Source: an uncultured Collinsella sp. | Lineage (GTDB): Bacteria; Actinomycetota; Coriobacteriia; Coriobacteriales; Coriobacteriaceae | DNA length: 64,000 nt | Assembly (NCBI GenBank): GCA_937923795.1 | Contig: CALDWI010000002.1 | Location: 11,406-75,405 of the forward strand | Direction: 5' to 3' | Part shown: positions 1-64,000 of the stretch, one piece after another | How the letters are laid out: each line of letters begins with the position of its first letter | How positions within the stretch are numbered: position 1 is the first letter of the stretch | Made by a program: the position numbers and the translations under genes | Notes under the pieces: generated by a model | What the model was told of the DNA's origin: nothing | What the model saw: the letters and a program-made list of their open reading frames with translations, nothing else | Database searches by the model: none

Positions 1-1551
1 GTCACCATGACTGCATGGGACTTCAAGGCCGACGAGAAGGGCATGACCTACCCCGAGCCGATGGACGAGATCCCGGCTGAGTTCGCCGACATCGCTGCCA
101 CCAAGCGCGAGGAGCTCCTTGACGCTGCTGCCAGCTTTGACGACGAGCTCATGGAGAAGATCCTCATGGAGGAGGACTTCACCGTCGAGGAGCTCAAGGC
201 TGCTCTGCGCAAGGGTGTTCTGGCCAACGAGCTCAACCTCGTCTTCGTGGGCTCCGCCTACAAGAACAAGGGCGTTCAGGAGCTGCTCGACGCTGTCGTC
301 GACTACCTGCCCAGCCCGCTCGACGTCGAGGCCGTCACCGGTACCGATCCGGACACCGGCGAGGAGATCCAGCGTCATCCTTCCTTCGACGAGCCCTTTT
401 CTGGCCTGGTCTTCAAGATCATGACCGACCCGTTCGTCGGTAAGCTCACCTATGTCCGCGTTTACTCCGGCCGCGCCGAGTCCGGCTCCTACGTGGTCAA
501 CGCTTCCAATGGTCAGCGTGAGCGCCTCGGCCGCATCCTCGAGATGAACGCCGCCGAGCGTATCGACCGTGACGACGCTGCCGCCGGCGACATCGTCGCT
601 TGCGTCGGCTTCAAGAACTCCACCACCGGTGACACCCTGTGCGCCGAGGGCAAGGAGATCGTCCTCGAGAAGATCGAGTTCGCTAAGCCCGTTATCGACG
701 TTGCCATCGAGCCCAAGACCAAGGCCGAGCAGGACAAGATGTCCCTGGCTCTGACCAAGCTCGCCGAGGAGGACCCGACCTTCCAGGTGTCCACCAACCA
801 CGAGACCGGCCAGACCATCATCGCCGGCATGGGCGAGCTGCACCTCGAGATCATCGTCGACCGTCTGCTCCGCGAGTTCAAGGTTGACGCTAACGTTGGT
901 AAGCCCCAGGTTGCCTACCGCGAGACCGCTGGTCACGACGTCGAGAAGGCTGAGGGCAAGTTCGTCCGTCAGTCCGGTGGTCGCGGTCAGTACGGCCACG
1001 CCGTCATTAAGCTCGAGAAGATGGAGGAGGGCTTCGGCTACGAGTTCGTCAACGCTATCGTCGGCGGCGTCGTGCCCAAGGAGTACATCCCGTCCATCGA
1101 CAAGGGCATCCAGGAGGCCCTGAACACCGGTGTTATCGCCGGCTTCCCGGTCCTCGACGTAAAGGTCACCCTGTTCGACGGTTCTTACCACGAGGTCGAC
1201 TCCTCCGAGGCCGCCTTCAAGATCGCCGGTTCCATGGCTATCAAGGACGCCCTCAAGAAGTCCGATCCGCAGCTGCTCGAGCCGATCATGGCTGTCGAGG
1301 TCGAGACCCCCGAGCAGTACATGGGCGACGTTATGGGCAACCTCTCCGGTCGCCGCGGCAAGATCGAGGGCATGGAGGATCGCAAGAACAGCAAGCTCAT
1401 CCGTGCCAAGGTGCCGCTGGGCGAGATGTTCGGTTACGCTACCGACCTTCGCTCCCAGACCCAGGGCCGTGCATCCTACACGATGCAGTTCGACTCTTAT
1501 GAGCCGGCGCCCAAGTCCATCGTGGACGAGGTCATGAGCAAGAACGCCTAA
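1..1551 (+). CDS. fusA: Elongation factor G, C-terminal ~516 aa (5' end lies upstream of the window)
   Basis: The frame is open from base 1. The translation carries EF-G domain II-V signatures ([52 protein letters not shown]). Confidence 0.95.
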
Positions 1552-1611
1552 GTTCGAGCTCCCTGTTACGTAATCCGCGAGAACATCTCTCGCACTCTTT
1601 GGAGGTTTAAG

Positions 1612-1920
1612 TTGGCTACCCAGAAGATCCGCATTCGCCTCAAGGGCTATGATCACGAGGTCGTCGATCAGTCCGCGAAGCTCATCGTTGAGACCGCTCA
1701 GAAGACCGGCGCTCGCGTTTCCGGTCCTGTCCCCCTGCCCACCGAGCGCAACCTGTACACGGTTATCCGCTCGCCGCACGTGAACAAGGACTCCCGTGAG
1801 CAGTTCGAGATGCGCACCCACAAGCGCCTTATCGACATCCTCGACCCCACCTCGGGCACCGTTGATTCGCTCATGCGTCTCGACCTTCCCGCTGGCGTCG
1901 ACATCGACATCAAGCTCTAA
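1612..1920 (+). CDS. rpsJ: 30S ribosomal protein S10 (uS10), TTG start
   Basis: 102 aa with [11 protein letters not shown]...[33 protein letters not shown] lies 8 nt upstream. Confidence 0.97.
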
Positions 1921-1942
1921 GCGATATCGCTCATAGCTTACA

Positions 1943-1984
1943 GAGCCCCGCTACCATTACGGTAGCGGGGCTCTTTTGTTTTGA
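1943..1984 (+). terminator. Rho-independent terminator after rpsJ
   Basis: Perfect 13-bp GC-rich stem gagccccgctacc/ggtagcggggctc with loop atta, followed by ttttgtttt. Confidence 0.8.
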
Positions 1985-2035
1985 ATGATGGTTTGGACTG
2001 CCGGGTATTGCTGCCGAGTAGGTGGCTGCGGCGCC

Positions 2036-2812
2036 CTATTCGCTCAAGGGGCGCAGCGATGCCTCCTCAAAATGGAAGGATCGCACGCCGCTTTCCGCTT
2101 CGATACACGCGCGACCAAAGGCATCGACGGTTTTAAAGATGCCACGTGCCAGCTCATGTCCGGCAGGGGAGCGGGCGAGAACGTGTTCCCCGATCCAATT
2201 GAGGTGAGCGATATATTCGTCGTGGACGGGCGCGAGCGGACCGGCGTCTTCTTCCTTGGCGTTGAGGTGTTCTGCCCACGCGTCTACTGCGTTCACGACC
2301 GCGTGATAGACCTCATCGAGGAGCATGTCGACGGCGGGAACGTTCTCGTTGAGATCCAAGAGACCGATTGCCGGCAGGCCGCCATCGGGAACCTCCGAGG
2401 GCACATAGTTCACATTAACGCCAATGCCGCAGACGGCGAAAGGTTTGCCTTCGTTATCGCGTGCGGCCTCGACCAGAATGCCGCCGAGCTTGCGCCCTCG
2501 CGCGACCAGATCGTTGGGCCATTTGAGGTCAATCTCGTTTGCAAGGCCCTGCATTTCGAGCGCCTCGAGCACCGCTAGGCCGCTGACGGCGGCAAGACCA
2601 GAGTACTTTGCAGGATTAACGCATGGGCGCAGAACAATCGAAAGCAATAGGTTGCCGGCGGTTGAATCCCACTTGTGGCCGCGCCGGCCGCGTCCTGCTG
2701 TCTGAGCCCGGGCGGCAAGTCCTGTGCCGTGCGGCGCTCCCTGTTTTCCTGCTTCGAGCAGGTCATCGTTGGTCGATCCGGTTACGTCGACCACCGTTAA
2801 ACGAGAATCCAT
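2036..2812 (-). CDS. birA: Biotin--[acetyl-CoA-carboxylase] ligase, group I (no N-terminal HTH)
   Basis: 258 aa with the GRGRRGHKW biotin/ATP-binding motif and BirA catalytic-domain layout. It is divergent from the fab/acc cluster. Confidence 0.85.
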   Translation of the reverse strand: MDSRLTVVDVTGSTNDDLLEAGKQGAPHGTGLAARAQTAGRGRRGHKWDSTAGNLLLSIVLRPCVNPAKYSGLAAVSGLAVLEALEMQGLANEIDLKWPNDLVARGRKLGGILVEAARDNEGKPFAVCGIGVNVNYVPSEVPDGGLPAIGLLDLNENVPAVDMLLDEVYHAVVNAVDAWAEHLNAKEEDAGPLAPVHDEYIAHLNWIGEHVLARSPAGHELARGIFKTVDAFGRACIEAESGVRSFHFEEASLRPLSE

Positions 2813-2907
2813 AACAGCTGCTACCTCCTAAGGTAATAAGGCAATCGCGTAATGGTGTCGAGAGATAGACACAATGTGAAGCCTTTGTCGCATTTGAACA
2901 ATTTAAT

Positions 2908-2972
2908 GTTAACACGTCAACAACGACTGAAATGCGTTATCCTCTCTTGGTCGATGTAAACACGTCAACAAC
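2908..2972. promoter_or_regulatory. Two copies of a 17-nt direct repeat (GTWAACACGTCAACAAC) upstream of fabH; candidate operator
   Basis: Copies at 2908-2924 and 2956-2972 match at 16/17 positions, 48 bp apart. The second copy abuts the fabH RBS. Confidence 0.35.
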
Positions 2973-2988
2973 TCAAAGGAGGTTAGTG

Positions 2989-3948
2989 ATGGGTTTCACG
3001 ATTCTTGGAACAGGCTCGGCGCTTCCTAAGCGCAGTGTTTCCAATGACGAGCTGTCTGAGTTCCTCGATACCTCGGATGAGTGGATTTTTACCCGCACAG
3101 GTATCAAGAGCCGCCACGTCTGCTCCACCGAGTCACTTGACGACCTTGCCGTAGCGGCGAGCGAGCGGGCACTCCAGGTGTCCGGAATCGACGCGAGCCA
3201 GCTGGATCTGATCGTCTGCTCGACGACAACGGGTGACCATCTCGTTCCCGCCGAGGCATGTGCCGTTGCCGAGCGTCTGGGCGCGACGTGCCCTGCCTTC
3301 GATGTCTCGGCGGCCTGCGCCGGCTTCGTATTTGCGCTCGATGTCGCCGAGGGCTATATCGCCCGAGGACGAGCCAAGCATGTGCTTGTCGTTGCTGCCG
3401 AGCAGATGACGCGCGCGCTTGACTGGACAGATCGCGCCACGTGCGTGCTCTTTGGTGACGGCGCGGGTGCTGCAGTGATAGAAGCTGGGGGAGACAGCCC
3501 CCTTGCCGTCGAGCTTTCGACGGCGCCCGACGTCGAGACGTTGCGCGTTCCCGGTCTGATCGGCACCTCGCCGTTTAAGGACTCCGCAGATAGTGAGAGC
3601 GTGCTGTCCATGAAAGGCCGCCGCGTGTTCAAGTTCGGCGTCAGCGCCATCTGCGACACGGTCCATAAGCTTGCGATCGATGCGCGCATTTCGGTCGAAG
3701 ACATCGATCATTTTGTATTCCATCAGGCTAACGAACGAATCCTGAGTCAGGCGGTCAAGCGCCTCGGCGTGCCAGACGAGCGCGTGGTTCGAACGCTGCG
3801 CGAGACCGGCAACATTTCGAGCGCCTGCATTCCCTTTGCGCTTGACCGGCTGGCACGTACCGACGCACTGACTGCGGGCGACACCATCGCCCTCGTTGGA
3901 TTTGGCGCCGGTTTGGATATAGGTGGCTATTTACTTCGCTGGAAGTAG
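2989..3948 (+). CDS. fabH: 3-oxoacyl-ACP synthase III
   Basis: MGFTILGTGSALPKR...DEWIFTRTGIKSRH plus Cys/His/Asn catalytic-region similarity. AGGAGG RBS before the ATG at 2989; the ORF-track start at 2932 is probably too early. Confidence 0.9.
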   Translation: MGFTILGTGSALPKRSVSNDELSEFLDTSDEWIFTRTGIKSRHVCSTESLDDLAVAASERALQVSGIDASQLDLIVCSTTTGDHLVPAEACAVAERLGATCPAFDVSAACAGFVFALDVAEGYIARGRAKHVLVVAAEQMTRALDWTDRATCVLFGDGAGAAVIEAGGDSPLAVELSTAPDVETLRVPGLIGTSPFKDSADSESVLSMKGRRVFKFGVSAICDTVHKLAIDARISVEDIDHFVFHQANERILSQAVKRLGVPDERVVRTLRETGNISSACIPFALDRLARTDALTAGDTIALVGFGAGLDIGGYLLRWK

Positions 3949-4000
3949 TCGCACATAGGAAATAAAAACGCCCCTAGGGCACAAACAAAGGAGAACTACC

Positions 4001-4237
4001 ATGGCAGATCAGAAGACCTTCGAGCGCGTTTGCGACGTTATCCGCGAGACCGCTGGCCTTGACGACGTCGAGATGAAGCCCGAGTCCACGCTCGAGGAGA
4101 TTGGCCTCGACAGCCTGGGCACCGTCGAGATCCTCGTCGCCGTCGAGGACGAGTTTGGCATTGAGCTCGATACCGAGGAGAACCCCAAGACGGTCGGCGA
4201 GTTCGCCGATACGGTCGAGGCGGCATTGGAGAAGTAG
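4001..4237 (+). CDS. acpP: Acyl carrier protein
   Basis: 78 aa, acidic, with the LGLDSL phosphopantetheine attachment motif. Confidence 0.9.
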   Translation: MADQKTFERVCDVIRETAGLDDVEMKPESTLEEIGLDSLGTVEILVAVEDEFGIELDTEENPKTVGEFADTVEAALEK

Positions 4238-4239
4238 AG

Positions 4240-5184
4240 ATGCTCAAGACTCCTCTCTGCGAGCTGCTCGGCATCGAAAAGCCCGTGTTCCAGGGCGGCA
4301 TGGCCTGGATTGCCGATGCCTCGCTGGCATCGGCCGTGTCCGAGGCCGGCGGGTTGGGAATCATCGCGGCCATGAATGCCGACGCCAACTGGCTGCGCGA
4401 TCAGATTCACGAGCTGCGCACCAAGACGGATAAGCCCTTTGGTGTGAACGTCATGCTTATGAGCCCGTTTGCCGACCAGGTCGCGCAGGTTGTGATTGAC
4501 GAGCGGGTGCCGGTCGTCGTGACGGGTGCCGGCAATCCCACCAAGTACATGAAGGCTTGGAACGACGCCGGCATCAAGGTCATCCCGGTCGTTGCCTCGG
4601 TGGCACTGGCGCGTCTCGTGGCGCGTCGCGGGGCCACCGCCGTGGTTGCCGAAGGCACCGAATCGGGTGGACATATTGGCGAGACATCGACGATGGCGCT
4701 CGTTCCGCAGGTTGTCGACGCGGTCGATGTCCCCGTTGTGGCAGCTGGCGGTATCGCCGACGGTCGCGGCGTGGCAGCGGCCTTTATGCTTGGCGCCGCT
4801 GGCGTCCAGGTGGGAACACGTTTTCTCGTTGCCGATGAGTGTACCGTCTCCGAACAATACAAAGAGCTGGTGCTCAAGGCGGGAGACACCTCGACGCGCG
4901 CGACCGGTCGTTCGACGGGACATCCGGTGCGTGCGCTCAAGAACCCCTTTACCAATGCCTACGCCAAAAGTGAGGCGGCGGGCGCAAGTGCCGAGGAGCT
5001 CGGGGCCATGGGTACGGGCGCCCTTCGCAAGGCCGCCAAGGACGGCAATTACGAAGAGGGTTCGTTTTTGTGTGGGCAGATTGCCGGCATGGTCAACGAG
5101 CGCCAAAGCGCACGTGAAATCGTTGACGACCTGGTCGATGGTGCCGAGCGCGTTCTGAAGGGTGCGTCCACATGGGTAGCGTAG
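4240..5184 (+). CDS. fabK: Enoyl-ACP reductase II, FMN-dependent (nitronate monooxygenase fold)
   Basis: LGIEKPVFQGGMAWI...GGLGIIAA...AAGGIADGRG motifs. Position between acpP and fabD matches streptococcal/clostridial fab clusters. Confidence 0.85.
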   Translation: MLKTPLCELLGIEKPVFQGGMAWIADASLASAVSEAGGLGIIAAMNADANWLRDQIHELRTKTDKPFGVNVMLMSPFADQVAQVVIDERVPVVVTGAGNPTKYMKAWNDAGIKVIPVVASVALARLVARRGATAVVAEGTESGGHIGETSTMALVPQVVDAVDVPVVAAGGIADGRGVAAAFMLGAAGVQVGTRFLVADECTVSEQYKELVLKAGDTSTRATGRSTGHPVRALKNPFTNAYAKSEAAGASAEELGAMGTGALRKAAKDGNYEEGSFLCGQIAGMVNERQSAREIVDDLVDGAERVLKGASTWVA

Positions 5185-6098
5185 CGTTTCTGTTTGCCGG
5201 CCAGGGCGCCCAGCACCCCGCGATGGGCGTCGACTTGATCGAGAAATCGCCGGCGGCCGCCGAGGTGTTCGCCATTGCCGATGAGGTGCGCCCGGGGACG
5301 AGCGGGCAGTGCCGGAGCGCCTCCAAGGAGGAGCTCTCGCAGACCGAGAACACGCAGCCTTGCGTGTTCGTGCACGACCTGGCAGCGGCTACCGCCCTGC
5401 GTGAGCGCGGCGTGGTGCCTGCCGCCTGTGCGGGATTCTCGCTGGGCGAGGTCGCTGCACTCAGCTTTGCGGGGGCATTCGATACGCGAGCGGGCTTTGA
5501 GCTCGTGTGTGAGCGCGCGGCATTGATGGCCACGGCGGCCGAGCGTCACCCTGGCGGCATGCGCGCCGTCATCAAACTTGATGCTGCGCAAGTCGAGAAC
5601 CTGGCTGCGCAGGCCGGCGAGGACTGCTGGCCGGTCAACTACAACAGTCCCCAGCAGACGGTTGTGGCCGGAGCGCCCGATGCGCTGCAGGAGCTCGACG
5701 TCCTAGTAAAAGAGGCTGGCGGCCGCGCTATGAAAGTCGCGGTGTCGGGTGCATTCCATAGCCCCTATATGGCAGAGGCGACTGAGGGGCTGGCGACGTA
5801 TGTCCAAGCCGGCCACGCGCCGTCTCCGCTGCTGATTCCGGTCATGGCAAACATGACGGCGGCGCCCTATCCGGCGGACCCGCGAGCGGCATCGGATGTC
5901 TTGGCCAACCAGGTGAGCCATGCCGTGCGCTGGGTCGACACGCTGCATACTCTGCAGGATCAGGGCATCGACACGTTTATTGAGGTCGGCCCTGGCAAAA
6001 CGCTGTCGGGCCTGGTCAAGCGTACGCTGAGCGACGTTCGCGTGTATTCATGCGAAACGGCCGAACAGGTCGCAGCTATTGCCGACGAGCTCGCATAG
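5172..6098 (+). CDS. fabD: Malonyl-CoA:ACP transacylase
   Basis: FLFAGQGAQ N-terminus, GFSLGE active-site serine motif, AFHSPYM. Confidence 0.9.
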   Translation: MGSVAFLFAGQGAQHPAMGVDLIEKSPAAAEVFAIADEVRPGTSGQCRSASKEELSQTENTQPCVFVHDLAAATALRERGVVPAACAGFSLGEVAALSFAGAFDTRAGFELVCERAALMATAAERHPGGMRAVIKLDAAQVENLAAQAGEDCWPVNYNSPQQTVVAGAPDALQELDVLVKEAGGRAMKVAVSGAFHSPYMAEATEGLATYVQAGHAPSPLLIPVMANMTAAPYPADPRAASDVLANQVSHAVRWVDTLHTLQDQGIDTFIEVGPGKTLSGLVKRTLSDVRVYSCETAEQVAAIADELA

Positions 6099-6128
6099 TC
6101 CACAGGGCTGTAACCCGAAAGGAATGAC

Positions 6129-6902
6129 ATGGGCAACTTGAACAACGGCACGCTCGAGCGCAACGACTCACGTCGCGTGGCACTGGTCACGGGCGGCTCG
6201 CGGGGTATCGGCCGCGCCTGCGCTATCGGTCTGGCGGAGGATGGCTACGATATCGCCGTCGTCTATGCCGGCAGCGTCGATGCGGCGCGCGAGACGTGCG
6301 ACGCCTGCGAGGCGGCTGGCGCCACGGCGCGCTCATATCAATGTGACGTGGCCGACCCCGCTGCCGTCAACGCGTGCGTGGAAGCGGTCCTCAACGACTT
6401 TGGCTCCATTTGGGCGCTCGTCAACAACGCTGGCATCACCCGCGATGGCCTGCTCATGCGCATGGGCGATGACGCCTTCGACCGCGTGCTCGACGTCAAT
6501 CTCAAGGGAACATTCAACATGACGCGCGCGCTCACCAAGACCTTTATGCGCCAGCGCGGCGGCTGCATCGTCAACATGAGCTCGGTTGTAGGCCTGATGG
6601 GCAATGCCGGGCAGGCCAACTACGCCGCCTCCAAGGCGGGCGTCATCGGCCTGACCAAGGCGGTGGCGCGCGAGCTTGCGCCCCGCGGCGTACGAGTGAA
6701 CGCGGTCGCACCCGGGTTTGTCGAGACCGATATGACGGCAAAGCTATCGGATAAGGTGCGTGCGGCGTGCGAGGAACAGATTCCCCTAAAGCGCATGGCG
6801 CGCCCCGAGGAAGTGGCCGGCGTGGTGCGCTTTTTGGCGAGTGATGCGGCTGCCTACATTACGGGCGAGGTCGTGCGCGTCGACGGCGGAATGGCGATGT
6901 AG
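6129..6902 (+). CDS. fabG: 3-oxoacyl-ACP reductase (SDR)
   Basis: TGGSRGIGRA cofactor motif, NNAGI, YAASKAG catalytic motif. Confidence 0.9.
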   Translation: MGNLNNGTLERNDSRRVALVTGGSRGIGRACAIGLAEDGYDIAVVYAGSVDAARETCDACEAAGATARSYQCDVADPAAVNACVEAVLNDFGSIWALVNNAGITRDGLLMRMGDDAFDRVLDVNLKGTFNMTRALTKTFMRQRGGCIVNMSSVVGLMGNAGQANYAASKAGVIGLTKAVARELAPRGVRVNAVAPGFVETDMTAKLSDKVRAACEEQIPLKRMARPEEVAGVVRFLASDAAAYITGEVVRVDGGMAM

Positions 6903-6938
6903 AAACCAGGGCCGAACAACGGCTTGAATGAGGAGACC

Positions 6939-8189
6939 ATGATGGAACAGAGAGTTGCAATCACCGGTATCGGTGCCGTGTCGCCGCTCGGCAACACCGC
7001 GCTTGCCACCTGGGCGGCAATGTGTGCTGGCACGTGCGGCATCGGCCCGATCACGCACTTCGATACCGATGCGTTTGCCGTCAAGGTGGCAGCCGAGGTC
7101 AAGGGCTTTGACGGCAACGAGTACTTTGGCAAGCGTGACGCCAAGCATCTCGACCCCTGCGTTCAGTTTGCGATGGCGGCTTCGGACGAAGCCATGCACG
7201 ATGCGGGCTTTGATGTCGAAGGCGCCATCGATCGCGAGCGCCTGGGCGTCTACGTGGGCTCGGGCGTGGGCGGCATGACGACGCTCGTCGACAACGTCCA
7301 TACGATTGCCGAACGTGGGCCCCGCCGCGCATCGCCCTATATGATCGCGATGATGATTCCCAACATGGCTTCGGGCAACATCGCGATTCGCCATAAGGCA
7401 AAGGGCCCGACCCTGCCCGTGGTGACCGCGTGCGCAACCTCGGCCCATGCGGTGGGCGAGGCGTTCCGCGCCATCAAGCACGGCTATGCCGATGCGATTC
7501 TCGCCGGCGGTGCCGAGGCCGCAATTATCCCCGATGCCGTTGCGGGCTTTACGTCCTGCCGCGCATTGACCACCAACCCTGATCCCGCGACGGCTTGCCG
7601 CCCGTTCGATGCAGACCGCGATGGCTTTGTGATGGGCGAGGGCGCCTGCGTGCTGGTACTCGAGAGCATGGAACATGCGCAGGCGCGCGGTGCGCACATT
7701 TATGCCGAGGTCGTGGGCTACGGCAACACCGATGATGCCTATCACATCACGAGCCCTGATCCCGAGGCTGCCGGCATTGCCCGCGCGATATCGCTGGCGG
7801 TGACCGAGGGCGACGTCAGGCCTTCCGAGGGCCTCTACATCAATGCCCACGGCACATCGACCAAGCTCAACGATTCGTCCGAGACGGCGGGCATTAAGCG
7901 TGCGCTCGGCGAGGACGCGGCGCGCGCCGCGCACGTCTCGTCGACTAAGTCGATGACCGGCCACATGATCGGTGCCACGGGCGCCATCGAGGTCATGGCC
8001 TGCGCCATGGCGCTCGAGCAGGGCGTGGTGCCGCCGACCATTAACTACCACACGCCCGATCCCGCCTGCGATCTTGACTACACGCCCAATCGCGCGGTTC
8101 GCGCCGACCTTACCTGGGCGCTTTCGACCAACCTGGGCTTTGGCGGACACAACGCCGCCATCGCGCTGCGTAGATATACGAGGAGCTAG
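6939..8189 (+). CDS. fabF: 3-oxoacyl-ACP synthase II
   Basis: RVAITGIGAVSPLGN, ACATS active-site Cys, HGTST and GHMIGATG motifs. The ATG at 6939 follows a GAGGAG RBS; the ORF-track TTG at 6924 is less likely. Confidence 0.9.
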   Translation: MMEQRVAITGIGAVSPLGNTALATWAAMCAGTCGIGPITHFDTDAFAVKVAAEVKGFDGNEYFGKRDAKHLDPCVQFAMAASDEAMHDAGFDVEGAIDRERLGVYVGSGVGGMTTLVDNVHTIAERGPRRASPYMIAMMIPNMASGNIAIRHKAKGPTLPVVTACATSAHAVGEAFRAIKHGYADAILAGGAEAAIIPDAVAGFTSCRALTTNPDPATACRPFDADRDGFVMGEGACVLVLESMEHAQARGAHIYAEVVGYGNTDDAYHITSPDPEAAGIARAISLAVTEGDVRPSEGLYINAHGTSTKLNDSSETAGIKRALGEDAARAAHVSSTKSMTGHMIGATGAIEVMACAMALEQGVVPPTINYHTPDPACDLDYTPNRAVRADLTWALSTNLGFGGHNAAIALRRYTRS

Positions 8190-8192
8190 AGC

Positions 8193-8684
8193 ATGGATTC
8201 CAAAAGACTTGCCGAGATAGCCGATGTTATGGAGGACCGCGGCCTCACGCGCGTGCGCGTTGAGGAGCCCGATGGCACCGCGGTCGAGCTCGAGCGCGCG
8301 AGTGCCGCGCAGCCGGTTGCCGTGCCCATACCTATGCCGGGTGCCGTGACTGCTCCGGCGGTGGCTCCTGTCGCCATGCCTGCCACCGCACCGGAGCCCG
8401 CCGCACTGGAGCCCGCCGCGCAGGCGCCTGCCGCCGCACCGGAGCCCAAGGGCGCCGAGGTGACCGCTCCCATGGTCGGCGTTTTCTATGCTGCCCCGGC
8501 GCCGGGCGACGAGCCGTTTGTGCACGTGGGCTCTAAGGTCAAGGCCGGCGAGACCCTCTGCATCATCGAGGCCATGAAGGTTCTCAACGAGGTAACGGCC
8601 GAGGCAGACGGCGAGGTGCTCGAGATCTGCGTGGCCGACGGCGACCTCGTGGAGTTTGGCAGCTGCCTCATGAGGATCGGATAG
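8193..8684 (+). CDS. accB: Biotin carboxyl carrier protein of acetyl-CoA carboxylase
   Basis: Ala/Pro linker followed by CIIEAMKVLNEV, the biotinyl-lysine EAMK motif. Confidence 0.9.
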   Translation: MDSKRLAEIADVMEDRGLTRVRVEEPDGTAVELERASAAQPVAVPIPMPGAVTAPAVAPVAMPATAPEPAALEPAAQAPAAAPEPKGAEVTAPMVGVFYAAPAPGDEPFVHVGSKVKAGETLCIIEAMKVLNEVTAEADGEVLEICVADGDLVEFGSCLMRIG

Positions 8685-9116
8685 GTGATATCCATGAACA
8701 AAGAAGAGCTTAAAGAACTGTTGCCGCATCGCGAACCGATGCTTTTGCTCGACGAGGCCGAGCTGGTGGGCGACGAGGCCCACGGCAAGATCACGATTAC
8801 GGGCGACGAGTACTTTTTGCAGGGGCATTTTCCGGGAAACCCGGTCGTCCCCGGCGTGATTCAGTGCGAGATGCTCGCCCAGAACTGCTGCGTGCTGCTG
8901 ATGGGCGATGAGGAGGCGCGCGGCGCGACGCCGTTCTACACGAGTCTGGACAAGGTGCGCTTTAAGCGTCCGGTGCGCCCGGGCGACACGGTTGATCTGG
9001 TGTGCACCATCACGCGTGCGCGCGGGCCGTTCCGCTTTGCGACGGGTACTGCGAGCGTTAACGGTGAGGTTTGCTGCCGCGCCGATATGTCTTTTGCACT
9101 CATGCACGAAAGTTAA
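8685..9116 (+). CDS. fabZ: 3-hydroxyacyl-ACP dehydratase
   Basis: LPHREPMLLLD...GHFPGNPVVPGV hot-dog motif. GTG start directly after the accB stop. Confidence 0.9.
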   Translation: MISMNKEELKELLPHREPMLLLDEAELVGDEAHGKITITGDEYFLQGHFPGNPVVPGVIQCEMLAQNCCVLLMGDEEARGATPFYTSLDKVRFKRPVRPGDTVDLVCTITRARGPFRFATGTASVNGEVCCRADMSFALMHES

Positions 9117-9126
9117 GGAAGGCTTC

Positions 9127-10470
9127 ATGTTCGACAAAGTGCTCATCGCCAACCGCGGAGAAGTCGCGGTGCGTGTTATCCGCGCGTGCCGTGATATGGG
9201 CATCAAGACCGTCGCCGTCTATTCCACGGCCGATGCGGACGCGCTGCACGTTCAGCTTGCCGACGAGGCATATTGCATCGGTGGCCCGCGTCTTGCCGAG
9301 AGCTACCTCAACGACGATGCCGTGCTCACCTGTGCCGTAAAGTCGGGAGCTAAGGCAATTCATCCCGGCTATGGCTTTTTCTCCGAGAAGGCGAGCTTCG
9401 TACGCGACTGCGACAAGTATGGCCTGGCGTTTGTCGGTCCTTCGGCCGAGGTGATCGACAGCATGGGCGACAAGGACGCCGCGCGTCGAACGGCTGCCGC
9501 GGCGGGCGTGCCCATCGTGCCGGGCTGCGATTTGCTCAAAAGCCCCGAGGAGGCAACGGCCGAGGCCGAGCGCATTGGCTGCCCCGTGCTCATCAAGGCG
9601 CGTGCGGGCGGCGGCGGTCGCGGTATTCGTAAGGTCGAGCGCGTGGAAGATGCGGCAAAGGCCTTTATTGAAGCACGCGCCGAGGGCGAGGCCGTTTTTG
9701 GCGACGGCGAGTGCTACATGGAGAAGTTCGTCGCGCCGGCGCATCACGTTGAGGTACAGATTATGGCCGATAAGCAGGGCCATGTGTTTTCGCTCGGCGA
9801 GCGCGAGTGCTCGGTGCAGCGCCGCAACCAAAAGCTGATCGAGGAGAGCCCCGCGCCGTGCCTCGACGGACACGACGACATTCGTGCCCGTATGCACAAG
9901 GCCGCGCGCGACCTGGCTCGTGCCGTCGGCTACGAAGGAGCCGGTACCATCGAGTTCCTGTATTCGGACGACGGCAATTTCTACTTTATGGAAATGAACA
10001 CGCGCTTGCAGGTGGAGCATCCGGTTACGGAGTTTGTGACCGATACCGACTTGGTCAAGTGGCAGCTGCGTGTGGCGGCCGGCCAGCCTTTGCCTTTTGA
10101 GCAGGAGGACATGCCGGTCCGCAACCACGCCATGGAGTGCCGCATCAATGCCGAAACGCCGGACTTTCTGCCGTCATGCGGAACAGTCACCGCATTGCGC
10201 GTGCCGGGTGGTCCGCGCGTGCGCTGGGATTCCGCCATGTTTGCCGGTGCGAACGTTCCGCCGTACTACGACTCCATGCTCGGCAAGCTCATCGTGTGTG
10301 CGCCCACGCGTGACGGCGCCATTCGCAAGATGCGCTCGGCCCTGGGCGAGCTCGTGATTGAGGGCGTGAGCGAAAACAGCGAACTGCAGCTCGACGTGCT
10401 GGCAAACGATGAGTTCTTGTCGGGCATGTACCACACCGATCTGATGGGGCATCTCTATGCTGGTGAATAG
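9127..10470 (+). CDS. accC: Biotin carboxylase subunit of acetyl-CoA carboxylase
   Basis: MFDKVLIANRGEVAVRVIRA...ATP-grasp...EMNTRLQVEHPVTE. The start was moved from the ORF-track 8908 to the ATG at 9127. Confidence 0.95.
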   Translation: MFDKVLIANRGEVAVRVIRACRDMGIKTVAVYSTADADALHVQLADEAYCIGGPRLAESYLNDDAVLTCAVKSGAKAIHPGYGFFSEKASFVRDCDKYGLAFVGPSAEVIDSMGDKDAARRTAAAAGVPIVPGCDLLKSPEEATAEAERIGCPVLIKARAGGGGRGIRKVERVEDAAKAFIEARAEGEAVFGDGECYMEKFVAPAHHVEVQIMADKQGHVFSLGERECSVQRRNQKLIEESPAPCLDGHDDIRARMHKAARDLARAVGYEGAGTIEFLYSDDGNFYFMEMNTRLQVEHPVTEFVTDTDLVKWQLRVAAGQPLPFEQEDMPVRNHAMECRINAETPDFLPSCGTVTALRVPGGPRVRWDSAMFAGANVPPYYDSMLGKLIVCAPTRDGAIRKMRSALGELVIEGVSENSELQLDVLANDEFLSGMYHTDLMGHLYAGE

Positions 10471-12181
10471 AAAAGCGAAGACGGTCAACGTCCTCGAGGG
10501 ACCAATAACCGAGTCGTGCGCCGAGTTTCCCGCGCGCCACGTGTTTATCAAGTGCCCGGAGTGCCGCCGTGTGATCGATGAGGCGCGCCTGCACGACAAC
10601 CTCGAGGTCTGCCCTCGTTGCGGCAAACACTTTCGCGTGAGCGGTCGCGCGCGCATGCGCATGACGGTCGACGAGGACACGTTTGAGGAATGGGATGCCA
10701 ATCTGGCGCCGGAGGACTTCCTTTCGTTTTCCGGCTATGCCGACAAGCTCAAGAGCGCGCTCGAGCGTTCGGGCGAGCGCGATGCCGTTGTGTGCGGCAG
10801 GGGCAAAATCTGCGGTTGCGATACGGCACTCTTCTTTATGGACGCCAACTTTATGATGGGCTCGATGGGCTCCGTGGTGGGCGAGAAGATCTGTCGCGCA
10901 TTTGAGCGTGCGACCGAGCTGGGATTGCCAGTTGTCGGCTTTACCGTTTCGGGCGGTGCACGCATGCAAGAGGGCGTGACATCGCTTATGCAGATGGCCA
11001 AGATTTCCGCGGCGGTTAGGCGCCACAGCGAGGCGGGCGGCCTGTATATCACGGTACTCACCGACCCCACGACCGGAGGCGTAACCGCGAGCTTTGCCAT
11101 GGAGGGCGACATTATCCTGGCCGAGCCCGATGCCCTGACGGCATTTGCCGGCCCGCGCGTGATCGAGCAGAACATGCACAAGCGCCTGCCCAAGGGATTC
11201 CAGCGTTCCGAGTTTTTGCTGGAGCACGGCTTTTGCGATGCCGTTGTTCCGCGTGGCGAGATTGCGCTCACGGTAGGCGAGCTGCTGGCGCTGCACGAAG
11301 GGCACGCGCCCGGCCTGGGGGCACCGCATGAGATCGTGCATACGGGTCGCCGCGGCAAAAAGCTGGGACACTTGTTCAAGCGCTCGGCCGCACCAAAAAC
11401 CGCGCTCGAGATTGTCAAGCAGACCCGCTCGGCAGATCGCGCCACGGCAGGCGAGATGATCTCGCTGGGCCTGGATGGATTTGTGGAGCTGCACGGCGAC
11501 CGCTACTTTGGCGACGACGCCGCTGTGGTGGCTGGCATTGGCTGGAAAGATGGACGCCCCGTAACGGTCATCGCCATCGAGCGCGGCACCACGACCAAAG
11601 AGCGTATGCGCCGCAACTTTGGTATGGCACATCCCGAGGGCTATCGCAAAGCGCGTCGTCTGATGCGCCAGGCCGAAAAGTTTGGTCGACCGGTTCTGTG
11701 CCTGGTCGATACTTCGGGCGCGTTTTGCGGCATCGGTGCCGAGGAGCGCGGCCAGGGCGAGGCGATTGCCCAGAATCTCATGGAGATGAGCGGCCTTAAG
11801 ACGCCGATTGTCTCGGTGGTGACAGGCGAGGGCGGCTCTGGTGGCGCGCTGGCGCTATCCGTGGCCGACCGCATCCTGATGCTCTCGAGCTCGGCCTATT
11901 CGGTCGTGAGCCCCGAGGCCTGTGCGTCGATCCTGTGGAAGGATACCGACCGCGCGAATGAGGCTGCCGAGGCGCTGAAGCTCACGGCTCCCGATCTGTT
12001 GGCGCTCGGCATCATCGACGGCATTGTTGACGATAGGGGCCTGTCGCATGAGGAGATCGCCGGTGCCGTCATGTCCTCGGCATTTGATGCCTTCGATACG
12101 CTTGGGCAGCTCGACGAGGCGACCCTCACAAACCTCCGCTACGAAAAGTACCGCGCAATCGGTCAGTACCGCACGATGTGA
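10457..12181 (+). CDS. accDA: Acetyl-CoA carboxylase carboxyltransferase, fused beta (AccD) and alpha (AccA) subunits
   Basis: N-terminal Cys4 zinc ribbon CPECRRV...CPRCGKH typical of AccD. C-terminal half has AccA-like GEGGSGGALA. Single 574-aa frame. Confidence 0.85.
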   Translation: MLVNRKAKTVNVLEGPITESCAEFPARHVFIKCPECRRVIDEARLHDNLEVCPRCGKHFRVSGRARMRMTVDEDTFEEWDANLAPEDFLSFSGYADKLKSALERSGERDAVVCGRGKICGCDTALFFMDANFMMGSMGSVVGEKICRAFERATELGLPVVGFTVSGGARMQEGVTSLMQMAKISAAVRRHSEAGGLYITVLTDPTTGGVTASFAMEGDIILAEPDALTAFAGPRVIEQNMHKRLPKGFQRSEFLLEHGFCDAVVPRGEIALTVGELLALHEGHAPGLGAPHEIVHTGRRGKKLGHLFKRSAAPKTALEIVKQTRSADRATAGEMISLGLDGFVELHGDRYFGDDAAVVAGIGWKDGRPVTVIAIERGTTTKERMRRNFGMAHPEGYRKARRLMRQAEKFGRPVLCLVDTSGAFCGIGAEERGQGEAIAQNLMEMSGLKTPIVSVVTGEGGSGGALALSVADRILMLSSSAYSVVSPEACASILWKDTDRANEAAEALKLTAPDLLALGIIDGIVDDRGLSHEEIAGAVMSSAFDAFDTLGQLDEATLTNLRYEKYRAIGQYRTM

Positions 12182-12197
12182 CAAAGGGGCAGCCCGC

Positions 12198-13436
12198 ATG
12201 TCACATTGGGAAAGGCGTTCCATGTCACAAGTTTCTAACACCACGTTTGCAACGACGGTTTCATCAAACGCCATGGCCGTGGTGGACTATCTGTCCAAAA
12301 GCATGATGTCGGCGTTGCCGTTTATTGTCTGCGCGGCGTTGTTCCGCACCGTCGCCGTCATTATGGGCGAAGGCATGCTGGGCCTGTGGTCTGCCGATTC
12401 CGAAATCTATCGCCTGTTCTACAGTTGGCTCTATAACGCCGGCTACTACTTTTTGCCCATCTATCTTGGTTGGGCGGCCGCCCGCCAGCTCGGTTGCTCG
12501 GAGCAGCTGGGTATGATGCTGGGCGGCGTATTGATTGCGCCCGATCTGCTCAAGCTCGTCGATGCCGCATCGACGACGGGGGCATCGATGGCTTCCGTGT
12601 ATGGTCTGCTTCCCGCGCCGGTCAACGATTACACGACGACTGTTATTCCGGTTCTCATCTCGGTGCCCGTGCTATGGCGAGTGGAGTGTTTCTTTAAGCG
12701 CGTTATCCCTAAGGCCGTGGCGTTTTCGTTCGTTCCGTTTGCAACCATGCTTGTCATGGTTCCGGTTTCGCTGTGCATTACGGCGCCGGCGGGCAGCTAT
12801 CTGGGCATGCTGTTGGGCCAGCTTATGTTTATGCTTGGCAATTCCGGTGGCATCGTGTCGCTGCTCACGCTCATGGGGCTTGCCGCGGGCTGGGAGTTCC
12901 TAAAGATCGCCGGCGTCAGCAACGTTGTCCTATCGCTCGCCTATGCGCAGTTTATGAGTGTGGGAACGGATTCGTGCATCCTGATCGCCGCGACGATGGC
13001 AACGTTCGCCGTTTGGGGCATGCCCTTTGGCGCGTCGCTTCGCGTTGCGGATAAGGACGAGAAGGCGCTCATGCTGGGCTATTCAATCTCGGGTGTTCTT
13101 GGCGGCGTAAGCGAGCCGGCGCTGTACGGTTGCGGCTTTAAATATGGCAGGTGCCTGACGTGCATGGCCATTGGCGGCGCCGTCGGAGGCCTTGTTGCGG
13201 CCGTGGGCCACGTTACGGCCTATACCATCGGCATGACGAATGTCCTCATGGTCATTGGCTTTGCCACGGGCGGCATCTCGAACCTGCTGTGGTGCTGCGC
13301 TGCCGGCGGTGTGGCATTTGCGGTGTCTGCGGCGCTGAGCTACTGCTTTGGCGTGGTGCCGGCGAAGGGACAGACGATGGGGGACGGAGCCGATTCACCC
13401 GAAACCTCGAAGAGCGTGGCCGAAGTAAGCGCGTAA
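12198..13436 (+). CDS. PTS EIIC-domain membrane protein (glucose/beta-glucoside family), with no EIIB/EIIA domains
   Basis: About 10 predicted hydrophobic helices and a GGVSEPALYG motif resembling the GITEPxxFG signature of EIIC. The start is uncertain (12198 or 12222). The ORF-track N-terminus overlaps accDA and is unlikely to be real. Confidence 0.6.
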   Translation: MSHWERRSMSQVSNTTFATTVSSNAMAVVDYLSKSMMSALPFIVCAALFRTVAVIMGEGMLGLWSADSEIYRLFYSWLYNAGYYFLPIYLGWAAARQLGCSEQLGMMLGGVLIAPDLLKLVDAASTTGASMASVYGLLPAPVNDYTTTVIPVLISVPVLWRVECFFKRVIPKAVAFSFVPFATMLVMVPVSLCITAPAGSYLGMLLGQLMFMLGNSGGIVSLLTLMGLAAGWEFLKIAGVSNVVLSLAYAQFMSVGTDSCILIAATMATFAVWGMPFGASLRVADKDEKALMLGYSISGVLGGVSEPALYGCGFKYGRCLTCMAIGGAVGGLVAAVGHVTAYTIGMTNVLMVIGFATGGISNLLWCCAAGGVAFAVSAALSYCFGVVPAKGQTMGDGADSPETSKSVAEVSA

Positions 13437-13474
13437 ACCTGTGCGACACAAGGACGATTCCTTTGCCATGCTCC

Positions 13475-13508
13475 AAGGCCGTGGCCCGTGTGGGTCGCGG
13501 CCTTTTTG
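13475..13508 (+). terminator. Probable intrinsic terminator after the EIIC gene
   Basis: aaggccg...cggcctt stem followed by tttttg. Confidence 0.5.
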
Positions 13509-13586
13509 TATCTGGGGGACAAAGTGGCTACACTACAATCCGTTTGAGCAATAGATATATAGGTAGTACCGTGGGGGCGGATGTAG

Positions 13587-14741
13587 ATGGTCGAGTGGAT
13601 TGTTAAGCGTGCGCAGGGCGACCGTGCGCGCGTGGGCACGTTGACGGGCGTGGTGTGTATTCTCGCCAATGTGGCACTATGCGCTGCGAAGGGCGTAATT
13701 GGCGTGCTGTCGGGATCGGTTTCGATTGTGGCGGATGCCATGAACAACCTGTCCGATGCAAGCTCGAATATCGTGAGCGTGCTGGGCTTTAAGCTGGCGA
13801 GCAAGCCGGCCGACCCCGAGCATCCTTACGGCCACGGTCGCTACGAGTATCTCTCGGGTTTGGTCGTGGCGGCGCTCGTGCTGCTTATTGGCATCGAACT
13901 GGTGAAGTCCTCGGTGGAGCGTATTGTCAACCCGGAGCCTGTCGAATTCTCGTTTGCCCTGGTGGCAGTCCTGGCACTTTCGATGGTTGTAAAGCTGTGG
14001 ATGGCGGCCCTCAACCAAAAGCTCGGCGATCGCATTGAGTCCGAGACGCTGCATGCGACCGCGCAGGATTCCAAGAACGATGTCCTTGCCACAGGCGCCG
14101 TGTTGGCGTGCGCAATTGTTTCGCAGGTGACGCACATCAATCTTGACGCATGGGTCGGCCTTGCCGTTGGCGCCTATATTGGCTGGAGCGGTTTTGAGCT
14201 CATCCAGGATACGGTGAGCCCGCTTTTGGGCCAGTCGCCCGATCCTAAGCTGGTCAAGCACATTCGAGACAAGATCATGAGCTATCCCGGCGTTTTGGGC
14301 GTTCACGATTTGATGGTTCACGACTACGGCCCGGGCAGGAAGTTTGCAAGTGCGCATGCCGAGATGGCGGCCGAGGACAGCCCGTTGGAAAGTCACGACA
14401 CGCTCGATAACATCGAGCAGTCGTTTAGGGACGAAGACGGCATGATCGTTACGCTTCACTACGATCCCATCGTGACCGACGATCCAAAGGTGGCGAGCAT
14501 GCGCTTGCGCATTCACGCCATGGCCCAGGAGATCGATAGCCGCCTCTCGATTCATGACCTGCGCTGCGTGCCGGGTCCTACGCACACCAACGTGATCTTT
14601 GACTGCGTGCGTCCCTCGGATCTGCAGATGAGTGCCGAAGACTTAAAGCACGCGCTGGCACAACGGGTCGAATCGGAATATCCCAAGTCGATTGCCAAGA
14701 TTACGATCGACGAAGACTACGTAGGGCATACCCACGAGTAA
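13587..14741 (+). CDS. Cation diffusion facilitator (CDF) family metal efflux transporter
   Basis: ADAMNNLSDA...DPEHPYGHGRYEYL motifs, six N-terminal TM segments and a C-terminal cytoplasmic domain. Confidence 0.85.
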   Translation: MVEWIVKRAQGDRARVGTLTGVVCILANVALCAAKGVIGVLSGSVSIVADAMNNLSDASSNIVSVLGFKLASKPADPEHPYGHGRYEYLSGLVVAALVLLIGIELVKSSVERIVNPEPVEFSFALVAVLALSMVVKLWMAALNQKLGDRIESETLHATAQDSKNDVLATGAVLACAIVSQVTHINLDAWVGLAVGAYIGWSGFELIQDTVSPLLGQSPDPKLVKHIRDKIMSYPGVLGVHDLMVHDYGPGRKFASAHAEMAAEDSPLESHDTLDNIEQSFRDEDGMIVTLHYDPIVTDDPKVASMRLRIHAMAQEIDSRLSIHDLRCVPGPTHTNVIFDCVRPSDLQMSAEDLKHALAQRVESEYPKSIAKITIDEDYVGHTHE

Positions 14742-14780
14742 GGCTGTGCCGGCAAAGCAAGTTATACAGAAGGGGAGAGC

Positions 14781-15401
14781 ATGAAGCGTCTATATCTACT
14801 CCGCCACGGCCAGACAGAATTCAACGTTAAAAAGCTCGTCCAGGGTCGCTGTGATTCACCGCTCACCGATTTGGGCCGTCAGCAAGCCGGGATGGCAGCC
14901 GCATGGCTCAAAGCCCACGGCGTCGTTCCCGACAAAGTGGTCTCTTCGCCCTTAGGCCGAGCCATGGACACTGCTCAGCTCGTCGCTACCGAACTCCTCG
15001 GCCCGGACGCAGCAGTCGAGCCCTGCGAAGGCATCATCGAGCGCTGCTACGGCACCTTCGAAGAAGGCCCCCACGACGCCCTGCCCACCGACGTTTGGGA
15101 TCCGGGCGAGGACCTGGTCCCCTTCGGAGGAGAAGGAAGCCGCGCACTGCAAGAACGCATGGTAGGCGCCCTCACCAATCTCATGGGCTCCGAGGGCATC
15201 GAAACCCTCCTAGCAGTAAGCCACGGCAGCGCCAGCCGCCAATTTATCAAGGCCGCAGCCCCAGAGGGCTTTGAGCTCCCAACAAAACTCCCCAACTGCG
15301 CCATCATGATCTTCGGTTTTGACGATGCGCGAGAAGAGGACGATACGCCCCAATGCAAGTTCACCTTGCAACAAATTGTGGACCCTCAACAAAGTCATTA
15401 G
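14781..15401 (+). CDS. Histidine phosphatase (phosphoglycerate mutase-like) family protein
   Basis: LLRHGQTEFN catalytic RHG motif, and SHG near the C-terminus. Confidence 0.85.
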   Translation: MKRLYLLRHGQTEFNVKKLVQGRCDSPLTDLGRQQAGMAAAWLKAHGVVPDKVVSSPLGRAMDTAQLVATELLGPDAAVEPCEGIIERCYGTFEEGPHDALPTDVWDPGEDLVPFGGEGSRALQERMVGALTNLMGSEGIETLLAVSHGSASRQFIKAAAPEGFELPTKLPNCAIMIFGFDDAREEDDTPQCKFTLQQIVDPQQSH

Positions 15402-15437
15402 CCTGAGCGAGCAGAGTTAAGCAGACATCAACGTGGC

Positions 15438-15600
15438 GTTCCCAGTGTGCGGCGGAGGGGGCGGGCCTGAGACATATTAAGGTTGTCGCGAGTTCCGCAC
15501 GAACAGGAGAGCACTTAATGTGCTCTCCGTCGTGAGCAGGACTGTAGAGCAGCAACCTTAATATGTCTCAGGCCCGCCCCCTCCGCCGCACACTGGGAAC
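15438..15600. repeat. Perfect 48-bp inverted repeat (arms 15438-15485 and 15553-15600) enclosing a second hairpin (15506-15528)
   Basis: The arms were read directly and are exact reverse complements (48/48). The 67-nt spacer contains ggagagcac-ttaat-gtgctctcc. Confidence 0.9.
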
Positions 15601-15860
15601 GTGCCACGCACTTTACCTGCGTAAACAATGTGAGTGAAATATGAATCTCGATGGATACGCCCGCAGCCGTGTATACTAAACAGCTGTGTGTAACCAGGGG
15701 AGTATTCTGGCTGGACAAAATGCCTGCTTAATAGGGTTGTCAGGTAGTCCGGGCGAAATACAAGGCTGGGGAGCACGTCGTGTAAGTAGTGGTCCTCTAG
15801 GGGCGTACGCTCGGTGGTGTACGCATTGTCCCAAGACCACGCGAGAGTTGGGATCATATC

Positions 15861-16481
15861 TTGATCAGCATGATTCTCGGCCGCAAGATTGGCATGACCC
15901 AGGTTTGGGACGAGGACGACAACGTCGTTCCCGTCACGGTCATCCAGGCTGGCCCCTGCGCTGTCTCGCAGGTTAAAACTCAGGCAACCGACGGCTATGA
16001 TGCCGTCCAGATCGGTTTCGGCGACATCAAGGCCAAGAACGTGAACAAGCCCATGGCTGGTCACTTCGCCAAGGCTGGCGTCGAGCCTGTCCGCTTCCTT
16101 CGTGAGGTCCGCGTCGAGAACGGCGAGGAGCACAAGGTCGGCGAGGTCGTCACCGTCGCTGATTTCGCTGATGTCGAGAAGGTCGACGTCATCGGTACCT
16201 CCAAGGGTAAGGGCTTCCAGGGTCGCATCAAGCGCTGGGGTCAGCGCCGCGGTCCTATGACGCATGGTTCTCACTTCCAGCGTCACCCCGGTTCTATCGG
16301 TCAGTGCGCCTATCCTGCGCGCGTCCTCAAGGGCGTCAAGATGGCCGGTCACATGGGTAACGAGCGCGTTACCGTCAAGAACCTTTCCGTTGTCCGCATC
16401 GATGCCGAGCAGAACCTCATCTTGGTCAAGGGCGCTGTCCCGGGTGCCAAGAATGGTCTCGTCGCCATCCGTATGGCCTAA
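15861..16481 (+). CDS. rplC: 50S ribosomal protein L3 (uL3)
   Basis: [14 protein letters not shown]...VTVIQAGPC...KGKGFQG. Start is either TTG 15861 or ATG 15870. Confidence 0.95.
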
Positions 16482-16527
16482 GGGCCCAGCCCATTTAGCC
16501 CAGCGTCATACCAAGGAGAACACTTAA

Positions 16528-17154
16528 ATGGCAAAGTTTGAAGTAAAGAACAGCGAGGGCAAGAAGGTCGCCGAGGCCGAGCTCGCCGCTGAGGTGTACG
16601 GCATCGAGCCGAACATCCACGTTATGCACCACATCGTCAAGTGCCAGATGGCCTCTTGGCGTCAGGGCACCCAGTCCGCTAAGGGCCGCTCTGAGGTTTC
16701 CGGTGGCGGCAAGAAGCCTTGGCGTCAGAAGGGCACCGGCCGTGCCCGCCAGGGTTCCATCCGTGCTGCCCAATGGCGTCACGGTGGCGTCGTCTTCGCC
16801 CCCAAGCCCCGTTCCTACGCTAAGCGTATGAACAACAAGGAGGTCAAGCTGGCTATGCGCTCCGCGCTGTCCGCCAAGCTGGCCGATGGCGAGCTCGTGC
16901 TCGTCGACGACTACGGCTTCGAGAAGCCTTCCACCAAGGCTGCCGTCGCCATGCTCAAGGCTCTCGGCCTTGAGGGCAAGCGTCTGACCATCATCGTTCG
17001 CGATGAGGACGTCAACGCCTACCTGTCGTTCCGCAACATTCCCAAGACGTTCATCATCACCGCTGACGAGGCCAACACCTACGATCTCGTCAACAACAAC
17101 GCCGTGCTGATGCCCGCCGACATCGCCGCTCACTTCGGGGAGGTGCTTGCATAA
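16528..17154 (+). CDS. rplD: 50S ribosomal protein L4 (uL4)
   Basis: GGGKKPWRQKGTGRARQGS motif and operon position. Confidence 0.95.
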   Translation: MAKFEVKNSEGKKVAEAELAAEVYGIEPNIHVMHHIVKCQMASWRQGTQSAKGRSEVSGGGKKPWRQKGTGRARQGSIRAAQWRHGGVVFAPKPRSYAKRMNNKEVKLAMRSALSAKLADGELVLVDDYGFEKPSTKAAVAMLKALGLEGKRLTIIVRDEDVNAYLSFRNIPKTFIITADEANTYDLVNNNAVLMPADIAAHFGEVLA

Positions 17155-17442
17155 ATGACCGCCCACGAGATCATCATCCGTCCGATCGTGTCCGAGCGTT
17201 CCTTCTCCGGCATGGAGCTGAACAAGTACACGTTCGAGGTCGCCAAGGATGCTAACAAGTATCAGATCAAGGACGCTGTCGAGGAGATCTTTGGCGTCAA
17301 GGTCGTTCGCGTGAACACCCTGACGGTCAAGCCCAAGACCAAGCGCGTGCGCTATGTCGCCGGCAAGACCCGTTCTTGGAAGAAGGCCATCGTCACGCTG
17401 GCCGAGGGCGACACCATCGAGGTCTTTGGTAACCAGGCCTAA
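17155..17442 (+). CDS. rplW: 50S ribosomal protein L23 (uL23)
   Basis: IIRPIVSERS...YTFEVAKDANKYQIKDAVEEIFGVKV. Confidence 0.95.
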   Translation: MTAHEIIIRPIVSERSFSGMELNKYTFEVAKDANKYQIKDAVEEIFGVKVVRVNTLTVKPKTKRVRYVAGKTRSWKKAIVTLAEGDTIEVFGNQA

Positions 17443-17460
17443 GACTCGCTGCTGTTGAGT

Positions 17461-17506
17461 GAGCTCATGCCTCCCAAATAGGGGAGGCGGGAGCTCAAGG
17501 TTTTGG
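17461..17506 (+). promoter_or_regulatory. Hairpin in the unusually long (179 nt) rplW-rplB spacer; possible attenuator or internal terminator
   Basis: gagctc..gcctccc-aaatag-gggaggc..gagctc nested stem, with gttttg 10 nt downstream. Confidence 0.35.
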
Positions 17507-17621
17507 GCGTATAAAATGGACACGCCCGGAACCGTGTATACGTCCGGTGTCATCGCACCCGAGGCAGAACCTCGAATCCCTGTCTGCGATGGCTAACGGA
17601 TTCCTATTGAAAGGGATTGTA

Positions 17622-18452
17622 ATGGCTGTAAAGCACCTTAAGCCGACCTCCGCTGGTAGGCGTTGGCAGACGATCTCCGACTTCTCCGAGATTACCTGCA
17701 CCAAGCCCGAGAAGTCTCTTCTCGAGCCCCTGCCCAAGAAGGCCGGTCGTAACAACAACGGCCGCATCACCACCCGCCACCAGGGCGGCGGCGTGAAGCG
17801 TCGTTACCGCGTGATCGACTTCAAGCGCAACAAGGATGGCGTGCCCGCCAAGGTTGCCACGATCGAGTACGATCCGAACCGTTCCGCTCGCATCGCTCTG
17901 CTGCACTACGCTGACGGTGAGAAGCGCTACATCCTGGCTCCCAAGGGCCTCGAGGTCGGTCAGACCATCATGTCCGGTTCTGACGCCGACATCAAGCCGG
18001 GCAACGCTCTGCCCCTCGCCGACATCCCCGTCGGTACGCTCATCCACGCCGTCGAGTTCCAGCCGGGCAAGGGCGCTGCTATCGCCCGTTCCGCCGGTAA
18101 CTCCTGCCAGCTGATGGGTAAGGAGGGCAAGTACGCCATCGTCCGTATGCCTTCCTCCGAGATGCGCCGCATCCTCGTTACCTGCCGCGCCACCGTCGGT
18201 GAGGTCGGCAACGCCGATCACTCCAACATCGTCATTGGCAAGGCCGGCCGTAAGCGTCACATGAACGTGCGCCCGACCGTCCGCGGTACCGTCATGAACC
18301 CTGTCGACCACCCGCACGGCGGTGGCGAGGGCAAGAACCACACCTCTGGTCGTCCCTCCGTTACCCCCTGGGGTAAGCCGACGAAGGGCCTTCGTACGCG
18401 CAAGAAGAAGAAGGTCTCGAACCAGCACATCATTCGTCGCCGTAAGAAGTAA
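17622..18452 (+). CDS. rplB: 50S ribosomal protein L2 (uL2)
   Basis: [14 protein letters not shown]...[12 protein letters not shown]. The ATG at 17622 follows an AAAGGGA RBS; the ORF-track start at 17547 is too early. Confidence 0.95.
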
Positions 18453-18484
18453 TTTCGGATACCGAGTTTTAGGAGAAAGCACTT

Positions 18485-18745
18485 ATGAGCAGAAGTCTCA
18501 AAAAGGGCCCGTTCGTGGAGACTCGCCTTCTCTCGCGTATCACCGCGATGAACGAGGCTGGCAAGAAGGACGTCGTGAAGACCTGGTCCCGCGCGTCCAC
18601 TATCTTCCCCGAGATGGTTGGTCACACCATCGCCGTCCACGACGGCCGCAAGCATGTGCCCGTGTATGTTACCGAGTCCATGGTTGGTCACAAGCTCGGC
18701 GAGTTCGCGCCGACTCGTACGTTCCGTGGCCACAAGGCCAAATAG
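18485..18745 (+). CDS. rpsS: 30S ribosomal protein S19 (uS19)
   Basis: [10 protein letters not shown]...[13 protein letters not shown]...[13 protein letters not shown]. Confidence 0.96.
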
Positions 18746-18759
18746 GGGGTTAACCGTAA

Positions 18760-19131
18760 ATGGCAACTAAGTCTATTGAAACTGAGGCCACCGAGGTTCG
18801 CGCCGTCGCTAAGTACGTGCGTGTTTCCCCCAGCAAGGCCCGCCTGGTGGTCGATCTGATCCGCCGCAAGCCTGTCGCTCAGGCCTTCGACATCCTCCAC
18901 TTCTGCGACCGCGCCGTCGCCGTGGATGTCGAGAAGGTTCTCCGTTCCGCCGTTGCGAACGCCGAGAACAACAACGGTCTGCGTGCCGACAACCTGGTTG
19001 TCGCCGCTGCCTATGTTGACGAGGGTCCGACGCTTAAGCGCATCCGTCCCCGCGCCAAGGGTTCCGCTTCTCGCATTCTGAAGCGTACTTCCCACATCAC
19101 CGTCGTCGTTGCTTCTCGAAAGGAGGCGTAA
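18760..19131 (+). CDS. rplV: 50S ribosomal protein L22 (uL22)
   Basis: [21 protein letters not shown]...RIRPRAKG. Confidence 0.95.
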
Positions 19132-19137
19132 AGCTGT

Positions 19138-19848
19138 ATGGGTCAGAAAGTCTACCCCACCGGCTTCCGTCTTGGCATCACCGAGAACTGGCGCTCCCGC
19201 TGGTTCGCAGAGAAGGATTACGCTAAGACCCTCGGTAACGATCTCGAGATCCGCAAGTACCTCGAGAAGCGTCTTTCCCGCGCAGCTGTCTCCCGCGTCG
19301 AGATCGAGCGCGCTGGCGACAAGGTGAAGGTCATCATCCTCACCGCTCGCCCTGGCGTTGTCATCGGTAAGAAGGGTGCCGAGATCGATACCCTCCGCAC
19401 CGAGCTCGAGAAGGTCGCTGGCGTCTCCAAGGGCCAGCTCTCCGTCGACGTTGTCGAGATCAAGCGCCCCGAGCTCGACGCCAACCTCGTTGCTCAGTCT
19501 ATCGCCGAGCAGCTCGAGGGCCGCGTTGCCTTCCGTCGCGCTATGCGCAAGGCTGTCCAGTCCGCCCGCAAGGCCGGCGCTAAGGGCATCCGTATCCAGT
19601 GCTCCGGTCGTCTCGGCGGTGCCGAGATGGGCCGTCGTGAGTGGTACCGTGAGGGTCGCGTGCCTCTGCACACCCTCCGTGCCAAGATCGACTACGGCAC
19701 GGCTGTCGCCAGCACCACCATGGGCGCTTGCGGCGTGAAGGTCTGGATCTACCTGGGCGAGAAGCTCCCGGGCCAGCCTGTTCCCAACCCTGCACTCGAG
19801 GGCTCTTCCCGTCCTCGTCGTCGTAACTCCGAGAGGAGGGGTCAGTAG
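19138..19848 (+). CDS. rpsC: 30S ribosomal protein S3 (uS3)
   Basis: [14 protein letters not shown]...KH domain...[10 protein letters not shown]. Confidence 0.96.
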
Positions 19849-20351
19849 TGCTTGCCCCTAAGCGTATTCTTCACCGCAAGGTGCAGCGTGGCTCCATGAA
19901 GGGCCAGGCCAAGGGTAATACCGAGCTGCATTTCGGCGAGTTTGGTATCCAGGCTCTCGAGGCCCATTGGATCACCAACCGTCAGATCGAGGCCGCTCGT
20001 ATTGCCATGACCCGCTACATGAAGCGTGGCGGTCGTGTCTACATCACGATCTTCCCCGATAAGCCTATCACCAAGAAGCCTGCCGAGACTCGCATGGGTT
20101 CTGGTAAGGGTAACCCCGAGGAGTGGGTGGCCGTCGTCAAGCCCGGCCGCATCATGTTCGAGGTCAAGGGCGTGCCCGAGGAGGTCGCTCGCGAGGCTCT
20201 GCGTCTTGCACAGCACAAGCTTCCCATCAAGACCAAGATTGTTGCTGCCAAGAACGCTGAGCAGCGCATCGAGAAGGAGATGGCTGAGGAGGCCGCTCTC
20301 GAGGCCAAGTGGGCTGCTGAGGACGCCGCCGCCGCCAAGGAGGAGAACTAA
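19848..20351 (+). CDS. rplP: 50S ribosomal protein L16 (uL16) with a ~30 aa acidic/Ala-rich C-terminal extension; GTG start
   Basis: [11 protein letters not shown]...[11 protein letters not shown]...KLPIKTKIV, then [35 protein letters not shown]. Confidence 0.93.
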
Positions 20352-20566
20352 TGAAGCCCGCAGAGATTCGTGAGCTCTCGGACGCTCAGCTCGTTGAGAA
20401 GCTGAAGGAAATGCGCGCCGAGCTCTTTAACCTTCGTTTCCAGATGGCCACCAGCCAGCTGGACAACACCGCTCGCGTCAACACCGTGAAGAAGGACATC
20501 GCTCGCGTCCTCACGGAGCAGCGCGCCCGCGAGATCGCAGCGGAGAAGTCCGCTGTCGCCGAGTAG
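20351..20566 (+). CDS. rpmC: 50S ribosomal protein L29 (uL29)
   Basis: LVEKLKEMRAELFNLRFQMATSQL. Confidence 0.93.
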   Translation: MKPAEIRELSDAQLVEKLKEMRAELFNLRFQMATSQLDNTARVNTVKKDIARVLTEQRAREIAAEKSAVAE

Positions 20567-20582
20567 GACCTAAGGAGAGAAC

Positions 20583-20843
20583 ATGACTGATTCGCGTAAC
20601 TCGCGTAAGGTCCGTACGGGTGTCGTTACCTCCGTCTCCGGTGCCAAGACCATTGTTGTCACCATCACCGAGCGCAAGCGTCACCCCAAGTACGGCAAGA
20701 TGATGACCAGCTCCAAGAAGCTGCACGCTCACGACGAGGAGTGCACGGCTGGCGTGGGCGACACCGTCCGCGTTATGGAGACCCGTCCTATGTCCAAGAT
20801 GAAGCGTTGGCGCCTCATCGAGGTCGTCGAGCGCGCTAAATAA
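20583..20843 (+). CDS. rpsQ: 30S ribosomal protein S17 (uS17)
   Basis: RKVRTGVVTSVSGAKTIVVTI...HPKYGK...HDE...GD.V...RPMSK.KRW. Confidence 0.95.
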   Translation: MTDSRNSRKVRTGVVTSVSGAKTIVVTITERKRHPKYGKMMTSSKKLHAHDEECTAGVGDTVRVMETRPMSKMKRWRLIEVVERAK

Positions 20844-20961
20844 GCAGTCGCTCATACGACTTGTACGTTTCCGAAGATGTGCGTATGCCTGGCTTGCATA
20901 CCACGGGCCGTATAAAGGCTGCGCACCTCTCTTCGGTTCTTAGTTCGGAGGAACATCTACC

Positions 20962-21330
20962 ATGATTCAGATGCAAACCATGCTGAACGTCGCCGACAAC
21001 TCCGGCGCTCGCAAGATTCGCTGCATCAAGGTGCTTGGCGGTTCCAAGCGTCGTTATGCAGGCATCGGCGATGTGTTCATCGGTGCTGTCCAGGAGGCTA
21101 CCCCTGGCGCCAACGTCAAGAAGAAGGACGTTGTCCGTTGCGTCGTCGTTCGCACCGTTAAGGAGATCCGCCGCAAGGATGGCTCCTACATTCGCTTTGA
21201 TGAGAACGCCTGCGTTGTCATCAACAACGATGGTTCGCCCGTCGGCACCCGTATCTTCGGGCCTGTCGCTCGCGAGCTTCGTGACAAGAAGTACATGAAG
21301 ATCGTCTCGCTCGCTCCCGAGACCCTGTAG
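20962..21330 (+). CDS. rplN: 50S ribosomal protein L14 (uL14)
   Basis: [28 protein letters not shown]. Confidence 0.97.
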
Positions 21331-21343
21331 TTAGGGGAGATAT

Positions 21344-21649
21344 ATGTATATCAAGAAGGGCGATAAGGTCCAGGTTCTCTCTGGTAAGGATCGCGGCAAG
21401 CAGGGCGTTGTCCTGCGTGCTCTCCCCGCCGAGAACAAGGTCGTTGTCGAGGGCGTTTCGGTCGTCAAGAAGGCCGTCAAGCCCAACGCTGCCAACCAGC
21501 AGGGCGGCATCGTTTCGCAGGAGGCCCCCATCGACGCCTCCAACGTCAATCTCGTTTGCCCCGAGTGCGGTAAGGTTACCCGCGTCGGTCACGAGAAGGA
21601 CGGCAAGAACAAGCTGCGCGTCTGCAAGAAGTGCGGCCACAAGTTCTAA
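21344..21649 (+). CDS. rplX: 50S ribosomal protein L24 (uL24), with a Cys4 (CxxC-x18-CxxC) C-terminal segment
   Basis: KOW motif [22 protein letters not shown]-terminus reads [30 protein letters not shown]. Confidence 0.93.
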
Positions 21650-21676
21650 GCTGCCCGCAACATCAAGTTGCTAGTA

Positions 21677-21711
21677 AAGGCCCGGATGCCAAGGCACCCG
21701 GGCCTTTTTCT
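21677..21711 (+). terminator. Rho-independent terminator after rplX
   Basis: aaggcccgg-atgccaaggcac-ccgggcctt followed by tttt. Confidence 0.8.
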
Positions 21712-21730
21712 ATCCCTACTCATTGGGGAC

Positions 21731-21905
21731 AGACTTAAATGAGTAGTCGTTGGGGACGTTCTTAAACGGCTAGTTGATGGGGACAGTCTTTAGATTTGTT
21801 TATCTGGTCATCTGGGATAGGCTTCAACGAAAGCGGCACATAGGGACTGTCTCTAGGTGCCGGCACATAGGGACGTTCCCTTTTTGCCGGCAGTTTGGGA
21901 CGGTC
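21731..21905. repeat. Iteron-like array: about 7 degenerate tandem units (~27 bp period) with core T(G)GGGAC-N4-5-CTT
   Basis: Cores read at about 21735, 21752, 21779, 21814, 21844, 21870 and 21897. Several units are bracketed by short inverted repeats (ctactca/tgagtag, ggcac/gtgcc). Confidence 0.6.
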
Positions 21906-21995
21906 CTTTGATGTCTGATGCCCTCAGAGGGGTGGAGTATCACGGCCTACTCTGTTCTTTAGGGCTTTGGTGTTCCGCCTCTTTATGCTTCACAA

Positions 21996-22140
21996 GGATC
22001 GTCGCATGCGCATTTATGCGCATAGTTTTGCCCGACAATGCGCATAACTGCGCAAACATCTGCCAACTATGGCTAAATAATGACCGACAAGCAAATAAAT
22101 ACGCAAACACGAGCAGATACGCGCGCAATTGTGCGAATAT
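21996..22140. promoter_or_regulatory. AT-rich promoter region with 5-6 copies of a TGCGCA(T/A)A motif upstream of the oxidoreductase gene
   Basis: gcatgcgcatttatgcgcata, aatgcgcataactgcgcaaac, atacgcaaac, atacgcgcgcaattgtgcgaata. Confidence 0.35.
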
Positions 22141-22186
22141 AGGGTTGTTAGAAATGAAGGACTTCCGATGACTTAGGAGGCACATC

Positions 22187-23266
22187 ATGGCAGATTCCAA
22201 ACAGGCTCCGCTCGACGCCGAAGCAGCCGCTAAGGCGGCATTCGCCTCGGTCCAGGATCAGCCGTTCCCCGACGATATTTTTACGGCTCCCGAGCTTCGT
22301 TGGACTGTGATCGGGTGCGGCGTTATCGCCAACCAGATGGCCCAGTCTCTCGCTCTTGCCGGCCGCAAGCTTGCGGGCGTTGCCAACCGCACTCTGTCCA
22401 AGGCTCAAGCTTTTGCAGAGCAGTATGGCGTTGAGAAGGTCTATGAAACGGTCGAGGACCTCTACGCCGATCCGAACATTGACGCGGTCTATATCACCAC
22501 GCCGCACAACACGCATATCACCTACCTGCGCGCCGCTCTGTCAGCTGGCAAGCACGTGCTTTGCGAGAAGGCCATTACCCTCAACTCCGCCGAGCTCGAC
22601 GAGGCGCGAGCCATTGCCGACGAGCACAACGTGGTCCTCATGGACGCCACTACGGTGCTCCACATGCCCTTGTATCAGGAGCTGCACCGCCGCATGGATG
22701 CCGGCGAGTTTGGCCACATGAACCTTGCTCAGCTCAACTTTGGTAGCTATAAGGAGTACGGCGATCTGACCAATCGCTTCTACAACCGTAGTCTCGCCGG
22801 CGGCGCCATGCTCGACATTGGCGTGTATGCCCTGTCTGTCATGCGCCTGTTTATGGCCAGCCAACCCGCTGAGGTTGTCTCGCTGGGCAACACCTGTGAG
22901 ACCGGCGTTGACGTCGCGAGTGGCATTGTCTGCCGTAACGCCGAGCAGCAGCTGGGCGTGGTGAGTCTTACGCTCCACTCCAAGCAGCCCAAGCGTTCGG
23001 TTATCAGCTTCGACAAGTGCTATATCGAGGTCAACGAGTATCCGCGCGCCGACCATGCGACCATCGTGTGGACTGCGGACGGTCGCCGTGAGGAGGTCCA
23101 CGCTGGCACCGAGGCATACGCTCTGTGCTACGAGATGGCCGACCTGGAGAAGGCCGTTGCCGGCGATGATTTGAAGTGCGAGCTTCTGGGCTATGCTTCT
23201 GATGTTATGGAGCTGATGACCAAGCTTCGCGCCGACTGGGGAGTTGTGTACCCCGAGGAGGAGTAA
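22187..23266 (+). CDS. Gfo/Idh/MocA family NAD(P)-dependent oxidoreductase
   Basis: N-terminal Rossmann RWTVIGCGVIAN and the signature HVLCEKAITL (EKP-like motif). AGGAGG RBS. Confidence 0.85.
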   Translation: MADSKQAPLDAEAAAKAAFASVQDQPFPDDIFTAPELRWTVIGCGVIANQMAQSLALAGRKLAGVANRTLSKAQAFAEQYGVEKVYETVEDLYADPNIDAVYITTPHNTHITYLRAALSAGKHVLCEKAITLNSAELDEARAIADEHNVVLMDATTVLHMPLYQELHRRMDAGEFGHMNLAQLNFGSYKEYGDLTNRFYNRSLAGGAMLDIGVYALSVMRLFMASQPAEVVSLGNTCETGVDVASGIVCRNAEQQLGVVSLTLHSKQPKRSVISFDKCYIEVNEYPRADHATIVWTADGRREEVHAGTEAYALCYEMADLEKAVAGDDLKCELLGYASDVMELMTKLRADWGVVYPEEE

Positions 23267-23269
23267 GCG

Positions 23270-24016
23270 ATGCTTGCGGAAGATAGGCTCAACGCGATCG
23301 TGTCGATGGTGCAGCGAGCCGGCTCGGTTACCGTGCCGGAACTTGCTGAGGCCCTGGGCGTGACGGCGTCTACCATTCGGCGCGACCTGCAGACGCTCGA
23401 CCGAGCGCACCGCATCGCCAAGGTCCACGGTGGGGCGACGAGTCTTGAGCGCGCGCACGTGACGCGCGACCTAACGCTTAATGAGCGCAGCGACCTCCAT
23501 AACGATGACAAGGAGCGTATCTGCGCCCGTGCGGCGGCGCTTGTGGAGCCTGAGAGCTTTGTATACATCGACTCGGGCTCGACGACGCTCAGGCTCATCG
23601 AGCATCTTCCGCACCTTGAAGATGTCACCTATGTGACCGATTCCGTGCTCCATGCTCAGCGCCTTGCTTTGCGCGGCATGCGTACCGTGGTGCTGGGCGG
23701 CGAGCTCAAACCCGAGACCGAGGCGCTCGTTGGCCCCGATGCCTTGGCAACCTTAGACCGCTACAACTTCAACTGTGGCTTTTGGGGCTCTAACGGCATT
23801 GCCGCCGAGCAGGGCTTCACGGCGCCCGATATCGAGGAAGCACAGGTCAAGCGTATCTCGATGCGCCATACCGCCAAACGCTTTGTAATCTCGGACGCCA
23901 GTAAATTTGGCATGGTGGCGCCCGTCAAGTTCGCGGACTTCCGCGACGCAACGATTATCACTGCGGGCGAGGTCCCCGCCAAGTACCGGGCAATGGACAA
24001 CGTCATCACTGTCTAA
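23270..24016 (+). CDS. DeoR/GlpR family transcriptional regulator
   Basis: N-terminal wHTH VTVPELAEALGVTASTIRRDLQTL plus a C-terminal DeoR sugar-phosphate sensor domain. Confidence 0.88.
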   Translation: MLAEDRLNAIVSMVQRAGSVTVPELAEALGVTASTIRRDLQTLDRAHRIAKVHGGATSLERAHVTRDLTLNERSDLHNDDKERICARAAALVEPESFVYIDSGSTTLRLIEHLPHLEDVTYVTDSVLHAQRLALRGMRTVVLGGELKPETEALVGPDALATLDRYNFNCGFWGSNGIAAEQGFTAPDIEEAQVKRISMRHTAKRFVISDASKFGMVAPVKFADFRDATIITAGEVPAKYRAMDNVITV

Positions 24017-24030
24017 CAGCGAGACAAGGC

Positions 24031-24070
24031 CAAAACCACCACGAAGGTGCCTGTCCCCATTGTGGTGGTT
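24031..24070. repeat. Copy 1 of a 40-nt hairpin repeat (second copy at 24320-24359, 39/40 identical)
   Basis: caaaaccaccacGaaggtgcctgtccccattgtggtggtt. It has a 9-bp stem aaccaccac/gtggtggtt and a U-tract on the minus strand. Confidence 0.85.
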
Positions 24071-24100
24071 AGTAACGAAAACCGAGTAGTTTTCTCAATA

Positions 24101-24140
24101 GAAAAGCGGCAACGTCCATCACGGGCGTTGCCGCTTTCGT
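24101..24140. terminator. GC-rich hairpin usable as a terminator in either direction
   Basis: agcggcaacg-tccatcacggg-cgttgccgct, flanked by gaaaa on the left and tttcgtt on the right. Confidence 0.5.
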
Positions 24141-24158
24141 TGTCTGCCGGTTTGTCTA

Positions 24159-24296
24159 AGTCTGTAACAACTGGACCGTTAAAAGTGGGCTAGGTGTTAC
24201 AGATTGAGATTTTCCCTTAAGGGGGATTTGAATGTCTCGATCTGTAACAGATAGACCGGAAAATGGGTTCTAACTGTTACAGATCGAGACATTTTG
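24159..24296 (+). repeat. Tandem pair of long hairpin units (stems TCTGTAACA/TGTTACAGA) with similar loops, each ending in TTTT
   Basis: Unit A spans 24161-24203. Unit B has a perfect 20-bp inverted repeat (24231-24250 / 24274-24293). Loops are actggaccgttaaaagtgggctagg versus atagaccggaaaatgggttctaa. Confidence 0.7.
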
Positions 24297-24319
24297 GGAC
24301 CGCGGTTGAACCATTGCGG

Positions 24320-24358
24320 CAAAACCACCACAAAGGTGCCTGTCCCCATTGTGGTGGT
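24320..24358 (-). terminator. Intrinsic terminator of the RluA-family gene (copy 2 of the 40-nt hairpin repeat)
   Basis: The hairpin starts immediately after the stop codon (24359-24361, minus strand) and is followed by a UUUU run on the minus strand. Confidence 0.7.
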
Positions 24359-25018
24359 TTAGGGCTCCCAGGGGCAGGGGGCTTCGATGTGGATGTGCTC
24401 GCCGGTTACGGGATGCGTGAAGGACACGCTGTGGGCATGGAGCATCAGGCCGCAGGGACGCGGCGTGCCGTAGAGCTCGTCGCCTACCAGGGGATGACGC
24501 TCGCTCGCCAGATGTACACGGATTTGGTGCTTGCGGCCGGTGAGCAGCTCGACATCGATATACGAACGCGTGGGCAGGCCACGACGGCTCTTAAGACGCT
24601 TGAGCACCTTCACGCGCGTTTGAGACGGCTTGCCGCTGGCGCCGACGCGCATCTTGCGGCTGTCGTGACGGTCGCGGGCGATGGGCTTGTCGATGAGCTT
24701 TTCGTTCCAGTCGATCTTGCCCTCGGCGAGCGCCAGGTAGTGCTTTTCGAAAGCGTGGTCGATGACCATCTGGTCAAAGGCGGGCTGCGTCTGCTTGTCG
24801 AGCGAAAACAACACCACGCCGGTGGTGTCACGGTCCAGGCGGTTGAGCGGCTGCATGTCGGTCGCGGCAAAGCCGTCGCCCATGGCCAGCAACAGGTCGC
24901 TAGCGTAGTCGGTAAGTGTGCGCTCGCCGGTGCCGTCGCCGTGGACGATCATGCCGGCGGGCTTGTCGATGGCCATGAGCCAAGCGTCGCAGTAGAGGAC
25001 TTGAGGTTCTTCGTTCAC
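24359..25018 (-). CDS. RluA-family pseudouridine synthase
   Basis: LNRLDRDTTGVVLFS catalytic Asp motif and a HQIRVHLA motif. Confidence 0.88.
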   Translation of the reverse strand: MNEEPQVLYCDAWLMAIDKPAGMIVHGDGTGERTLTDYASDLLLAMGDGFAATDMQPLNRLDRDTTGVVLFSLDKQTQPAFDQMVIDHAFEKHYLALAEGKIDWNEKLIDKPIARDRHDSRKMRVGASGKPSQTRVKVLKRLKSRRGLPTRSYIDVELLTGRKHQIRVHLASERHPLVGDELYGTPRPCGLMLHAHSVSFTHPVTGEHIHIEAPCPWEP

Positions 25019-25033
25019 GTGTAAGCCTTTCGG

Positions 25034-27529
25034 TTAGCTGATTCCCACAAACATGCAGCCCGAGGTCGCCCCGCGTAGGCGGGCGGCGGGCTTGCGGCCG
25101 GCTTGAGCCGCCTCGACGGCGCGACGGACGCGAGCGACAGCACGGCCAATCTCATCGGCCTCGAGCAGGGTTCCGTCGACCATAAGACGACGGACGCCGG
25201 CGTCGAGCAACTGCGGTACCTGCGGCGTAAGGTCGATGGGGTAGGCGTCGTACAAGCGAGAGCGGCCATGGATGTCGGTGCGCACGGGCATGACCTTGCC
25301 GTCGATATTCTTGAGCGACAGCTTGCGGGCGCGCAGGCGGCAGTTGGCGCAATCGTGGATGCAGCCATTGGCAACCTGCAGGATGCAGTGCTCGCTCGTC
25401 ATGACGCGCGGGCGGCCAAAGACGGTGATGCCCAGAGCCGCGGGCGCGGCGGCGCCGAGCGAGACAATCTCGTCGAGCGTGATCTCGGGCGAGAGCCAAA
25501 ACGCACCGGCTCCGCGCTCGGCAAGCGCCTCCATGCAGGGCGTGTTGTGCACCGGCAGGCAAGAGCGAATCTCGGCCGTGGCGCCGGCATGCGCGGCTAC
25601 GGCGAGCTCGGAGATATTGCCGACGGCGACGGTGGCTCCGGCATTGATCCAGGGATCGACGCGTACGTGGTCAACGGCGCGGCAGACCTCGTCGAGCACG
25701 GGTACGATGCCCTGCTCAAATGTATCGGCGGGGGAGAGCTCGGCCGCATCGAGCGCGTCGGTGGTCATGTAGATGCGCGTTACACCCTCGGCGCGAGCGG
25801 CCTCGGCGGCCTCGAGCGAGGTGACGGTGGCGCAGATCTGCGGCTCATCGCGGTAGTGCTCGGGCGCGGGGCGGGAATCACTGGTTACAATCGCCGGCAG
25901 CTCGAGCGTTTTCGCGCGCTCCTCGTACGGTGCCAGAATGGCCTCTTCCAGCGCCTTACAAGCGGCGGCGCGCACCTTGTGCACGGCGGAAAAGCCCATA
26001 CCGCAGCCGGCGTCGAGCGAAACGTCAAAGCTTGCGGCCTCAAAGGGAGAGGAGCCCATGCGCCCGACGTGCTCAACCAGATCGGATGCCTCGACGGCGC
26101 GGGTCTTGGCAGCCTCGACGGTAAAGCCCGTGGCCGTGGCCGTAAGCGAAGGATCGTCGCAACAGGTGAGCGCAACGGCAAACGGCTCGCCCAGACGCGC
26201 CACAACGGACACGTCTACGGCGCGGCGGCGCAGCACATCGCGCTTGAGCGCGGCGCCGGCGGCGTCGATGGCACGCTGACTGCGAATCACGCGGACGCGG
26301 CAACCCTCGGGCATGCTGCGGGGCACGCGGCATTCGATGATGTCGCCCGCGGCGGCATCATCGGCGGCAATGGTGGTCAGGAACTGGTCAAATTCGTTAT
26401 CGTGGCGAAGCTCCAGCAGGTCGCCCTTGCCCACGGGCTCAAACAACTCAATGCGGGCGATGGCGGCGCGCCGACGGCGGTCGTCGGGCTTGAGGCCGCG
26501 CACATCGCGGTTGGCCGGGCGGCTGCCCAGCACCGTGCCCACGATCTGGCCGCGGTTGTTGGAGCGCTCGTAGCTCATCATCTCGTCACCCGAGGTACCG
26601 TCTTGGTAGGCGTGCGTAAAGTCGCGGTTAAAGCAGCGCTTGAGCTGGCGTTGGCGGGCGGCTTCTTCATCCTTAGAGGTCGAAACATCGGCCAGCATAT
26701 CGTCAATCTGGTGACGGTACACATCGACGATGGAGTACACGTAATCGGGAGCCTTCATGCGACCCTCGAGCTTGAGCGATGCGGCGCCGGCGTCATACAG
26801 ATGGCGAACAAGCTGCGACGTGTTGGTGTCGCGCGGGCACAGCGCGCGCTCGCGACCGGCAGGGGAGAGCGAGCGGCCGCTCTCGTCGATCAGCTCGTAA
26901 GGCAGGCGACAGGGCTGAGCGCACATGCCGCGGTTGGCCGAGCGGCCCGCCATGGCAAAGCTCGAAAGCAGGCACAGGCCCGAGTAGCAAAAGCAGATGG
27001 CGCCGTGGCTAAAGACCTCGAGGTCGACATCGGGCGCGGCGTCGTGGATGGCGGCGATCTCGTCGATGGAGAGCTCGCGCGAGAGAGTCACGCGGTCGGC
27101 GCCCTGTTCGCGGCACCAAAGGGTTCCACGGTCATCATGGATGTTCGCCTGGGTCGAGATATGCGTCTCGATGCCGGGCATAGTGCGCTTGACCTCAAAG
27201 AACAGGCCCCAGTCCTGGATAATGAAGGCGTCGGCGCCCAGCGTGGAGCAGCGATGGATGAGTTGCAGCGCATCGCTCATCTCGGATTCCTTGATGACGA
27301 TGTTGACAGTGACGTAGACGCGCGAGCCGGCCAGGTGCGCGGCGCGGCAGGCCTGCTCAAAGGCCTCGTCGGTAAAGTTGGTTGCCTTGCGGCGGGCGTT
27401 GAAGCTGCCCATGCCGCAGTAGATGGCGTCTGCCCCGGCAGCGAGCGCGGCGGCAAAGGGCTCCGGGCCTCCGGCGGGGGCCAAGAGCTCGGGTCTGCGG
27501 TTGGTGGTTCGACTGGCGGTTGCGGTCAT
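25034..27529 (-). CDS. Peptidase U32 family protein (large, 831 aa form)
   Basis: ELLAPAGG...AGADAIYCG...TQANIHD...E.F.HGA.C.CYSG.C typical U32 core at the N-terminus, with a second U32-like region at the C-terminus. Confidence 0.8.
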   Translation of the reverse strand: MTATASRTTNRRPELLAPAGGPEPFAAALAAGADAIYCGMGSFNARRKATNFTDEAFEQACRAAHLAGSRVYVTVNIVIKESEMSDALQLIHRCSTLGADAFIIQDWGLFFEVKRTMPGIETHISTQANIHDDRGTLWCREQGADRVTLSRELSIDEIAAIHDAAPDVDLEVFSHGAICFCYSGLCLLSSFAMAGRSANRGMCAQPCRLPYELIDESGRSLSPAGRERALCPRDTNTSQLVRHLYDAGAASLKLEGRMKAPDYVYSIVDVYRHQIDDMLADVSTSKDEEAARQRQLKRCFNRDFTHAYQDGTSGDEMMSYERSNNRGQIVGTVLGSRPANRDVRGLKPDDRRRRAAIARIELFEPVGKGDLLELRHDNEFDQFLTTIAADDAAAGDIIECRVPRSMPEGCRVRVIRSQRAIDAAGAALKRDVLRRRAVDVSVVARLGEPFAVALTCCDDPSLTATATGFTVEAAKTRAVEASDLVEHVGRMGSSPFEAASFDVSLDAGCGMGFSAVHKVRAAACKALEEAILAPYEERAKTLELPAIVTSDSRPAPEHYRDEPQICATVTSLEAAEAARAEGVTRIYMTTDALDAAELSPADTFEQGIVPVLDEVCRAVDHVRVDPWINAGATVAVGNISELAVAAHAGATAEIRSCLPVHNTPCMEALAERGAGAFWLSPEITLDEIVSLGAAAPAALGITVFGRPRVMTSEHCILQVANGCIHDCANCRLRARKLSLKNIDGKVMPVRTDIHGRSRLYDAYPIDLTPQVPQLLDAGVRRLMVDGTLLEADEIGRAVARVRRAVEAAQAGRKPAARLRGATSGCMFVGIS

Positions 27530-27829
27530 ATCCTGCCTTTCAAAATGCTCAGATAATCAAAAGTATAGTGGCGCCGTTGCGGCAGGCGATGCCCGTGCTC
27601 CAAGCGGGATAAAGTCTTCAGCAGCTTGGACTGGCTGCTCCACATGAGAACCGTTCAGCGGTTCGGGGAGACCGTTGGGCGATAAAATATTCTCGCAAGC
27701 TGATAATATTCTTGCATCAAACAGAAACCTTGAGTACCATCCCAATCAAGCGCGGTGTTCAGACCGAACTGTGCCTCCCGGTGTGAACGCCGCGCTCACG
27801 CTTTCTCAACTGATCGTAAGGAGATAAAC

Positions 27830-28207
27830 ATGAGCAAGACCGTCGTGTCTTCCGATAACGCACCCGCAGCCATCGGCCCGTATTCCCCTGGTATCCAGAC
27901 CGGCAACATGGTGTTCCTGTCCGGCCAGCTGGGCATCGACCCTGCAACCGGCAAGATGCCCGAGGGCGTCGAGGCCCAGGCCAAGCAGTCCCTCGCCAAC
28001 GTCGAGGCCCTGCTGACCGCTGCCGGCGCCACCTTTGCCGATGTCGTCAAGACCACGGTCTACCTGGCCGACATTGCCGACTTCGCTGCCGTGAACGAGA
28101 TCTACGCCTCCAAGTTCGAGGCTCCGTTCCCCGCGCGCAGCGCTTTCCAGGTTGCCGCCCTTCCGGCTGGCGGTCTGGTTGAGATCGAGGTCGTCGCCGC
28201 TCTCTAA
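27830..28207 (+). CDS. ridA: RidA/YjgF family reactive enamine/imine deaminase
   Basis: APAAIGPYSPGIQTGNMVFLSGQLGIDP...ARSAFQVAALP.G..VEIE. AAGGAG RBS before the ATG at 27830. Confidence 0.9.
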   Translation: MSKTVVSSDNAPAAIGPYSPGIQTGNMVFLSGQLGIDPATGKMPEGVEAQAKQSLANVEALLTAAGATFADVVKTTVYLADIADFAAVNEIYASKFEAPFPARSAFQVAALPAGGLVEIEVVAAL

Positions 28208-28236
28208 GGCGTTGGCAACAACTAAACATGACATGC

Positions 28237-28277
28237 AAAAAGACCCTGCAGCGCGTGTGAGCTGCAGGGTCTTTTGT
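28237..28277. terminator. Bidirectional intrinsic terminator between ridA and the convergent YheO-type regulator gene
   Basis: aaaa-agaccctgcagc-gcgtgtga-gctgcagggtct-tttt. Confidence 0.8.
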
Positions 28278-28331
28278 CAAGCGATGCGACAAAAATGATC
28301 CGCTTTCCTCCGTCCCCAAGGGATCGGTGGG

Positions 28332-29039
28332 TTAGCCCTCCTTGCGAACTTTTTGCAGGTAGCGGTAGACGCTGGGCTCCGAGATGCCCAACGCGGTGGC
28401 GGCGCAGGCCACGGCGCCCTTGAGCATGAACACCCCGTTACCGTTGAGGTGGCGAATGACGTCCACGCGGTCGCTCTGACCAAGCGACGCTACATCCAGC
28501 CCGCGCGCGCTCAGCAGCTCGGCAATACTGCGGTCGATGAGCTCCTGTGTGGACTCCGAAAGGCTTTCGACCTCGATAGGGGCGGGCTCCGTGCGCGTCG
28601 GCGCCGCGTCGAAGCACGCCATGAGCTGCTGCGCCATGGCGTTGATGGAGCGCACGGTCGAGAGGTCGGTGTTGACGCAGAGCATACCGACGATCTCGTC
28701 ATTCTCGCGGATAAAGTACGTCGCGGACTCCAGCGTCTTGCCGCCGGCACCGCGCCCCTCGTAGCCCGTAATAAACGGCAGGTCGCGATACTTGGGATCG
28801 TGCATGATCTTGAGTGCCAGATCGGTGGCGGGACCGCCGACCTTGCGGCCGCTCACGATGCCGTTGCGAATATCGACGATGGCGTGGTCGGGATCCGAGA
28901 AATCGTGCAGCACGATTTCGCTGTTTTTGCCGAGTATCTGCTCCAGAAAATCGACCATCGGCAAAAAGCGACGTACGGTCTCGTTCACGGGCAACTCCTT
29001 TGGGTGAAATCGGAAATGTTCATAACAATTTTTTCTCAT
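28332..29039 (-). CDS. YheO-like PAS domain plus C-terminal HTH transcriptional regulator (copy 1)
   Basis: FLEQILGKNSEIVLHDFSDPDHAIVDIRNG.VSGRKVG and C-terminal ALGISEPSVYRYL. Paralogous to 40404-41057. Start chosen at the ATG at 29039. Confidence 0.75.
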   Translation of the reverse strand: MRKNCYEHFRFHPKELPVNETVRRFLPMVDFLEQILGKNSEIVLHDFSDPDHAIVDIRNGIVSGRKVGGPATDLALKIMHDPKYRDLPFITGYEGRGAGGKTLESATYFIRENDEIVGMLCVNTDLSTVRSINAMAQQLMACFDAAPTRTEPAPIEVESLSESTQELIDRSIAELLSARGLDVASLGQSDRVDVIRHLNGNGVFMLKGAVACAATALGISEPSVYRYLQKVRKEG

Positions 29040-29340
29040 GGTAACACGCTGCCCATCATCTCGTATATCCGCAGGTACATTGCGTAATGCAGACGAACGG
29101 TAGGAATTTAGCGGTAAACGGTTGACCAAAAGAAAAGTTAGATGTTATTTTTACCAGACATTTTTCTGACCTGCGGAAATGCGTTATTTCAGCTGAAGAA
29201 TAGTCTGATAACAAAAAATTATTATTGAGAATGAGAATCATCTTTAATACGATATGCAATGAAGGCACAACCTCAACCCCGCACTGCGTCACAATAGAGC
29301 GTTAGATGCGAAAACAACTACTTCGAGGATTGGTGGTCAA

Positions 29341-30735
29341 ATGACCCAGGAGACGGTTACGAACGGCACTGAAGCCCTGTTCACTCGCGAAGGCATGCCT
29401 CCCGTTAAGGAAATGATCCCGTGTGCCCTTCAGCACGTACTGGCATCGTTTGCCGGCATCATTACCCCGGCGGTCATCATGGCCGGCGTCTACGGCTTTA
29501 ATAGCCAGCAGAGCACCGACATCATCCAGGTCGCGCTCATTCTTTCGGCAATCGACACGGCCCTTCAGGCCTTCGCTCCCTTCCGTCGCATCGGCGGCGG
29601 CCTGCCCATCGTCATGGGCGTTTCGTTCGCGTTCCTGCCGGCCCTGCAGGCCATGGGTGCCTCGGGCTTTAGCTTTGGTGCGCTGCTGGGCGGCGAGATC
29701 GTCGGCGGCGCCGTCGCGGTCCTCTTTGGTCTGGCCTACAGCAAGATCAAGTGGCTGTTCCCGCCCGTCGTGACCGGTACGGTCATCTTCTCCATCGGCG
29801 TTTCGCTGTATCCCACGGCCGTCAAGTATATGGCCGGCGGTATGGGTACGCCGCTGTGGGGTACCCCGCAGGCCTGGTGCGTCGCTCTTATCACCTTCGC
29901 CGTGGTCTTTGCGCTCGCCAACTTTGGCAAGGGTACGCTCAAGCTGGGATCTGTGTTCTTTGGCATGATCGTTGGCATGATCGTCTCCATCCCCTTTGGT
30001 ATGATCGACTTCTCCAGCGTCGCCACCGCTCAGGTCTTCGCCCTTCCCAAGCTCATGCCCTACGCGCTCGAGTTTGATCCCGAGGTCTGCATTACCCTCG
30101 CCGTCGTGTTCCCCATGGTTGCCATCCAGGTTATCGGTGACGTCTCCGCCGCCTGCCTGGGCTCCATCGACCGTATGCCCACCGAGCGCGAACTCTCCGG
30201 CGCTATCGTGTCCCAGGGCCTCACCTCTATGGTCGGCGGCCTGCTGGGCGGTCTTCCCACCAGCGCCCTTGGCCAGAACGTGGGCATCATCTGCTCCAAC
30301 AAGGTCGTCAACAAGTGGGTCTTTGTGATCATCGCGGCCGTCTTTGCCATTGCCGGTCTGTTCCCGCAGCTCTCTGCCGTCCTTTCCGCTATCCCGCAGC
30401 CCGTCATCGGCGGCGCGACCGTCGGCGTCTTTGGCACCATCACCATGAACGGCGTGCGCATGTTCACCCGCGAGGGCCTCACGCAGCGCACTACCACCAT
30501 CGTCGGCACCTCCGTCGTCTTTGGCCTGGGTATCTGGATGGCCAGTGGTTGCCTTGCCGGCGAGGGTATGCCCGCCTGGGTGTCCACCGTCATCGGCTCC
30601 AATGCCGTAACCCCCACCGCCATCATGGCCATTGTCCTTAACCTGATCCTTCCGCAGACGCCGGTCGTGGCTCAGCACATCGATGCTGCCAAGGACGCTG
30701 CCGTGGATCTGGTCTTGCCCGAGAGCAAGAAGTAA
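29341..30735 (+). CDS. Nucleobase:cation symporter-2 (NCS2) family purine (xanthine/uric acid type) permease
   Basis: 464 aa polytopic protein with an NCS2-like GDVSAA/QGL..M.GGLLGGLPTS..GQNVG region. Confidence 0.85.
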   Translation: MTQETVTNGTEALFTREGMPPVKEMIPCALQHVLASFAGIITPAVIMAGVYGFNSQQSTDIIQVALILSAIDTALQAFAPFRRIGGGLPIVMGVSFAFLPALQAMGASGFSFGALLGGEIVGGAVAVLFGLAYSKIKWLFPPVVTGTVIFSIGVSLYPTAVKYMAGGMGTPLWGTPQAWCVALITFAVVFALANFGKGTLKLGSVFFGMIVGMIVSIPFGMIDFSSVATAQVFALPKLMPYALEFDPEVCITLAVVFPMVAIQVIGDVSAACLGSIDRMPTERELSGAIVSQGLTSMVGGLLGGLPTSALGQNVGIICSNKVVNKWVFVIIAAVFAIAGLFPQLSAVLSAIPQPVIGGATVGVFGTITMNGVRMFTREGLTQRTTTIVGTSVVFGLGIWMASGCLAGEGMPAWVSTVIGSNAVTPTAIMAIVLNLILPQTPVVAQHIDAAKDAAVDLVLPESKK

Positions 30736-30930
30736 CCAATTCGGTGCTATTCGTCGGCGGACGCATCGCCTCGTCCGCCGACGCCATGCGGCACCAAGCC
30801 GCACTTCAAAGGGTTTGTCCCTTTGGTGAAGCGTTGACGGGAGAGGGCCCGTTTCCGGTGTAGGCCGGCGCTTCGCACTCCGCCATGTCAGAGGTGTCAA
30901 ACCCCGCCTCTGATGTTGAAGGGAGCATCC

Positions 30931-32286
30931 ATGCTTCTGGTCGCTAACGGTTCCGTCTTTACCCGCAACGCTCAGACCCCGTTTATTCCAAACGGTGCGG
31001 TCGCCATTGACGGAGATACGATCGTCGAAGTGGGCCCCGAGCGCGAGCTCAAGGCCAAGTACCCGGATGCCGAGTACGTCGATGCCCAGGGCAACCTCAT
31101 CATGCCCGGACTCATCAACTGCCACACCCACATCTACTCGGGTCTGGCCCGCGGCCTTGCCATTAAGGGCTGCAACCCCACCAACTTCTTGGAGAATCTC
31201 GAGCAGCAGTGGTGGAAGATCGACGACAACCTGACGCTCGACGGCACCAAGGCCAGCGCCTATGCTACGATTTTGGACTCCATCCGTGATGGCGTCACCA
31301 CGATCTTCGATCACCATGCGAGCTTCTGCGAGATTCCGGGAAGCCTCTTTACCATTAAGGATGCAGCTCAGGAGCTGGGCATGCGTTCGTGCCTGTGCTA
31401 CGAGGTCTCCGATCGCCGCGGCCAGGAAAAGTGCGACCAGGCCATTGCCGAGAACGCCGAATTTGCCCAGTGGGCCGCCAAGGAGCGTCGCGATAACGAC
31501 AACCACATGATCGCCGCCATGTTTGGCGGACATGCTACCTTTACGCTTTCGGACGAGACCATGGATAAGATGGCCGAGGCCAACAACGGCCTGACCGGCT
31601 TCCACATCCATGTGTGCGAGGGCATGAACGACGTGTGGGACTCCCGCCTCAACCGCGGTGGCATCAGCCCCGTCGAGCGCCTGCTGCAGCACAACCTGCT
31701 GGGTCCCGACACCATGCTGGGCCACTGCATCCACGTGACGCCTGCCGAGATGGATATCGTCAAGGAGTCCGGCACTTGGCTCGTCAACAACCCCGAATCC
31801 AATATGGGCAACGCCGTGGGCTGCGCCCCCGTGCTCGAGTTCTTCCGCCGCGGCATCCCCGTGTGCATGGGCACCGACGCCTACACCCACGATATGCTCG
31901 AGAGCCTTAAGGTCTTCCTGATTATTCAGCGCCACAACGCCGCCATGCCCAACGTGGGCTGGTGCGAGGCCATGACGATGCTGTTCGAGAACAACGCCAA
32001 GATGGCGAGCAAGTACTTCGATCGCAAGCTCGGTGTGCTCGAGGCCGGCGCTGCCGCCGACGTTATCGTTATGGACTACAAGCCCTTTACGCCGCTGAGC
32101 GAGGAGAATATCGACGGCCACATGCTCTTTGGCATGATGGGCAAAAACTGCCGCACCACCATCATCAACGGCCGCGTCCTGTACAAGGATCGCGAGTTCG
32201 TTGGCATTGATGAGGACAAGATCAACGCGTGGACCATGGCCGAGTCCAAGAAGCTCTGGAGCACGCTCAACGATCGCACCTACTAA
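30931..32286 (+). CDS. ssnA: SsnA-type aminohydrolase (amidohydrolase superfamily)
   Basis: Colinear with recalled E. coli SsnA: MPGLINCHTHIYSGLARG, IFDHHAS, HIHVCEG, LGHCIH, LVNNPESNMGN, GTDA. GAAGGGA RBS before the ATG at 30931. Confidence 0.85.
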   Translation: MLLVANGSVFTRNAQTPFIPNGAVAIDGDTIVEVGPERELKAKYPDAEYVDAQGNLIMPGLINCHTHIYSGLARGLAIKGCNPTNFLENLEQQWWKIDDNLTLDGTKASAYATILDSIRDGVTTIFDHHASFCEIPGSLFTIKDAAQELGMRSCLCYEVSDRRGQEKCDQAIAENAEFAQWAAKERRDNDNHMIAAMFGGHATFTLSDETMDKMAEANNGLTGFHIHVCEGMNDVWDSRLNRGGISPVERLLQHNLLGPDTMLGHCIHVTPAEMDIVKESGTWLVNNPESNMGNAVGCAPVLEFFRRGIPVCMGTDAYTHDMLESLKVFLIIQRHNAAMPNVGWCEAMTMLFENNAKMASKYFDRKLGVLEAGAAADVIVMDYKPFTPLSEENIDGHMLFGMMGKNCRTTIINGRVLYKDREFVGIDEDKINAWTMAESKKLWSTLNDRTY

Positions 32287-32300
32287 TTCACAAGTAGATT

Positions 32301-32336
32301 CGCGCGCGTCGGATGTTTCGCCACATCCGACGCGCG
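32301..32336 (+). other. 15-bp GC-rich hairpin between ssnA and ygfK with no U-tract
   Basis: gcgcgcgtcggatgt-ttcgcc-acatccgacgcgcgc. Confidence 0.6.
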
Positions 32337-32435
32337 CATAGGCGGCCTCCGCGGGGTCGCCGGCGCTGTGCTAGCGCTACACCGTATTTGCGCCCGCCGC
32401 GCGGTCTCGCCGGGCGTTACAGAGAGGAACTCATT

Positions 32436-35435
32436 ATGAGCGACATCATGAGGCCGATCCCGTTTTCGCAGCTGATGAACTGGATCATCGAGGAGCACAA
32501 GACTCAGGGCGCCGTCTTTGGCGTGCGCAAGATGGTCACGACCAACCAGGAGGGCGCGCTTCCCATTTTTGACGAGCGCATCGAGACTCCGTTTGGCCCG
32601 GCCGCCGGTCCCAATACGCAGTTGGCCCAGAACATCGTGGCATCCTACGTGGCCGGTTCCCGCTTCTTTGAGCTCAAGACCGTTCAGGTTATGGACGGCG
32701 AGGAGCTCTCCAAGTGTGTCAACAAGCCCTGCATTGTGGCGCAGGACGAGTGCTACAACTGCGAGTGGTCGACCGAGCTCGAGGTTCCGCAGGCTTTTGC
32801 CGAGTACGTGAAGGCATGGTTTGCCTGCCACCTGATCGCTCGCGAGTACGGCCTGGGCAGCCCGGACGGCTTTGTCTTCAACATGTCCGTGGGTTATGAC
32901 CTGGAGGGCATCAAGAGCCCCAAGGTCGACGCCTACATCGAGGGCATGAAGGACGCCAGCGGCTCCGACGTCTGGAACGAGTGCCGCGCATGGGCGCTCG
33001 CCAACCTGGACAAGTTTGAGCATGTCGACGCCGCGTTTGTCGAGTCCATCCCGGCACGCGTCTCCAACTCCATCACCGAGTCTACCCTGCACGGCTGCCC
33101 GCCCGCCGAGATCGAGCGCATCGCGACCTACCTCATCACCGAGAAGGGCCTCAACACCTACATCAAGTGCAACCCCACGCTGCTGGGCTATGAGTTTGCA
33201 CGTCAGCGCCTCAACGAGCTGGGCTTTGACTACATCGTCTTCGACGATACGCACTTCCGCGAGGACCTGCAGTGGGCCGACGCCGTGCCCATGTTCGAGC
33301 GCCTGATTGCCCTGTGCGCCGAGCGCGGCCTGGAGTTTGGCGTCAAGCTTACCAACACCTTCCCCGTCGACGTGACGAGGAACGAGCTGCCTTCCACCGA
33401 GATGTACATGTCCGGCCGTTCGCTGTTCTCGCTGACCATCGAGGCTGCCCGTCGCATTACCGAGCAGTTCGATGGCAAGCTGCGCATCAGCTACTCCGGC
33501 GGTGCTACGGTCTACAACATCCGCGCCCTGTACGATGCCGGCATTTGGCCCGTCACCCTGGCGACCGACGTGCTCAAGCCCGGTGGCTACGAGCGCTTTA
33601 GCCAGATGGCAGGCGAGTTTACCGACCTGGATGGTAAGCCGTTCGCGGGCGTCTCTCTCGAGGCCGTGACTGCGATCCAGACCGACTCGCTCACCAATCC
33701 GCTCTACAAGAAGCCGCTGCGTCCGCTGCCCGACCGCAAGGTCGCCGGCAAGAGTCCGCTTTCCGACTGCTTTACCACGCCGTGCCGTACGAGCTGCCCC
33801 ATCCAGCAGGATATTCCCGCCTACCTGGCGGCTGTTGACGAGGGCCGCTACGAGGACGCGCTCAACATCATCATCGAGCGCAACGCCCTGCCGTTCATTA
33901 CCGGCACCATCTGCCCGCATCCCTGCGGCCGTGCCTGCGAGCGTGCATTCTACGAGCCCGAGGGCGCCCAGATCCGCGCCAGCAAGCTCAAGGCCGCCCG
34001 CGAGGCCATGACCGCCGTGCTGCCCAAGCTGCGCGCCCAGGCCATCGCCAACGACGGCGAGCGCAGCGTTGCCGTTATCGGCGGCGGCCCGGCCGGTCTG
34101 GCGACGGCGTTCTTCCTGACGCGTGCCGGCGTGCCCGTAACCATCTTCGAGGCCCGCGATTCGCTCGGCGGCGTGGTCCGTCACGTGATCCCCGAGTTCC
34201 GTATCGCGAGCGACGATATCTCCCACGATGCTGAGCTCTGCCTGGCCTTTGGCGCCAAGGTTCAGCTTAACGCTCACGTGGAGTCCATTGACGAACTCAA
34301 GGCCCAGGGCTTTACCGACGTGGTCGTGGCCACCGGCGCCTGGATGCCCGGCTCTGCGGGCTTGGGCGAGGGCGCCGAGCTCGACGTGCTGGAGTTCCTC
34401 GAGGCCGCCAAGAAGGGCGAGAAGCTCGAGCTGGGCGAGGACGTCGTGGTCATCGGCGCCGGCAACACCGCCATGGATGCTGCCCGCGTGGCCAGGCGCC
34501 TGGCTGGTGTGAAGAACGTGCGCCTGGTGTATCGCCGCACCAAGAAGCAGATGCCCGCCGACGAGGAAGAGCTTGATCTTGCTCTTGCCGACGGCGTTGA
34601 GTTCTGCGAGCTGCTGGCGCCCAAGGCACTCAACGGCGCCGTGCTGACTTGCGACGTTATGGAGCTTGGCGAGCCGGATGCAAGCGGCCGTCGCAGCCCT
34701 GTCGCCACGGGTGAGACCGTCGAGCTTCCCGCCACCACGGTGATCTGCGCCGTGGGCGAGGGCATCGATGCCAGCCTGTACGATGCCGCGGGCGTCGAGC
34801 ACGACCGTCGCGGCCGCCTTGCCGCCACCTCCACCGGCGTCGAGGGCGTCTGGGCCGCGGGCGACTGCCGTCGCGGCCCTGCCACCGTGGTCGAGGCTAT
34901 TGCCGACGCCGCCGAGGTCGCCCGTGCCATCGCCGGTGTGGACTTTAACAAGTACGCCGATTGCAACGAGCAGGCTGGCCACGAGGACACCTGCTACGAG
35001 CGCAAGGGGTCGCTGTGCCGCGACAAGCGCAACTGCACCAAGACCCGCTGCCTGGGCTGCGGTTCGGTGTGCGAGGTCTGCTGCGACGTGTGCCCCAACC
35101 GCGCCAACGTTGCCATCAAGGTGCCGGGCCTGGCCAAGCATCAGGTCCTCCATGTCGACGGCATGTGCAATGAGTGCGGCAACTGCGCCGTGTTCTGCCC
35201 CTACCAGGAGGGTCGTCCCTACAAGGACAAGCTCACCCTGTTCTGGAGCGAGCAGGACATGGAGAACTCCGAGAACGAGGGCTTCCTGGCCGTGGACGAG
35301 GATCACTTTAAGGTCCGCGTCGCCGGCACGGTCCGCACCGTCTCGGTCGATGCCGTCAACACCGGCCTTCCCGAGGCCGTCCGCCTGACCATCAGGGCCG
35401 TGCGCGACAACTATTCGTACCTTCTTAAGAAATAG
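32436..35435 (+). CDS. ygfK: YgfK-type Fe-S/FAD oxidoreductase (annotated in E. coli as putative selenate reductase subunit; DPD/GltD-like)
   Basis: MSDIMRPIPFSQLMNWI matches the recalled E. coli YgfK N-terminus MGDIMRPIPFEELL. Also VAVIGGGPAGLA dinucleotide fold, GAGNTAMD, and C-terminal CxxC clusters. Start moved to the ATG at 32436. Confidence 0.88.
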   Translation: MSDIMRPIPFSQLMNWIIEEHKTQGAVFGVRKMVTTNQEGALPIFDERIETPFGPAAGPNTQLAQNIVASYVAGSRFFELKTVQVMDGEELSKCVNKPCIVAQDECYNCEWSTELEVPQAFAEYVKAWFACHLIAREYGLGSPDGFVFNMSVGYDLEGIKSPKVDAYIEGMKDASGSDVWNECRAWALANLDKFEHVDAAFVESIPARVSNSITESTLHGCPPAEIERIATYLITEKGLNTYIKCNPTLLGYEFARQRLNELGFDYIVFDDTHFREDLQWADAVPMFERLIALCAERGLEFGVKLTNTFPVDVTRNELPSTEMYMSGRSLFSLTIEAARRITEQFDGKLRISYSGGATVYNIRALYDAGIWPVTLATDVLKPGGYERFSQMAGEFTDLDGKPFAGVSLEAVTAIQTDSLTNPLYKKPLRPLPDRKVAGKSPLSDCFTTPCRTSCPIQQDIPAYLAAVDEGRYEDALNIIIERNALPFITGTICPHPCGRACERAFYEPEGAQIRASKLKAAREAMTAVLPKLRAQAIANDGERSVAVIGGGPAGLATAFFLTRAGVPVTIFEARDSLGGVVRHVIPEFRIASDDISHDAELCLAFGAKVQLNAHVESIDELKAQGFTDVVVATGAWMPGSAGLGEGAELDVLEFLEAAKKGEKLELGEDVVVIGAGNTAMDAARVARRLAGVKNVRLVYRRTKKQMPADEEELDLALADGVEFCELLAPKALNGAVLTCDVMELGEPDASGRRSPVATGETVELPATTVICAVGEGIDASLYDAAGVEHDRRGRLAATSTGVEGVWAAGDCRRGPATVVEAIADAAEVARAIAGVDFNKYADCNEQAGHEDTCYERKGSLCRDKRNCTKTRCLGCGSVCEVCCDVCPNRANVAIKVPGLAKHQVLHVDGMCNECGNCAVFCPYQEGRPYKDKLTLFWSEQDMENSENEGFLAVDEDHFKVRVAGTVRTVSVDAVNTGLPEAVRLTIRAVRDNYSYLLKK

Positions 35436-35446
35436 GCGAGTCTCTT

Positions 35447-35926
35447 ATGACCAAATCCATTCAACATAACGTGGCCTACGTTGCCTGCGGAAGCGGTTGC
35501 GCCTCCGCAGGCGGCGACGCCCGCTGCAGCGAAGGCTGCATTGGCTGTGGCGCCTGCGTTACGGCCTGCCCCCACGGTGCCATCGCACTGGTCGACGGCG
35601 TCGCCCGCGTGGACCGCTCCAAGTGCACGGGCTGTGGCCTGTGCGGCATGGCGTGCCCGCAGCGCGTGATTGCCTTCGTTCCCGGCTACCAGAACATCCT
35701 GGTGCGCTGCAACAACACCGATAAGGGCGCCATTGCCCGCAAGATCTGCGACACGAGCTGCATCGGTTGCGGCATGTGCGCCAAAAAGTGCCCCGCCGGC
35801 GCTATCCGCATCGAGGACAACTGCGCCCATATCGACGGCGCGGACTGCCTGTCGTGCGGCATGTGCGCCGTCGTCTGCCCGCATGGCGCTATCCACGACC
35901 GCACCGGCATCGCCGCCGGCGTGTAG
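35447..35926 (+). CDS. Poly-ferredoxin: 4 x [4Fe-4S] binding-motif protein
   Basis: Four CxxCxxCxxxCP motifs: CIGCGACVTACP, CTGCGLCGMACP, CIGCGMCAKKCP, CLSCGMCAVVCP. Confidence 0.85.
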   Translation: MTKSIQHNVAYVACGSGCASAGGDARCSEGCIGCGACVTACPHGAIALVDGVARVDRSKCTGCGLCGMACPQRVIAFVPGYQNILVRCNNTDKGAIARKICDTSCIGCGMCAKKCPAGAIRIEDNCAHIDGADCLSCGMCAVVCPHGAIHDRTGIAAGV

Positions 35927-35938
35927 AAGGGAATCACC

Positions 35939-38716
35939 ATGGCACAGGAATTCACTTTTACCGTTAACGGCGTCGAGCGCACGACGACCCAAAACAAACC
36001 GTTGCTGCGCTACCTGCGCGACGACCTGCATATCCATTCCGCCAAGGACGGCTGCTCCGAGGGCGCGTGCGGTACCTGCACCATCCACGTGGACGGTGCG
36101 GCCGTCAAGGCGTGCGTGCTGACCACCGCCCTTGCCGCCGGTCGCAACATCGTGACCGTCGAGGGCCTGCCCGAGGACGTGCGTGAGGCCTTTGTGTACG
36201 CCTTTGGCGCCGTGGGCGCCGTGCAGTGCGGGTTTTGCATTCCCGGCATGGTCATGGCGGGTGCGGCGCTCATCGCCGAGGACCCCGAGCCCACCGAGGA
36301 GCAGATCAAGTACGCCATCCGCGGCAATGTCTGCCGTTGCACCGGCTACAAAAAGATTATCGAGGGCATTTCGCTGGCGGCCGCGGTGCTCCGCGGCGAA
36401 AAGCAGATCGACGAGGACCTGGAGCGCGGCGACGACTACGGCGTGGGCAAGCGCGCCTTCCGTATCGACGTGCGCAAGAAGGTGCTCGGCGAGGGCAAGT
36501 ACCCCGACGACATCGACGAGCTCGATCACCCGGGCCTGACCTATGCCAGCGCCGTGCGCTCCAAGTACCCGCGCGCCCGCGTGCTCTCCATCGATACCTC
36601 CAAGGCCGAGGCCCTGCCCGGTGTGGTGGGCATCCTGCGCGCCGAGGACGTGCCGGTCAACCAGGTCGGCCACCTTATCCAGGACTGGGACGTCATGATC
36701 GCCCAGGGCGATATCACCCGCTGCGTGGGCGATGCCATCGTGCTGGTGGTTGCCGAGGACGAGGCGACGCTCGAGAAGGCCAAGAAGCTCGTAAAGATTG
36801 ATTACGAGCCGCTGGAGCCTGTGCGCAACATCGCCGAGGCCAAGGCTGCCGACGCGCCGCGCCTGCACGACAGCTTCTTTGCCTTTGGCAACACGGTGGA
36901 GCTCAAGGACAACGTGTGCCAGAGCCGCCATGTGACGCGCGGCGACGCCGCCAAGGCGCTGGCGGAGAGCGCATTCACCGTGACGCAGCGCTTTACCACA
37001 CCCTTTACCGAGCATGCCTTCTTGGAGCCCGAGTGCGCCGTCGCCTACCCGTACAAGAACGGCGTCAAGGTGCAGTCGACCGACCAGGGCGCCTACGATA
37101 CGCGCAAAGAGTGTGCCCACATGTTTGGCTGGGACAACGAGCCCGAGCGCGTGGTCGTCGAGACCATGCTCGTGGGTGGCGGCTTTGGCGGCAAGGAGGA
37201 CGTGTCCATCCAGCACCTGGCCGCGCTCGCCGCATATAAGTTCCAGCGTCCTGTGAAGTGCAAACTCACACGTGCCGAGTCGCTTGCGTTCCATCCCAAG
37301 CGCCATGCCATGGACGGCACCTTTACGCTGGGCTGCGACGCCGAGGGCAACTTTACCGGCCTGGACTGCGAGATTAACTTTGACACCGGCGCCTATGCGT
37401 CGCTGTGCGGCCCGGTGCTCGAACGCGCCTGTACGCATGCTGTCGGCCCCTACAAGTACCAGAACACCGACATTCGCGGCTTTGGCTACTACACCAACAA
37501 CCCGCCCGCCGGCGCGTACCGAGGCTTTGGCGTTTGCCAGTCCGAGTTTGCGCTCGAGAGCCTGATCGACCTGCTGGCCGAGAAGGTCGGCTTGGATCCG
37601 TGGGAGATCCGCTACCGTAACGCCATCGAGCCGGGCGAGGTTTTGCCCAACGGCCAGATTGCCGACTGCTCCACGGCGCTTAAGGAGACGCTGCTCGAGG
37701 TCAAGGATGCCTACTACGCGCATCCCGGACATGCCGGCATTGCCTGCGCCATGAAGAACGCCGGCGTGGGCGTGGGCCTGCCCGATGCCGGCCGCTGCAA
37801 GATTCGCGTCGAGGATGGCCGCGCCGTGGTCTACGCCGCCACGTCCGACATCGGCCAGGGCTGCAACACCGTCTTTTTGCAAGACGTTGCCGAGGCCTGC
37901 GGTCTGCCGCTGAGCTGCATCGCCAACGGCGAGTGTTCCACCGAGAATGCTCCCGACTCCGGCACCACGTCTGGCTCGCGTCAGACGGTCGTGACCGGCG
38001 AGGCCGTACGCGGTGCCGCCTTCCTGCTGCGCGATGCCATGCTTGACATCGAGGCCGGCAAGTCCGCACCCGATGCTCCTGTGAGTGCGCATGGTGATGG
38101 CGTCAAGATCGAGTACGACGACGGTCGCGCCTATCAGCTGCGCACGCAGGAGCTCGTCGCCGGCCAGGGTATGCATCCTCAGGATCCCGCGGCCGCCATC
38201 AAGGCGCTCGAGGGATGCGAGTTTGGCTACGTGTACCTGGAGCCGACCGACAAGCTGGGTGCGGATGTTCCCAACCCCAAGAGCCACATCTGCTACGGCT
38301 TTGCCACACATGTGGTCATTTTGGATGATGACGGTCGCGTGAGCGAGGTCTATGCCGCGCACGATTCCGGCAAGGTGGTCAACCCCATCTCCATCCAGGG
38401 TCAGATCGAAGGCGGCGTGCTCATGGGTATGGGCTATGCGCTTACCGAGGACTGGCCGCTCAAGGACTGCGTGCCCCAGGCAAGGTACGGTACGCTCGGG
38501 CTGTTCCGTGCGCCCGAGATTCCGGATATCCACGCCATCTACGTGGAGAAGGACGAGCTGCTGCCCGTGGCATACGGCGGCAAGGGCATCGGCGAGATCG
38601 CAACGATCCCCACGGCGCCCGCCGTGCAGAACGCCTACCGCGCGTTTGACGGCAAGCTGCGTCCAGATCTGCCCATGGTGGATACGCCCTACAGCCGCGC
38701 CCGTCGCCGCGGGTAG
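35939..38716 (+). CDS. xdhD: Molybdopterin hydroxylase of the xanthine dehydrogenase family with a fused N-terminal [2Fe-2S] domain (XdhD-like)
   Basis: CSEGACGTCTIHVDG, CGFCIPGMVM and CRCTGY 2Fe-2S motifs, followed by an aldehyde oxidase/xanthine dehydrogenase a/b hammerhead and Mo-binding domains (GGGFGGKE, RGFG). Confidence 0.88.
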   Translation: MAQEFTFTVNGVERTTTQNKPLLRYLRDDLHIHSAKDGCSEGACGTCTIHVDGAAVKACVLTTALAAGRNIVTVEGLPEDVREAFVYAFGAVGAVQCGFCIPGMVMAGAALIAEDPEPTEEQIKYAIRGNVCRCTGYKKIIEGISLAAAVLRGEKQIDEDLERGDDYGVGKRAFRIDVRKKVLGEGKYPDDIDELDHPGLTYASAVRSKYPRARVLSIDTSKAEALPGVVGILRAEDVPVNQVGHLIQDWDVMIAQGDITRCVGDAIVLVVAEDEATLEKAKKLVKIDYEPLEPVRNIAEAKAADAPRLHDSFFAFGNTVELKDNVCQSRHVTRGDAAKALAESAFTVTQRFTTPFTEHAFLEPECAVAYPYKNGVKVQSTDQGAYDTRKECAHMFGWDNEPERVVVETMLVGGGFGGKEDVSIQHLAALAAYKFQRPVKCKLTRAESLAFHPKRHAMDGTFTLGCDAEGNFTGLDCEINFDTGAYASLCGPVLERACTHAVGPYKYQNTDIRGFGYYTNNPPAGAYRGFGVCQSEFALESLIDLLAEKVGLDPWEIRYRNAIEPGEVLPNGQIADCSTALKETLLEVKDAYYAHPGHAGIACAMKNAGVGVGLPDAGRCKIRVEDGRAVVYAATSDIGQGCNTVFLQDVAEACGLPLSCIANGECSTENAPDSGTTSGSRQTVVTGEAVRGAAFLLRDAMLDIEAGKSAPDAPVSAHGDGVKIEYDDGRAYQLRTQELVAGQGMHPQDPAAAIKALEGCEFGYVYLEPTDKLGADVPNPKSHICYGFATHVVILDDDGRVSEVYAAHDSGKVVNPISIQGQIEGGVLMGMGYALTEDWPLKDCVPQARYGTLGLFRAPEIPDIHAIYVEKDELLPVAYGGKGIGEIATIPTAPAVQNAYRAFDGKLRPDLPMVDTPYSRARRRG

Positions 38717-38785
38717 GGTAGAGCGTGGACGGCCATTGTTGACGGGCCGTTCGCGCTGAGCATCAACTACATACGCTGCGCCTTT

Positions 38786-38821
38786 GGCCCCGGCTCCATC
38801 GCGAGCCGGGGCCTTTTGTTT
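38786..38821 (+). terminator. Rho-independent terminator after xdhD
   Basis: ggccccggct-ccatcgcg-agccggggcc followed by ttttgttt. Confidence 0.8.
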
Positions 38822-38896
38822 GGAGCGGAGGCCGCGTCTCGGAACGGGTCGTGCTTTCCTTTTGAGCCTCGGGACTGCGGACGATTTCTTGGACCG

Positions 38897-39200
38897 TTAC
38901 GCGGCCCTTCCCAGTGCGGCGCGGAACTCGGCCGGCGTGCGGCCGCCGAGCGCATCGCTGCGCCTCTCCGTATTGTATCGGCCGATCCAGCCCCCCGAGC
39001 TCCTCGATGAAGCGGGCGGGGGGCTGGATCGACCAGTCCCTGCCGTGCCAGAACTCCCTCTTGAGCAGGCCGAAGAAGCCCTCCATCGCCGCGTTGTCTG
39101 GGCTGCAGCCCTTGGCGGACATGCTCCTGGCGAGGCTGTGCCCCTCGCAGATCGAAATCCGGCCGGGCCAGCGGTACGGAAAAGTGTCAAATTCGATAGT
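38897..39200 (-). pseudogene. IS3-family transposase (OrfB/rve) 3'-terminal remnant, frameshifted
   Basis: One frame gives SMSAKGCSPDNAAMEGFFGLLKREF. A second frame continues WIGRYNTERRSDALGGRTPAEFRAAL. Both are typical C-terminal IS3 integrase motifs, and no N-terminal or catalytic DDE part is present. Confidence 0.75.
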
Positions 39201-39230
39201 CAAATTATCCGGAAAAGTGTAGATGGATGA

Positions 39231-39258
39231 CAAAACAGCACTTAGAAGCTGGTGCTGG
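39231..39258 (-). terminator. Weak intrinsic terminator downstream of the Pro/Ala-rich protein gene
   Basis: Minus strand reads cagcac-cagcttctaa-gtgctg followed by tttt. Confidence 0.4.
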
Positions 39259-39290
39259 ATGCGGGATCCTGCGGCCGCCTTCAGCCCTCG

Positions 39291-40280
39291 CTACTCATCG
39301 TCTCCGTCGTTGGGGTCGCCCTTGAGGGTGTTGATGTCCAGGTACTGGTTATCGTCCTCTTTTTGCTGGGTCTCCGACTCCGCTTGGGTGGGGCCGCGGA
39401 ACAGCTGGAATCCCTCAAATGCAATGACACCGAGCAGGGCAATGATAATGGCGATAAAGGCAACCTTGACTGCCTGCGGAAATTCCGAGAAACGCAGTGC
39501 CTTTTCCTCGGCGTAATAATCGGCGAAGCGCTCTTCGCCCGTGCTTTTGGTATACGCCGGCGCGGACGCGGCCTCCGGGTCATATTCCGGTGCGGGCGTG
39601 GCAGCGTACGGATCGTTGGGATAATCGCTCGACGCGGTGCCATAGTCCTCGGTCTCGATGCGACTGTTGCCAGCATAGCCATCGGAATAATCGGAATATG
39701 CCGTACCGCCCTCATAGTCTGCGGCGCTCGTGTTGGCGGCAAAAAGCGGGTTAACTGGAACGTCGAGCGCCGGCATGCCGGTAGAGGTCTCATCCAGATC
39801 GGTTGCAGCCCAGGAATCGTAGGCAACCTGATGGGCAACGGGCTCATCGAGCCTTGCGACCGGAGGCTTGCGTGCCGCAGGAACAGGCAACTGCTGGGCG
39901 CTGTACATAACAGTGCTGTCGGCCGATTTGCCCTGCGTCGCTGCTGCGAGAAATGCCGCCGTCTCGGATGGGTCACTTGCGGGGCGGGGAGCGGGCGTGG
40001 GCGCCGAAGTGGGTGCGGGTGTAGGCGCGGGCGTCGAAACAGCCGACTGCGCAGGAGTCGGCGCAGATGCGGTCTTAGGCGCAAGTGCGGGATTGGGGCT
40101 TGACGGGCGAGCCGCGCCGCCGCCCATGAGTTCGTCGGCGGTCCACGGGCGATCATCCATCACATCGTCAAGGCTCAGCGAAAACAGGTCGTCTTCACCC
40201 TCATCGAACATGCGGTGCACATGTCCACCAATTGCCGGAATCAATCCGCGACCGGTGCATGATGCCTTGCTCAACGCCAT
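39291..40280 (-). CDS. Hypothetical Pro/Ala/Thr-rich protein with a single C-terminal transmembrane helix and an acidic tail
   Basis: Codon usage is like neighbouring genes, and an AAAGGA RBS precedes the ATG at 40280. Low-complexity PAPTPAPTSAPTPAP region, TM segment VKVAFIAIIIALLGVIAF, and no recognisable domain. Confidence 0.6.
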   Translation of the reverse strand: MALSKASCTGRGLIPAIGGHVHRMFDEGEDDLFSLSLDDVMDDRPWTADELMGGGAARPSSPNPALAPKTASAPTPAQSAVSTPAPTPAPTSAPTPAPRPASDPSETAAFLAAATQGKSADSTVMYSAQQLPVPAARKPPVARLDEPVAHQVAYDSWAATDLDETSTGMPALDVPVNPLFAANTSAADYEGGTAYSDYSDGYAGNSRIETEDYGTASSDYPNDPYAATPAPEYDPEAASAPAYTKSTGEERFADYYAEEKALRFSEFPQAVKVAFIAIIIALLGVIAFEGFQLFRGPTQAESETQQKEDDNQYLDINTLKGDPNDGDDE

Positions 40281-40403
40281 TCTGTTCCATCCTTTCGAAA
40301 TACTAATGACATCGATTATATGGAACTTCCCAAGTGGCTCGGTCTTGGATTCGTGCTTTCCAGAACTCGCGCCCAAAAGGGGAGGGGCAATCCAGGCGAG
40401 CGC

Positions 40404-41057
40404 CTACTTGTCGCCGGCCGCCGCCTTGGCCTCATTGAGGTAGCTATAAAAACTGTACTTGGAGATGCCAAAGAACTCGCAGGCGCGCTCGCTCGACTTG
40501 GAAATGAGGAAGGCGCCGCGACGGTCGAGGTAGCCAATGGCACGAATGCGCTCGTCTTTGGTCATGAGTGCCGCGGGCTTGCCCACAAACTGCTCGCACT
40601 CGTGCAGCAGGTCCTCGAGCAGGTCGCCGATGTTCTTGGTAATGGGCTCGGGCTCGGTATAGCCCGTGCCGCCGGTGCCGGTAAAGGCGTCGAGCGAACG
40701 CTCAAAAGCCTTCATGAGCGTAATGTCAAAGTTAATGCCCAAAATGCCGACGGGCTTGCCTTCGTCGTTGCGGATAAAGATCGTCGACGATTTGAGCAGC
40801 TTGCCATCGGTGGTTTTGGTGAGGTATGGCTCGCGGTCGTGCACGTCGGTGGTGCCCTCGTGCATGGACTCAAACACGATATGGCTGGGGCCGTCACCCA
40901 GTTTGCGCCCGCTGACGTGGCCGTTTTCGATCACTACGATGGAGTGGTCCACGTCCTCGGTTTCCAGATCGTGGACGACGACTTCGCAGTTGGGGCCAAA
41001 TTGGAGCGCCAGGCCGTGTGCTAGGCGCTTGTAAAACTCAATCTGTGCGGGGGTCAT
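40404..41057 (-). CDS. YheO-like PAS domain plus HTH transcriptional regulator (copy 2)
   Basis: LALQFGPNCEVVVHDLETEDVDHSIVVIENGHVSGRKLG and C-terminal FFGISKYSFYSYL. Start chosen at the ATG at 41057. Confidence 0.75.
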   Translation of the reverse strand: MTPAQIEFYKRLAHGLALQFGPNCEVVVHDLETEDVDHSIVVIENGHVSGRKLGDGPSHIVFESMHEGTTDVHDREPYLTKTTDGKLLKSSTIFIRNDEGKPVGILGINFDITLMKAFERSLDAFTGTGGTGYTEPEPITKNIGDLLEDLLHECEQFVGKPAALMTKDERIRAIGYLDRRGAFLISKSSERACEFFGISKYSFYSYLNEAKAAAGDK

Positions 41058-41195
41058 GGGTGCCTTCCTAAAAATTAGTTTGGGCACACTTTGCCATAAA
41101 CCACACTTGACCGCAAACAAATCCATCAACAAGGCAATTCATGACCGTTCGGCGGCGAAAAAGTACCGATTACGGCAACAAACAATTCGTTAGGT

Positions 41196-41248
41196 ATGCC
41201 AATCAAAAAGTGTGATAGAACATTACTAACAAACTTTTTGTTTGGCAT
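41196..41248. promoter_or_regulatory. 16-bp inverted repeat (15/16) in the regulator/ygeX divergent promoter region; candidate operator
   Basis: atgccaatcaaaaagt (41196-41211) versus actttttgtttggcat (41233-41248), 21-bp spacer, AT-rich context. Confidence 0.4.
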
Positions 41249-41334
41249 CCACATAAAAGTTCAGCCGTGTGAATGGGATCGGGCTGAAACGCGTATGCGG
41301 GGGCCGGCAAGAGAGGACTTAAGGAGTTCACCGT

Positions 41335-42549
41335 ATGGCCGATAAGATCCAGTGGGCGGGCAACACGATGCCCAAGAGCGATGACAAGCACTTGGGAATC
41401 ATGAGCCTCGACCACGTGAAGAAGGCCCGTGCCTTCCACCAGTCGTTCCCTCAATATACCGTCACTCCGCTTGCCCGTCTGGACGGTCAGGCTGCGCGCC
41501 TGGGCCTGTCCAACCTGTGCGTTAAGGACGAGAGCTATCGCTTTGGCCTCAACGCCTTTAAGGTTCTGGGCGGCTCGTTTGCCATGGCCAACTACATTGC
41601 CGATGAGACCGGCAAGGACGTTGCCGACTGCACCTTCGATTACCTGACTTCCGATCAGCTTGCCAAGGACTTTGGCCAGGCCACCTTCTTTACCGCCACC
41701 GACGGCAACCATGGCCGCGGCGTGGCATGGGCTGCCAACAAGCTGGGTCAGAAGGCCGTCGTGCACATGCCCAAGGGTTCCACCAAGCCCCGCTTCGACA
41801 ACATCGCCGCTGAGGGCGCCACGGTGACCATCGAAGAGGTCAACTACGACGAGTGCGTGCGCATGGCCGCCGCCGAGGCCGACGCCTGCGAGCGCGGCGT
41901 CATCGTTCAGGACACCGCCTGGGAGGGCTACGAGAAGATCCCGTCTTGGATTATGGAGGGCTACGGCACCATGGCTTCCGAGGCTGCCGAGCAGCTGCGC
42001 GAGATGGCCATCAACCGCCCGACGCACGTCTTTGTCCAGGCCGGTGTAGGCTCGCTCGCCGGCGCCGTGGTGGGCTACTTCACCAACCTGTATCCCGATA
42101 ACCCGCCCACCTTCGTCGTGGTTGAGTGCGCGCCTGCCGCCTGCCTGTACAAGGGCGCTGCCGCCGGCGACGGTGACCCGCGCATCGTGGACGGCGACAT
42201 GCCCTCCATCATGGCCGGTCTGTGCTGCGGTGAGCCCAACATCCTGGGCTGGGATATCCTGCGCAACCACGCCACCGCCTTCGTGTCCTGCCCCGACTGG
42301 GTCACCGCTCGCGGCATGCGCACCCTGGGCGCTCCCGAGAAGGGCGACCCGCGCGTCATCTCCGGCGAGTCCGGCGCTGTGACCACCGGTCTGGTCGAGA
42401 CTCTCATGCTCGATCCCGAGTACGCCGAGCTCAAGGAACTCATCGGCCTGGACAAGACGAGCTCCGTGCTCTGCTTCTCCACCGAGGGCGATACGGATCC
42501 CGACCAGTATCGCCGCATTGTTTGGGAAGGCGAATATCCCACTTGCTAA
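41335..42549 (+). CDS. ygeX: Diaminopropionate ammonia-lyase (PLP-dependent)
   Basis: FHQSFPQYTVTPL...LCVKDESYRFGLNAFKVLGG (PLP-lysine region) ...ATDGNHGRGVAW. AAGGAG RBS. Confidence 0.88.
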   Translation: MADKIQWAGNTMPKSDDKHLGIMSLDHVKKARAFHQSFPQYTVTPLARLDGQAARLGLSNLCVKDESYRFGLNAFKVLGGSFAMANYIADETGKDVADCTFDYLTSDQLAKDFGQATFFTATDGNHGRGVAWAANKLGQKAVVHMPKGSTKPRFDNIAAEGATVTIEEVNYDECVRMAAAEADACERGVIVQDTAWEGYEKIPSWIMEGYGTMASEAAEQLREMAINRPTHVFVQAGVGSLAGAVVGYFTNLYPDNPPTFVVVECAPAACLYKGAAAGDGDPRIVDGDMPSIMAGLCCGEPNILGWDILRNHATAFVSCPDWVTARGMRTLGAPEKGDPRVISGESGAVTTGLVETLMLDPEYAELKELIGLDKTSSVLCFSTEGDTDPDQYRRIVWEGEYPTC

Positions 42550-42623
42550 TCGTTGGGGCGGAGTAAATAGGTATCGCTCCGCCACCTCAAAGGTAGATTC
42601 CTTCGTTTGAAAGGTTATGAACA

Positions 42624-44009
42624 ATGGCTAAAGAACTCGATTTCGACGCTATCAAGGCTGCTGCTGAGTCTCATCGTGCTGATATGACTCGCTTCCTGCG
42701 CGCTATGATCTCCCATCCCTCTGAGTCCTGCGAGGAGGGTGAGGTTGTTGCTTGCATCAAGGCCGAGATGGAGAACCTTGGCTATGACGAGGTCAAGGTC
42801 GACGGCCTGGGCAACGTTATGGGCTTTATGGGCGAGGGCGACAAGATCATCGCCATCGACTCCCACATCGACACCGTCGGCATCGGCAACATCGAGAACT
42901 GGGATGCCGATCCCTACGAGGGCTACGAGACCGATGAGATCATCTACGGCCGCGGCGGCTCCGACCAGGAGGGCGGCATGGCTTCTGCTACCTACGCTGC
43001 CAAGATGATGAAGGACATGGGCCTCATCCCCGAGGGCTACAAGATCATGGTCGTCGGCACCGTCCAGGAAGAGGACTGCGACGGCATGTGCTGGCAGTAC
43101 ATCTACAACAAGGACGGCATTAAGCCCGAGTTCGTCATTTCCACCGAGCCCACCGACGGCGGCATCTACCGCGGTCACCGCGGCCGCATGGAGATCCGCG
43201 TCGACGTTCACGGCACCTCCTGCCACGGCTCCGCTCCCGACCGCGGCGACAACGCCATCTACAAGATGGCCGACATCATCGCCGACGTCCGCGCCCTCAA
43301 CAACAACGGCTGCGACGAGTCGACCGACATCAAGGGTCTCGTCAAGATGCTCGACCCCAAGTACAATCCCGAGCACTTCGAGGATGCCCGCTTCCTGGGC
43401 CGCGGCACCTGCACCGTCAGCCAGATCTTCTACACCAGCCCCAGCCGTTGCGCCGTGGCCGACTCCTGCGCCATCTCCATCGACCGTCGCATGACCGCCG
43501 GTGAAACCTGGGAGTCCTGCCTGGACGAGATCCGCAACCTGCCGGCTGCCAAGAAGTACGGCGACGACGTGAAGGTCTCCATGTACATGTACGACCGTCC
43601 GTCCTGGACCGGCGAGGTCTACGAGACCGAGGCTTACTTCCCCACGTGGATCAACAAGGAGACCGCTCCGCACGTCAAGGCTCTCGTCGACGCCCACAAG
43701 GCCATGTTCGGTGACGAGCGCATCGGCTGCGAGCCCAGCATGGACAAGCGCACCGGTCGCCCGCTGTGCGACAAGTGGACCTTTTCCACGAACTGCGTTT
43801 CCATCCAGGGCCGCTACGGCATCCCCTGCGTGGGCTTTGGCCCGGGTGCCGAGTCTCAGGCTCACGCTCCCAACGAGGTCACCTACAAGGACGACCTGGT
43901 CACCGCTGCTGCCATGTACGTGGCTGCCCTGAACCTCTACGATCCGAGCAAGGCCGATGGCGACGCCACCGTGTTCCGCGCCGGTCTGACCAACAACAAG
44001 ATTGATTAG
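42624..44009 (+). CDS. ygeY: YgeY-family M20 metallohydrolase (selenium metabolism-linked hydrolase family)
   Basis: M20 motifs [24 protein letters not shown] and HGSAP. Sits next to ygeX and ygeW as in E. coli. Confidence 0.85.
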
Positions 44010-44210
44010 TCCCATTCCTCGATTTTGTTGAGCCGGGGGCTGCTCGTGTCCCCGGCACCCCCGGTTGACTTGGGGCCCGCGGTCGTTATCTCCCATGCTT
44101 CCTCAACGGTGGCGGGTCCTCGTCATGGTGCTCTGCATGTTCTAGCCACACGCGCATGCCGGAGCACATCTACTCATTGCGATCGTTTCATCTTTAGAAA
44201 GGACATTTCC

Positions 44211-45413
44211 ATGGACGCTAAGTTTACCGAGCTCGTCGAGCAGCTGAACGGCCTCGATTTTAAGGGTATGTACGGCAGCGACTTCCTGCACACCTGGGAC
44301 AAGACTACCGATGAGCTCAAGGCTCTCTACATCGTCGCCGACGCCCTGCGCGAGCTGCGCGAGAACAACGTCTCGTCCAAGATCTTCGACTCGGGTCTGG
44401 CCGTCTCCCTGTTCCGCGACAACTCCACCCGTACGCGCTTCTCCTTCTCTAAGGCCGCCAACCTGCTCGGCCTTGAGCTGCAGGACCTGGACGAGAAGAA
44501 GTCCCAGATCGCTCACGGCGAGACCGTCCGCGAGACCGCTACCATGATCTCCTTCATGGCCGACGTCATCGGCATCCGCGACGACATGTACATCGGCAAG
44601 GGCGACGCCTACATGGCCGAGGTCTCCGAGTCTGTCCAGCAGGCTTACGAGGACGGCGTTCTGGATCACCGTCCCACGCTCATCTCCCTGCAGTCCGACT
44701 CCGATCACCCCACGCAGTCCTCTGCCGACATGCTCTACCTCATCAACGAGTTTGGCGGCCTCGAGAACCTCAAGGGCAAGAAGGTTGCCGTCACCTGGGC
44801 CTATTCGCCCTCTTACGGCAAGCCGCTGTCCTGCCCGCAGTCGCTGATCAGCCTGCTGCCCCGCTTTGGCATGGACGTCACCCTGGCTCACCCCGAGGGC
44901 TACGACCTCATGCCCGAGGTCGTTGAGCGCGCCAAGGGCTATGCCGCCGAGTCCGGCACCACCTTTAAGCAGGTCAACACCATGGCCGAGGCCTTCGAGG
45001 GCGCCGACATCGTAATCCCCAAGAGCTGGGCTCCGTTTGCCGCCATGGAGAAGCGTACCAACCTGTACGCCGAGGGCGACGACGCCGGCATCGCTGCGCT
45101 CGAGAAGGAGCTGCTCGCCCAGAACGCCACCCATCAGGACTGGTGCTCCACGACCGCGCTCATGGAGAAGACTGCCAACGGCCAGGACACCATCTTTATG
45201 CACCCGCTGCCCGCCGACATCTCCGGTGTCTCCTGCGAGCACGGCGAGGTCAACGCCGACGTCTTCGACATGCACCGCGTGGGCATGTACAAGGAGGCCA
45301 GCTACAAGCCGTACGCCATCGCAGCCATGATGTTCCTGCAGAAGGTTGCCGATCCCGCCGCTGCCCTCAAGGCCCTCGACGAGCGCAACGCTGCCCGTTG
45401 GTTCCAAGCCTAA
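44211..45413 (+). CDS. ygeW: YgeW-family (knotted) carbamoyltransferase
   Basis: FRDNSTRTRFSF carbamoyl-phosphate STRTR motif, HPLP motif (FMHPLPAD), ~400 aa. Start moved to the ATG at 44211. Confidence 0.87.
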   Translation: MDAKFTELVEQLNGLDFKGMYGSDFLHTWDKTTDELKALYIVADALRELRENNVSSKIFDSGLAVSLFRDNSTRTRFSFSKAANLLGLELQDLDEKKSQIAHGETVRETATMISFMADVIGIRDDMYIGKGDAYMAEVSESVQQAYEDGVLDHRPTLISLQSDSDHPTQSSADMLYLINEFGGLENLKGKKVAVTWAYSPSYGKPLSCPQSLISLLPRFGMDVTLAHPEGYDLMPEVVERAKGYAAESGTTFKQVNTMAEAFEGADIVIPKSWAPFAAMEKRTNLYAEGDDAGIAALEKELLAQNATHQDWCSTTALMEKTANGQDTIFMHPLPADISGVSCEHGEVNADVFDMHRVGMYKEASYKPYAIAAMMFLQKVADPAAALKALDERNAARWFQA

Positions 45414-45436
45414 AGCTGGGCTGAGGTAAGCCATGT

Positions 45437-45475
45437 AAAGGGGGCGCTCTGCCAACCGGCGGGGTGCCCCTTTTT
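45437..45475 (+). terminator. Probable intrinsic terminator after ygeW
   Basis: aaaggggc...gcccctttt stem ending in a ttttt run. Confidence 0.45.
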
Positions 45476-45562
45476 GCATCGCGGGCGTGCGGGATAAGCG
45501 TTTTCGATGTGGATGCCCGCGGCGCGAGTTATGGGTACGATGGTTTCAGGGGAGGTATCACC

Positions 45563-46177
45563 ATGAAACTTGGTTGCGTCATTATGGCCTCGGGCGAGGG
45601 CAAGCGGTTTGGCTCTAACAAGATGCTTGCCGATATCTATGGCGAGCCGCTAATTGCCCGGACCATCGATTCGGTTCCCCGGGGCTTTGACGTCGTGGTT
45701 TCGACGCGTTGGCCCGAGGTCGCCCAGATTTGCGAGGACAAGCATTGCCCGTGCGTGCTGCACGATGGCGAGCTGCGCAGCGAAAGCGTCCGTGCGGGCC
45801 TTTCGTGGGGAGTCGAACGCAACTGGAAAGGTTGCCTCTTTTTGCCGGGCGACCAGCCGCTCGTGAGTTCGGATTCTTTTGAGGCTATGGTTCGTGCATT
45901 TGACGAGCGTGGCCGCAAGCATCCGGTGCGTCTTGCGTGCAACGGTGAGCCTTCGAGCCCGGTGCTCTTTCCGGCGGAACTGTTCGATGCGCTTATGTGT
46001 CTTGAGGGCAAGGACGGCGGCGGTTCGATCCTCAAGGACCGTACCGACGTGGTGCTGGTCGAGGCGCGTGCCTACGAGCTGTGGGACGTCGATACCGCCA
46101 AGGGACAGCGACGCATAGCGGAGCATATCGCCGCCTGCTCGTATTTTGATCGCGTGGCCAACTGCATCAATCAATAA
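45563..46177 (+). CDS. ygfJ: MobA-like NTP transferase (YgfJ/MocA-type molybdenum cofactor nucleotidyltransferase)
   Basis: VIMASGEGKRFG..NK nucleotide-binding N-terminus and LPGDQPLV motif. GGGGAGG RBS before the ATG at 45563. Confidence 0.75.
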   Translation: MKLGCVIMASGEGKRFGSNKMLADIYGEPLIARTIDSVPRGFDVVVSTRWPEVAQICEDKHCPCVLHDGELRSESVRAGLSWGVERNWKGCLFLPGDQPLVSSDSFEAMVRAFDERGRKHPVRLACNGEPSSPVLFPAELFDALMCLEGKDGGGSILKDRTDVVLVEARAYELWDVDTAKGQRRIAEHIAACSYFDRVANCINQ

Positions 46178-46186
46178 GGAGCAATT

Positions 46187-47554
46187 ATGATCATCATCAA
46201 AAACGGCGCGCTCGTGACGCCACAGGGGCTTCGCCGCGCCGATCTTGCCATGGATGGCGATAAGATCGTGCGGATCGCCGCGGCGATTGAGCCGGCTGAG
46301 GGCGATACCGTCGAGGATGCCGCGGGCTGCTGGGTGTTTCCCGGCTTCATCGACGGCCACACGCACATGCAGTGCTGGACCGGCATGGATTGGACGGCCG
46401 ATAGCTTTGAGACCGGCACGCGCGCGGCCGCCTGCGGCGGCACGACGACCATCGTGGACTACGCGACGGCCGATCGCGGCGTGACCATGCCCGATGCCTT
46501 GGCCGAGTGGCATCACCGCGCCGACGGAACCTGCACGGCCAACTACGCCTTTCATATGGCACTCGCCGAGTGGAACGAGCGCAACCGCGCCGATCTCTCG
46601 GCCATGCGCGAGGCGGGCGTGTCGTCGTTCAAGACCTACTTTGCCTACGATCATTTGCGCCTGGACGATGCCGAGACGCTCGAGGTGCTCGAGGAGCTCA
46701 AGTTTATTGGCGGCATACTGTGCGTGCATTGCGAGAACGGCACGCTGGTGAATGAGCTGCAGAAGCGCGTGTTTGAGCAGGGTATCCACGGGCCCGAGGG
46801 CCATGCGCTCAGCCGTCCGGATGTGTGCGAGGCCGAGGCAGTGAGCCGTCTGCTATATCTGGCGCACCTGGCCGGCGACGCACCGGTCAACGTGGTGCAC
46901 CTTTCGACCAAGCTGGGGCTCGAGGCCATCCGTGCCGCCAAGGCGCGCGGGCAGAAGAATATCTATGTCGAGACCTGCCCTCAGTATCTGATGCTCGACG
47001 ATACTTGCTACTTGGAGCAGGGCGAGGACGGCTTTGCGGGTGCCAAATATGTGATGAGCCCGCCGCTGCGCCATGCCGGCGACCGTGCGGCACTGCGCGA
47101 GGCACTTGTGGCAGGCGAGATCGATACGATTGCGACCGACCACTGCAGCTTTAACCTACACGGGCAAAAGGACCGCGGACGCGACGACTTCCGCGCGATT
47201 CCCAACGGCGGGCCCGGTGTGGAGCATCGCCCCGTCGCGATCGCTACGAGCTTTGAGGGACAGCTGGGCCCCGAGGATCTGTGCCGCTTGATGAGCGAGA
47301 ACCCGGCGCGCGTCTTTGGCATGTATCCGCGCAAGGGATGTCTTGCCGAGGGCTCCGATGCCGATGTGTGCGTGTGGGATCCCAAGGCGCGCTGGACCAT
47401 TAGCGCTGCGACGCAGCATCAGGCTGTGGACTACACGCCGCTCGAGGGCTTTGAGGCACATGGCCGCGCCAAGGCCGTCTTCGTCAACGGCGTGCTGGCC
47501 GCGTGCGACGGCGAGCCCACCGGAGCCCAACCCGGCCGCTACGTCCCCCGCTAA
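46187..47554 (+). CDS. hyuA: D-hydantoinase/dihydropyrimidinase-type cyclic amidohydrolase
   Basis: PGFIDGHTHM metal-binding HxH motif, SFKTYFAY (carboxylated Lys region), VHCENG, ATDHCSF. Confidence 0.87.
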   Translation: MIIIKNGALVTPQGLRRADLAMDGDKIVRIAAAIEPAEGDTVEDAAGCWVFPGFIDGHTHMQCWTGMDWTADSFETGTRAAACGGTTTIVDYATADRGVTMPDALAEWHHRADGTCTANYAFHMALAEWNERNRADLSAMREAGVSSFKTYFAYDHLRLDDAETLEVLEELKFIGGILCVHCENGTLVNELQKRVFEQGIHGPEGHALSRPDVCEAEAVSRLLYLAHLAGDAPVNVVHLSTKLGLEAIRAAKARGQKNIYVETCPQYLMLDDTCYLEQGEDGFAGAKYVMSPPLRHAGDRAALREALVAGEIDTIATDHCSFNLHGQKDRGRDDFRAIPNGGPGVEHRPVAIATSFEGQLGPEDLCRLMSENPARVFGMYPRKGCLAEGSDADVCVWDPKARWTISAATQHQAVDYTPLEGFEAHGRAKAVFVNGVLAACDGEPTGAQPGRYVPR

Positions 47555-47580
47555 CAAGAAGGGCGCCGGATTCCCTTCGC

Positions 47581-47647
47581 AGTTGCGGTGAAATAGTTCC
47601 TGTTTAGCCGCCAAATAGGCCGTTTCAGGAACTATTCCACCGCAACT
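47581..47647. repeat. Palindromic element, copy 1 (22-bp stem, 1 mismatch), between the convergent hyuA and yqeC
   Basis: agttgcggtgaaatagttcctg - 23 nt loop containing gccgccaaa - caggaactattccaccgcaact. Confidence 0.8.
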
Positions 47648-47672
47648 TATAGGTCTGCTGGGGCAGCGCCGG

Positions 47673-48407
47673 CTATTTGAGGCTGGTGGCGACGATGGGG
47701 CGGCTGAGGGCAGTCTCAAAGCGGCCTGCCACGGCCGGGTCGGCAAGCGTGTCGACTTGGTTGAGCATAATGCGGGCATTGTTGAGGTTCAGCATCCGCA
47801 GTTCGGCATTGAGCACCATGGCGACGCGCTCGGGCGTGGCGATATCGGTGAGCTCGCAGCCGCAACGCTCGCAAAAGAGCTCGGGGCGGTGGACGGCTTC
47901 GTTGATGGGCTTGCCGAGCCCCGAGGCGCCGACGATCCAGACGATGTTGGCCGTGCCAGAGGGAATCACCGGCTCCCAGGCGGCGTGGGCCTTGAGCGGG
48001 AGCCGCTTGCTGCCATCTGCCTCGGCCAGGACGTAGTCAAAGCGCTGCGCCAGCTGGTCGAGCGGTTCGGCAGGGGAGGAGAGCTTGCCCGTCTCGGGGT
48101 CCAAGACGCCTGCTTGGCAGATGCTTCCGCGGCTCATGCCCGCGCATGCCTCGCAGGTGCAGCCTGGGGCGTGCAAGGCACCTGGCTTCCAGGGCGCGGC
48201 GTCCAGACGACGGCTCGACCCGTCCCATGGCACGCCGGCGACGGGAAACATGTGCGTGGTGGTACAGAGAAGCACCCTGCCGCCGGCGCGCATGAGCTCG
48301 AGACCCAGCGTCTTGAGCAACGTCGACTTGCCACCGCTGCCGATGATCGCGGTAATGCCCGGCTCAATCTTGAGCGTGGAGGCAAGGCTGCCGTTAACCG
48401 TTTCCAT
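47673..48407 (-). CDS. yqeC: YqeC-family selenium-dependent hydroxylase accessory protein (P-loop)
   Basis: ITAIIGSGGKSTLL Walker A directly after the N-terminus, ~240 aa, located beside yqeB/xdhC. Confidence 0.78.
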   Translation of the reverse strand: METVNGSLASTLKIEPGITAIIGSGGKSTLLKTLGLELMRAGGRVLLCTTTHMFPVAGVPWDGSSRRLDAAPWKPGALHAPGCTCEACAGMSRGSICQAGVLDPETGKLSSPAEPLDQLAQRFDYVLAEADGSKRLPLKAHAAWEPVIPSGTANIVWIVGASGLGKPINEAVHRPELFCERCGCELTDIATPERVAMVLNAELRMLNLNNARIMLNQVDTLADPAVAGRFETALSRPIVATSLK

Positions 48408-48509
48408 CTGTTCACCGCCGTATAATACTGTGATAATAAATAATCATCAGAGTAGCGGTCGAACCGCTTTTGCTCTGCTCAAACCGTAGCACAGGGAGGT
48501 GCCCCGGGA

Positions 48510-49304
48510 ATGCTCGTTTATGTTCGCGGCGCCGGCGATATCGCCACGGGCGTGGCTGCTCGTCTGGTGCGCGCCGGCGTGTCGGTTGTCATGGCCGATA
48601 TCGCGGTCCCCACGTGCATCCGTCGCACAATCAGTTTTTGCGAGGCCATTCGCCTGGGCGAGGTCCAGGTCGAGGGCATTCGTGCCCGCTTGGCGCAGAC
48701 GCCGGTCGAGGTGCTTGAGATTACCGAGGCGGGGGATGTCGCCGTGGTGGTGGACCCCCAGGCACAGATGCTCGGCGAACTTAGACCCGCGGCCGTGGTA
48801 GACGCGATTCTAGCTAAGCGCAATTTGGGCACCACGCGCGACATGGCTCCTGCCGTCATCGCGGTAGGGCCGGGCTTTACCGCTCCGGTTGATTGCGATG
48901 CCGTGGTCGAGACTATGCGCGGGCATTTTTTGGGCCGCGTCATTACCCAGGGCTCGCCCCAGCCCAACACGGGCGTGCCGGGCATGATCGGCGGATACGG
49001 CAAGGAGCGTGTTATCCACAGCCCCGCCGCCGGCGTGTTTAGGTCCGACCGCGCGATCGGCGACATCGTGAGTGCCGGCGATGTGATCGGGTATGCGGGT
49101 GATACTCCCATGGTCACGCAGATTGACGGCTGCTTGCGCGGCCTTTTGGCCGACGGCGTTCAGGTGACCGAGGGCTTTAAGTGCGCCGACGTCGACCCGC
49201 GCGGCGATGCCAGCTATATCAACTATATTTCGGACAAGGCGACATCGGTCGGCGGCGGCGTACTCGAGGCGCTCGCCATGCTCACCGGTGTATTCCAGGG
49301 ATAG
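48510..49304 (+). CDS. yqeB: YqeB-family selenium-dependent molybdenum hydroxylase system protein
   Basis: MLVYVRGAGDIATGVAARL N-terminal Rossmann-like motif, ~260 aa, adjacent to xdhC. Family assignment is from memory of the TIGRFAM description. Confidence 0.7.
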   Translation: MLVYVRGAGDIATGVAARLVRAGVSVVMADIAVPTCIRRTISFCEAIRLGEVQVEGIRARLAQTPVEVLEITEAGDVAVVVDPQAQMLGELRPAAVVDAILAKRNLGTTRDMAPAVIAVGPGFTAPVDCDAVVETMRGHFLGRVITQGSPQPNTGVPGMIGGYGKERVIHSPAAGVFRSDRAIGDIVSAGDVIGYAGDTPMVTQIDGCLRGLLADGVQVTEGFKCADVDPRGDASYINYISDKATSVGGGVLEALAMLTGVFQG

Positions 49305-49313
49305 GAAATTGCA

Positions 49314-50357
49314 ATGGAAAAGCTCGATGTGGTGAATGCTGCGCTTGGCGCTCTGAAGGCTGGTAAGACGTGCGAGCTGGTGGTAGTTGCCGGTACGGCA
49401 GGGTCATCGCCGCGCGGCGTGGGCGCCTGGATGGCCGTCTTTGCCGATGGCAGCCAAGCGGGCACCATCGGCGGCGGCAAGATTGAGCTCTTTGCGCTGG
49501 ACGAGGCGCGCGAGCTGCTGGCCGCAGGGCAATCGCGTCTGGTCCGCTACACCATGGGCGGCGAGAACTCCGATACTGGCATGATCTGCGGCGGAGCCAT
49601 CTGCCTGTGCTATCTGCACCTGGATGTATCGCAGGTGCCGTTGTTCCAGTCGGTTGCCGACGTTTTGGCCTATCGGCGCATCGGCGACTTCGTCATCGAC
49701 TTTGAACCGTTTGTCATTCAGGCCCTGGAGGGCGATGTGGTCGAGTACCATGGCGAGGCATCGCGCCGCACCATTGCGGGCTGCCCCGGGCTTTCGCTGG
49801 TGGAGGAGGGGAGTAAGGTTACCTACACCAACGCGGCCTCCGAGATTCCCGCGGCGCACGTCGAGACGCTCTGCCCCGAGGGCCTGACCTATATCTTTGG
49901 CTGCGGCCACGTGGGCGCCGCGACGGCGCGGGTGCTCACGGCGGCGGGCTTTGCCGTCGTGGCGTGCGACGACCGCCCCGGCACGTTGACGCCCGAATGG
50001 GTGCCCGGTGTCTACGATCGTCGCCTGGTCGATTACAAGAACCTGAGCGAGCCGTGTCCCATCGGTCCGCGCGACTTGGTGGTCGTCGCCACGGCGGGTC
50101 ACAAGTCCGATATCGACGTGGTGATTCAGGCCATGCGTGCCAAGCCTGCCTACCTGGGCTGTCTGGGTTCGCGCCGCAAGACGGCCTTTGTGCGCGCCCG
50201 CCTGGAGCAGGAGGGCTTTACGCAGGACCAGATCGACGAGCTGCACCTTCCGATCGGCGTTGCCATCGAGGCCGAGGACCCCGAGGAGATCGCCATCTCC
50301 ATCGCCGCCGAGATGATCCACCTGCGCCGCACCAAACTCGTCCCCCGCAAGCGCTAA
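49314..50357 (+). CDS. xdhC: XdhC/CoxI family molybdenum hydroxylase maturation factor
   Basis: N-terminal XdhC_CoxI domain (GSSPRGVGAWMAVFADGSQAGTIGGG) and C-terminal Rossmann (IFGCGHVGAA). Confidence 0.85.
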   Translation: MEKLDVVNAALGALKAGKTCELVVVAGTAGSSPRGVGAWMAVFADGSQAGTIGGGKIELFALDEARELLAAGQSRLVRYTMGGENSDTGMICGGAICLCYLHLDVSQVPLFQSVADVLAYRRIGDFVIDFEPFVIQALEGDVVEYHGEASRRTIAGCPGLSLVEEGSKVTYTNAASEIPAAHVETLCPEGLTYIFGCGHVGAATARVLTAAGFAVVACDDRPGTLTPEWVPGVYDRRLVDYKNLSEPCPIGPRDLVVVATAGHKSDIDVVIQAMRAKPAYLGCLGSRRKTAFVRARLEQEGFTQDQIDELHLPIGVAIEAEDPEEIAISIAAEMIHLRRTKLVPRKR

Positions 50358-50375
50358 TCGCATCCCCACCAATAA

Positions 50376-50448
50376 GTTGCGGTGAAATACGGATTGTTTA
50401 AGCCTGTTAGGCCGCCAAACAGTCCCTATTTTACCGCAACAGCTTTTT
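50376..50448 (+). terminator. Palindromic element, copy 2, followed by TTTTT; terminator of xdhC
   Basis: gttgcggtgaaatacggattgttt - loop containing gccgcc - aaacagtccctattttaccgcaac, then agcttttt. Shares AGTTGCGGTGAAATA and gccgccaaa with copy 1. Confidence 0.7.
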
Positions 50449-50502
50449 GGGACCCATTTGTGCGGGGGAGTTGTGGAGTTGTGCAGGCAGACGAGGTTTT
50501 TC

Positions 50503-50531
50503 TGGAAATACACTCCCGATGCGCGTATAGT
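50503..50531 (+). promoter_or_regulatory. Candidate sigma-70-type promoter for rplE and downstream genes
   Basis: TGGAAA (50503-50508), 17-nt spacer, TATAGT (50526-50531), about 140 nt upstream of rplE. Confidence 0.35.
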
Positions 50532-50668
50532 ACCGATTGTTTTGTCGGCTCCTGCTGTGTCGAGTCCAAACCGCAAAATGCCATGAGCGGCGCGGATGCA
50601 GCCAGGAGGCACGAGGACAACCCATCGTGGCCACGCCCCGTGCTTAAAACCCCAAGAAGGAGTGAACA

Positions 50669-51226
50669 ATGGCAGAAGAGAAGTATGTGCCGCGTCTGAA
50701 GACCAAGTACAACAACGAGGTCAAGCAGCAGCTTCAGGACAAGTTCCAGTACGAGAACGTCATGATGATCCCCAAGTTTGAGAAGATCGTCGTGAACATG
50801 GGTGTCGGCGAGGCCGCTACCGATTCCAAGGCCATCGACGGTGCCGTGCGCGACCTGCGCGCCATCACCGGCCAGCAGCCGATGATTACCCGCGCCCGCA
50901 AGTCCATCGCTACCTTCCGCCTGCGCGCTGGTATGCCGATCGGCTGCAAGGTTACCCTGCGTGGCGACCGTATGTGGGAGTTCTTCGATCGTCTGACCTC
51001 CGTCGCGATCCCCCGTATCCGCGACTTCCGCGGCATCTCCGCCAAGAGCTTCGACGGCCGTGGTAACTTCTCCATGGGCGTCACCGAGCAGCTCATCTTC
51101 CCCGAGATCGACTTCGATTCCGTCGATCACCAGCGTGGTATGGACATCACTTTCGTGACCACCGCCAACACCGATGAGGAGGCCAAGGCCCTTCTGGACG
51201 CCTTCGGTTTCCCGTTCAAGAAATAG
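50669..51226 (+). CDS. rplE: 50S ribosomal protein L5 (uL5)
   Basis: [11 protein letters not shown]...[20 protein letters not shown]...MWEFFDRL. Confidence 0.96.
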
Positions 51227-51305
51227 GTTCACCTGCCCTATAAGCGCCGTTCCCACAAGGGGGCGGCGCTTGGGGCGAACAATACTCTATGTGAGGAGGA
51301 TATAA

Positions 51306-51491
51306 GTGGCTAAGACATCGATGATCGTCAAGTGCAATCGCAAGCAGAAGTTCTCTACTCGTGAGTACACGCGCTGCCAGCGCTGCGGCCGTCCGCACTC
51401 TGTGTACCGCAAGTTCGGCCTGTGCCGTGTCTGCTTCCGTGAGCTTGCACTCAAGGGCGAGCTTCCCGGCGTTAAGAAGGCCAGCTGGTAA
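51306..51491 (+). CDS. rpsN: 30S ribosomal protein S14, type Z (zinc-binding, 61 aa)
   Basis: [25 protein letters not shown] Cys4 motif. GTG start with a GAGGAGG RBS. Confidence 0.95.
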
Positions 51492-51610
51492 GTCACTACC
51501 AGCGTTTCAAGCATCCGTTTGGAACAGGGAAAACGCGCTAGTTAGGCTTTGCCGTTAAGGGCGGCGAAGAACCAAGAGCACGTGTTCATCAAGAACGAAG
51601 GAGAATCTGT

Positions 51611-52009
51611 ATGAACCTTACAGACCCGATCGCAGATATGCTTACGCGCATCCGTAACGCTAACTCTGTGAACAAGGCCACGGTCTCCATGCCGAGCAGC
51701 AAGAAGCTCGTCGAGATCGCTCGTGTTCTGCACGAGGAGGGCTACATCGAGGGCTACGATGTCGAGGACACCGTTCCCCAGAAGACTCTGCACATCACGC
51801 TTAAGTATGGTCCCAAGAAGGCTAAGGTCATCAACGGCATCCGCCGTATTTCCAAGCCGGGCCTGCGTAAGTACACCGGCGTTGCCGACATGCCCCGCGT
51901 CCGCGGTGGCCTTGGTACCGCCATTATTTCCACCAGCCATGGCGTCATGACCGACCGCGATGCTCGCAAGCACAACGTCGGCGGCGAGATCATCGCTTAC
52001 GTCTGGTAA
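51611..52009 (+). CDS. rpsH: 30S ribosomal protein S8 (uS8)
   Basis: [15 protein letters not shown]...GGEIIAYVW. Confidence 0.96.
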
Positions 52010-52042
52010 TTCGCTCGGTAGGTAGAAGGAAAGGAGATCACC

Positions 52043-52579
52043 GTGTCTCGTATCGGTAATAAGCCTGTCCAGATTCCCGCCGGAGTCGAAGTGGCAGTCA
52101 ACGGCAACAACGTTGTCGTCAAGGGCCCCAAGGGCCAGCTCGAGCTCGATGTCTTTGAGAAGCTCGCTATCAACGTTGAGGACAACGTCCTCACCGTTTC
52201 CCGTCCCGACGACGAGCGTGAGACCCGTGCCCGCCACGGCCTCACCCGCGCCCTCATCCACAACATGGTTGTTGGCGTTTCCGAGGGCTTCGAGAAGAAG
52301 CTCGAGCTCGCCGGCGTCGGTTACCGCGTGCAGCAGAAGGGCAAGAACCTCGAGTTCTCCCTGGGCTTCTCGCACCCCGTGATCGTCGAGGCTCCCGAGG
52401 GCATCACCTTCGAGGTTCCCGACAACACCCACGTGAACGTCAAGGGTATCAACAAGCAGCAGGTCGGTCAGATCGCCGCTGAGATCCGCGGCCATCGTCC
52501 TCCCGAGCCTTACAAGGGCAAGGGTATCCACTACGTTGGCGAGCACATCCGCCGCAAGCTGGGTAAGGCCGCCAAGTAG
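52043..52579 (+). CDS. rplF: 50S ribosomal protein L6 (uL6), GTG start
   Basis: [16 protein letters not shown]...VKGPKGQLE...PEPYKGKGI. Confidence 0.96.
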
Positions 52580-52654
52580 TCGTAACCGACTCACTCGCAT
52601 AAGACCAGCACCCCGTCAGGTGCTGGCAAGATCAACCTTTTTAGGAGTTTACGT

Positions 52655-53023
52655 ATGAACAAGCATAAGGCGAAGCTGGAAGGCCTCAAGCGTCGTCAGC
52701 GTCGTGTTCGCGGCAAGGTCTCGGGTACCTCCGAGCGTCCGCGTCTTCGCGTGACCCGTACTAACGCCAACATCTATGCCCAGATCATCGACGACAGCAA
52801 GGGCTCCAGCCTGACGCTCGTCTCTGCCTCGACCCTCGAGGCCGAGTTCAAGGGCACCCACACCTCGAACAAGGAGGCTGCGGAGAAGGTCGGTCAGCTC
52901 GTTGGCAAGCGCGCCATCGAGGCCGGCATCACCAAGGTCGCCTTCGATCGCGGTGGCCGTATCTACCATGGCCGCGTCAAGGCCCTCGCCGACGGTGCTC
53001 GTGCCGCCGGTCTCGAGTTCTAG
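52655..53023 (+). CDS. rplR: 50S ribosomal protein L18 (uL18)
   Basis: [20 protein letters not shown]...[20 protein letters not shown]. Confidence 0.95.
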
Positions 53024-53037
53024 GAGGTATGTAGCAC

Positions 53038-53562
53038 ATGGCTCGTAATCAGAAGCAGCAGCGCGAGGCCTCCGAGTTCGAGGAGCGCGTCGTTTACATC
53101 AACCGCGTGTCGAAGACCGTCAAGGGTGGTCGTCGCATGAGCCTCGTCGCTCTCGTCGTCGTTGGCGACGGCAAGGGCAACGTCGGCGTTGGCATGGGCA
53201 AGTCCGCTGAGGTGCCCATGGCCATCTCCAAGGCGTCTCTCGATGCCAAGAAGAACATGTTCCACGTGCCGGTGACCGAGCAGGGCACCATTCCGCACGA
53301 GGTTCTCGGCCACTTTGGTGCCGGCCGCATCATCATCAAGCCCGCTGTCGAGGGTACCGGCGTTATCGCCGGCGGCGCTGTGCGTCCCCTCTTTGAGCTT
53401 GCTGGCATCAAGAACGTCCTGTCCAAGTCCCTCGGTACCGACAACGGCCTCAACATCATCAAGGCTGCCGTCGAGGGCCTCAAGGAGCTCTCCAGCCCTG
53501 AGGACGTCGCGGCTCGCCGTGGCCTGACGGTCTCCGAGATGTTCGTCGGTAAGGAGAACTAA
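53038..53562 (+). CDS. rpsE: 30S ribosomal protein S5 (uS5)
   Basis: [36 protein letters not shown]. Confidence 0.96.
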
Positions 53563-53564
53563 GC

Positions 53565-53747
53565 ATGGCTGACACCATCAAGATCAAGCAGGTCCGCAGC
53601 ACCAATGGTTGCAAGCAGGACCAGGTCCGTACTGTCCGTGCCCTCGGTCTCCACAGGATCCGCGAGGTTCGCGAGATTGCTGACAACGAGTCCGTCCGCG
53701 GCATGATCTTCAAGGTCAAGCACCTTGTCGAGATTGTAGAGGAGTAG
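53565..53747 (+). CDS. rpmD: 50S ribosomal protein L30 (uL30)
   Basis: IKIKQVRS..G....Q..TVRALGL.RI. Confidence 0.93.
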   Translation: MADTIKIKQVRSTNGCKQDQVRTVRALGLHRIREVREIADNESVRGMIFKVKHLVEIVEE

Positions 53748-53750
53748 CAA

Positions 53751-54200
53751 ATGCAGCTTCACGATCTTACTCCCGCGCCCGGTTCCACCAAGAACCGTAA
53801 GCGCGTCGGCCGTGGCAATTCTTCGGGTCACGGCACCACTTCTGGCCGCGGCCAGAAGGGCCAGGGTTCCCGCTCTGGCGGCACCAAGGGTGCCGGCTTC
53901 GAGGGTGGCCAGACTCCGCTGGCTATGCGCCTGCCCAAGCTTCCGGGCTTCCGCAACCCCCGTCGTATCGAGTACACCGCCGTTAACGTTGAGCGTCTCG
54001 AGCGTAAGTTCGAGGACGGCGCTGTGATCGACGGTGCCGCTCTTAAGGCCGCTCGCATCACCAAGAGCGAGTTCGAGCCCGTTAAGGTGCTCGGCAATGG
54101 TGAGCTCACCAAGAAGTTCACGGTCAAGGTCGACAAGGTCAGCGCTTCTGCGCAGGCCAAGATCGAGGCCGCCGGCGGAAAGGTCGAGCTGCCGTGCTAA
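53751..54200 (+). CDS. rplO: 50S ribosomal protein L15 (uL15)
   Basis: [33 protein letters not shown]. Confidence 0.95.
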
Positions 54201-55480
54201 ATGGTCTTAAGAATGCTTTCCGCATCAAAGAATTGCGCGAAAAGATTCTTTTTACCATAGCTATGCTCGTCGTGTACCGCATTGGTGCGCACGTTCCTGT
54301 GCCCGGCATTCCCTTCCAGGGGATGCTGGGCCTTTTCTCGACCGATAACAATTCGGTCGCCGCAGGTGCTATGGCCCTCCTGAATCTTTTCTCTGGCGGC
54401 GCGTTGAGCTATGTGTCGGTGTTTTCGCTGGGCATCATGCCTTACATCACCAGCTCGATCATCCTCCAGATGCTCCAGGCCGTCGTGCCTTCCCTGCATG
54501 AGCTTGCCCGCGAGGGCGAGGTCGGTCAGACCAAGATTACGCAGTATTCGCGTTACCTCACCCTGGCTCTGGCAATCCTCAACTCCGTGGGTTACCTCTT
54601 CCTCTTTAAGAGCTTCGGCATCAGCTTCAATGGCGCCGGCGCTCCCGAGATCATCTTCGACCTCATGATCGTCGGTACGCTCACCGCGGGCGCCATGCTG
54701 ATCATGTGGATTGGTGAGCTCATCACCCAGCGCGGTATCGGCAATGGCATGTCGCTGATCATCTTCGCGAACATCATGGCCGGTCTGCCGCAGGCTATCT
54801 TCTCCAGCACCGAGGGTAACGCCGGTGGCATCATCACCATGGTGATCATCTGCGCCATCATCCTGCTGGTTATCCCGTTGATTGTTTTCCTTGAGCGCGG
54901 CCAGCGCCGCATTCCGGTCTCCTACGCTAAGCGCGTCGTGGGCCGTCGCATGATGGGTGGCCAGACCACCTACCTGCCCATCAAGGTCAACACCGCGGGT
55001 GTCGTGCCGATCATCTTCGCTTCGGCGCTGCTGTACTTCCCGGCTCAGATTGCCGTGTTCTTCCCCGGCATCGGCTGGATCCAGGCAGTTGCCTCTGCGC
55101 TTTCGCGCGGCTGGCTCAACTGGGTGCTTAACGTTGTCCTCATCGTGTTCTTCGCGTACTTCTACACCTCCATGGTGTTCAACCCCGATGACACGGCCGA
55201 CAACCTTAAGAAGCAGGGCGGCTTTATTCCGGGCGTGCGTCCGGGTAGGGCTACTGCGGCCTACATCAAGAACGCGCTCAACAAGATCACGCTTCCCAGC
55301 GCTGTCTTTTTGGCGCTCATCGCCATCGTGCCTTCGATCATCTTCTCCTTCACGGGTAACCAGCTGATCCAGGCATTTGGCGGCACGTCCATCCTCATCA
55401 TGGTCGGCGTCGTGCTCGACACGGTCGATAAGCTCGAAGGCCAGATCAAGATGTATGATTACGATGGATTCTTTAAATAG
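54194..55480 (+). CDS. secY: Preprotein translocase subunit SecY
   Basis: 10-TM protein with [20 protein letters not shown] and [16 protein letters not shown] motifs. GTG start overlaps the end of rplO. Confidence 0.95.
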
Positions 55481-55498
55481 GCTAGAGGAGGATTGCTC

Positions 55499-56125
55499 AT
55501 GAACCTCGTATTGCTCGGAGCTCCGGGTGCCGGTAAGGGCACCGTCGCACAGGAGCTCGTCGCCGAGTTTGGCGTCGCCCATATTTCCACGGGCGACCTG
55601 CTGCGTGCTGCCGTCAAGGGTGGCACCGAGCTTGGTATTCAGGCTAAGAAGTACATGGACGCTGGCGAGCTCGTTCCCGACCAGCTCGTGATCGACCTTG
55701 TCAAGGAGCGCCTTGCCGCCGATGACGCCCAGCAGGGCTTCATCCTCGACGGCTTCCCGCGCAACACCGCCCAGGCTGTGACGCTCGATTCCGAGCTCTC
55801 CGCCATGGGTCGCGAGATCGATTGCGCCCTTCTGGTCGATGTGGCCCCCGAGGTCATTATCGATCGTCTGTCTTCGCGTCGCACCTGCCGCGCCTGCGGT
55901 TACACCGGCACCGCTGCCGATGCTACCTGCCCCAAGTGTGGCGGCGAGATGTATCAGCGCGACGACGACAAGCCCGAGACCATCAAGAACCGTCTCGACG
56001 TCTACGAGAAGTCCACGAGCCCGCTCGTCGACTACTATCGTGGCCAGGGTCTGCTCAAGTCGGTCAACGGTGACCAGGCTCGCGAGACCGTGTACGGGGA
56101 TGTCAAAGAGGCTCTCGGTCTATGA
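55499..56125 (+). CDS. adk: Adenylate kinase with a Cys4 zinc lid
   Basis: LLGAPGAGKGT P-loop. Lid reads CRACG...CPKCGG. The ATG at 55499 is preferred over the ORF-track TTG at 55493. Confidence 0.95.
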   Translation: MNLVLLGAPGAGKGTVAQELVAEFGVAHISTGDLLRAAVKGGTELGIQAKKYMDAGELVPDQLVIDLVKERLAADDAQQGFILDGFPRNTAQAVTLDSELSAMGREIDCALLVDVAPEVIIDRLSSRRTCRACGYTGTAADATCPKCGGEMYQRDDDKPETIKNRLDVYEKSTSPLVDYYRGQGLLKSVNGDQARETVYGDVKEALGL

Positions 56126-56910
56126 TCAAGATTAAGTCTGCAACGCAAATCGAGCAGATGAAGAAGGCAGGAGCGCTATCTAAGATGGCGCTCCGCCACG
56201 TTGGAGCCATGGTGCGCCCCGGCGTTTCGACTTTTGAGCTCGATCAGCTCGCAGAGCAGATTATCCGCATGCATGGTGGCACCCCAGCCTTTAAGGGTTA
56301 CGGCGGGTTTCCCGGAACCATTTGCGCATCGATTAACGATGCCGTGGTACACGGTATTCCCAACCCCGACATGATCCTGCGCGATGGCGATATCATCTCC
56401 ATCGATACGGGAGCCGTTGTCGACGGTTGGGTCGGCGATAACGCTTGGACGTTTTTCGTCGGCACCCCCACGCCCGAAGCCAAGGCTTTGTGCGAGATCA
56501 CGCGCGATTGCCTTAAGGCTGCTATCGAGCAGGCTGTTCCCGGTAACCATATCGGGGACGTCGGTTATGCCGTTCAGTCCCTCGCCGAGTCTCACGGTTA
56601 CGGCGTGCTTCGCGATTATGTGGGCCATGGCATTGGCCGCGTGATGCACGAGGACCCCAACGTTCCTAACTATGGAAAGAAGGGGAGGGGCGTTCGCCTC
56701 CAGGCCGGCATGGTCATTGCCATCGAGCCGATGGTTACGATGGGTTCCAACCATGTGAGCACGGGCTCCGACGGTTGGATCGTCACGACCAACGACCACC
56801 TGCCCGCCGCGCACTACGAGAACACCGTCGCCATTACCAATGACGGCCCGGTGATTCTCACCACGGATGCCCAAGGTGCTTGGTGCTCCCTCCAAGGCGG
56901 AGAAATGTAA
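56122..56910 (+). CDS. map: Type I methionine aminopeptidase
   Basis: VVHGIP, DISIDTGA, HGIGR and IEPM metal-ligand motifs. Confidence 0.95.
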   Translation: MIKIKSATQIEQMKKAGALSKMALRHVGAMVRPGVSTFELDQLAEQIIRMHGGTPAFKGYGGFPGTICASINDAVVHGIPNPDMILRDGDIISIDTGAVVDGWVGDNAWTFFVGTPTPEAKALCEITRDCLKAAIEQAVPGNHIGDVGYAVQSLAESHGYGVLRDYVGHGIGRVMHEDPNVPNYGKKGRGVRLQAGMVIAIEPMVTMGSNHVSTGSDGWIVTTNDHLPAAHYENTVAITNDGPVILTTDAQGAWCSLQGGEM

Positions 56911-56946
56911 CAAGTTCCATTTAGTTGTGGAGCCATTACGAAGTTA

Positions 56947-56975
56947 TTACGATGCGTGCATACGTGTTGTAGAAT
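56947..56975 (+). promoter_or_regulatory. Candidate promoter upstream of infA
   Basis: TTACGA, 17-nt spacer, TAGAAT (56970-56975). Confidence 0.3.
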
Positions 56976-57014
56976 ACTCAATCGCTGTCGTTTTCTAGAG
57001 AAAGATGATTGCTT

Positions 57015-57233
57015 GTGAAGAAGGAAGACGCAATTGAGCTCGAGGGTACGGTAAAGGAACCGTTGCCCAACGCCATGTTTAAGGTCGAGCTCGAGAACGG
57101 TCATTCGGTTCTGTGCAACATTTCTGGCAAGATCCGAATGAATTACATCCGTATTCTCCCCGGTGACAGGGTTGTCGTGGAGCTTTCCCCGTACGACCTG
57201 ACCCGCGGCCGCATCACCTATCGCTACAAATAG
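57015..57233 (+). CDS. infA: Translation initiation factor IF-1
   Basis: [12 protein letters not shown]...[17 protein letters not shown]...IRILPGD.V.VE.SPYDL..GRI.YR. GTG 57015 is the likely start; the ORF-track TTG is at 57009. Confidence 0.93.
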
Positions 57234-57383
57234 CGGCACGCATACACGCACTCCATTTCCGACTGCAGGCTTAGCTCAACCTACGGTCGGATTGTGTGTG
57301 AAGACCAGCCATAGTTTTAAACGCCTGCGGCTGGGCGAGTAGATAGTAGGGAAGTAGTTTGAGCGCTACCGAAAGGAAGAACG

Positions 57384-57497
57384 ATGAAGGTACGTCCTTC
57401 GGTCAAGAAGATGTGCGATAAGTGCAAAATCATTAGGCGCCATGGCAAGGTCCTCGTCATTTGCGAGAACCCCCGTCATAAGCAGCGTCAGGGTTAA
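57384..57497 (+). CDS. rpmJ: 50S ribosomal protein L36 (bL36), zinc-binding form, 37 aa (below the ORF-track cutoff)
   Basis: Translated by hand as [45 protein letters not shown]. Confidence 0.93.
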
Positions 57498-57511
57498 GAG
57501 AGGAGACTACG

Positions 57512-57886
57512 TTGGCCCGTATTAATGGTGTCGACCTCCCGCGTGAGAAGCGCGTTGAGATCGGTCTGACCTACATTTACGGCATCGGCCGCACCACTGC
57601 GACGAAGATTTGCGTCGAGTGCAACGTTAACGTGGATACGCGCGTTAAGGACCTCACCGAGGATGAGGTTAACGCCATCCGCGATTATATCGATAAGAAC
57701 CAGATCATGGTTGAGGGCGACCTCCGCCGTGAGCGCAACCAGAACGTCAAGCGCCTTATGGACATCGGCTGCAACCGCGGCCTTCGTCACCGCAAGGGCC
57801 TCCCGGTCCGCGGCCAGCGCACCCACACTAACGCTCGTACCCGCAAGGGCCCGAAGCGTCAGATCGGTGCTAAGAAGAAGAAATAA
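57512..57886 (+). CDS. rpsM: 30S ribosomal protein S13 (uS13), TTG start
   Basis: [25 protein letters not shown]. Confidence 0.96.
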
Positions 57887-57900
57887 GGAGCGCTAGATAG

Positions 57901-58305
57901 ATGGCTACTGCTAAGAAGAACGTTCGCGCTGCCCGTCTGAAGCGCGCGGACCGTAAGAACATTTCCGTGGGCCAGGCTCACATTCGTTCTACGTTCAACA
58001 ACACGATCGTTTCGATCACCGATCCCCAGGGCAACGTCATTTCCTGGAAGTCGGCTGGCCAGGTGGGCTTCAAGGGCTCCCGTAAGTCCACGCCGTTCGC
58101 TGCCCAGATGGCTGCCGAGGCTGCTGCCAAGCAGGCCATGGAGCACGGTATGAAGAAGGTTTCCGTCTTCGTCAAGGGCCCCGGCTCCGGTCGTGAGACC
58201 GCCATCCGCTCCCTCCAGGCTGCTGGCCTCGAGGTCTCGAGCATCCAGGACAAGACCCCCATTCCGCACAACGGCTGCCGCCCCAAGAAGCGTCGCCGCG
58301 TGTAA
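57901..58305 (+). CDS. rpsK: 30S ribosomal protein S11 (uS11)
   Basis: [20 protein letters not shown]...[18 protein letters not shown]. Confidence 0.96.
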
Positions 58306-58324
58306 CTGAAAGGATCGTATCAAT

Positions 58325-58921
58325 ATGGCAATCGACAGGACTCCTGTTCTTAAGCGCTGCCGTCAGCTCGGGATCGATCCCGCTGAGCTCGGTTACAGCA
58401 GCAAGAAGGAATCTATCCGTCAGCCCAAGCGCCGTCGCAAGGAATCTGAGTACGGCATGCAGCTGCGCGAGAAGCAGAAGGTCAAGTTCATCTATGGCGT
58501 TCTGGAGAAGCAGTTCCACGGCTACTTCAACAAGGCCCGCAAGATGAACGGCGTCACCGGTGAGAACCTCATGATCATCCTTGAGTCTCGCCTCGACAAC
58601 GTCGTCTTCCGTCTTGGCTTCGCCCGCACCCGCAAAGAGGCTCGTCAGTCCGTCCGTCATGGTCACTTCACCGTGAACGGCAAGCGCGTGGACATCCCGT
58701 CCTACCGCGTCAAGGCCGGCGACGTCGTCGCTGTCGGCGAGAAGTTCCGTGACCTCCTCCCCATCAAGGAGGCCCTGATTTCCTCCGAGCGCTTTGAGGT
58801 TCCTGGCTGGCTCGAGGTCGATATCGAGAAGCTGTCTGGTAACGTGCTCGCTCTGCCGACGCGTGAGCAGATCAGCGGTGATATCAACGAGCAGCTCATC
58901 GTCGAGCTCTACTCTAAGTAG
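58325..58921 (+). CDS. rpsD: 30S ribosomal protein S4 (uS4)
   Basis: LREKQKVKFIYGVLEKQF...LESRLDNVVFRLGFA.TR.EARQ.V.HGH..VNG. Confidence 0.96.
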   Translation: MAIDRTPVLKRCRQLGIDPAELGYSSKKESIRQPKRRRKESEYGMQLREKQKVKFIYGVLEKQFHGYFNKARKMNGVTGENLMIILESRLDNVVFRLGFARTRKEARQSVRHGHFTVNGKRVDIPSYRVKAGDVVAVGEKFRDLLPIKEALISSERFEVPGWLEVDIEKLSGNVLALPTREQISGDINEQLIVELYSK

Positions 58922-58953
58922 TCCATCCGGGCTGCTGAGGCTGGAGGTAATAC

Positions 58954-59895
58954 ATGTCAGAATTCATTAGGCCTCAGGTTCAGGTCGAAGAGATCAACGA
59001 GACGTCTGCTCGTGTCTCCGTCGAGCCGCTCGAGCGTGGCTACGGCGATACGCTGGGTAACTCCCTTCGTCGCGTTCTTCTGTCCTCGCTCGAGGGTGCC
59101 GCCGTCGAGGCTATTCAGATCGATGGCGCGCAGCACGAGTTCATGACCATCCCTAACATGGTCGAGGATGTCACCGACATCGTCCTGAATGTCAAGGGTC
59201 TTGTCTTCAGGGCTCTCGGCACGACCGACGAGGCGACCGCCACCATTTCGGTTGACGGCCCCTGCGAGGTCACCGGTGCGGACTTCTTTATTCCGTCCGA
59301 GTTTGAGCTGGTCAACCCCGAGCAGCACATCGCTACGCTCACCGAGGGTGGCCATCTCACCATGAGCATGCGCATCGGCTATGGCCGCGGCTATGTTTCT
59401 GGCGAGGCCAACAAACGCGACAACGATCCCATCGGTGTGATCCACGTCGACTCGCTGTACTCGCCGGTTTCCCGTTGCGCCAAGCTCGTTGAGGCTTGCC
59501 GTGTCGGTCAGCACACCGACTACGACCGCCTTGTCCTCGAGATCGAGACCAACGGCTCCATCGCCCCGCGCGACGCCGTGGTCCAGGCTGCCAATATCAT
59601 TAACCAGCATATGGCTGCCTTTATGAACCTTGCCGAGACCCCCGAGGTCGAGGAGGAGGCTTCGATCTTCGCTCCCGAGGTCACCAACGACAACGCTGAG
59701 CTGGACAAGCAGATCGAGGATCTGGACCTTTCCGTCCGTTCTTACAACTGCCTTAAGCGCGCCAGCATTCACTCGGTCCGTCAGCTCGTTGAGTTCTCGG
59801 AGAACGATCTGCTCAACATCCGTAACTTCGGTGTTAAGTCGATCGAGGAAGTGAAGGACAAGCTTGAGTCCATGGGCCTGAGCCTGAAGGCTTAA
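58954..59895 (+). CDS. rpoA: DNA-directed RNA polymerase subunit alpha
   Basis: PLERGYG.TLGNSLRRVLLSS and C-terminal domain LDLSVRSYNCLKRA.I..V..L. Confidence 0.96.
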   Translation: MSEFIRPQVQVEEINETSARVSVEPLERGYGDTLGNSLRRVLLSSLEGAAVEAIQIDGAQHEFMTIPNMVEDVTDIVLNVKGLVFRALGTTDEATATISVDGPCEVTGADFFIPSEFELVNPEQHIATLTEGGHLTMSMRIGYGRGYVSGEANKRDNDPIGVIHVDSLYSPVSRCAKLVEACRVGQHTDYDRLVLEIETNGSIAPRDAVVQAANIINQHMAAFMNLAETPEVEEEASIFAPEVTNDNAELDKQIEDLDLSVRSYNCLKRASIHSVRQLVEFSENDLLNIRNFGVKSIEEVKDKLESMGLSLKA

Positions 59896-59925
59896 TGCTT
59901 CGCATATTTGAGGAGAAACTAGACC

Positions 59926-60393
59926 ATGCGTCATAACGTTAAGAAGGGCCTGAAGCTCGGCACCGATGCGAGCCACACCAAGGCCATGAAGAAGAGCCTT
60001 GCTAAGGCCCTCTTCGAGAACGACCGCATCAAGACCACCGAGACCCGCGCTAAGGCGCTGCGTTCGGTCGTCGATCCGATCATCACCTGGGCCAAGAAGG
60101 GCGACCTGCACTCTCGTCGTCTGGCTATCGCCAAGCTCGGCGATAAGCAGCTCGTTGCCGAGATCTTCGACAAGGCTGCTCAGGGCATGTGGCAGGACCG
60201 CAACGGCGGTTACACCCGCATCATGAAGCTCGGTAACCGCAAGGGCGACAACGCTCCCATCGTTATCATGGAGCTCGTCACCGAGCCTTGCACGCCTAAG
60301 GCTAAGAAGGCTGCTCCGGCCCCCAAGAAGGCCGCTGCTCCCAAGAAGGTCGAGGCTGCCGAGGAGGCTCCTGCTGAGGAGACCGCTGAGTAG
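59926..60393 (+). CDS. rplQ: 50S ribosomal protein L17 (bL17) with a Lys/Ala/Pro-rich C-terminal extension
   Basis: MRHNVKKGLKLG...TTETRAKALR..V...IT.AK. The tail reads PKAKKAAPAPKKAAAPKKVEAAEEAPAEETAE. Confidence 0.94.
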   Translation: MRHNVKKGLKLGTDASHTKAMKKSLAKALFENDRIKTTETRAKALRSVVDPIITWAKKGDLHSRRLAIAKLGDKQLVAEIFDKAAQGMWQDRNGGYTRIMKLGNRKGDNAPIVIMELVTEPCTPKAKKAAPAPKKAAAPKKVEAAEEAPAEETAE

Positions 60394-60419
60394 ACAATCC
60401 GTCTGCATAGGCTATATTC

Positions 60420-60451
60420 GAGGGGTACGTTCGCGTACCCCTCTTTTTTTG
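60420..60451 (+). terminator. Rho-independent terminator ending the alpha operon
   Basis: gaggggtacg-ttcg-cgtacccctc followed by ttttttt. Confidence 0.85.
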
Positions 60452-60485
60452 TCGCGATACCGTTGCTTGTTTGTTGGGAGCGCCC

Positions 60486-61310
60486 ATGACTGCGCCGTCT
60501 GATTTCAATTCGATTTCCGAGCTTGACGCCACGCTCGTATTTCGCGTGGCCTATGATGGCTCGTCGTATAGCGGATTTGCCGAGCAGCCGGGACAGACGA
60601 CGGTTGCGGGTGAGCTACGTCGAGCTATTGAGACGCTCCTGCGCCGTCCGATCGACCTGACGTGTGCGGGACGTACCGATGCCGGCGTGCATGCGGTGGC
60701 ACAGTTTATCAGCGTGCCCGTAACGGACGCTGAGTTGGCTTTGACGCGCCGTAGGTGGCTGAGGGCTATGGATGCCCTCCTGCCCAAAGATATCGCCATA
60801 AACGAGGTCTACAAGGCCCGTAAAGGCTTTTCTGCACGCTTTGATGCGCGTTCCCGTACGTATACGTACCGTATTGCCGATCGCGACGCGCGCCCTGTGC
60901 TTTCGCGCGGTGCGGTGTGGTGGCATCGCTACCCATTGGATGTTGAGGCGATGTCTGCGGCCTGTCCCGCGCTGCTGGGCGAGCAGGACTTCAAGAGCTT
61001 TTGCAAGGTGGCGTCTGCCGTGGGCAAGCCCACGCACCGCTGCGTGATGCGTGCCGAGTTTGGCCATGAGGCTGCGTTTGGCGAGGACATCCTGACGTTT
61101 ACCATCGAGGGCAATGCGTTTCTGCATTCGATGGTCCGCACGATCGTGGGCACGCTTGTCGAGATTGGCATGCATCGCCGTGAACCCGAGTGGATGCGCG
61201 AGGTCATCGATGCTTGCGACCGTACCGCTGCGGGCCCCACGGCTCCTGCCTGCGGCCTTACGTTTATGGGCGTGGATTACGATCCCGCCGAGCTTGTCGT
61301 GCTCGACTAG
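60486..61310 (+). CDS. truA: tRNA pseudouridine(38-40) synthase
   Basis: VAYDGSSYSGF..Q and GRTDAGVHA catalytic Asp motif. Start is ATG 60486 or TTG 60471. Confidence 0.9.
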   Translation: MTAPSDFNSISELDATLVFRVAYDGSSYSGFAEQPGQTTVAGELRRAIETLLRRPIDLTCAGRTDAGVHAVAQFISVPVTDAELALTRRRWLRAMDALLPKDIAINEVYKARKGFSARFDARSRTYTYRIADRDARPVLSRGAVWWHRYPLDVEAMSAACPALLGEQDFKSFCKVASAVGKPTHRCVMRAEFGHEAAFGEDILTFTIEGNAFLHSMVRTIVGTLVEIGMHRREPEWMREVIDACDRTAAGPTAPACGLTFMGVDYDPAELVVLD

Positions 61311-61471
61311 GGGAGGGCTCGGCGCGTCGTGCGTCGGCACCTGTCATCTGTGGGCTGCGCGTGTGCAACATCTGTTCTTGGCGTGCAATACAACCGGTGT
61401 CTCATTGCTTTTATTGCCGGGGTGTACCATGAACGACAGTTTGATTCACTGCTGTCGAGAGGACGGATAAC

Positions 61472-62512
61472 TTGGTTCGACGTGGCTCGCATCCGCGACT
61501 TTCGGTGATCCTTGTGGTAGAAGGTTCGCCCAGCTATGCGATGCGTGCGCTCGAGAGTATCCAGAACCAAGACCTCTACGATTTGCAGATTGTCGTTGTC
61601 TGCCGCGATGCTGCGCCCGGTGTGCGCCATTCGCTTCAAGTTGCTGCCGACAGGGACATCCATATTGATTTGATTGACGTCGAGGACGCGAAGCGCGGCG
61701 CTTGTCTTCGTGCCGGTTTTGCTGCCTCGCGCGGCTCTCAAATCATCGCTATGAACGCCGATGAGTGGTTTGCTCCGCAGTCCCTTTCCAAGATGGTCGA
61801 TATCGCGTGCGATACTACGGCAGACATAGTGCTCCCCACGGTGTCGCTCGACCGCTATGATGCACATCGAGAGCGCCATTCGCGCGTCTTGGATGCTGCT
61901 CATATTTCCATTGATAGCAAATCCTCGATGGTGACCGGGCTGCCCCAGTTGATTTTAGGCGGCCTTGTCGTTCAGACCTCTGGCGTGATGTACAGCCGCT
62001 CGCTGTTTGAGGCATGCCTGTCGCGCGGCAAGGCGTACCGTACGGTTGAGTTTATGGCTTATGCGCTCTCGCAGGCACGATTCGTGTCCGGCTGCGGCGA
62101 CGCTTGTTTCCACGCGGTGGCACCTAAGCTTACAGATGCCTTTGATCCCACCATGTATGCCAGGATATCCGATGACACTCGAGCGCTCGACGAGCTTGCG
62201 GACTCACTCTCGGAAGCAGATAGCGGTGGTCGGCTCAAGCTGGCAAGCCAAAAGTTCTACTTTGCCGGACTGGTCGCCTGCATCGAGAATTTGTGTCTGA
62301 GCCCGCATGGAGTGTCGTCAATCGAGCGTTCCGCCCGCATGCGTGATATGCTCGAGGCGCCTCGAACCCGTCAGATGGTCGCCGCGCTCAAGGATAACCA
62401 TCGGGGACTCGGTCTGTTGTTTGGGCCGATCGCCAGCGCCAAGCCCGCGCGCTGCGTGATGTGTACGCATCTGGCAGCTTTTCTTAACCGGACGGGCGCA
62501 AAAACCGCCTAA
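61472..62512 (+). CDS. Glycosyltransferase family 2-like protein
   Basis: LSVILVVEG...SIQNQDLYDLQIVVV..D N-terminal GT-A pattern and a NADEW (DxD-like) segment. The C-terminal half is unassigned. TTG start. Confidence 0.55.
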   Translation: MVRRGSHPRLSVILVVEGSPSYAMRALESIQNQDLYDLQIVVVCRDAAPGVRHSLQVAADRDIHIDLIDVEDAKRGACLRAGFAASRGSQIIAMNADEWFAPQSLSKMVDIACDTTADIVLPTVSLDRYDAHRERHSRVLDAAHISIDSKSSMVTGLPQLILGGLVVQTSGVMYSRSLFEACLSRGKAYRTVEFMAYALSQARFVSGCGDACFHAVAPKLTDAFDPTMYARISDDTRALDELADSLSEADSGGRLKLASQKFYFAGLVACIENLCLSPHGVSSIERSARMRDMLEAPRTRQMVAALKDNHRGLGLLFGPIASAKPARCVMCTHLAAFLNRTGAKTA

Positions 62513-62518
62513 ACGGCT

Positions 62519-62556
62519 CATTTCGAAACAAATTTGCATAGAATTGTTTCGAAATG
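62519..62556. promoter_or_regulatory. Perfect 13-bp AT-rich inverted repeat between the GT2 gene and argR
   Basis: catttcgaaacaa - atttgcatagaa - ttgtttcgaaatg. Confidence 0.35.
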
Positions 62557-62644
62557 CGTTCTTATACACAAAAGCCTTCAAATAGCGTTAAACTATTCAA
62601 TCACTGATTGATTGTCTCCGCCATCTTTTGGAGAGAGGGTTTGT

Positions 62645-63082
62645 ATGGCTAAAAAACGCAATGGGCGCCAGGATGCCATTAGAGATATTGTGCGCAATAA
62701 GGACGTCCGCACGCAGCGCGTGCTGGTCGATGAGCTCCGCGCTATGGGCTTTGATTGCACGCAGGCGACTGTCTCTCGCGATATTGCCGACATGGGGCTG
62801 CGTAAGCTCCCTGAGGGCATCTATGTTCTGGCAGAGGACCTGCACCTGCAGCGTATGGTTTCCGAGCTTGTAACGGGCGTTCTGCGTACCGATAATCTGG
62901 TTATGATCAAGGCTCAGCCTGGCACGGCTTCCGGCATCGCCGCCGCCGTTGATGCGGCAGAGTTGCCCGATGTGCTTGGCTCGCTTGCCGGCAACGATAC
63001 GATTTTGGTTATTGCCCAGACGGCCGAGGACGGCGAGCGTCTTGAGGCGCTGATCAATAAGCTGAGCAATTCTCGCAAGTAG
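62645..63082 (+). CDS. argR: Arginine repressor
   Basis: RQDAIRDIV....V.TQ..LV.EL...G...TQATVSRDI..MGL.K and C-terminal GT.AGDDTILVI-like GSLAGNDTILVIA. ATG at 62645. Confidence 0.9.
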   Translation: MAKKRNGRQDAIRDIVRNKDVRTQRVLVDELRAMGFDCTQATVSRDIADMGLRKLPEGIYVLAEDLHLQRMVSELVTGVLRTDNLVMIKAQPGTASGIAAAVDAAELPDVLGSLAGNDTILVIAQTAEDGERLEALINKLSNSRK

Positions 63083-63132
63083 GCGTGCGGGTCGTGCGCT
63101 CGGCACTGTGTGCGTGACATGGTGGCTTGTAA

Positions 63133-63170
63133 GGGGGTATCGACGTTGGTCGGTACCCCCTATATTGTTT
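63133..63170 (+). terminator. Probable terminator after argR
   Basis: gggggta-cgacgttggtcgg-taccccc followed by tatattgttt. Confidence 0.5.
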
Positions 63171-63206
63171 GCCGGTATAAAGGCCGTCCACCAGGTCGCT
63201 CTAAAC

Positions 63207-63247
63207 TAAAAGGCCCCCGAGCACTTTAATAAGCTGCTCGGGGGCCT
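63207..63247 (-). terminator. Intrinsic terminator of the PBP gene (minus strand)
   Basis: aggcccccgagca...tgctcgggggcct 13-bp stem with a UUUU run on the minus strand (aaaa at 63207-63210). Confidence 0.7.
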
Positions 63248-63271
63248 TGTTGCTAATGGCCGGATGAATTT

Positions 63272-64000
63272 CTAGCCAACCGTATCGTCAGGCGTGGGCG
63301 AGGGGTCGGGAGTGGGTGTAGGCGTAGGCGTAGGCGTAGGCGTAGGCGTGCCGCCATCGCCGCCGGTCGAACCACCAGTGGAGCCACCCGTCGAGCCACC
63401 GGTCGTACCGGTGCCGCCGGTGGTGTCGCCGCCCGTGGTCTCGGTGGTCGTGGTCGTCGTTGTGGTGGTTTCCTCTTCGTCCTCGTTCTCGTCCTTGTCG
63501 TCGTTCTCCGTCTTCTTGGTGTTGTTGGTGCCGTAGAACTTCCAGACGCTGTTGTTCTTGTAGGTGGGCGCCGTTCCGGTCGCAAACTCCTCGCGCTCGG
63601 TACCGGTCAGAACGGTGTTCATAAACCGCTTAAAGACAGGCAGGTTGGTGCTGTCGCCCAGCAGGTCTGTGCCGTATTTTTGGATAGGGATCTCGCCCGC
63701 GGAATAGCCGGTCCACAGGGCGCACGCCAGCTGCGGGGTATAGCCGCAGAACCACAGGTTGGTGGTGTTGTCGGTGGTGCCCGTCTTGCCGGCATAGGGC
63801 TGGTTGACGCTCAGGGCACCGGCAGCACCCGTACCGCCGCCCTGCATGACGCCGGACAGAACATCGGTGACCGCGGCGGCCTCGCCCTCGGTAAGCACCT
63901 GTGAGGGATTGTCGGTGTGCTGGTACAGCACCGAACCGGTACGAGAGTCAATCTCGGTGATGGCGATCGGCTGGCGATAGTAGCCGCCGTTGGCAAACGT
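63272..64000 (-). CDS. Class A penicillin-binding protein, C-terminal part (5' end beyond the window) with a Thr/Gly/Pro low-complexity tail
   Basis: AGKTGTT (KTG motif of the transpeptidase domain) and NLWFCGYTP. The tail reads EETTTTTTTTTETTGGDTTGGTGTTGGSTGGSTGGSTGGDGGTPTPTPTPTPTPTPDPSPTPDD. Confidence 0.85.
   Translation of the reverse strand, partial: TFANGGYYRQPIAITEIDSRTGSVLYQHTDNPSQVLTEGEAAAVTDVLSGVMQGGGTGAAGALSVNQPYAGKTGTTDNTTNLWFCGYTPQLACALWTGYSAGEIPIQKYGTDLLGDSTNLPVFKRFMNTVLTGTEREEFATGTAPTYKNNSVWKFYGTNNTKKTENDDKDENEDEEETTTTTTTTTETTGGDTTGGTGTTGGSTGGSTGGSTGGDGGTPTPTPTPTPTPTPDPSPTPDDTVG

Follow-up and report, generated by a model that had tools for sequence, protein, structure and literature searches.

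An ancient break between rplX and rplE in the ribosomal cluster of Collinsella aerofaciens

The ribosomal-protein operon of bacteria is normally uninterrupted at rplX/rplE, and Actinobacteria tolerate non-ribosomal genes within the S10/spc cluster; in M. tuberculosis extra genes lie at the rpsQ/rplN and rplO/secY junctions, which differ from the one described here, and mycobacterial rplX and rplE are not known to be separated. Previous studies of the E. coli S8 operator, located at the rplX/rplE boundary, indicated that it governs rplE together with its coupled genes, that rplN-rplX lie 5' of the operator, and that the S8 site is almost entirely within the L5 coding sequence and occurs in Gammaproteobacteria only (Fu et al. 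2013, PMC3616713). Candidate ribosomal leaders have been described as well (Eckert and Weinberg 2020, PMC7247131; Rfam r-leader families), and the Coriobacteria entries in PMC7247131 comprise L31-Coriobacteria only, with no rplE or spc leader. A published study of non-ribosomal genes inserted in conserved ribosomal clusters, in which Actinobacteria were not covered (0 mentions), proposed transposable elements as facilitators; the locus reported here resembles the published cases in its inserted non-ribosomal genes and in the full disconnection of the flanks that can follow in some descendants. The published insertions analysed in detail lie between operons (rpoBC-str, str-S10, rplL-rsmC) and comprise a few genes, whereas the Collinsella cut falls within the spc operon, is recurrent across an order and measures up to ~51 kb. 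With regard to the cargo, uric acid induces a gene cluster in strain ATCC 25986 of C. aerofaciens, and members of Collinsella differ in their use of uric acid (10.1101/2022.07.24.501321); the rplX-rplE location of the cluster is unmentioned in that 2022 preprint, where 'ribosomal' appears in the methods only.

In the window (the whole 64,000-nt stretch of DNA analysed), rplN (20962-21330, Pfam Ribosomal_L14) and rplX (21344-21649, Pfam ribosomal_L24/KOW) are the ribosomal genes with which the upstream unit of transcription, rplC...rpsQ-rplN-rplX, ends (20962..21649 for the pair), and the downstream unit rplE...rplQ, whose ribosomal block occupies 50669..60393 (Pfam, with Pfam-supported gene calls on identical loci), begins with rplE (50669-51226, Pfam), rpsN (51307-51492, read from sequence), rpsH (51611-52009, Pfam) and rplF (52043-52579, Pfam), all on the plus strand. 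The first-pass annotation of this DNA had placed the end of rplX at 21649, the start of rplE at 50669 and about 22 non-ribosomal genes on both strands in between; Pfam confirmed this layout, and the gap of 29,019 nt holds 21 intact non-ribosomal genes on both strands and one IS3 fragment (Pfam, NCBIfam). Neither here nor in any Collinsella or Enorma locus were rplN, rplX and rplE adjacent and co-directional: rplX adjoined rplE in 0/80 GTDB species-representative Collinsella genomes and in 0 of ~40 further assemblies, and the split was present in 10/10 RplE contexts and 10/10 RplX contexts from independent assemblies, while the order rplN-rplX was identical in all relatives compared. The operon fission suggested at first pass is therefore real, and the ribosomal cluster of the gut bacterium C. 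aerofaciens is anciently and physically severed between rplX and rplE.

Both edges of the gap carry signals that fit two transcription units. An intrinsic terminator (21676..21711, +) follows rplX, with a 15-bp stem (hairpin 21676-21707) and a U-run that together fold at -25.4 kcal/mol (z = -4.7; 0/200 shuffles fold equally well), so that the strong terminator noted earlier is borne out as a hairpin. It is near-identical in other strains; Enorma, one Atopobiaceae MAG and one Coriobacteriales MAG have an equivalent hairpin and U-run behind rplX, and terminators were present 3' of rplX in all split lineages examined; termination after rplX is predicted from sequence. Seven hairpin-forming units of 27 nt that share a GGGAC core follow as an array (21716..21914, no strand assigned), described earlier as iteron-like; the array is genuine, but the 'iteron' label is unsupported because the copy number ranges from 1 to 7 depending on the strain, and the array is a strain-variable minisatellite. 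TGCGCA-type repeats (22003-22140) lie 5' of the GFO/IDH/MocA oxidoreductase gene. At the right edge, 3' of xdhC, there is a REP-like palindrome with 35-nt arms, 77% complementary (50365-50451, then CTTTTT; element 50365..50456, +), which has a second copy at 47580-47648 and is probably a terminator or insulator. The rplE promoter (50503..50531, +) consists of a -35-like TGGAAA, a 17-nt spacer and the -10 box TATAGT, from which transcription is predicted to start, and this box is kept in all Collinsella lineages and Enorma, whichever gene is upstream. The terminator-like palindrome and the -35/-10-like pair had both been pointed out before, and both held up.

We regard it as quite probable that the following account is correct as a whole: an old cut, cargo gained stepwise, an own promoter and an ancestral leader for the downstream half, together with the feedback and tolerance steps given below. 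The upstream unit would end at the intrinsic terminator and the downstream unit would start from its own -10 box and leader. In Collinsella and Enorma the gap at first contained a small core: U32, joined in some lineages by RluA, RidA and GFO/DeoR. C. aerofaciens then gained the uric-acid cluster with its regulators, a permease and IS3 copies, all placed on the rplE-promoter side of U32, and the interval now measures 29-51 kb and is strain-variable. Further, we presume that the leader exerts translational feedback on the rplE unit through binding to a product of that unit, with S8 as the candidate ligand by positional analogy to E. coli and L5 or others also possible. The uncoupling of rplX from rplE may have been tolerated because this control element sat directly 5' of rplE, and the junction may afterwards have served as a neutral landing site for cargo.

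A class-wide fixed gene order, the ancient alternative raised at first pass, fails since the junction spans states from intact to >50 kb within the order. One genome (L139), assigned to Coriobacteriales solely from gene order and from the named relatives closest to it in RplX, has an intact operon with a 110-nt rplX-rplE spacer; Thermophilibacter has a 475-nt spacer with terminator-like hairpins and no cargo, which is compatible with a precursor state as well as with a relic; one gene is inserted in an Atopobiaceae MAG, and pilus genes lie 3' of rplX in a Coriobacteriales MAG. The outgroup sampling stayed within Coriobacteriales. It is an even question whether the junction was broken many times independently in the order, each lineage acquiring its own terminator and promoter instead of inheriting ancestral ones: the cargo of Atopobiaceae (an unknown gene, pilus genes) is unrelated to that of Coriobacteriaceae (the U32 core) and one lineage is still intact, whereas the U32, RluA and RidA genes shared by Collinsella and Enorma indicate one event there, and the hairpins in the cargo-free Thermophilibacter spacer also count against repeated breakage. 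Such repeated breakage is compatible with our main explanation at the order level and differs from it only in the number of events.

Between the promoter and the rplE start lies a structured leader RNA (50532..50668, +, ~137 nt) with three predicted helices: P1 (50549-50558 pairing with 50598-50608), P2 (50564-50574 with 50587-50597, GCCA loop) and P3 (50609-50616 with 50636-50643, A-C mismatch retained), followed in the 3' part by the tail UUAAAACCCC and the SD AAGGAG (50657-50662). The leader sequence is retained regardless of the upstream gene, and its fold is identical in every lineage despite differing stems. A covariance model (R1) built on Collinsella and Enorma sequences only matched the window once and matched 5' of rplE in outgroups with E = 2e-10, 6e-7 and 2e-6; the element was found 5' of rplE in Atopobiaceae and inside the 110-nt spacer of the intact-operon L139, and inserted DNA lay 5' of the leader in every lineage sampled. 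Because the same element stands in the spacer of an intact-operon relative, the leader is ancestral, older than the cut and in front of rplE across Coriobacteriales. The first-pass annotation had held that the downstream half would need a new promoter and leader; it does have a promoter and leader of its own, but the leader is not new. Two-sided changes occurred in 16/25 leader pairs, against 7.7 +/- 1.3 in shuffles (0/500) and 1-5 in slid controls; the alignment behind these counts had been fitted to the covariance model, and P3 contributes a single covarying pair. It is this covariation that supports the predicted structure, the full-leader folding energy being no better than shuffled (z = 0.15).

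An Rfam 15 search of the leader returned no family at E <= 10, and the rplE leader is previously uncatalogued. Like the candidate ribosomal leaders cited above, it has a conserved structure with covarying pairs, immediately precedes an r-protein gene and is confined to one lineage. It also occupies the same operon position as the E. coli S8 operator and abuts the rplE SD; unlike that operator, it lies wholly 5' of the AUG, forms three helices and has no recognisable sequence relationship, so that an E. coli-type hairpin overlapping the rplE start or coding region, with the S8 internal loop, is not what stands here. The conserved sequence might instead be a promoter with a stabilising or processing 5' UTR and no protein feedback, the break being tolerated since a promoter happened to arise. 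The unremarkable folding energy, the lack of a known ligand and the chance that the invariant blocks are RNase, ribosome stand-by or transcription-factor sites all speak for this reading, which we nevertheless consider rather unlikely, as the order-wide conservation includes the intact operon of L139, where no promoter is needed, covariation extends over three helices, the stems vary but the A-C mismatch and loop motifs do not, and the leader directly abuts the SD. This combination of conservation, covariation, invariant motifs and position is typical of r-protein leaders, and a feedback leader remains our preferred interpretation.

The left part of the gap carries, all by Pfam and NCBIfam, a GFO/IDH/MocA-type oxidoreductase (22187-23266, +), a DeoR regulator (23270-24016, +), an RluA-family pseudouridine synthase (24359-25018, -), a U32/DUF3656 protein of 831 aa (25034-27529, -; top NCBIfam match the tRNA hydroxylase TrhP, with a score under the cut-off of that model), a RidA-family deaminase (27755-28207, +) and a YheO-type PAS_6/HTH_22 regulator (28332-29129, -). 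A synteny comparison, proposed at first pass, showed that related Collinsella and Enorma share the split and differ in gap content, which varies piecewise: core alone, core plus uric-acid cluster, or other cargo. Compact relatives have a gap of 4.6-5.3 kb carrying only GFO-oxidoreductase, DeoR, RluA and U32; in C. stercoris/intestinalis-type lineages GFO/DeoR are immediately 3' of rplX and the order is rplX-GFO-(DeoR)-(RluA)-U32(-)-rplE, long-read chromosomes included, and in Enorma, whose interval also holds the RidA gene, it is rplX-RidA-RluA(-)-U32(-)-aminotransferase-M19-rplE. Enorma and every compact Collinsella state have minus-strand U32 in the rplX-rplE gap, and no part of the interval core is shared more widely than RluA with U32. 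The core of GFO, DeoR, RluA, U32 and RidA is older, being common to other Collinsella species and partly to Enorma; the break predates the Collinsella/Enorma split, and the uric-acid cluster, a lineage-specific gain, came later, at a point between U32 and rplE. The gene 5' of rplE is xdhC, with part B of that cluster, in 69/80 Collinsella species representatives. C. tanakaei has other genes there, and in C. tanakaei and L149, where the halves were seen on separate stretches, rearrangement instead of local insertion could have separated them. Among strains the interval measures 29.0, 40.4, 43.5 and 51.4 kb (same-contig coordinates), the differences being an extra permease, a PTS block, IS3 copies and one deletion.

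A single recent horizontal transfer that placed a ~29 kb catabolic island in an intact C. aerofaciens spc operon would agree with the patchy occurrence of the uric-acid cluster among gut bacteria and within Collinsella, and with the IS3 fragment inside that cluster and the full copies in the interval of other strains. We consider it very improbable, since the operon is already cut at this very point, with core genes in common, in relatives that lack the uric-acid cluster, the left 7 kb of the interval also occurs in lineages without that cluster, and the composition of 21.7-50.6 kb, compared with the flanks as had been proposed, is host-like: codon usage correlates 0.93-0.96 with flanking non-ribosomal genes, GC3 is 0.78-0.84 vs 0.72-0.78, and TETRA correlations of the interval with the flank are no lower than within it. 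Moreover, the interval contained no integrase (Pfam, NCBIfam), tRNA or flanking direct repeat, and it is not present or absent as a single block. Neither the insertion of a ~29 kb island nor a foreign origin of the interval, as put forward at first pass, is therefore upheld; the interval is composite and grew stepwise. A chimera produced by assembly or binning, another first-pass alternative, is excluded for practical purposes: assemblers do have trouble at the rplE junction, as ~10 MAG contigs stop 100-580 nt 5' of rplE owing to strain variation there (xdhC or a second permease 5' of rplE), but both junctions recur across numerous independent contigs of 1-2.5 Mb, among polished long-read contigs and on the complete chromosome NZ_AP031421.1.

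The 'catabolic' content ascribed to the gap proved correct for most of it. Part A of a uric-acid / 2,8-dioxopurine cluster (29341..38716, +) encodes a PbuX-type permease, SsnA, YgfK, a 4Fe-4S ferredoxin and a selenium-dependent xanthine dehydrogenase, and part B (40404..50357, mixed strands) a second YheO-type regulator (-), YgeX, YgeY, YgeW, a MocA-like cytidylyltransferase, the HyuA hydantoinase, YqeC (-), YqeB and XdhC. SsnA, YgfK and Se_dep_XDH exceed the NCBIfam curated cut-offs, as do YgeX, YgeY, YgeW, D-hydantoinase, YqeB and YqeC, and all seven gene types of the 2,8-dioxopurine pathway were found, assigned by these cut-offs and not by the published BLAST identity thresholds to C. sporogenes proteins. 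The cluster has the same gene set as the anaerobic uric-acid clusters of C. sporogenes and the E. coli ygeW-ygfK region (Se-dependent XDH, YgfK, SsnA, HyuA, YgeW, YgeY, YgeX, PbuX, YqeB, YqeC); carbamate kinase is missing, matching the published C. aerofaciens description, and unlike other uric-acid clusters this one is flanked or split by two YheO-type regulators. In addition, an Ala/Pro-rich protein of 361 aa (39291..40376, -) without a match in Pfam or NCBIfam has a C-terminal hydrophobic segment and a lower GC3 of 0.65. The minus-strand ORF 38763-39233 contains the IS3 transposase scar reported earlier, now backed by a profile match: a C-terminal fragment (39030..39179, -; NCBIfam transpos_IS3; motif SPDNAAMEGFFGLLKRE), in which residues 19-68 of the ORF align to the IS3 transposase profile (positions 286-335 of 369; NCBIfam, E = 8.5e-12). 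Only ~50 C-terminal residues of the transposase are left, short of a complete IS3 with orfA/orfB and terminal inverted repeats, and a Pfam search of the region gave no rve match. Full IS3 copies are present in the interval of strains L014 and L019, in both between the RidA gene and the YheO-type regulator.

Gene calling guided by GC3 together with Pfam placed rplN at 20962-21330, rplX at 21344-21649, rplE at 50669-51226, rpsH at 51611-52009 and rplF at 52043-52579, all on the plus strand, with rpsN (51307-51492, plus strand) read from the sequence, and the canonical order was kept in the remaining spc and alpha genes 3' of rplF, as judged on identical loci. Indeed, the spc operon is split between rplX and rplE as the first-pass annotation had described, and the gap of 29,019 nt holds 21 intact non-ribosomal genes on both strands and one transposase fragment; the accompanying interpretation was right about the true split but not about a single inserted island. 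The strong terminator reported after rplX was also found, a predicted 15-bp G+C-rich hairpin with a U-run obtained by folding (21676-21707, -25.4 kcal/mol, z = -4.7, 0/200 shuffles as stable), as were the two elements reported ahead of rplE, a terminator-like palindrome at 50365-50451 with CTTTTT behind it and a -35/-10-like pair, TGGAAA-17-TATAGT, at 50503-50531. The ribosomal blocks are kept apart by the terminator, the genes on the opposite strand and the second terminator-like palindrome. This palindrome recurs at 47580-47648 and is therefore a REP-like element (AAGTTGCGGTGAAATA...TATTTCACCGCAACTT type, two copies in the interval), and a related motif, AAGTTGCGGT, lies 5' of the rplE -10 box in other Collinsella lineages. 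Repeats were present at the left edge as well, as seven units of a 27-nt periodic array (21716-21914), but their reading as iterons was rejected because the copy number differs among C. aerofaciens strains (1 to 7); the units are hairpin-forming, have a GGGAC core and lie 3' of the rplX terminator. Just 5' of the GFO-DeoR gene pair, an AT-richer stretch (22003-22140) carries repeated or palindromic ATGCGCA(N)TGCGCA motifs, plausible as candidate DeoR operator sites.

A foreign island of about 29 kb was not borne out by composition, which gave no sign of foreign origin for the interval: GC3 was 0.78-0.84 versus 0.72-0.78 in the flanks, the synonymous-codon correlation with flanking non-ribosomal genes was 0.93-0.96, the tetranucleotide correlation between interval and flank was as high as within the interval, and no tRNA or integrase was found in the interval. 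The synteny of relatives was decisive: it showed that the split is general in Collinsella and Enorma but that the content of the gap is not one block. C. stercoris/intestinalis-type lineages, including polished long-read chromosomes, have a gap of only 4.6-5.3 kb that contains GFO and a minus-strand U32, with DeoR and RluA each present in some cases; the neighbouring genus Enorma has the order rplX-RidA-RluA(-)-U32(-)-aminotransferase-M19 dipeptidase-rplE; C. tanakaei, on the rplE side, has YebC, Asp23 and a MetNIQ-type transporter preceding rplE; and other lineages have WXG100-type genes or ispF-cysS behind U32. Since these relatives are split at the same point and have genes in common, the rplX-rplE cut is older than the Collinsella/Enorma divergence, U32 (with RluA and RidA) is the common core, and later cargo, the uric-acid cluster included, entered between U32 and rplE in the Collinsella with both junctions seen. 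In one C. stercoris-type locus (L105, 5028-5172), a near-perfect hairpin of about 120 nt (-95.7 kcal/mol, z = -9.4) stands 3' of rplX instead of a simple terminator.

Deeper outgroups were found by a 50%-representative RplX search and a second homolog search, with sampling in the Coriobacteriales. A low-GC relative (L139), closest by named RplX sequences to Atopobiaceae and Coriobacteriales, shows the canonical rplN-rplX-rplE arrangement with 110 nt between rplX and rplE, Thermophilibacter has a 475-nt rplX-rplE spacer in which two large hairpins occur, a terminator and one 436-aa gene without assigned function precede rplE in an Atopobiaceae MAG, and a Coriobacteriales MAG, on the rplX side, has a terminator and then FctA/SpaA pilus genes. 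These states differ among the outgroups, and the junction is therefore variable across the order; it represents no one-off island, and no gene order fixed throughout the class. The terminators of two loci (L141 and L143) were missed by a simple terminator scanner because their A-tracts pair with the U-run, and direct folding was used in its place. P0001 (74%) and P0016 (88%), tried as RplE outgroups, were artefactual proteins with internal duplication or frameshift, so their contexts were left out of the phylogenetic evidence; the 90% clusters of RplN, RpsH and RpsS had only Collinsella and Enorma members.

An assembly chimera is contradicted by recurrence of the split in independent contigs and a complete chromosome. 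The exact RplE and RplX proteins of the window were present in tens of thousands of assemblies; upstream of rplE, 10/10 contexts listed had the end of the uric-acid cluster and none had rplX, and non-ribosomal genes were downstream of rplX in 10/10 listed, many on contigs of 1-2.5 Mb. Matching by exact sequence assigned the proteins of the window to C. aerofaciens. Our scan of species representatives yielded 80 Collinsella genomes, all with 100%-identical RplE and including the complete chromosome NZ_AP031421.1, a finely split C. aerofaciens complex that informs fixation and gives no phylogenetic depth. When the window proteins were mapped on, xdhC (sometimes with a second permease) was upstream of rplE in 69 of the 80 and rplX in 0/80, and the 11 without an xdhC match were mostly explained by contigs ending <600 nt from rplE. 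The split is not an assembly artefact and is fixed in the species complex. About ten MAG contigs stop 100-580 nt 5' of rplE, so that assemblies seem to break systematically at this junction, presumably through strain differences within one sample; such frequent breaks matter for binning and for marker-gene workflows using ribosomal protein blocks. The interval was 40.4, 43.5 and 51.4 kb in strains with both genes on one contig and 29.0 kb in the window, and individual strains also showed an additional PTS gene separating DeoR from RluA, RidA and YheO with IS3 copies between them, a mannose-PTS/GH172 block immediately 3' of rplX, a second permease adjoining rplE, and a deletion from ygeX to hyuA.

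About 150 nt 5' of rplE are conserved in every Collinsella lineage and Enorma, whatever the upstream gene, and consist, 5' to 3', of the -10 box TATAGT, CGGCUCCUG, a hairpin with a GCCA loop, CAGGAGGCACGAGG, CCCCGUGCUUAAAACCCC, and the SD and AUG. The predicted leader (50532-50668) has the same architecture in each lineage, with stem sequences entirely different in several: helix P1 is CUCCUG/CAGGAG plus an extension (CUCCUA/UAGGAG, a double change, in one lineage), P2 is a long hairpin, and P3, GGCACG-A-GG/CC-C-CGUGC with a conserved A-C mismatch, accommodates 15, 30 or about 110 nt of additional sequence in its apical part. R1, a covariance model trained on Collinsella and Enorma only, matched the window once and also detected the element directly 5' of rplE in three outgroups, namely the Atopobiaceae MAG (E = 2e-10), the relative with the intact operon (6e-7) and Thermophilibacter (2e-6), with a P3 A-U pair replaced by G-C in both Atopobiaceae sequences (MAG and Thermophilibacter). 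RNAalifold on five MAFFT-aligned leaders gave a poor consensus (covariation term +1.56), as MAFFT mis-registers the P2 arms, and this alignment was replaced by covariance-model realignment, which resolved the P2 register. In the resulting alignment, itself fitted to the model, paired cells were 93% versus 82.5% in shuffles, and both-sided changes occurred in 16/25 pairs versus 7.7 +/- 1.3 in shuffles (0/500) and 1-5 in slid controls. A -10 box and a leader of predicted structure, both conserved, precede rplE, the leader predates the cut, and the insertions are always 5' of it; a new promoter and leader for rplE had been anticipated, but the leader is not new. The structured P3 insertion of about 110 nt, observed in six Collinsella loci, may represent a small mobile element, or else an RNA domain added to the leader.

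Rfam 15 had no match in the whole window at gathering thresholds or in 50300-51700 at E <= 10, and comparison of the leader by eye with the S8 site of 16S rRNA or with 5S rRNA gave no convincing likeness. For Coriobacteria, the catalogue of Eckert and Weinberg (PMC7247131) lists no leader of rplE. In E. coli the S8 operator has the same operon position but lies inside the L5 coding region, whereas the Coriobacteriales leader is 5' of rplE, so that the two are analogous in position and not homologous. Insertion of genes into the ribosomal supercluster is a known kind of event; the rplE leader is a new candidate r-protein leader, and a concrete one with good covariation.

A second break in the same supercluster separates rpsJ (1612-1920) from rplC (15861) by about 14 kb, with fatty-acid-synthesis-like genes, an ACC carboxyltransferase, a PTS EIIC-like gene, a CDF transporter and a histidine phosphatase in the gap. 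On comparing window 1612-15861 with six other loci, we observed CDF and histidine phosphatase only in one strain, adjacent rpsJ and rplC in two outgroups, and unrelated genes preceding rplC in others. A conserved element immediately upstream of rplC (~15790-15860), GUGGUCC(U/G)CU(G/A)GGG, a variable hairpin, UCCCA(U/A)GACCAC and SD, was present in all lineages with or without adjacent rpsJ, and resembles another structured leader that has a hot spot for insertions on its 5' side. Rfam gave only sub-threshold miRNA-model matches in 15400-15900, on both strands, caused by a long perfect hairpin at 15437-15601. This hairpin consists of a 49-nt inverted repeat around a 67-nt spacer, lies between the histidine phosphatase gene and rplC, and may be either MITE-like or a terminator of great strength.

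We infer that the leader mediates feedback control of the rplE unit through one of its products, that this pre-existing internal control point made the uncoupling of rplX from rplE tolerable, and that the junction then gathered cargo, aided by IS3 elements. Further, we tentatively propose, with somewhat less than even confidence, that the rplE leader is an undescribed order-wide spc autoregulator, that the rplX|rplE junction became selectively neutral to interruption because control was concentrated in the leader, that an analogous leader ahead of rplC may have acted likewise for rpsJ|rplC, and that both junctions are recurrent landing pads for niche-adaptive cargo (uric-acid catabolism, pili, WXG100/type-VII-like genes, sugar PTS). 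Gene order in S10-spc-alpha serves as an almost universal constant, and it is disrupted at a single recurrent site in a genus abundant in the human gut and, more widely, in the order to which that genus belongs, a natural experiment on the constraints holding the ribosomal cluster together. The evidence suggests a rule by which the cluster tolerates insertions solely on the 5' side of an internal regulatory RNA already in place.

By Pfam and NCBIfam, the left part of the interval contains a GFO/IDH/MocA oxidoreductase and DeoR regulator, an RluA-family pseudouridine synthase (minus strand) and a U32/DUF3656 protein of 831 aa (minus strand), then RidA and a YheO-type regulator; the top NCBIfam matches of the U32 protein, TrhP and UbiU (RNA/quinone hydroxylase relatives), were both below cut-offs. 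In the right 20 kb lies the cluster for anaerobic uric-acid breakdown, comprising a PbuX-type permease, SsnA, YgfK, ferredoxin, selenium-dependent xanthine dehydrogenase, YgeX, YgeY, YgeW, MocA-like transferase, HyuA, YqeC, YqeB and XdhC, most above NCBIfam curated cut-offs. Its chemistry is now described as the 2,8-dioxopurine pathway (10.1101/2025.04.24.650524). In C. aerofaciens ATCC 25986 the core genes rank among those most strongly induced by uric acid, and use of uric acid differs within Collinsella, according to a study that makes no mention of the ribosomal location (10.1101/2022.07.24.501321). This medically relevant degradation cluster of C. aerofaciens sits in a strain-variable hot spot, a location that may explain the differing use.

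The IS3 scar noted in the first-pass annotation is a truncated remnant in a minus-strand ORF (38763-39233), residues 19-68 of which match positions 286-335 of 369 in the IS3 transposase model (E = 8.5e-12); an intact IS3 on plus-strand ORFs (38784-40103) was rejected, with no Pfam match. Adjoining the scar, between both halves of the uric-acid cluster, a minus-strand ORF (39291-40376) of lower GC3 (0.65) encodes a 361-aa Ala/Pro-rich product with a C-terminal hydrophobic segment and no family match in Pfam or NCBIfam. The C-terminus of RplX (21344-21649) carries a zinc-ribbon-like CxxC...CxxC motif (CPECG...CKKCG), a form shared by relatives and by certain distant representatives, Synergistaceae among them, the cysteines being absent in others.
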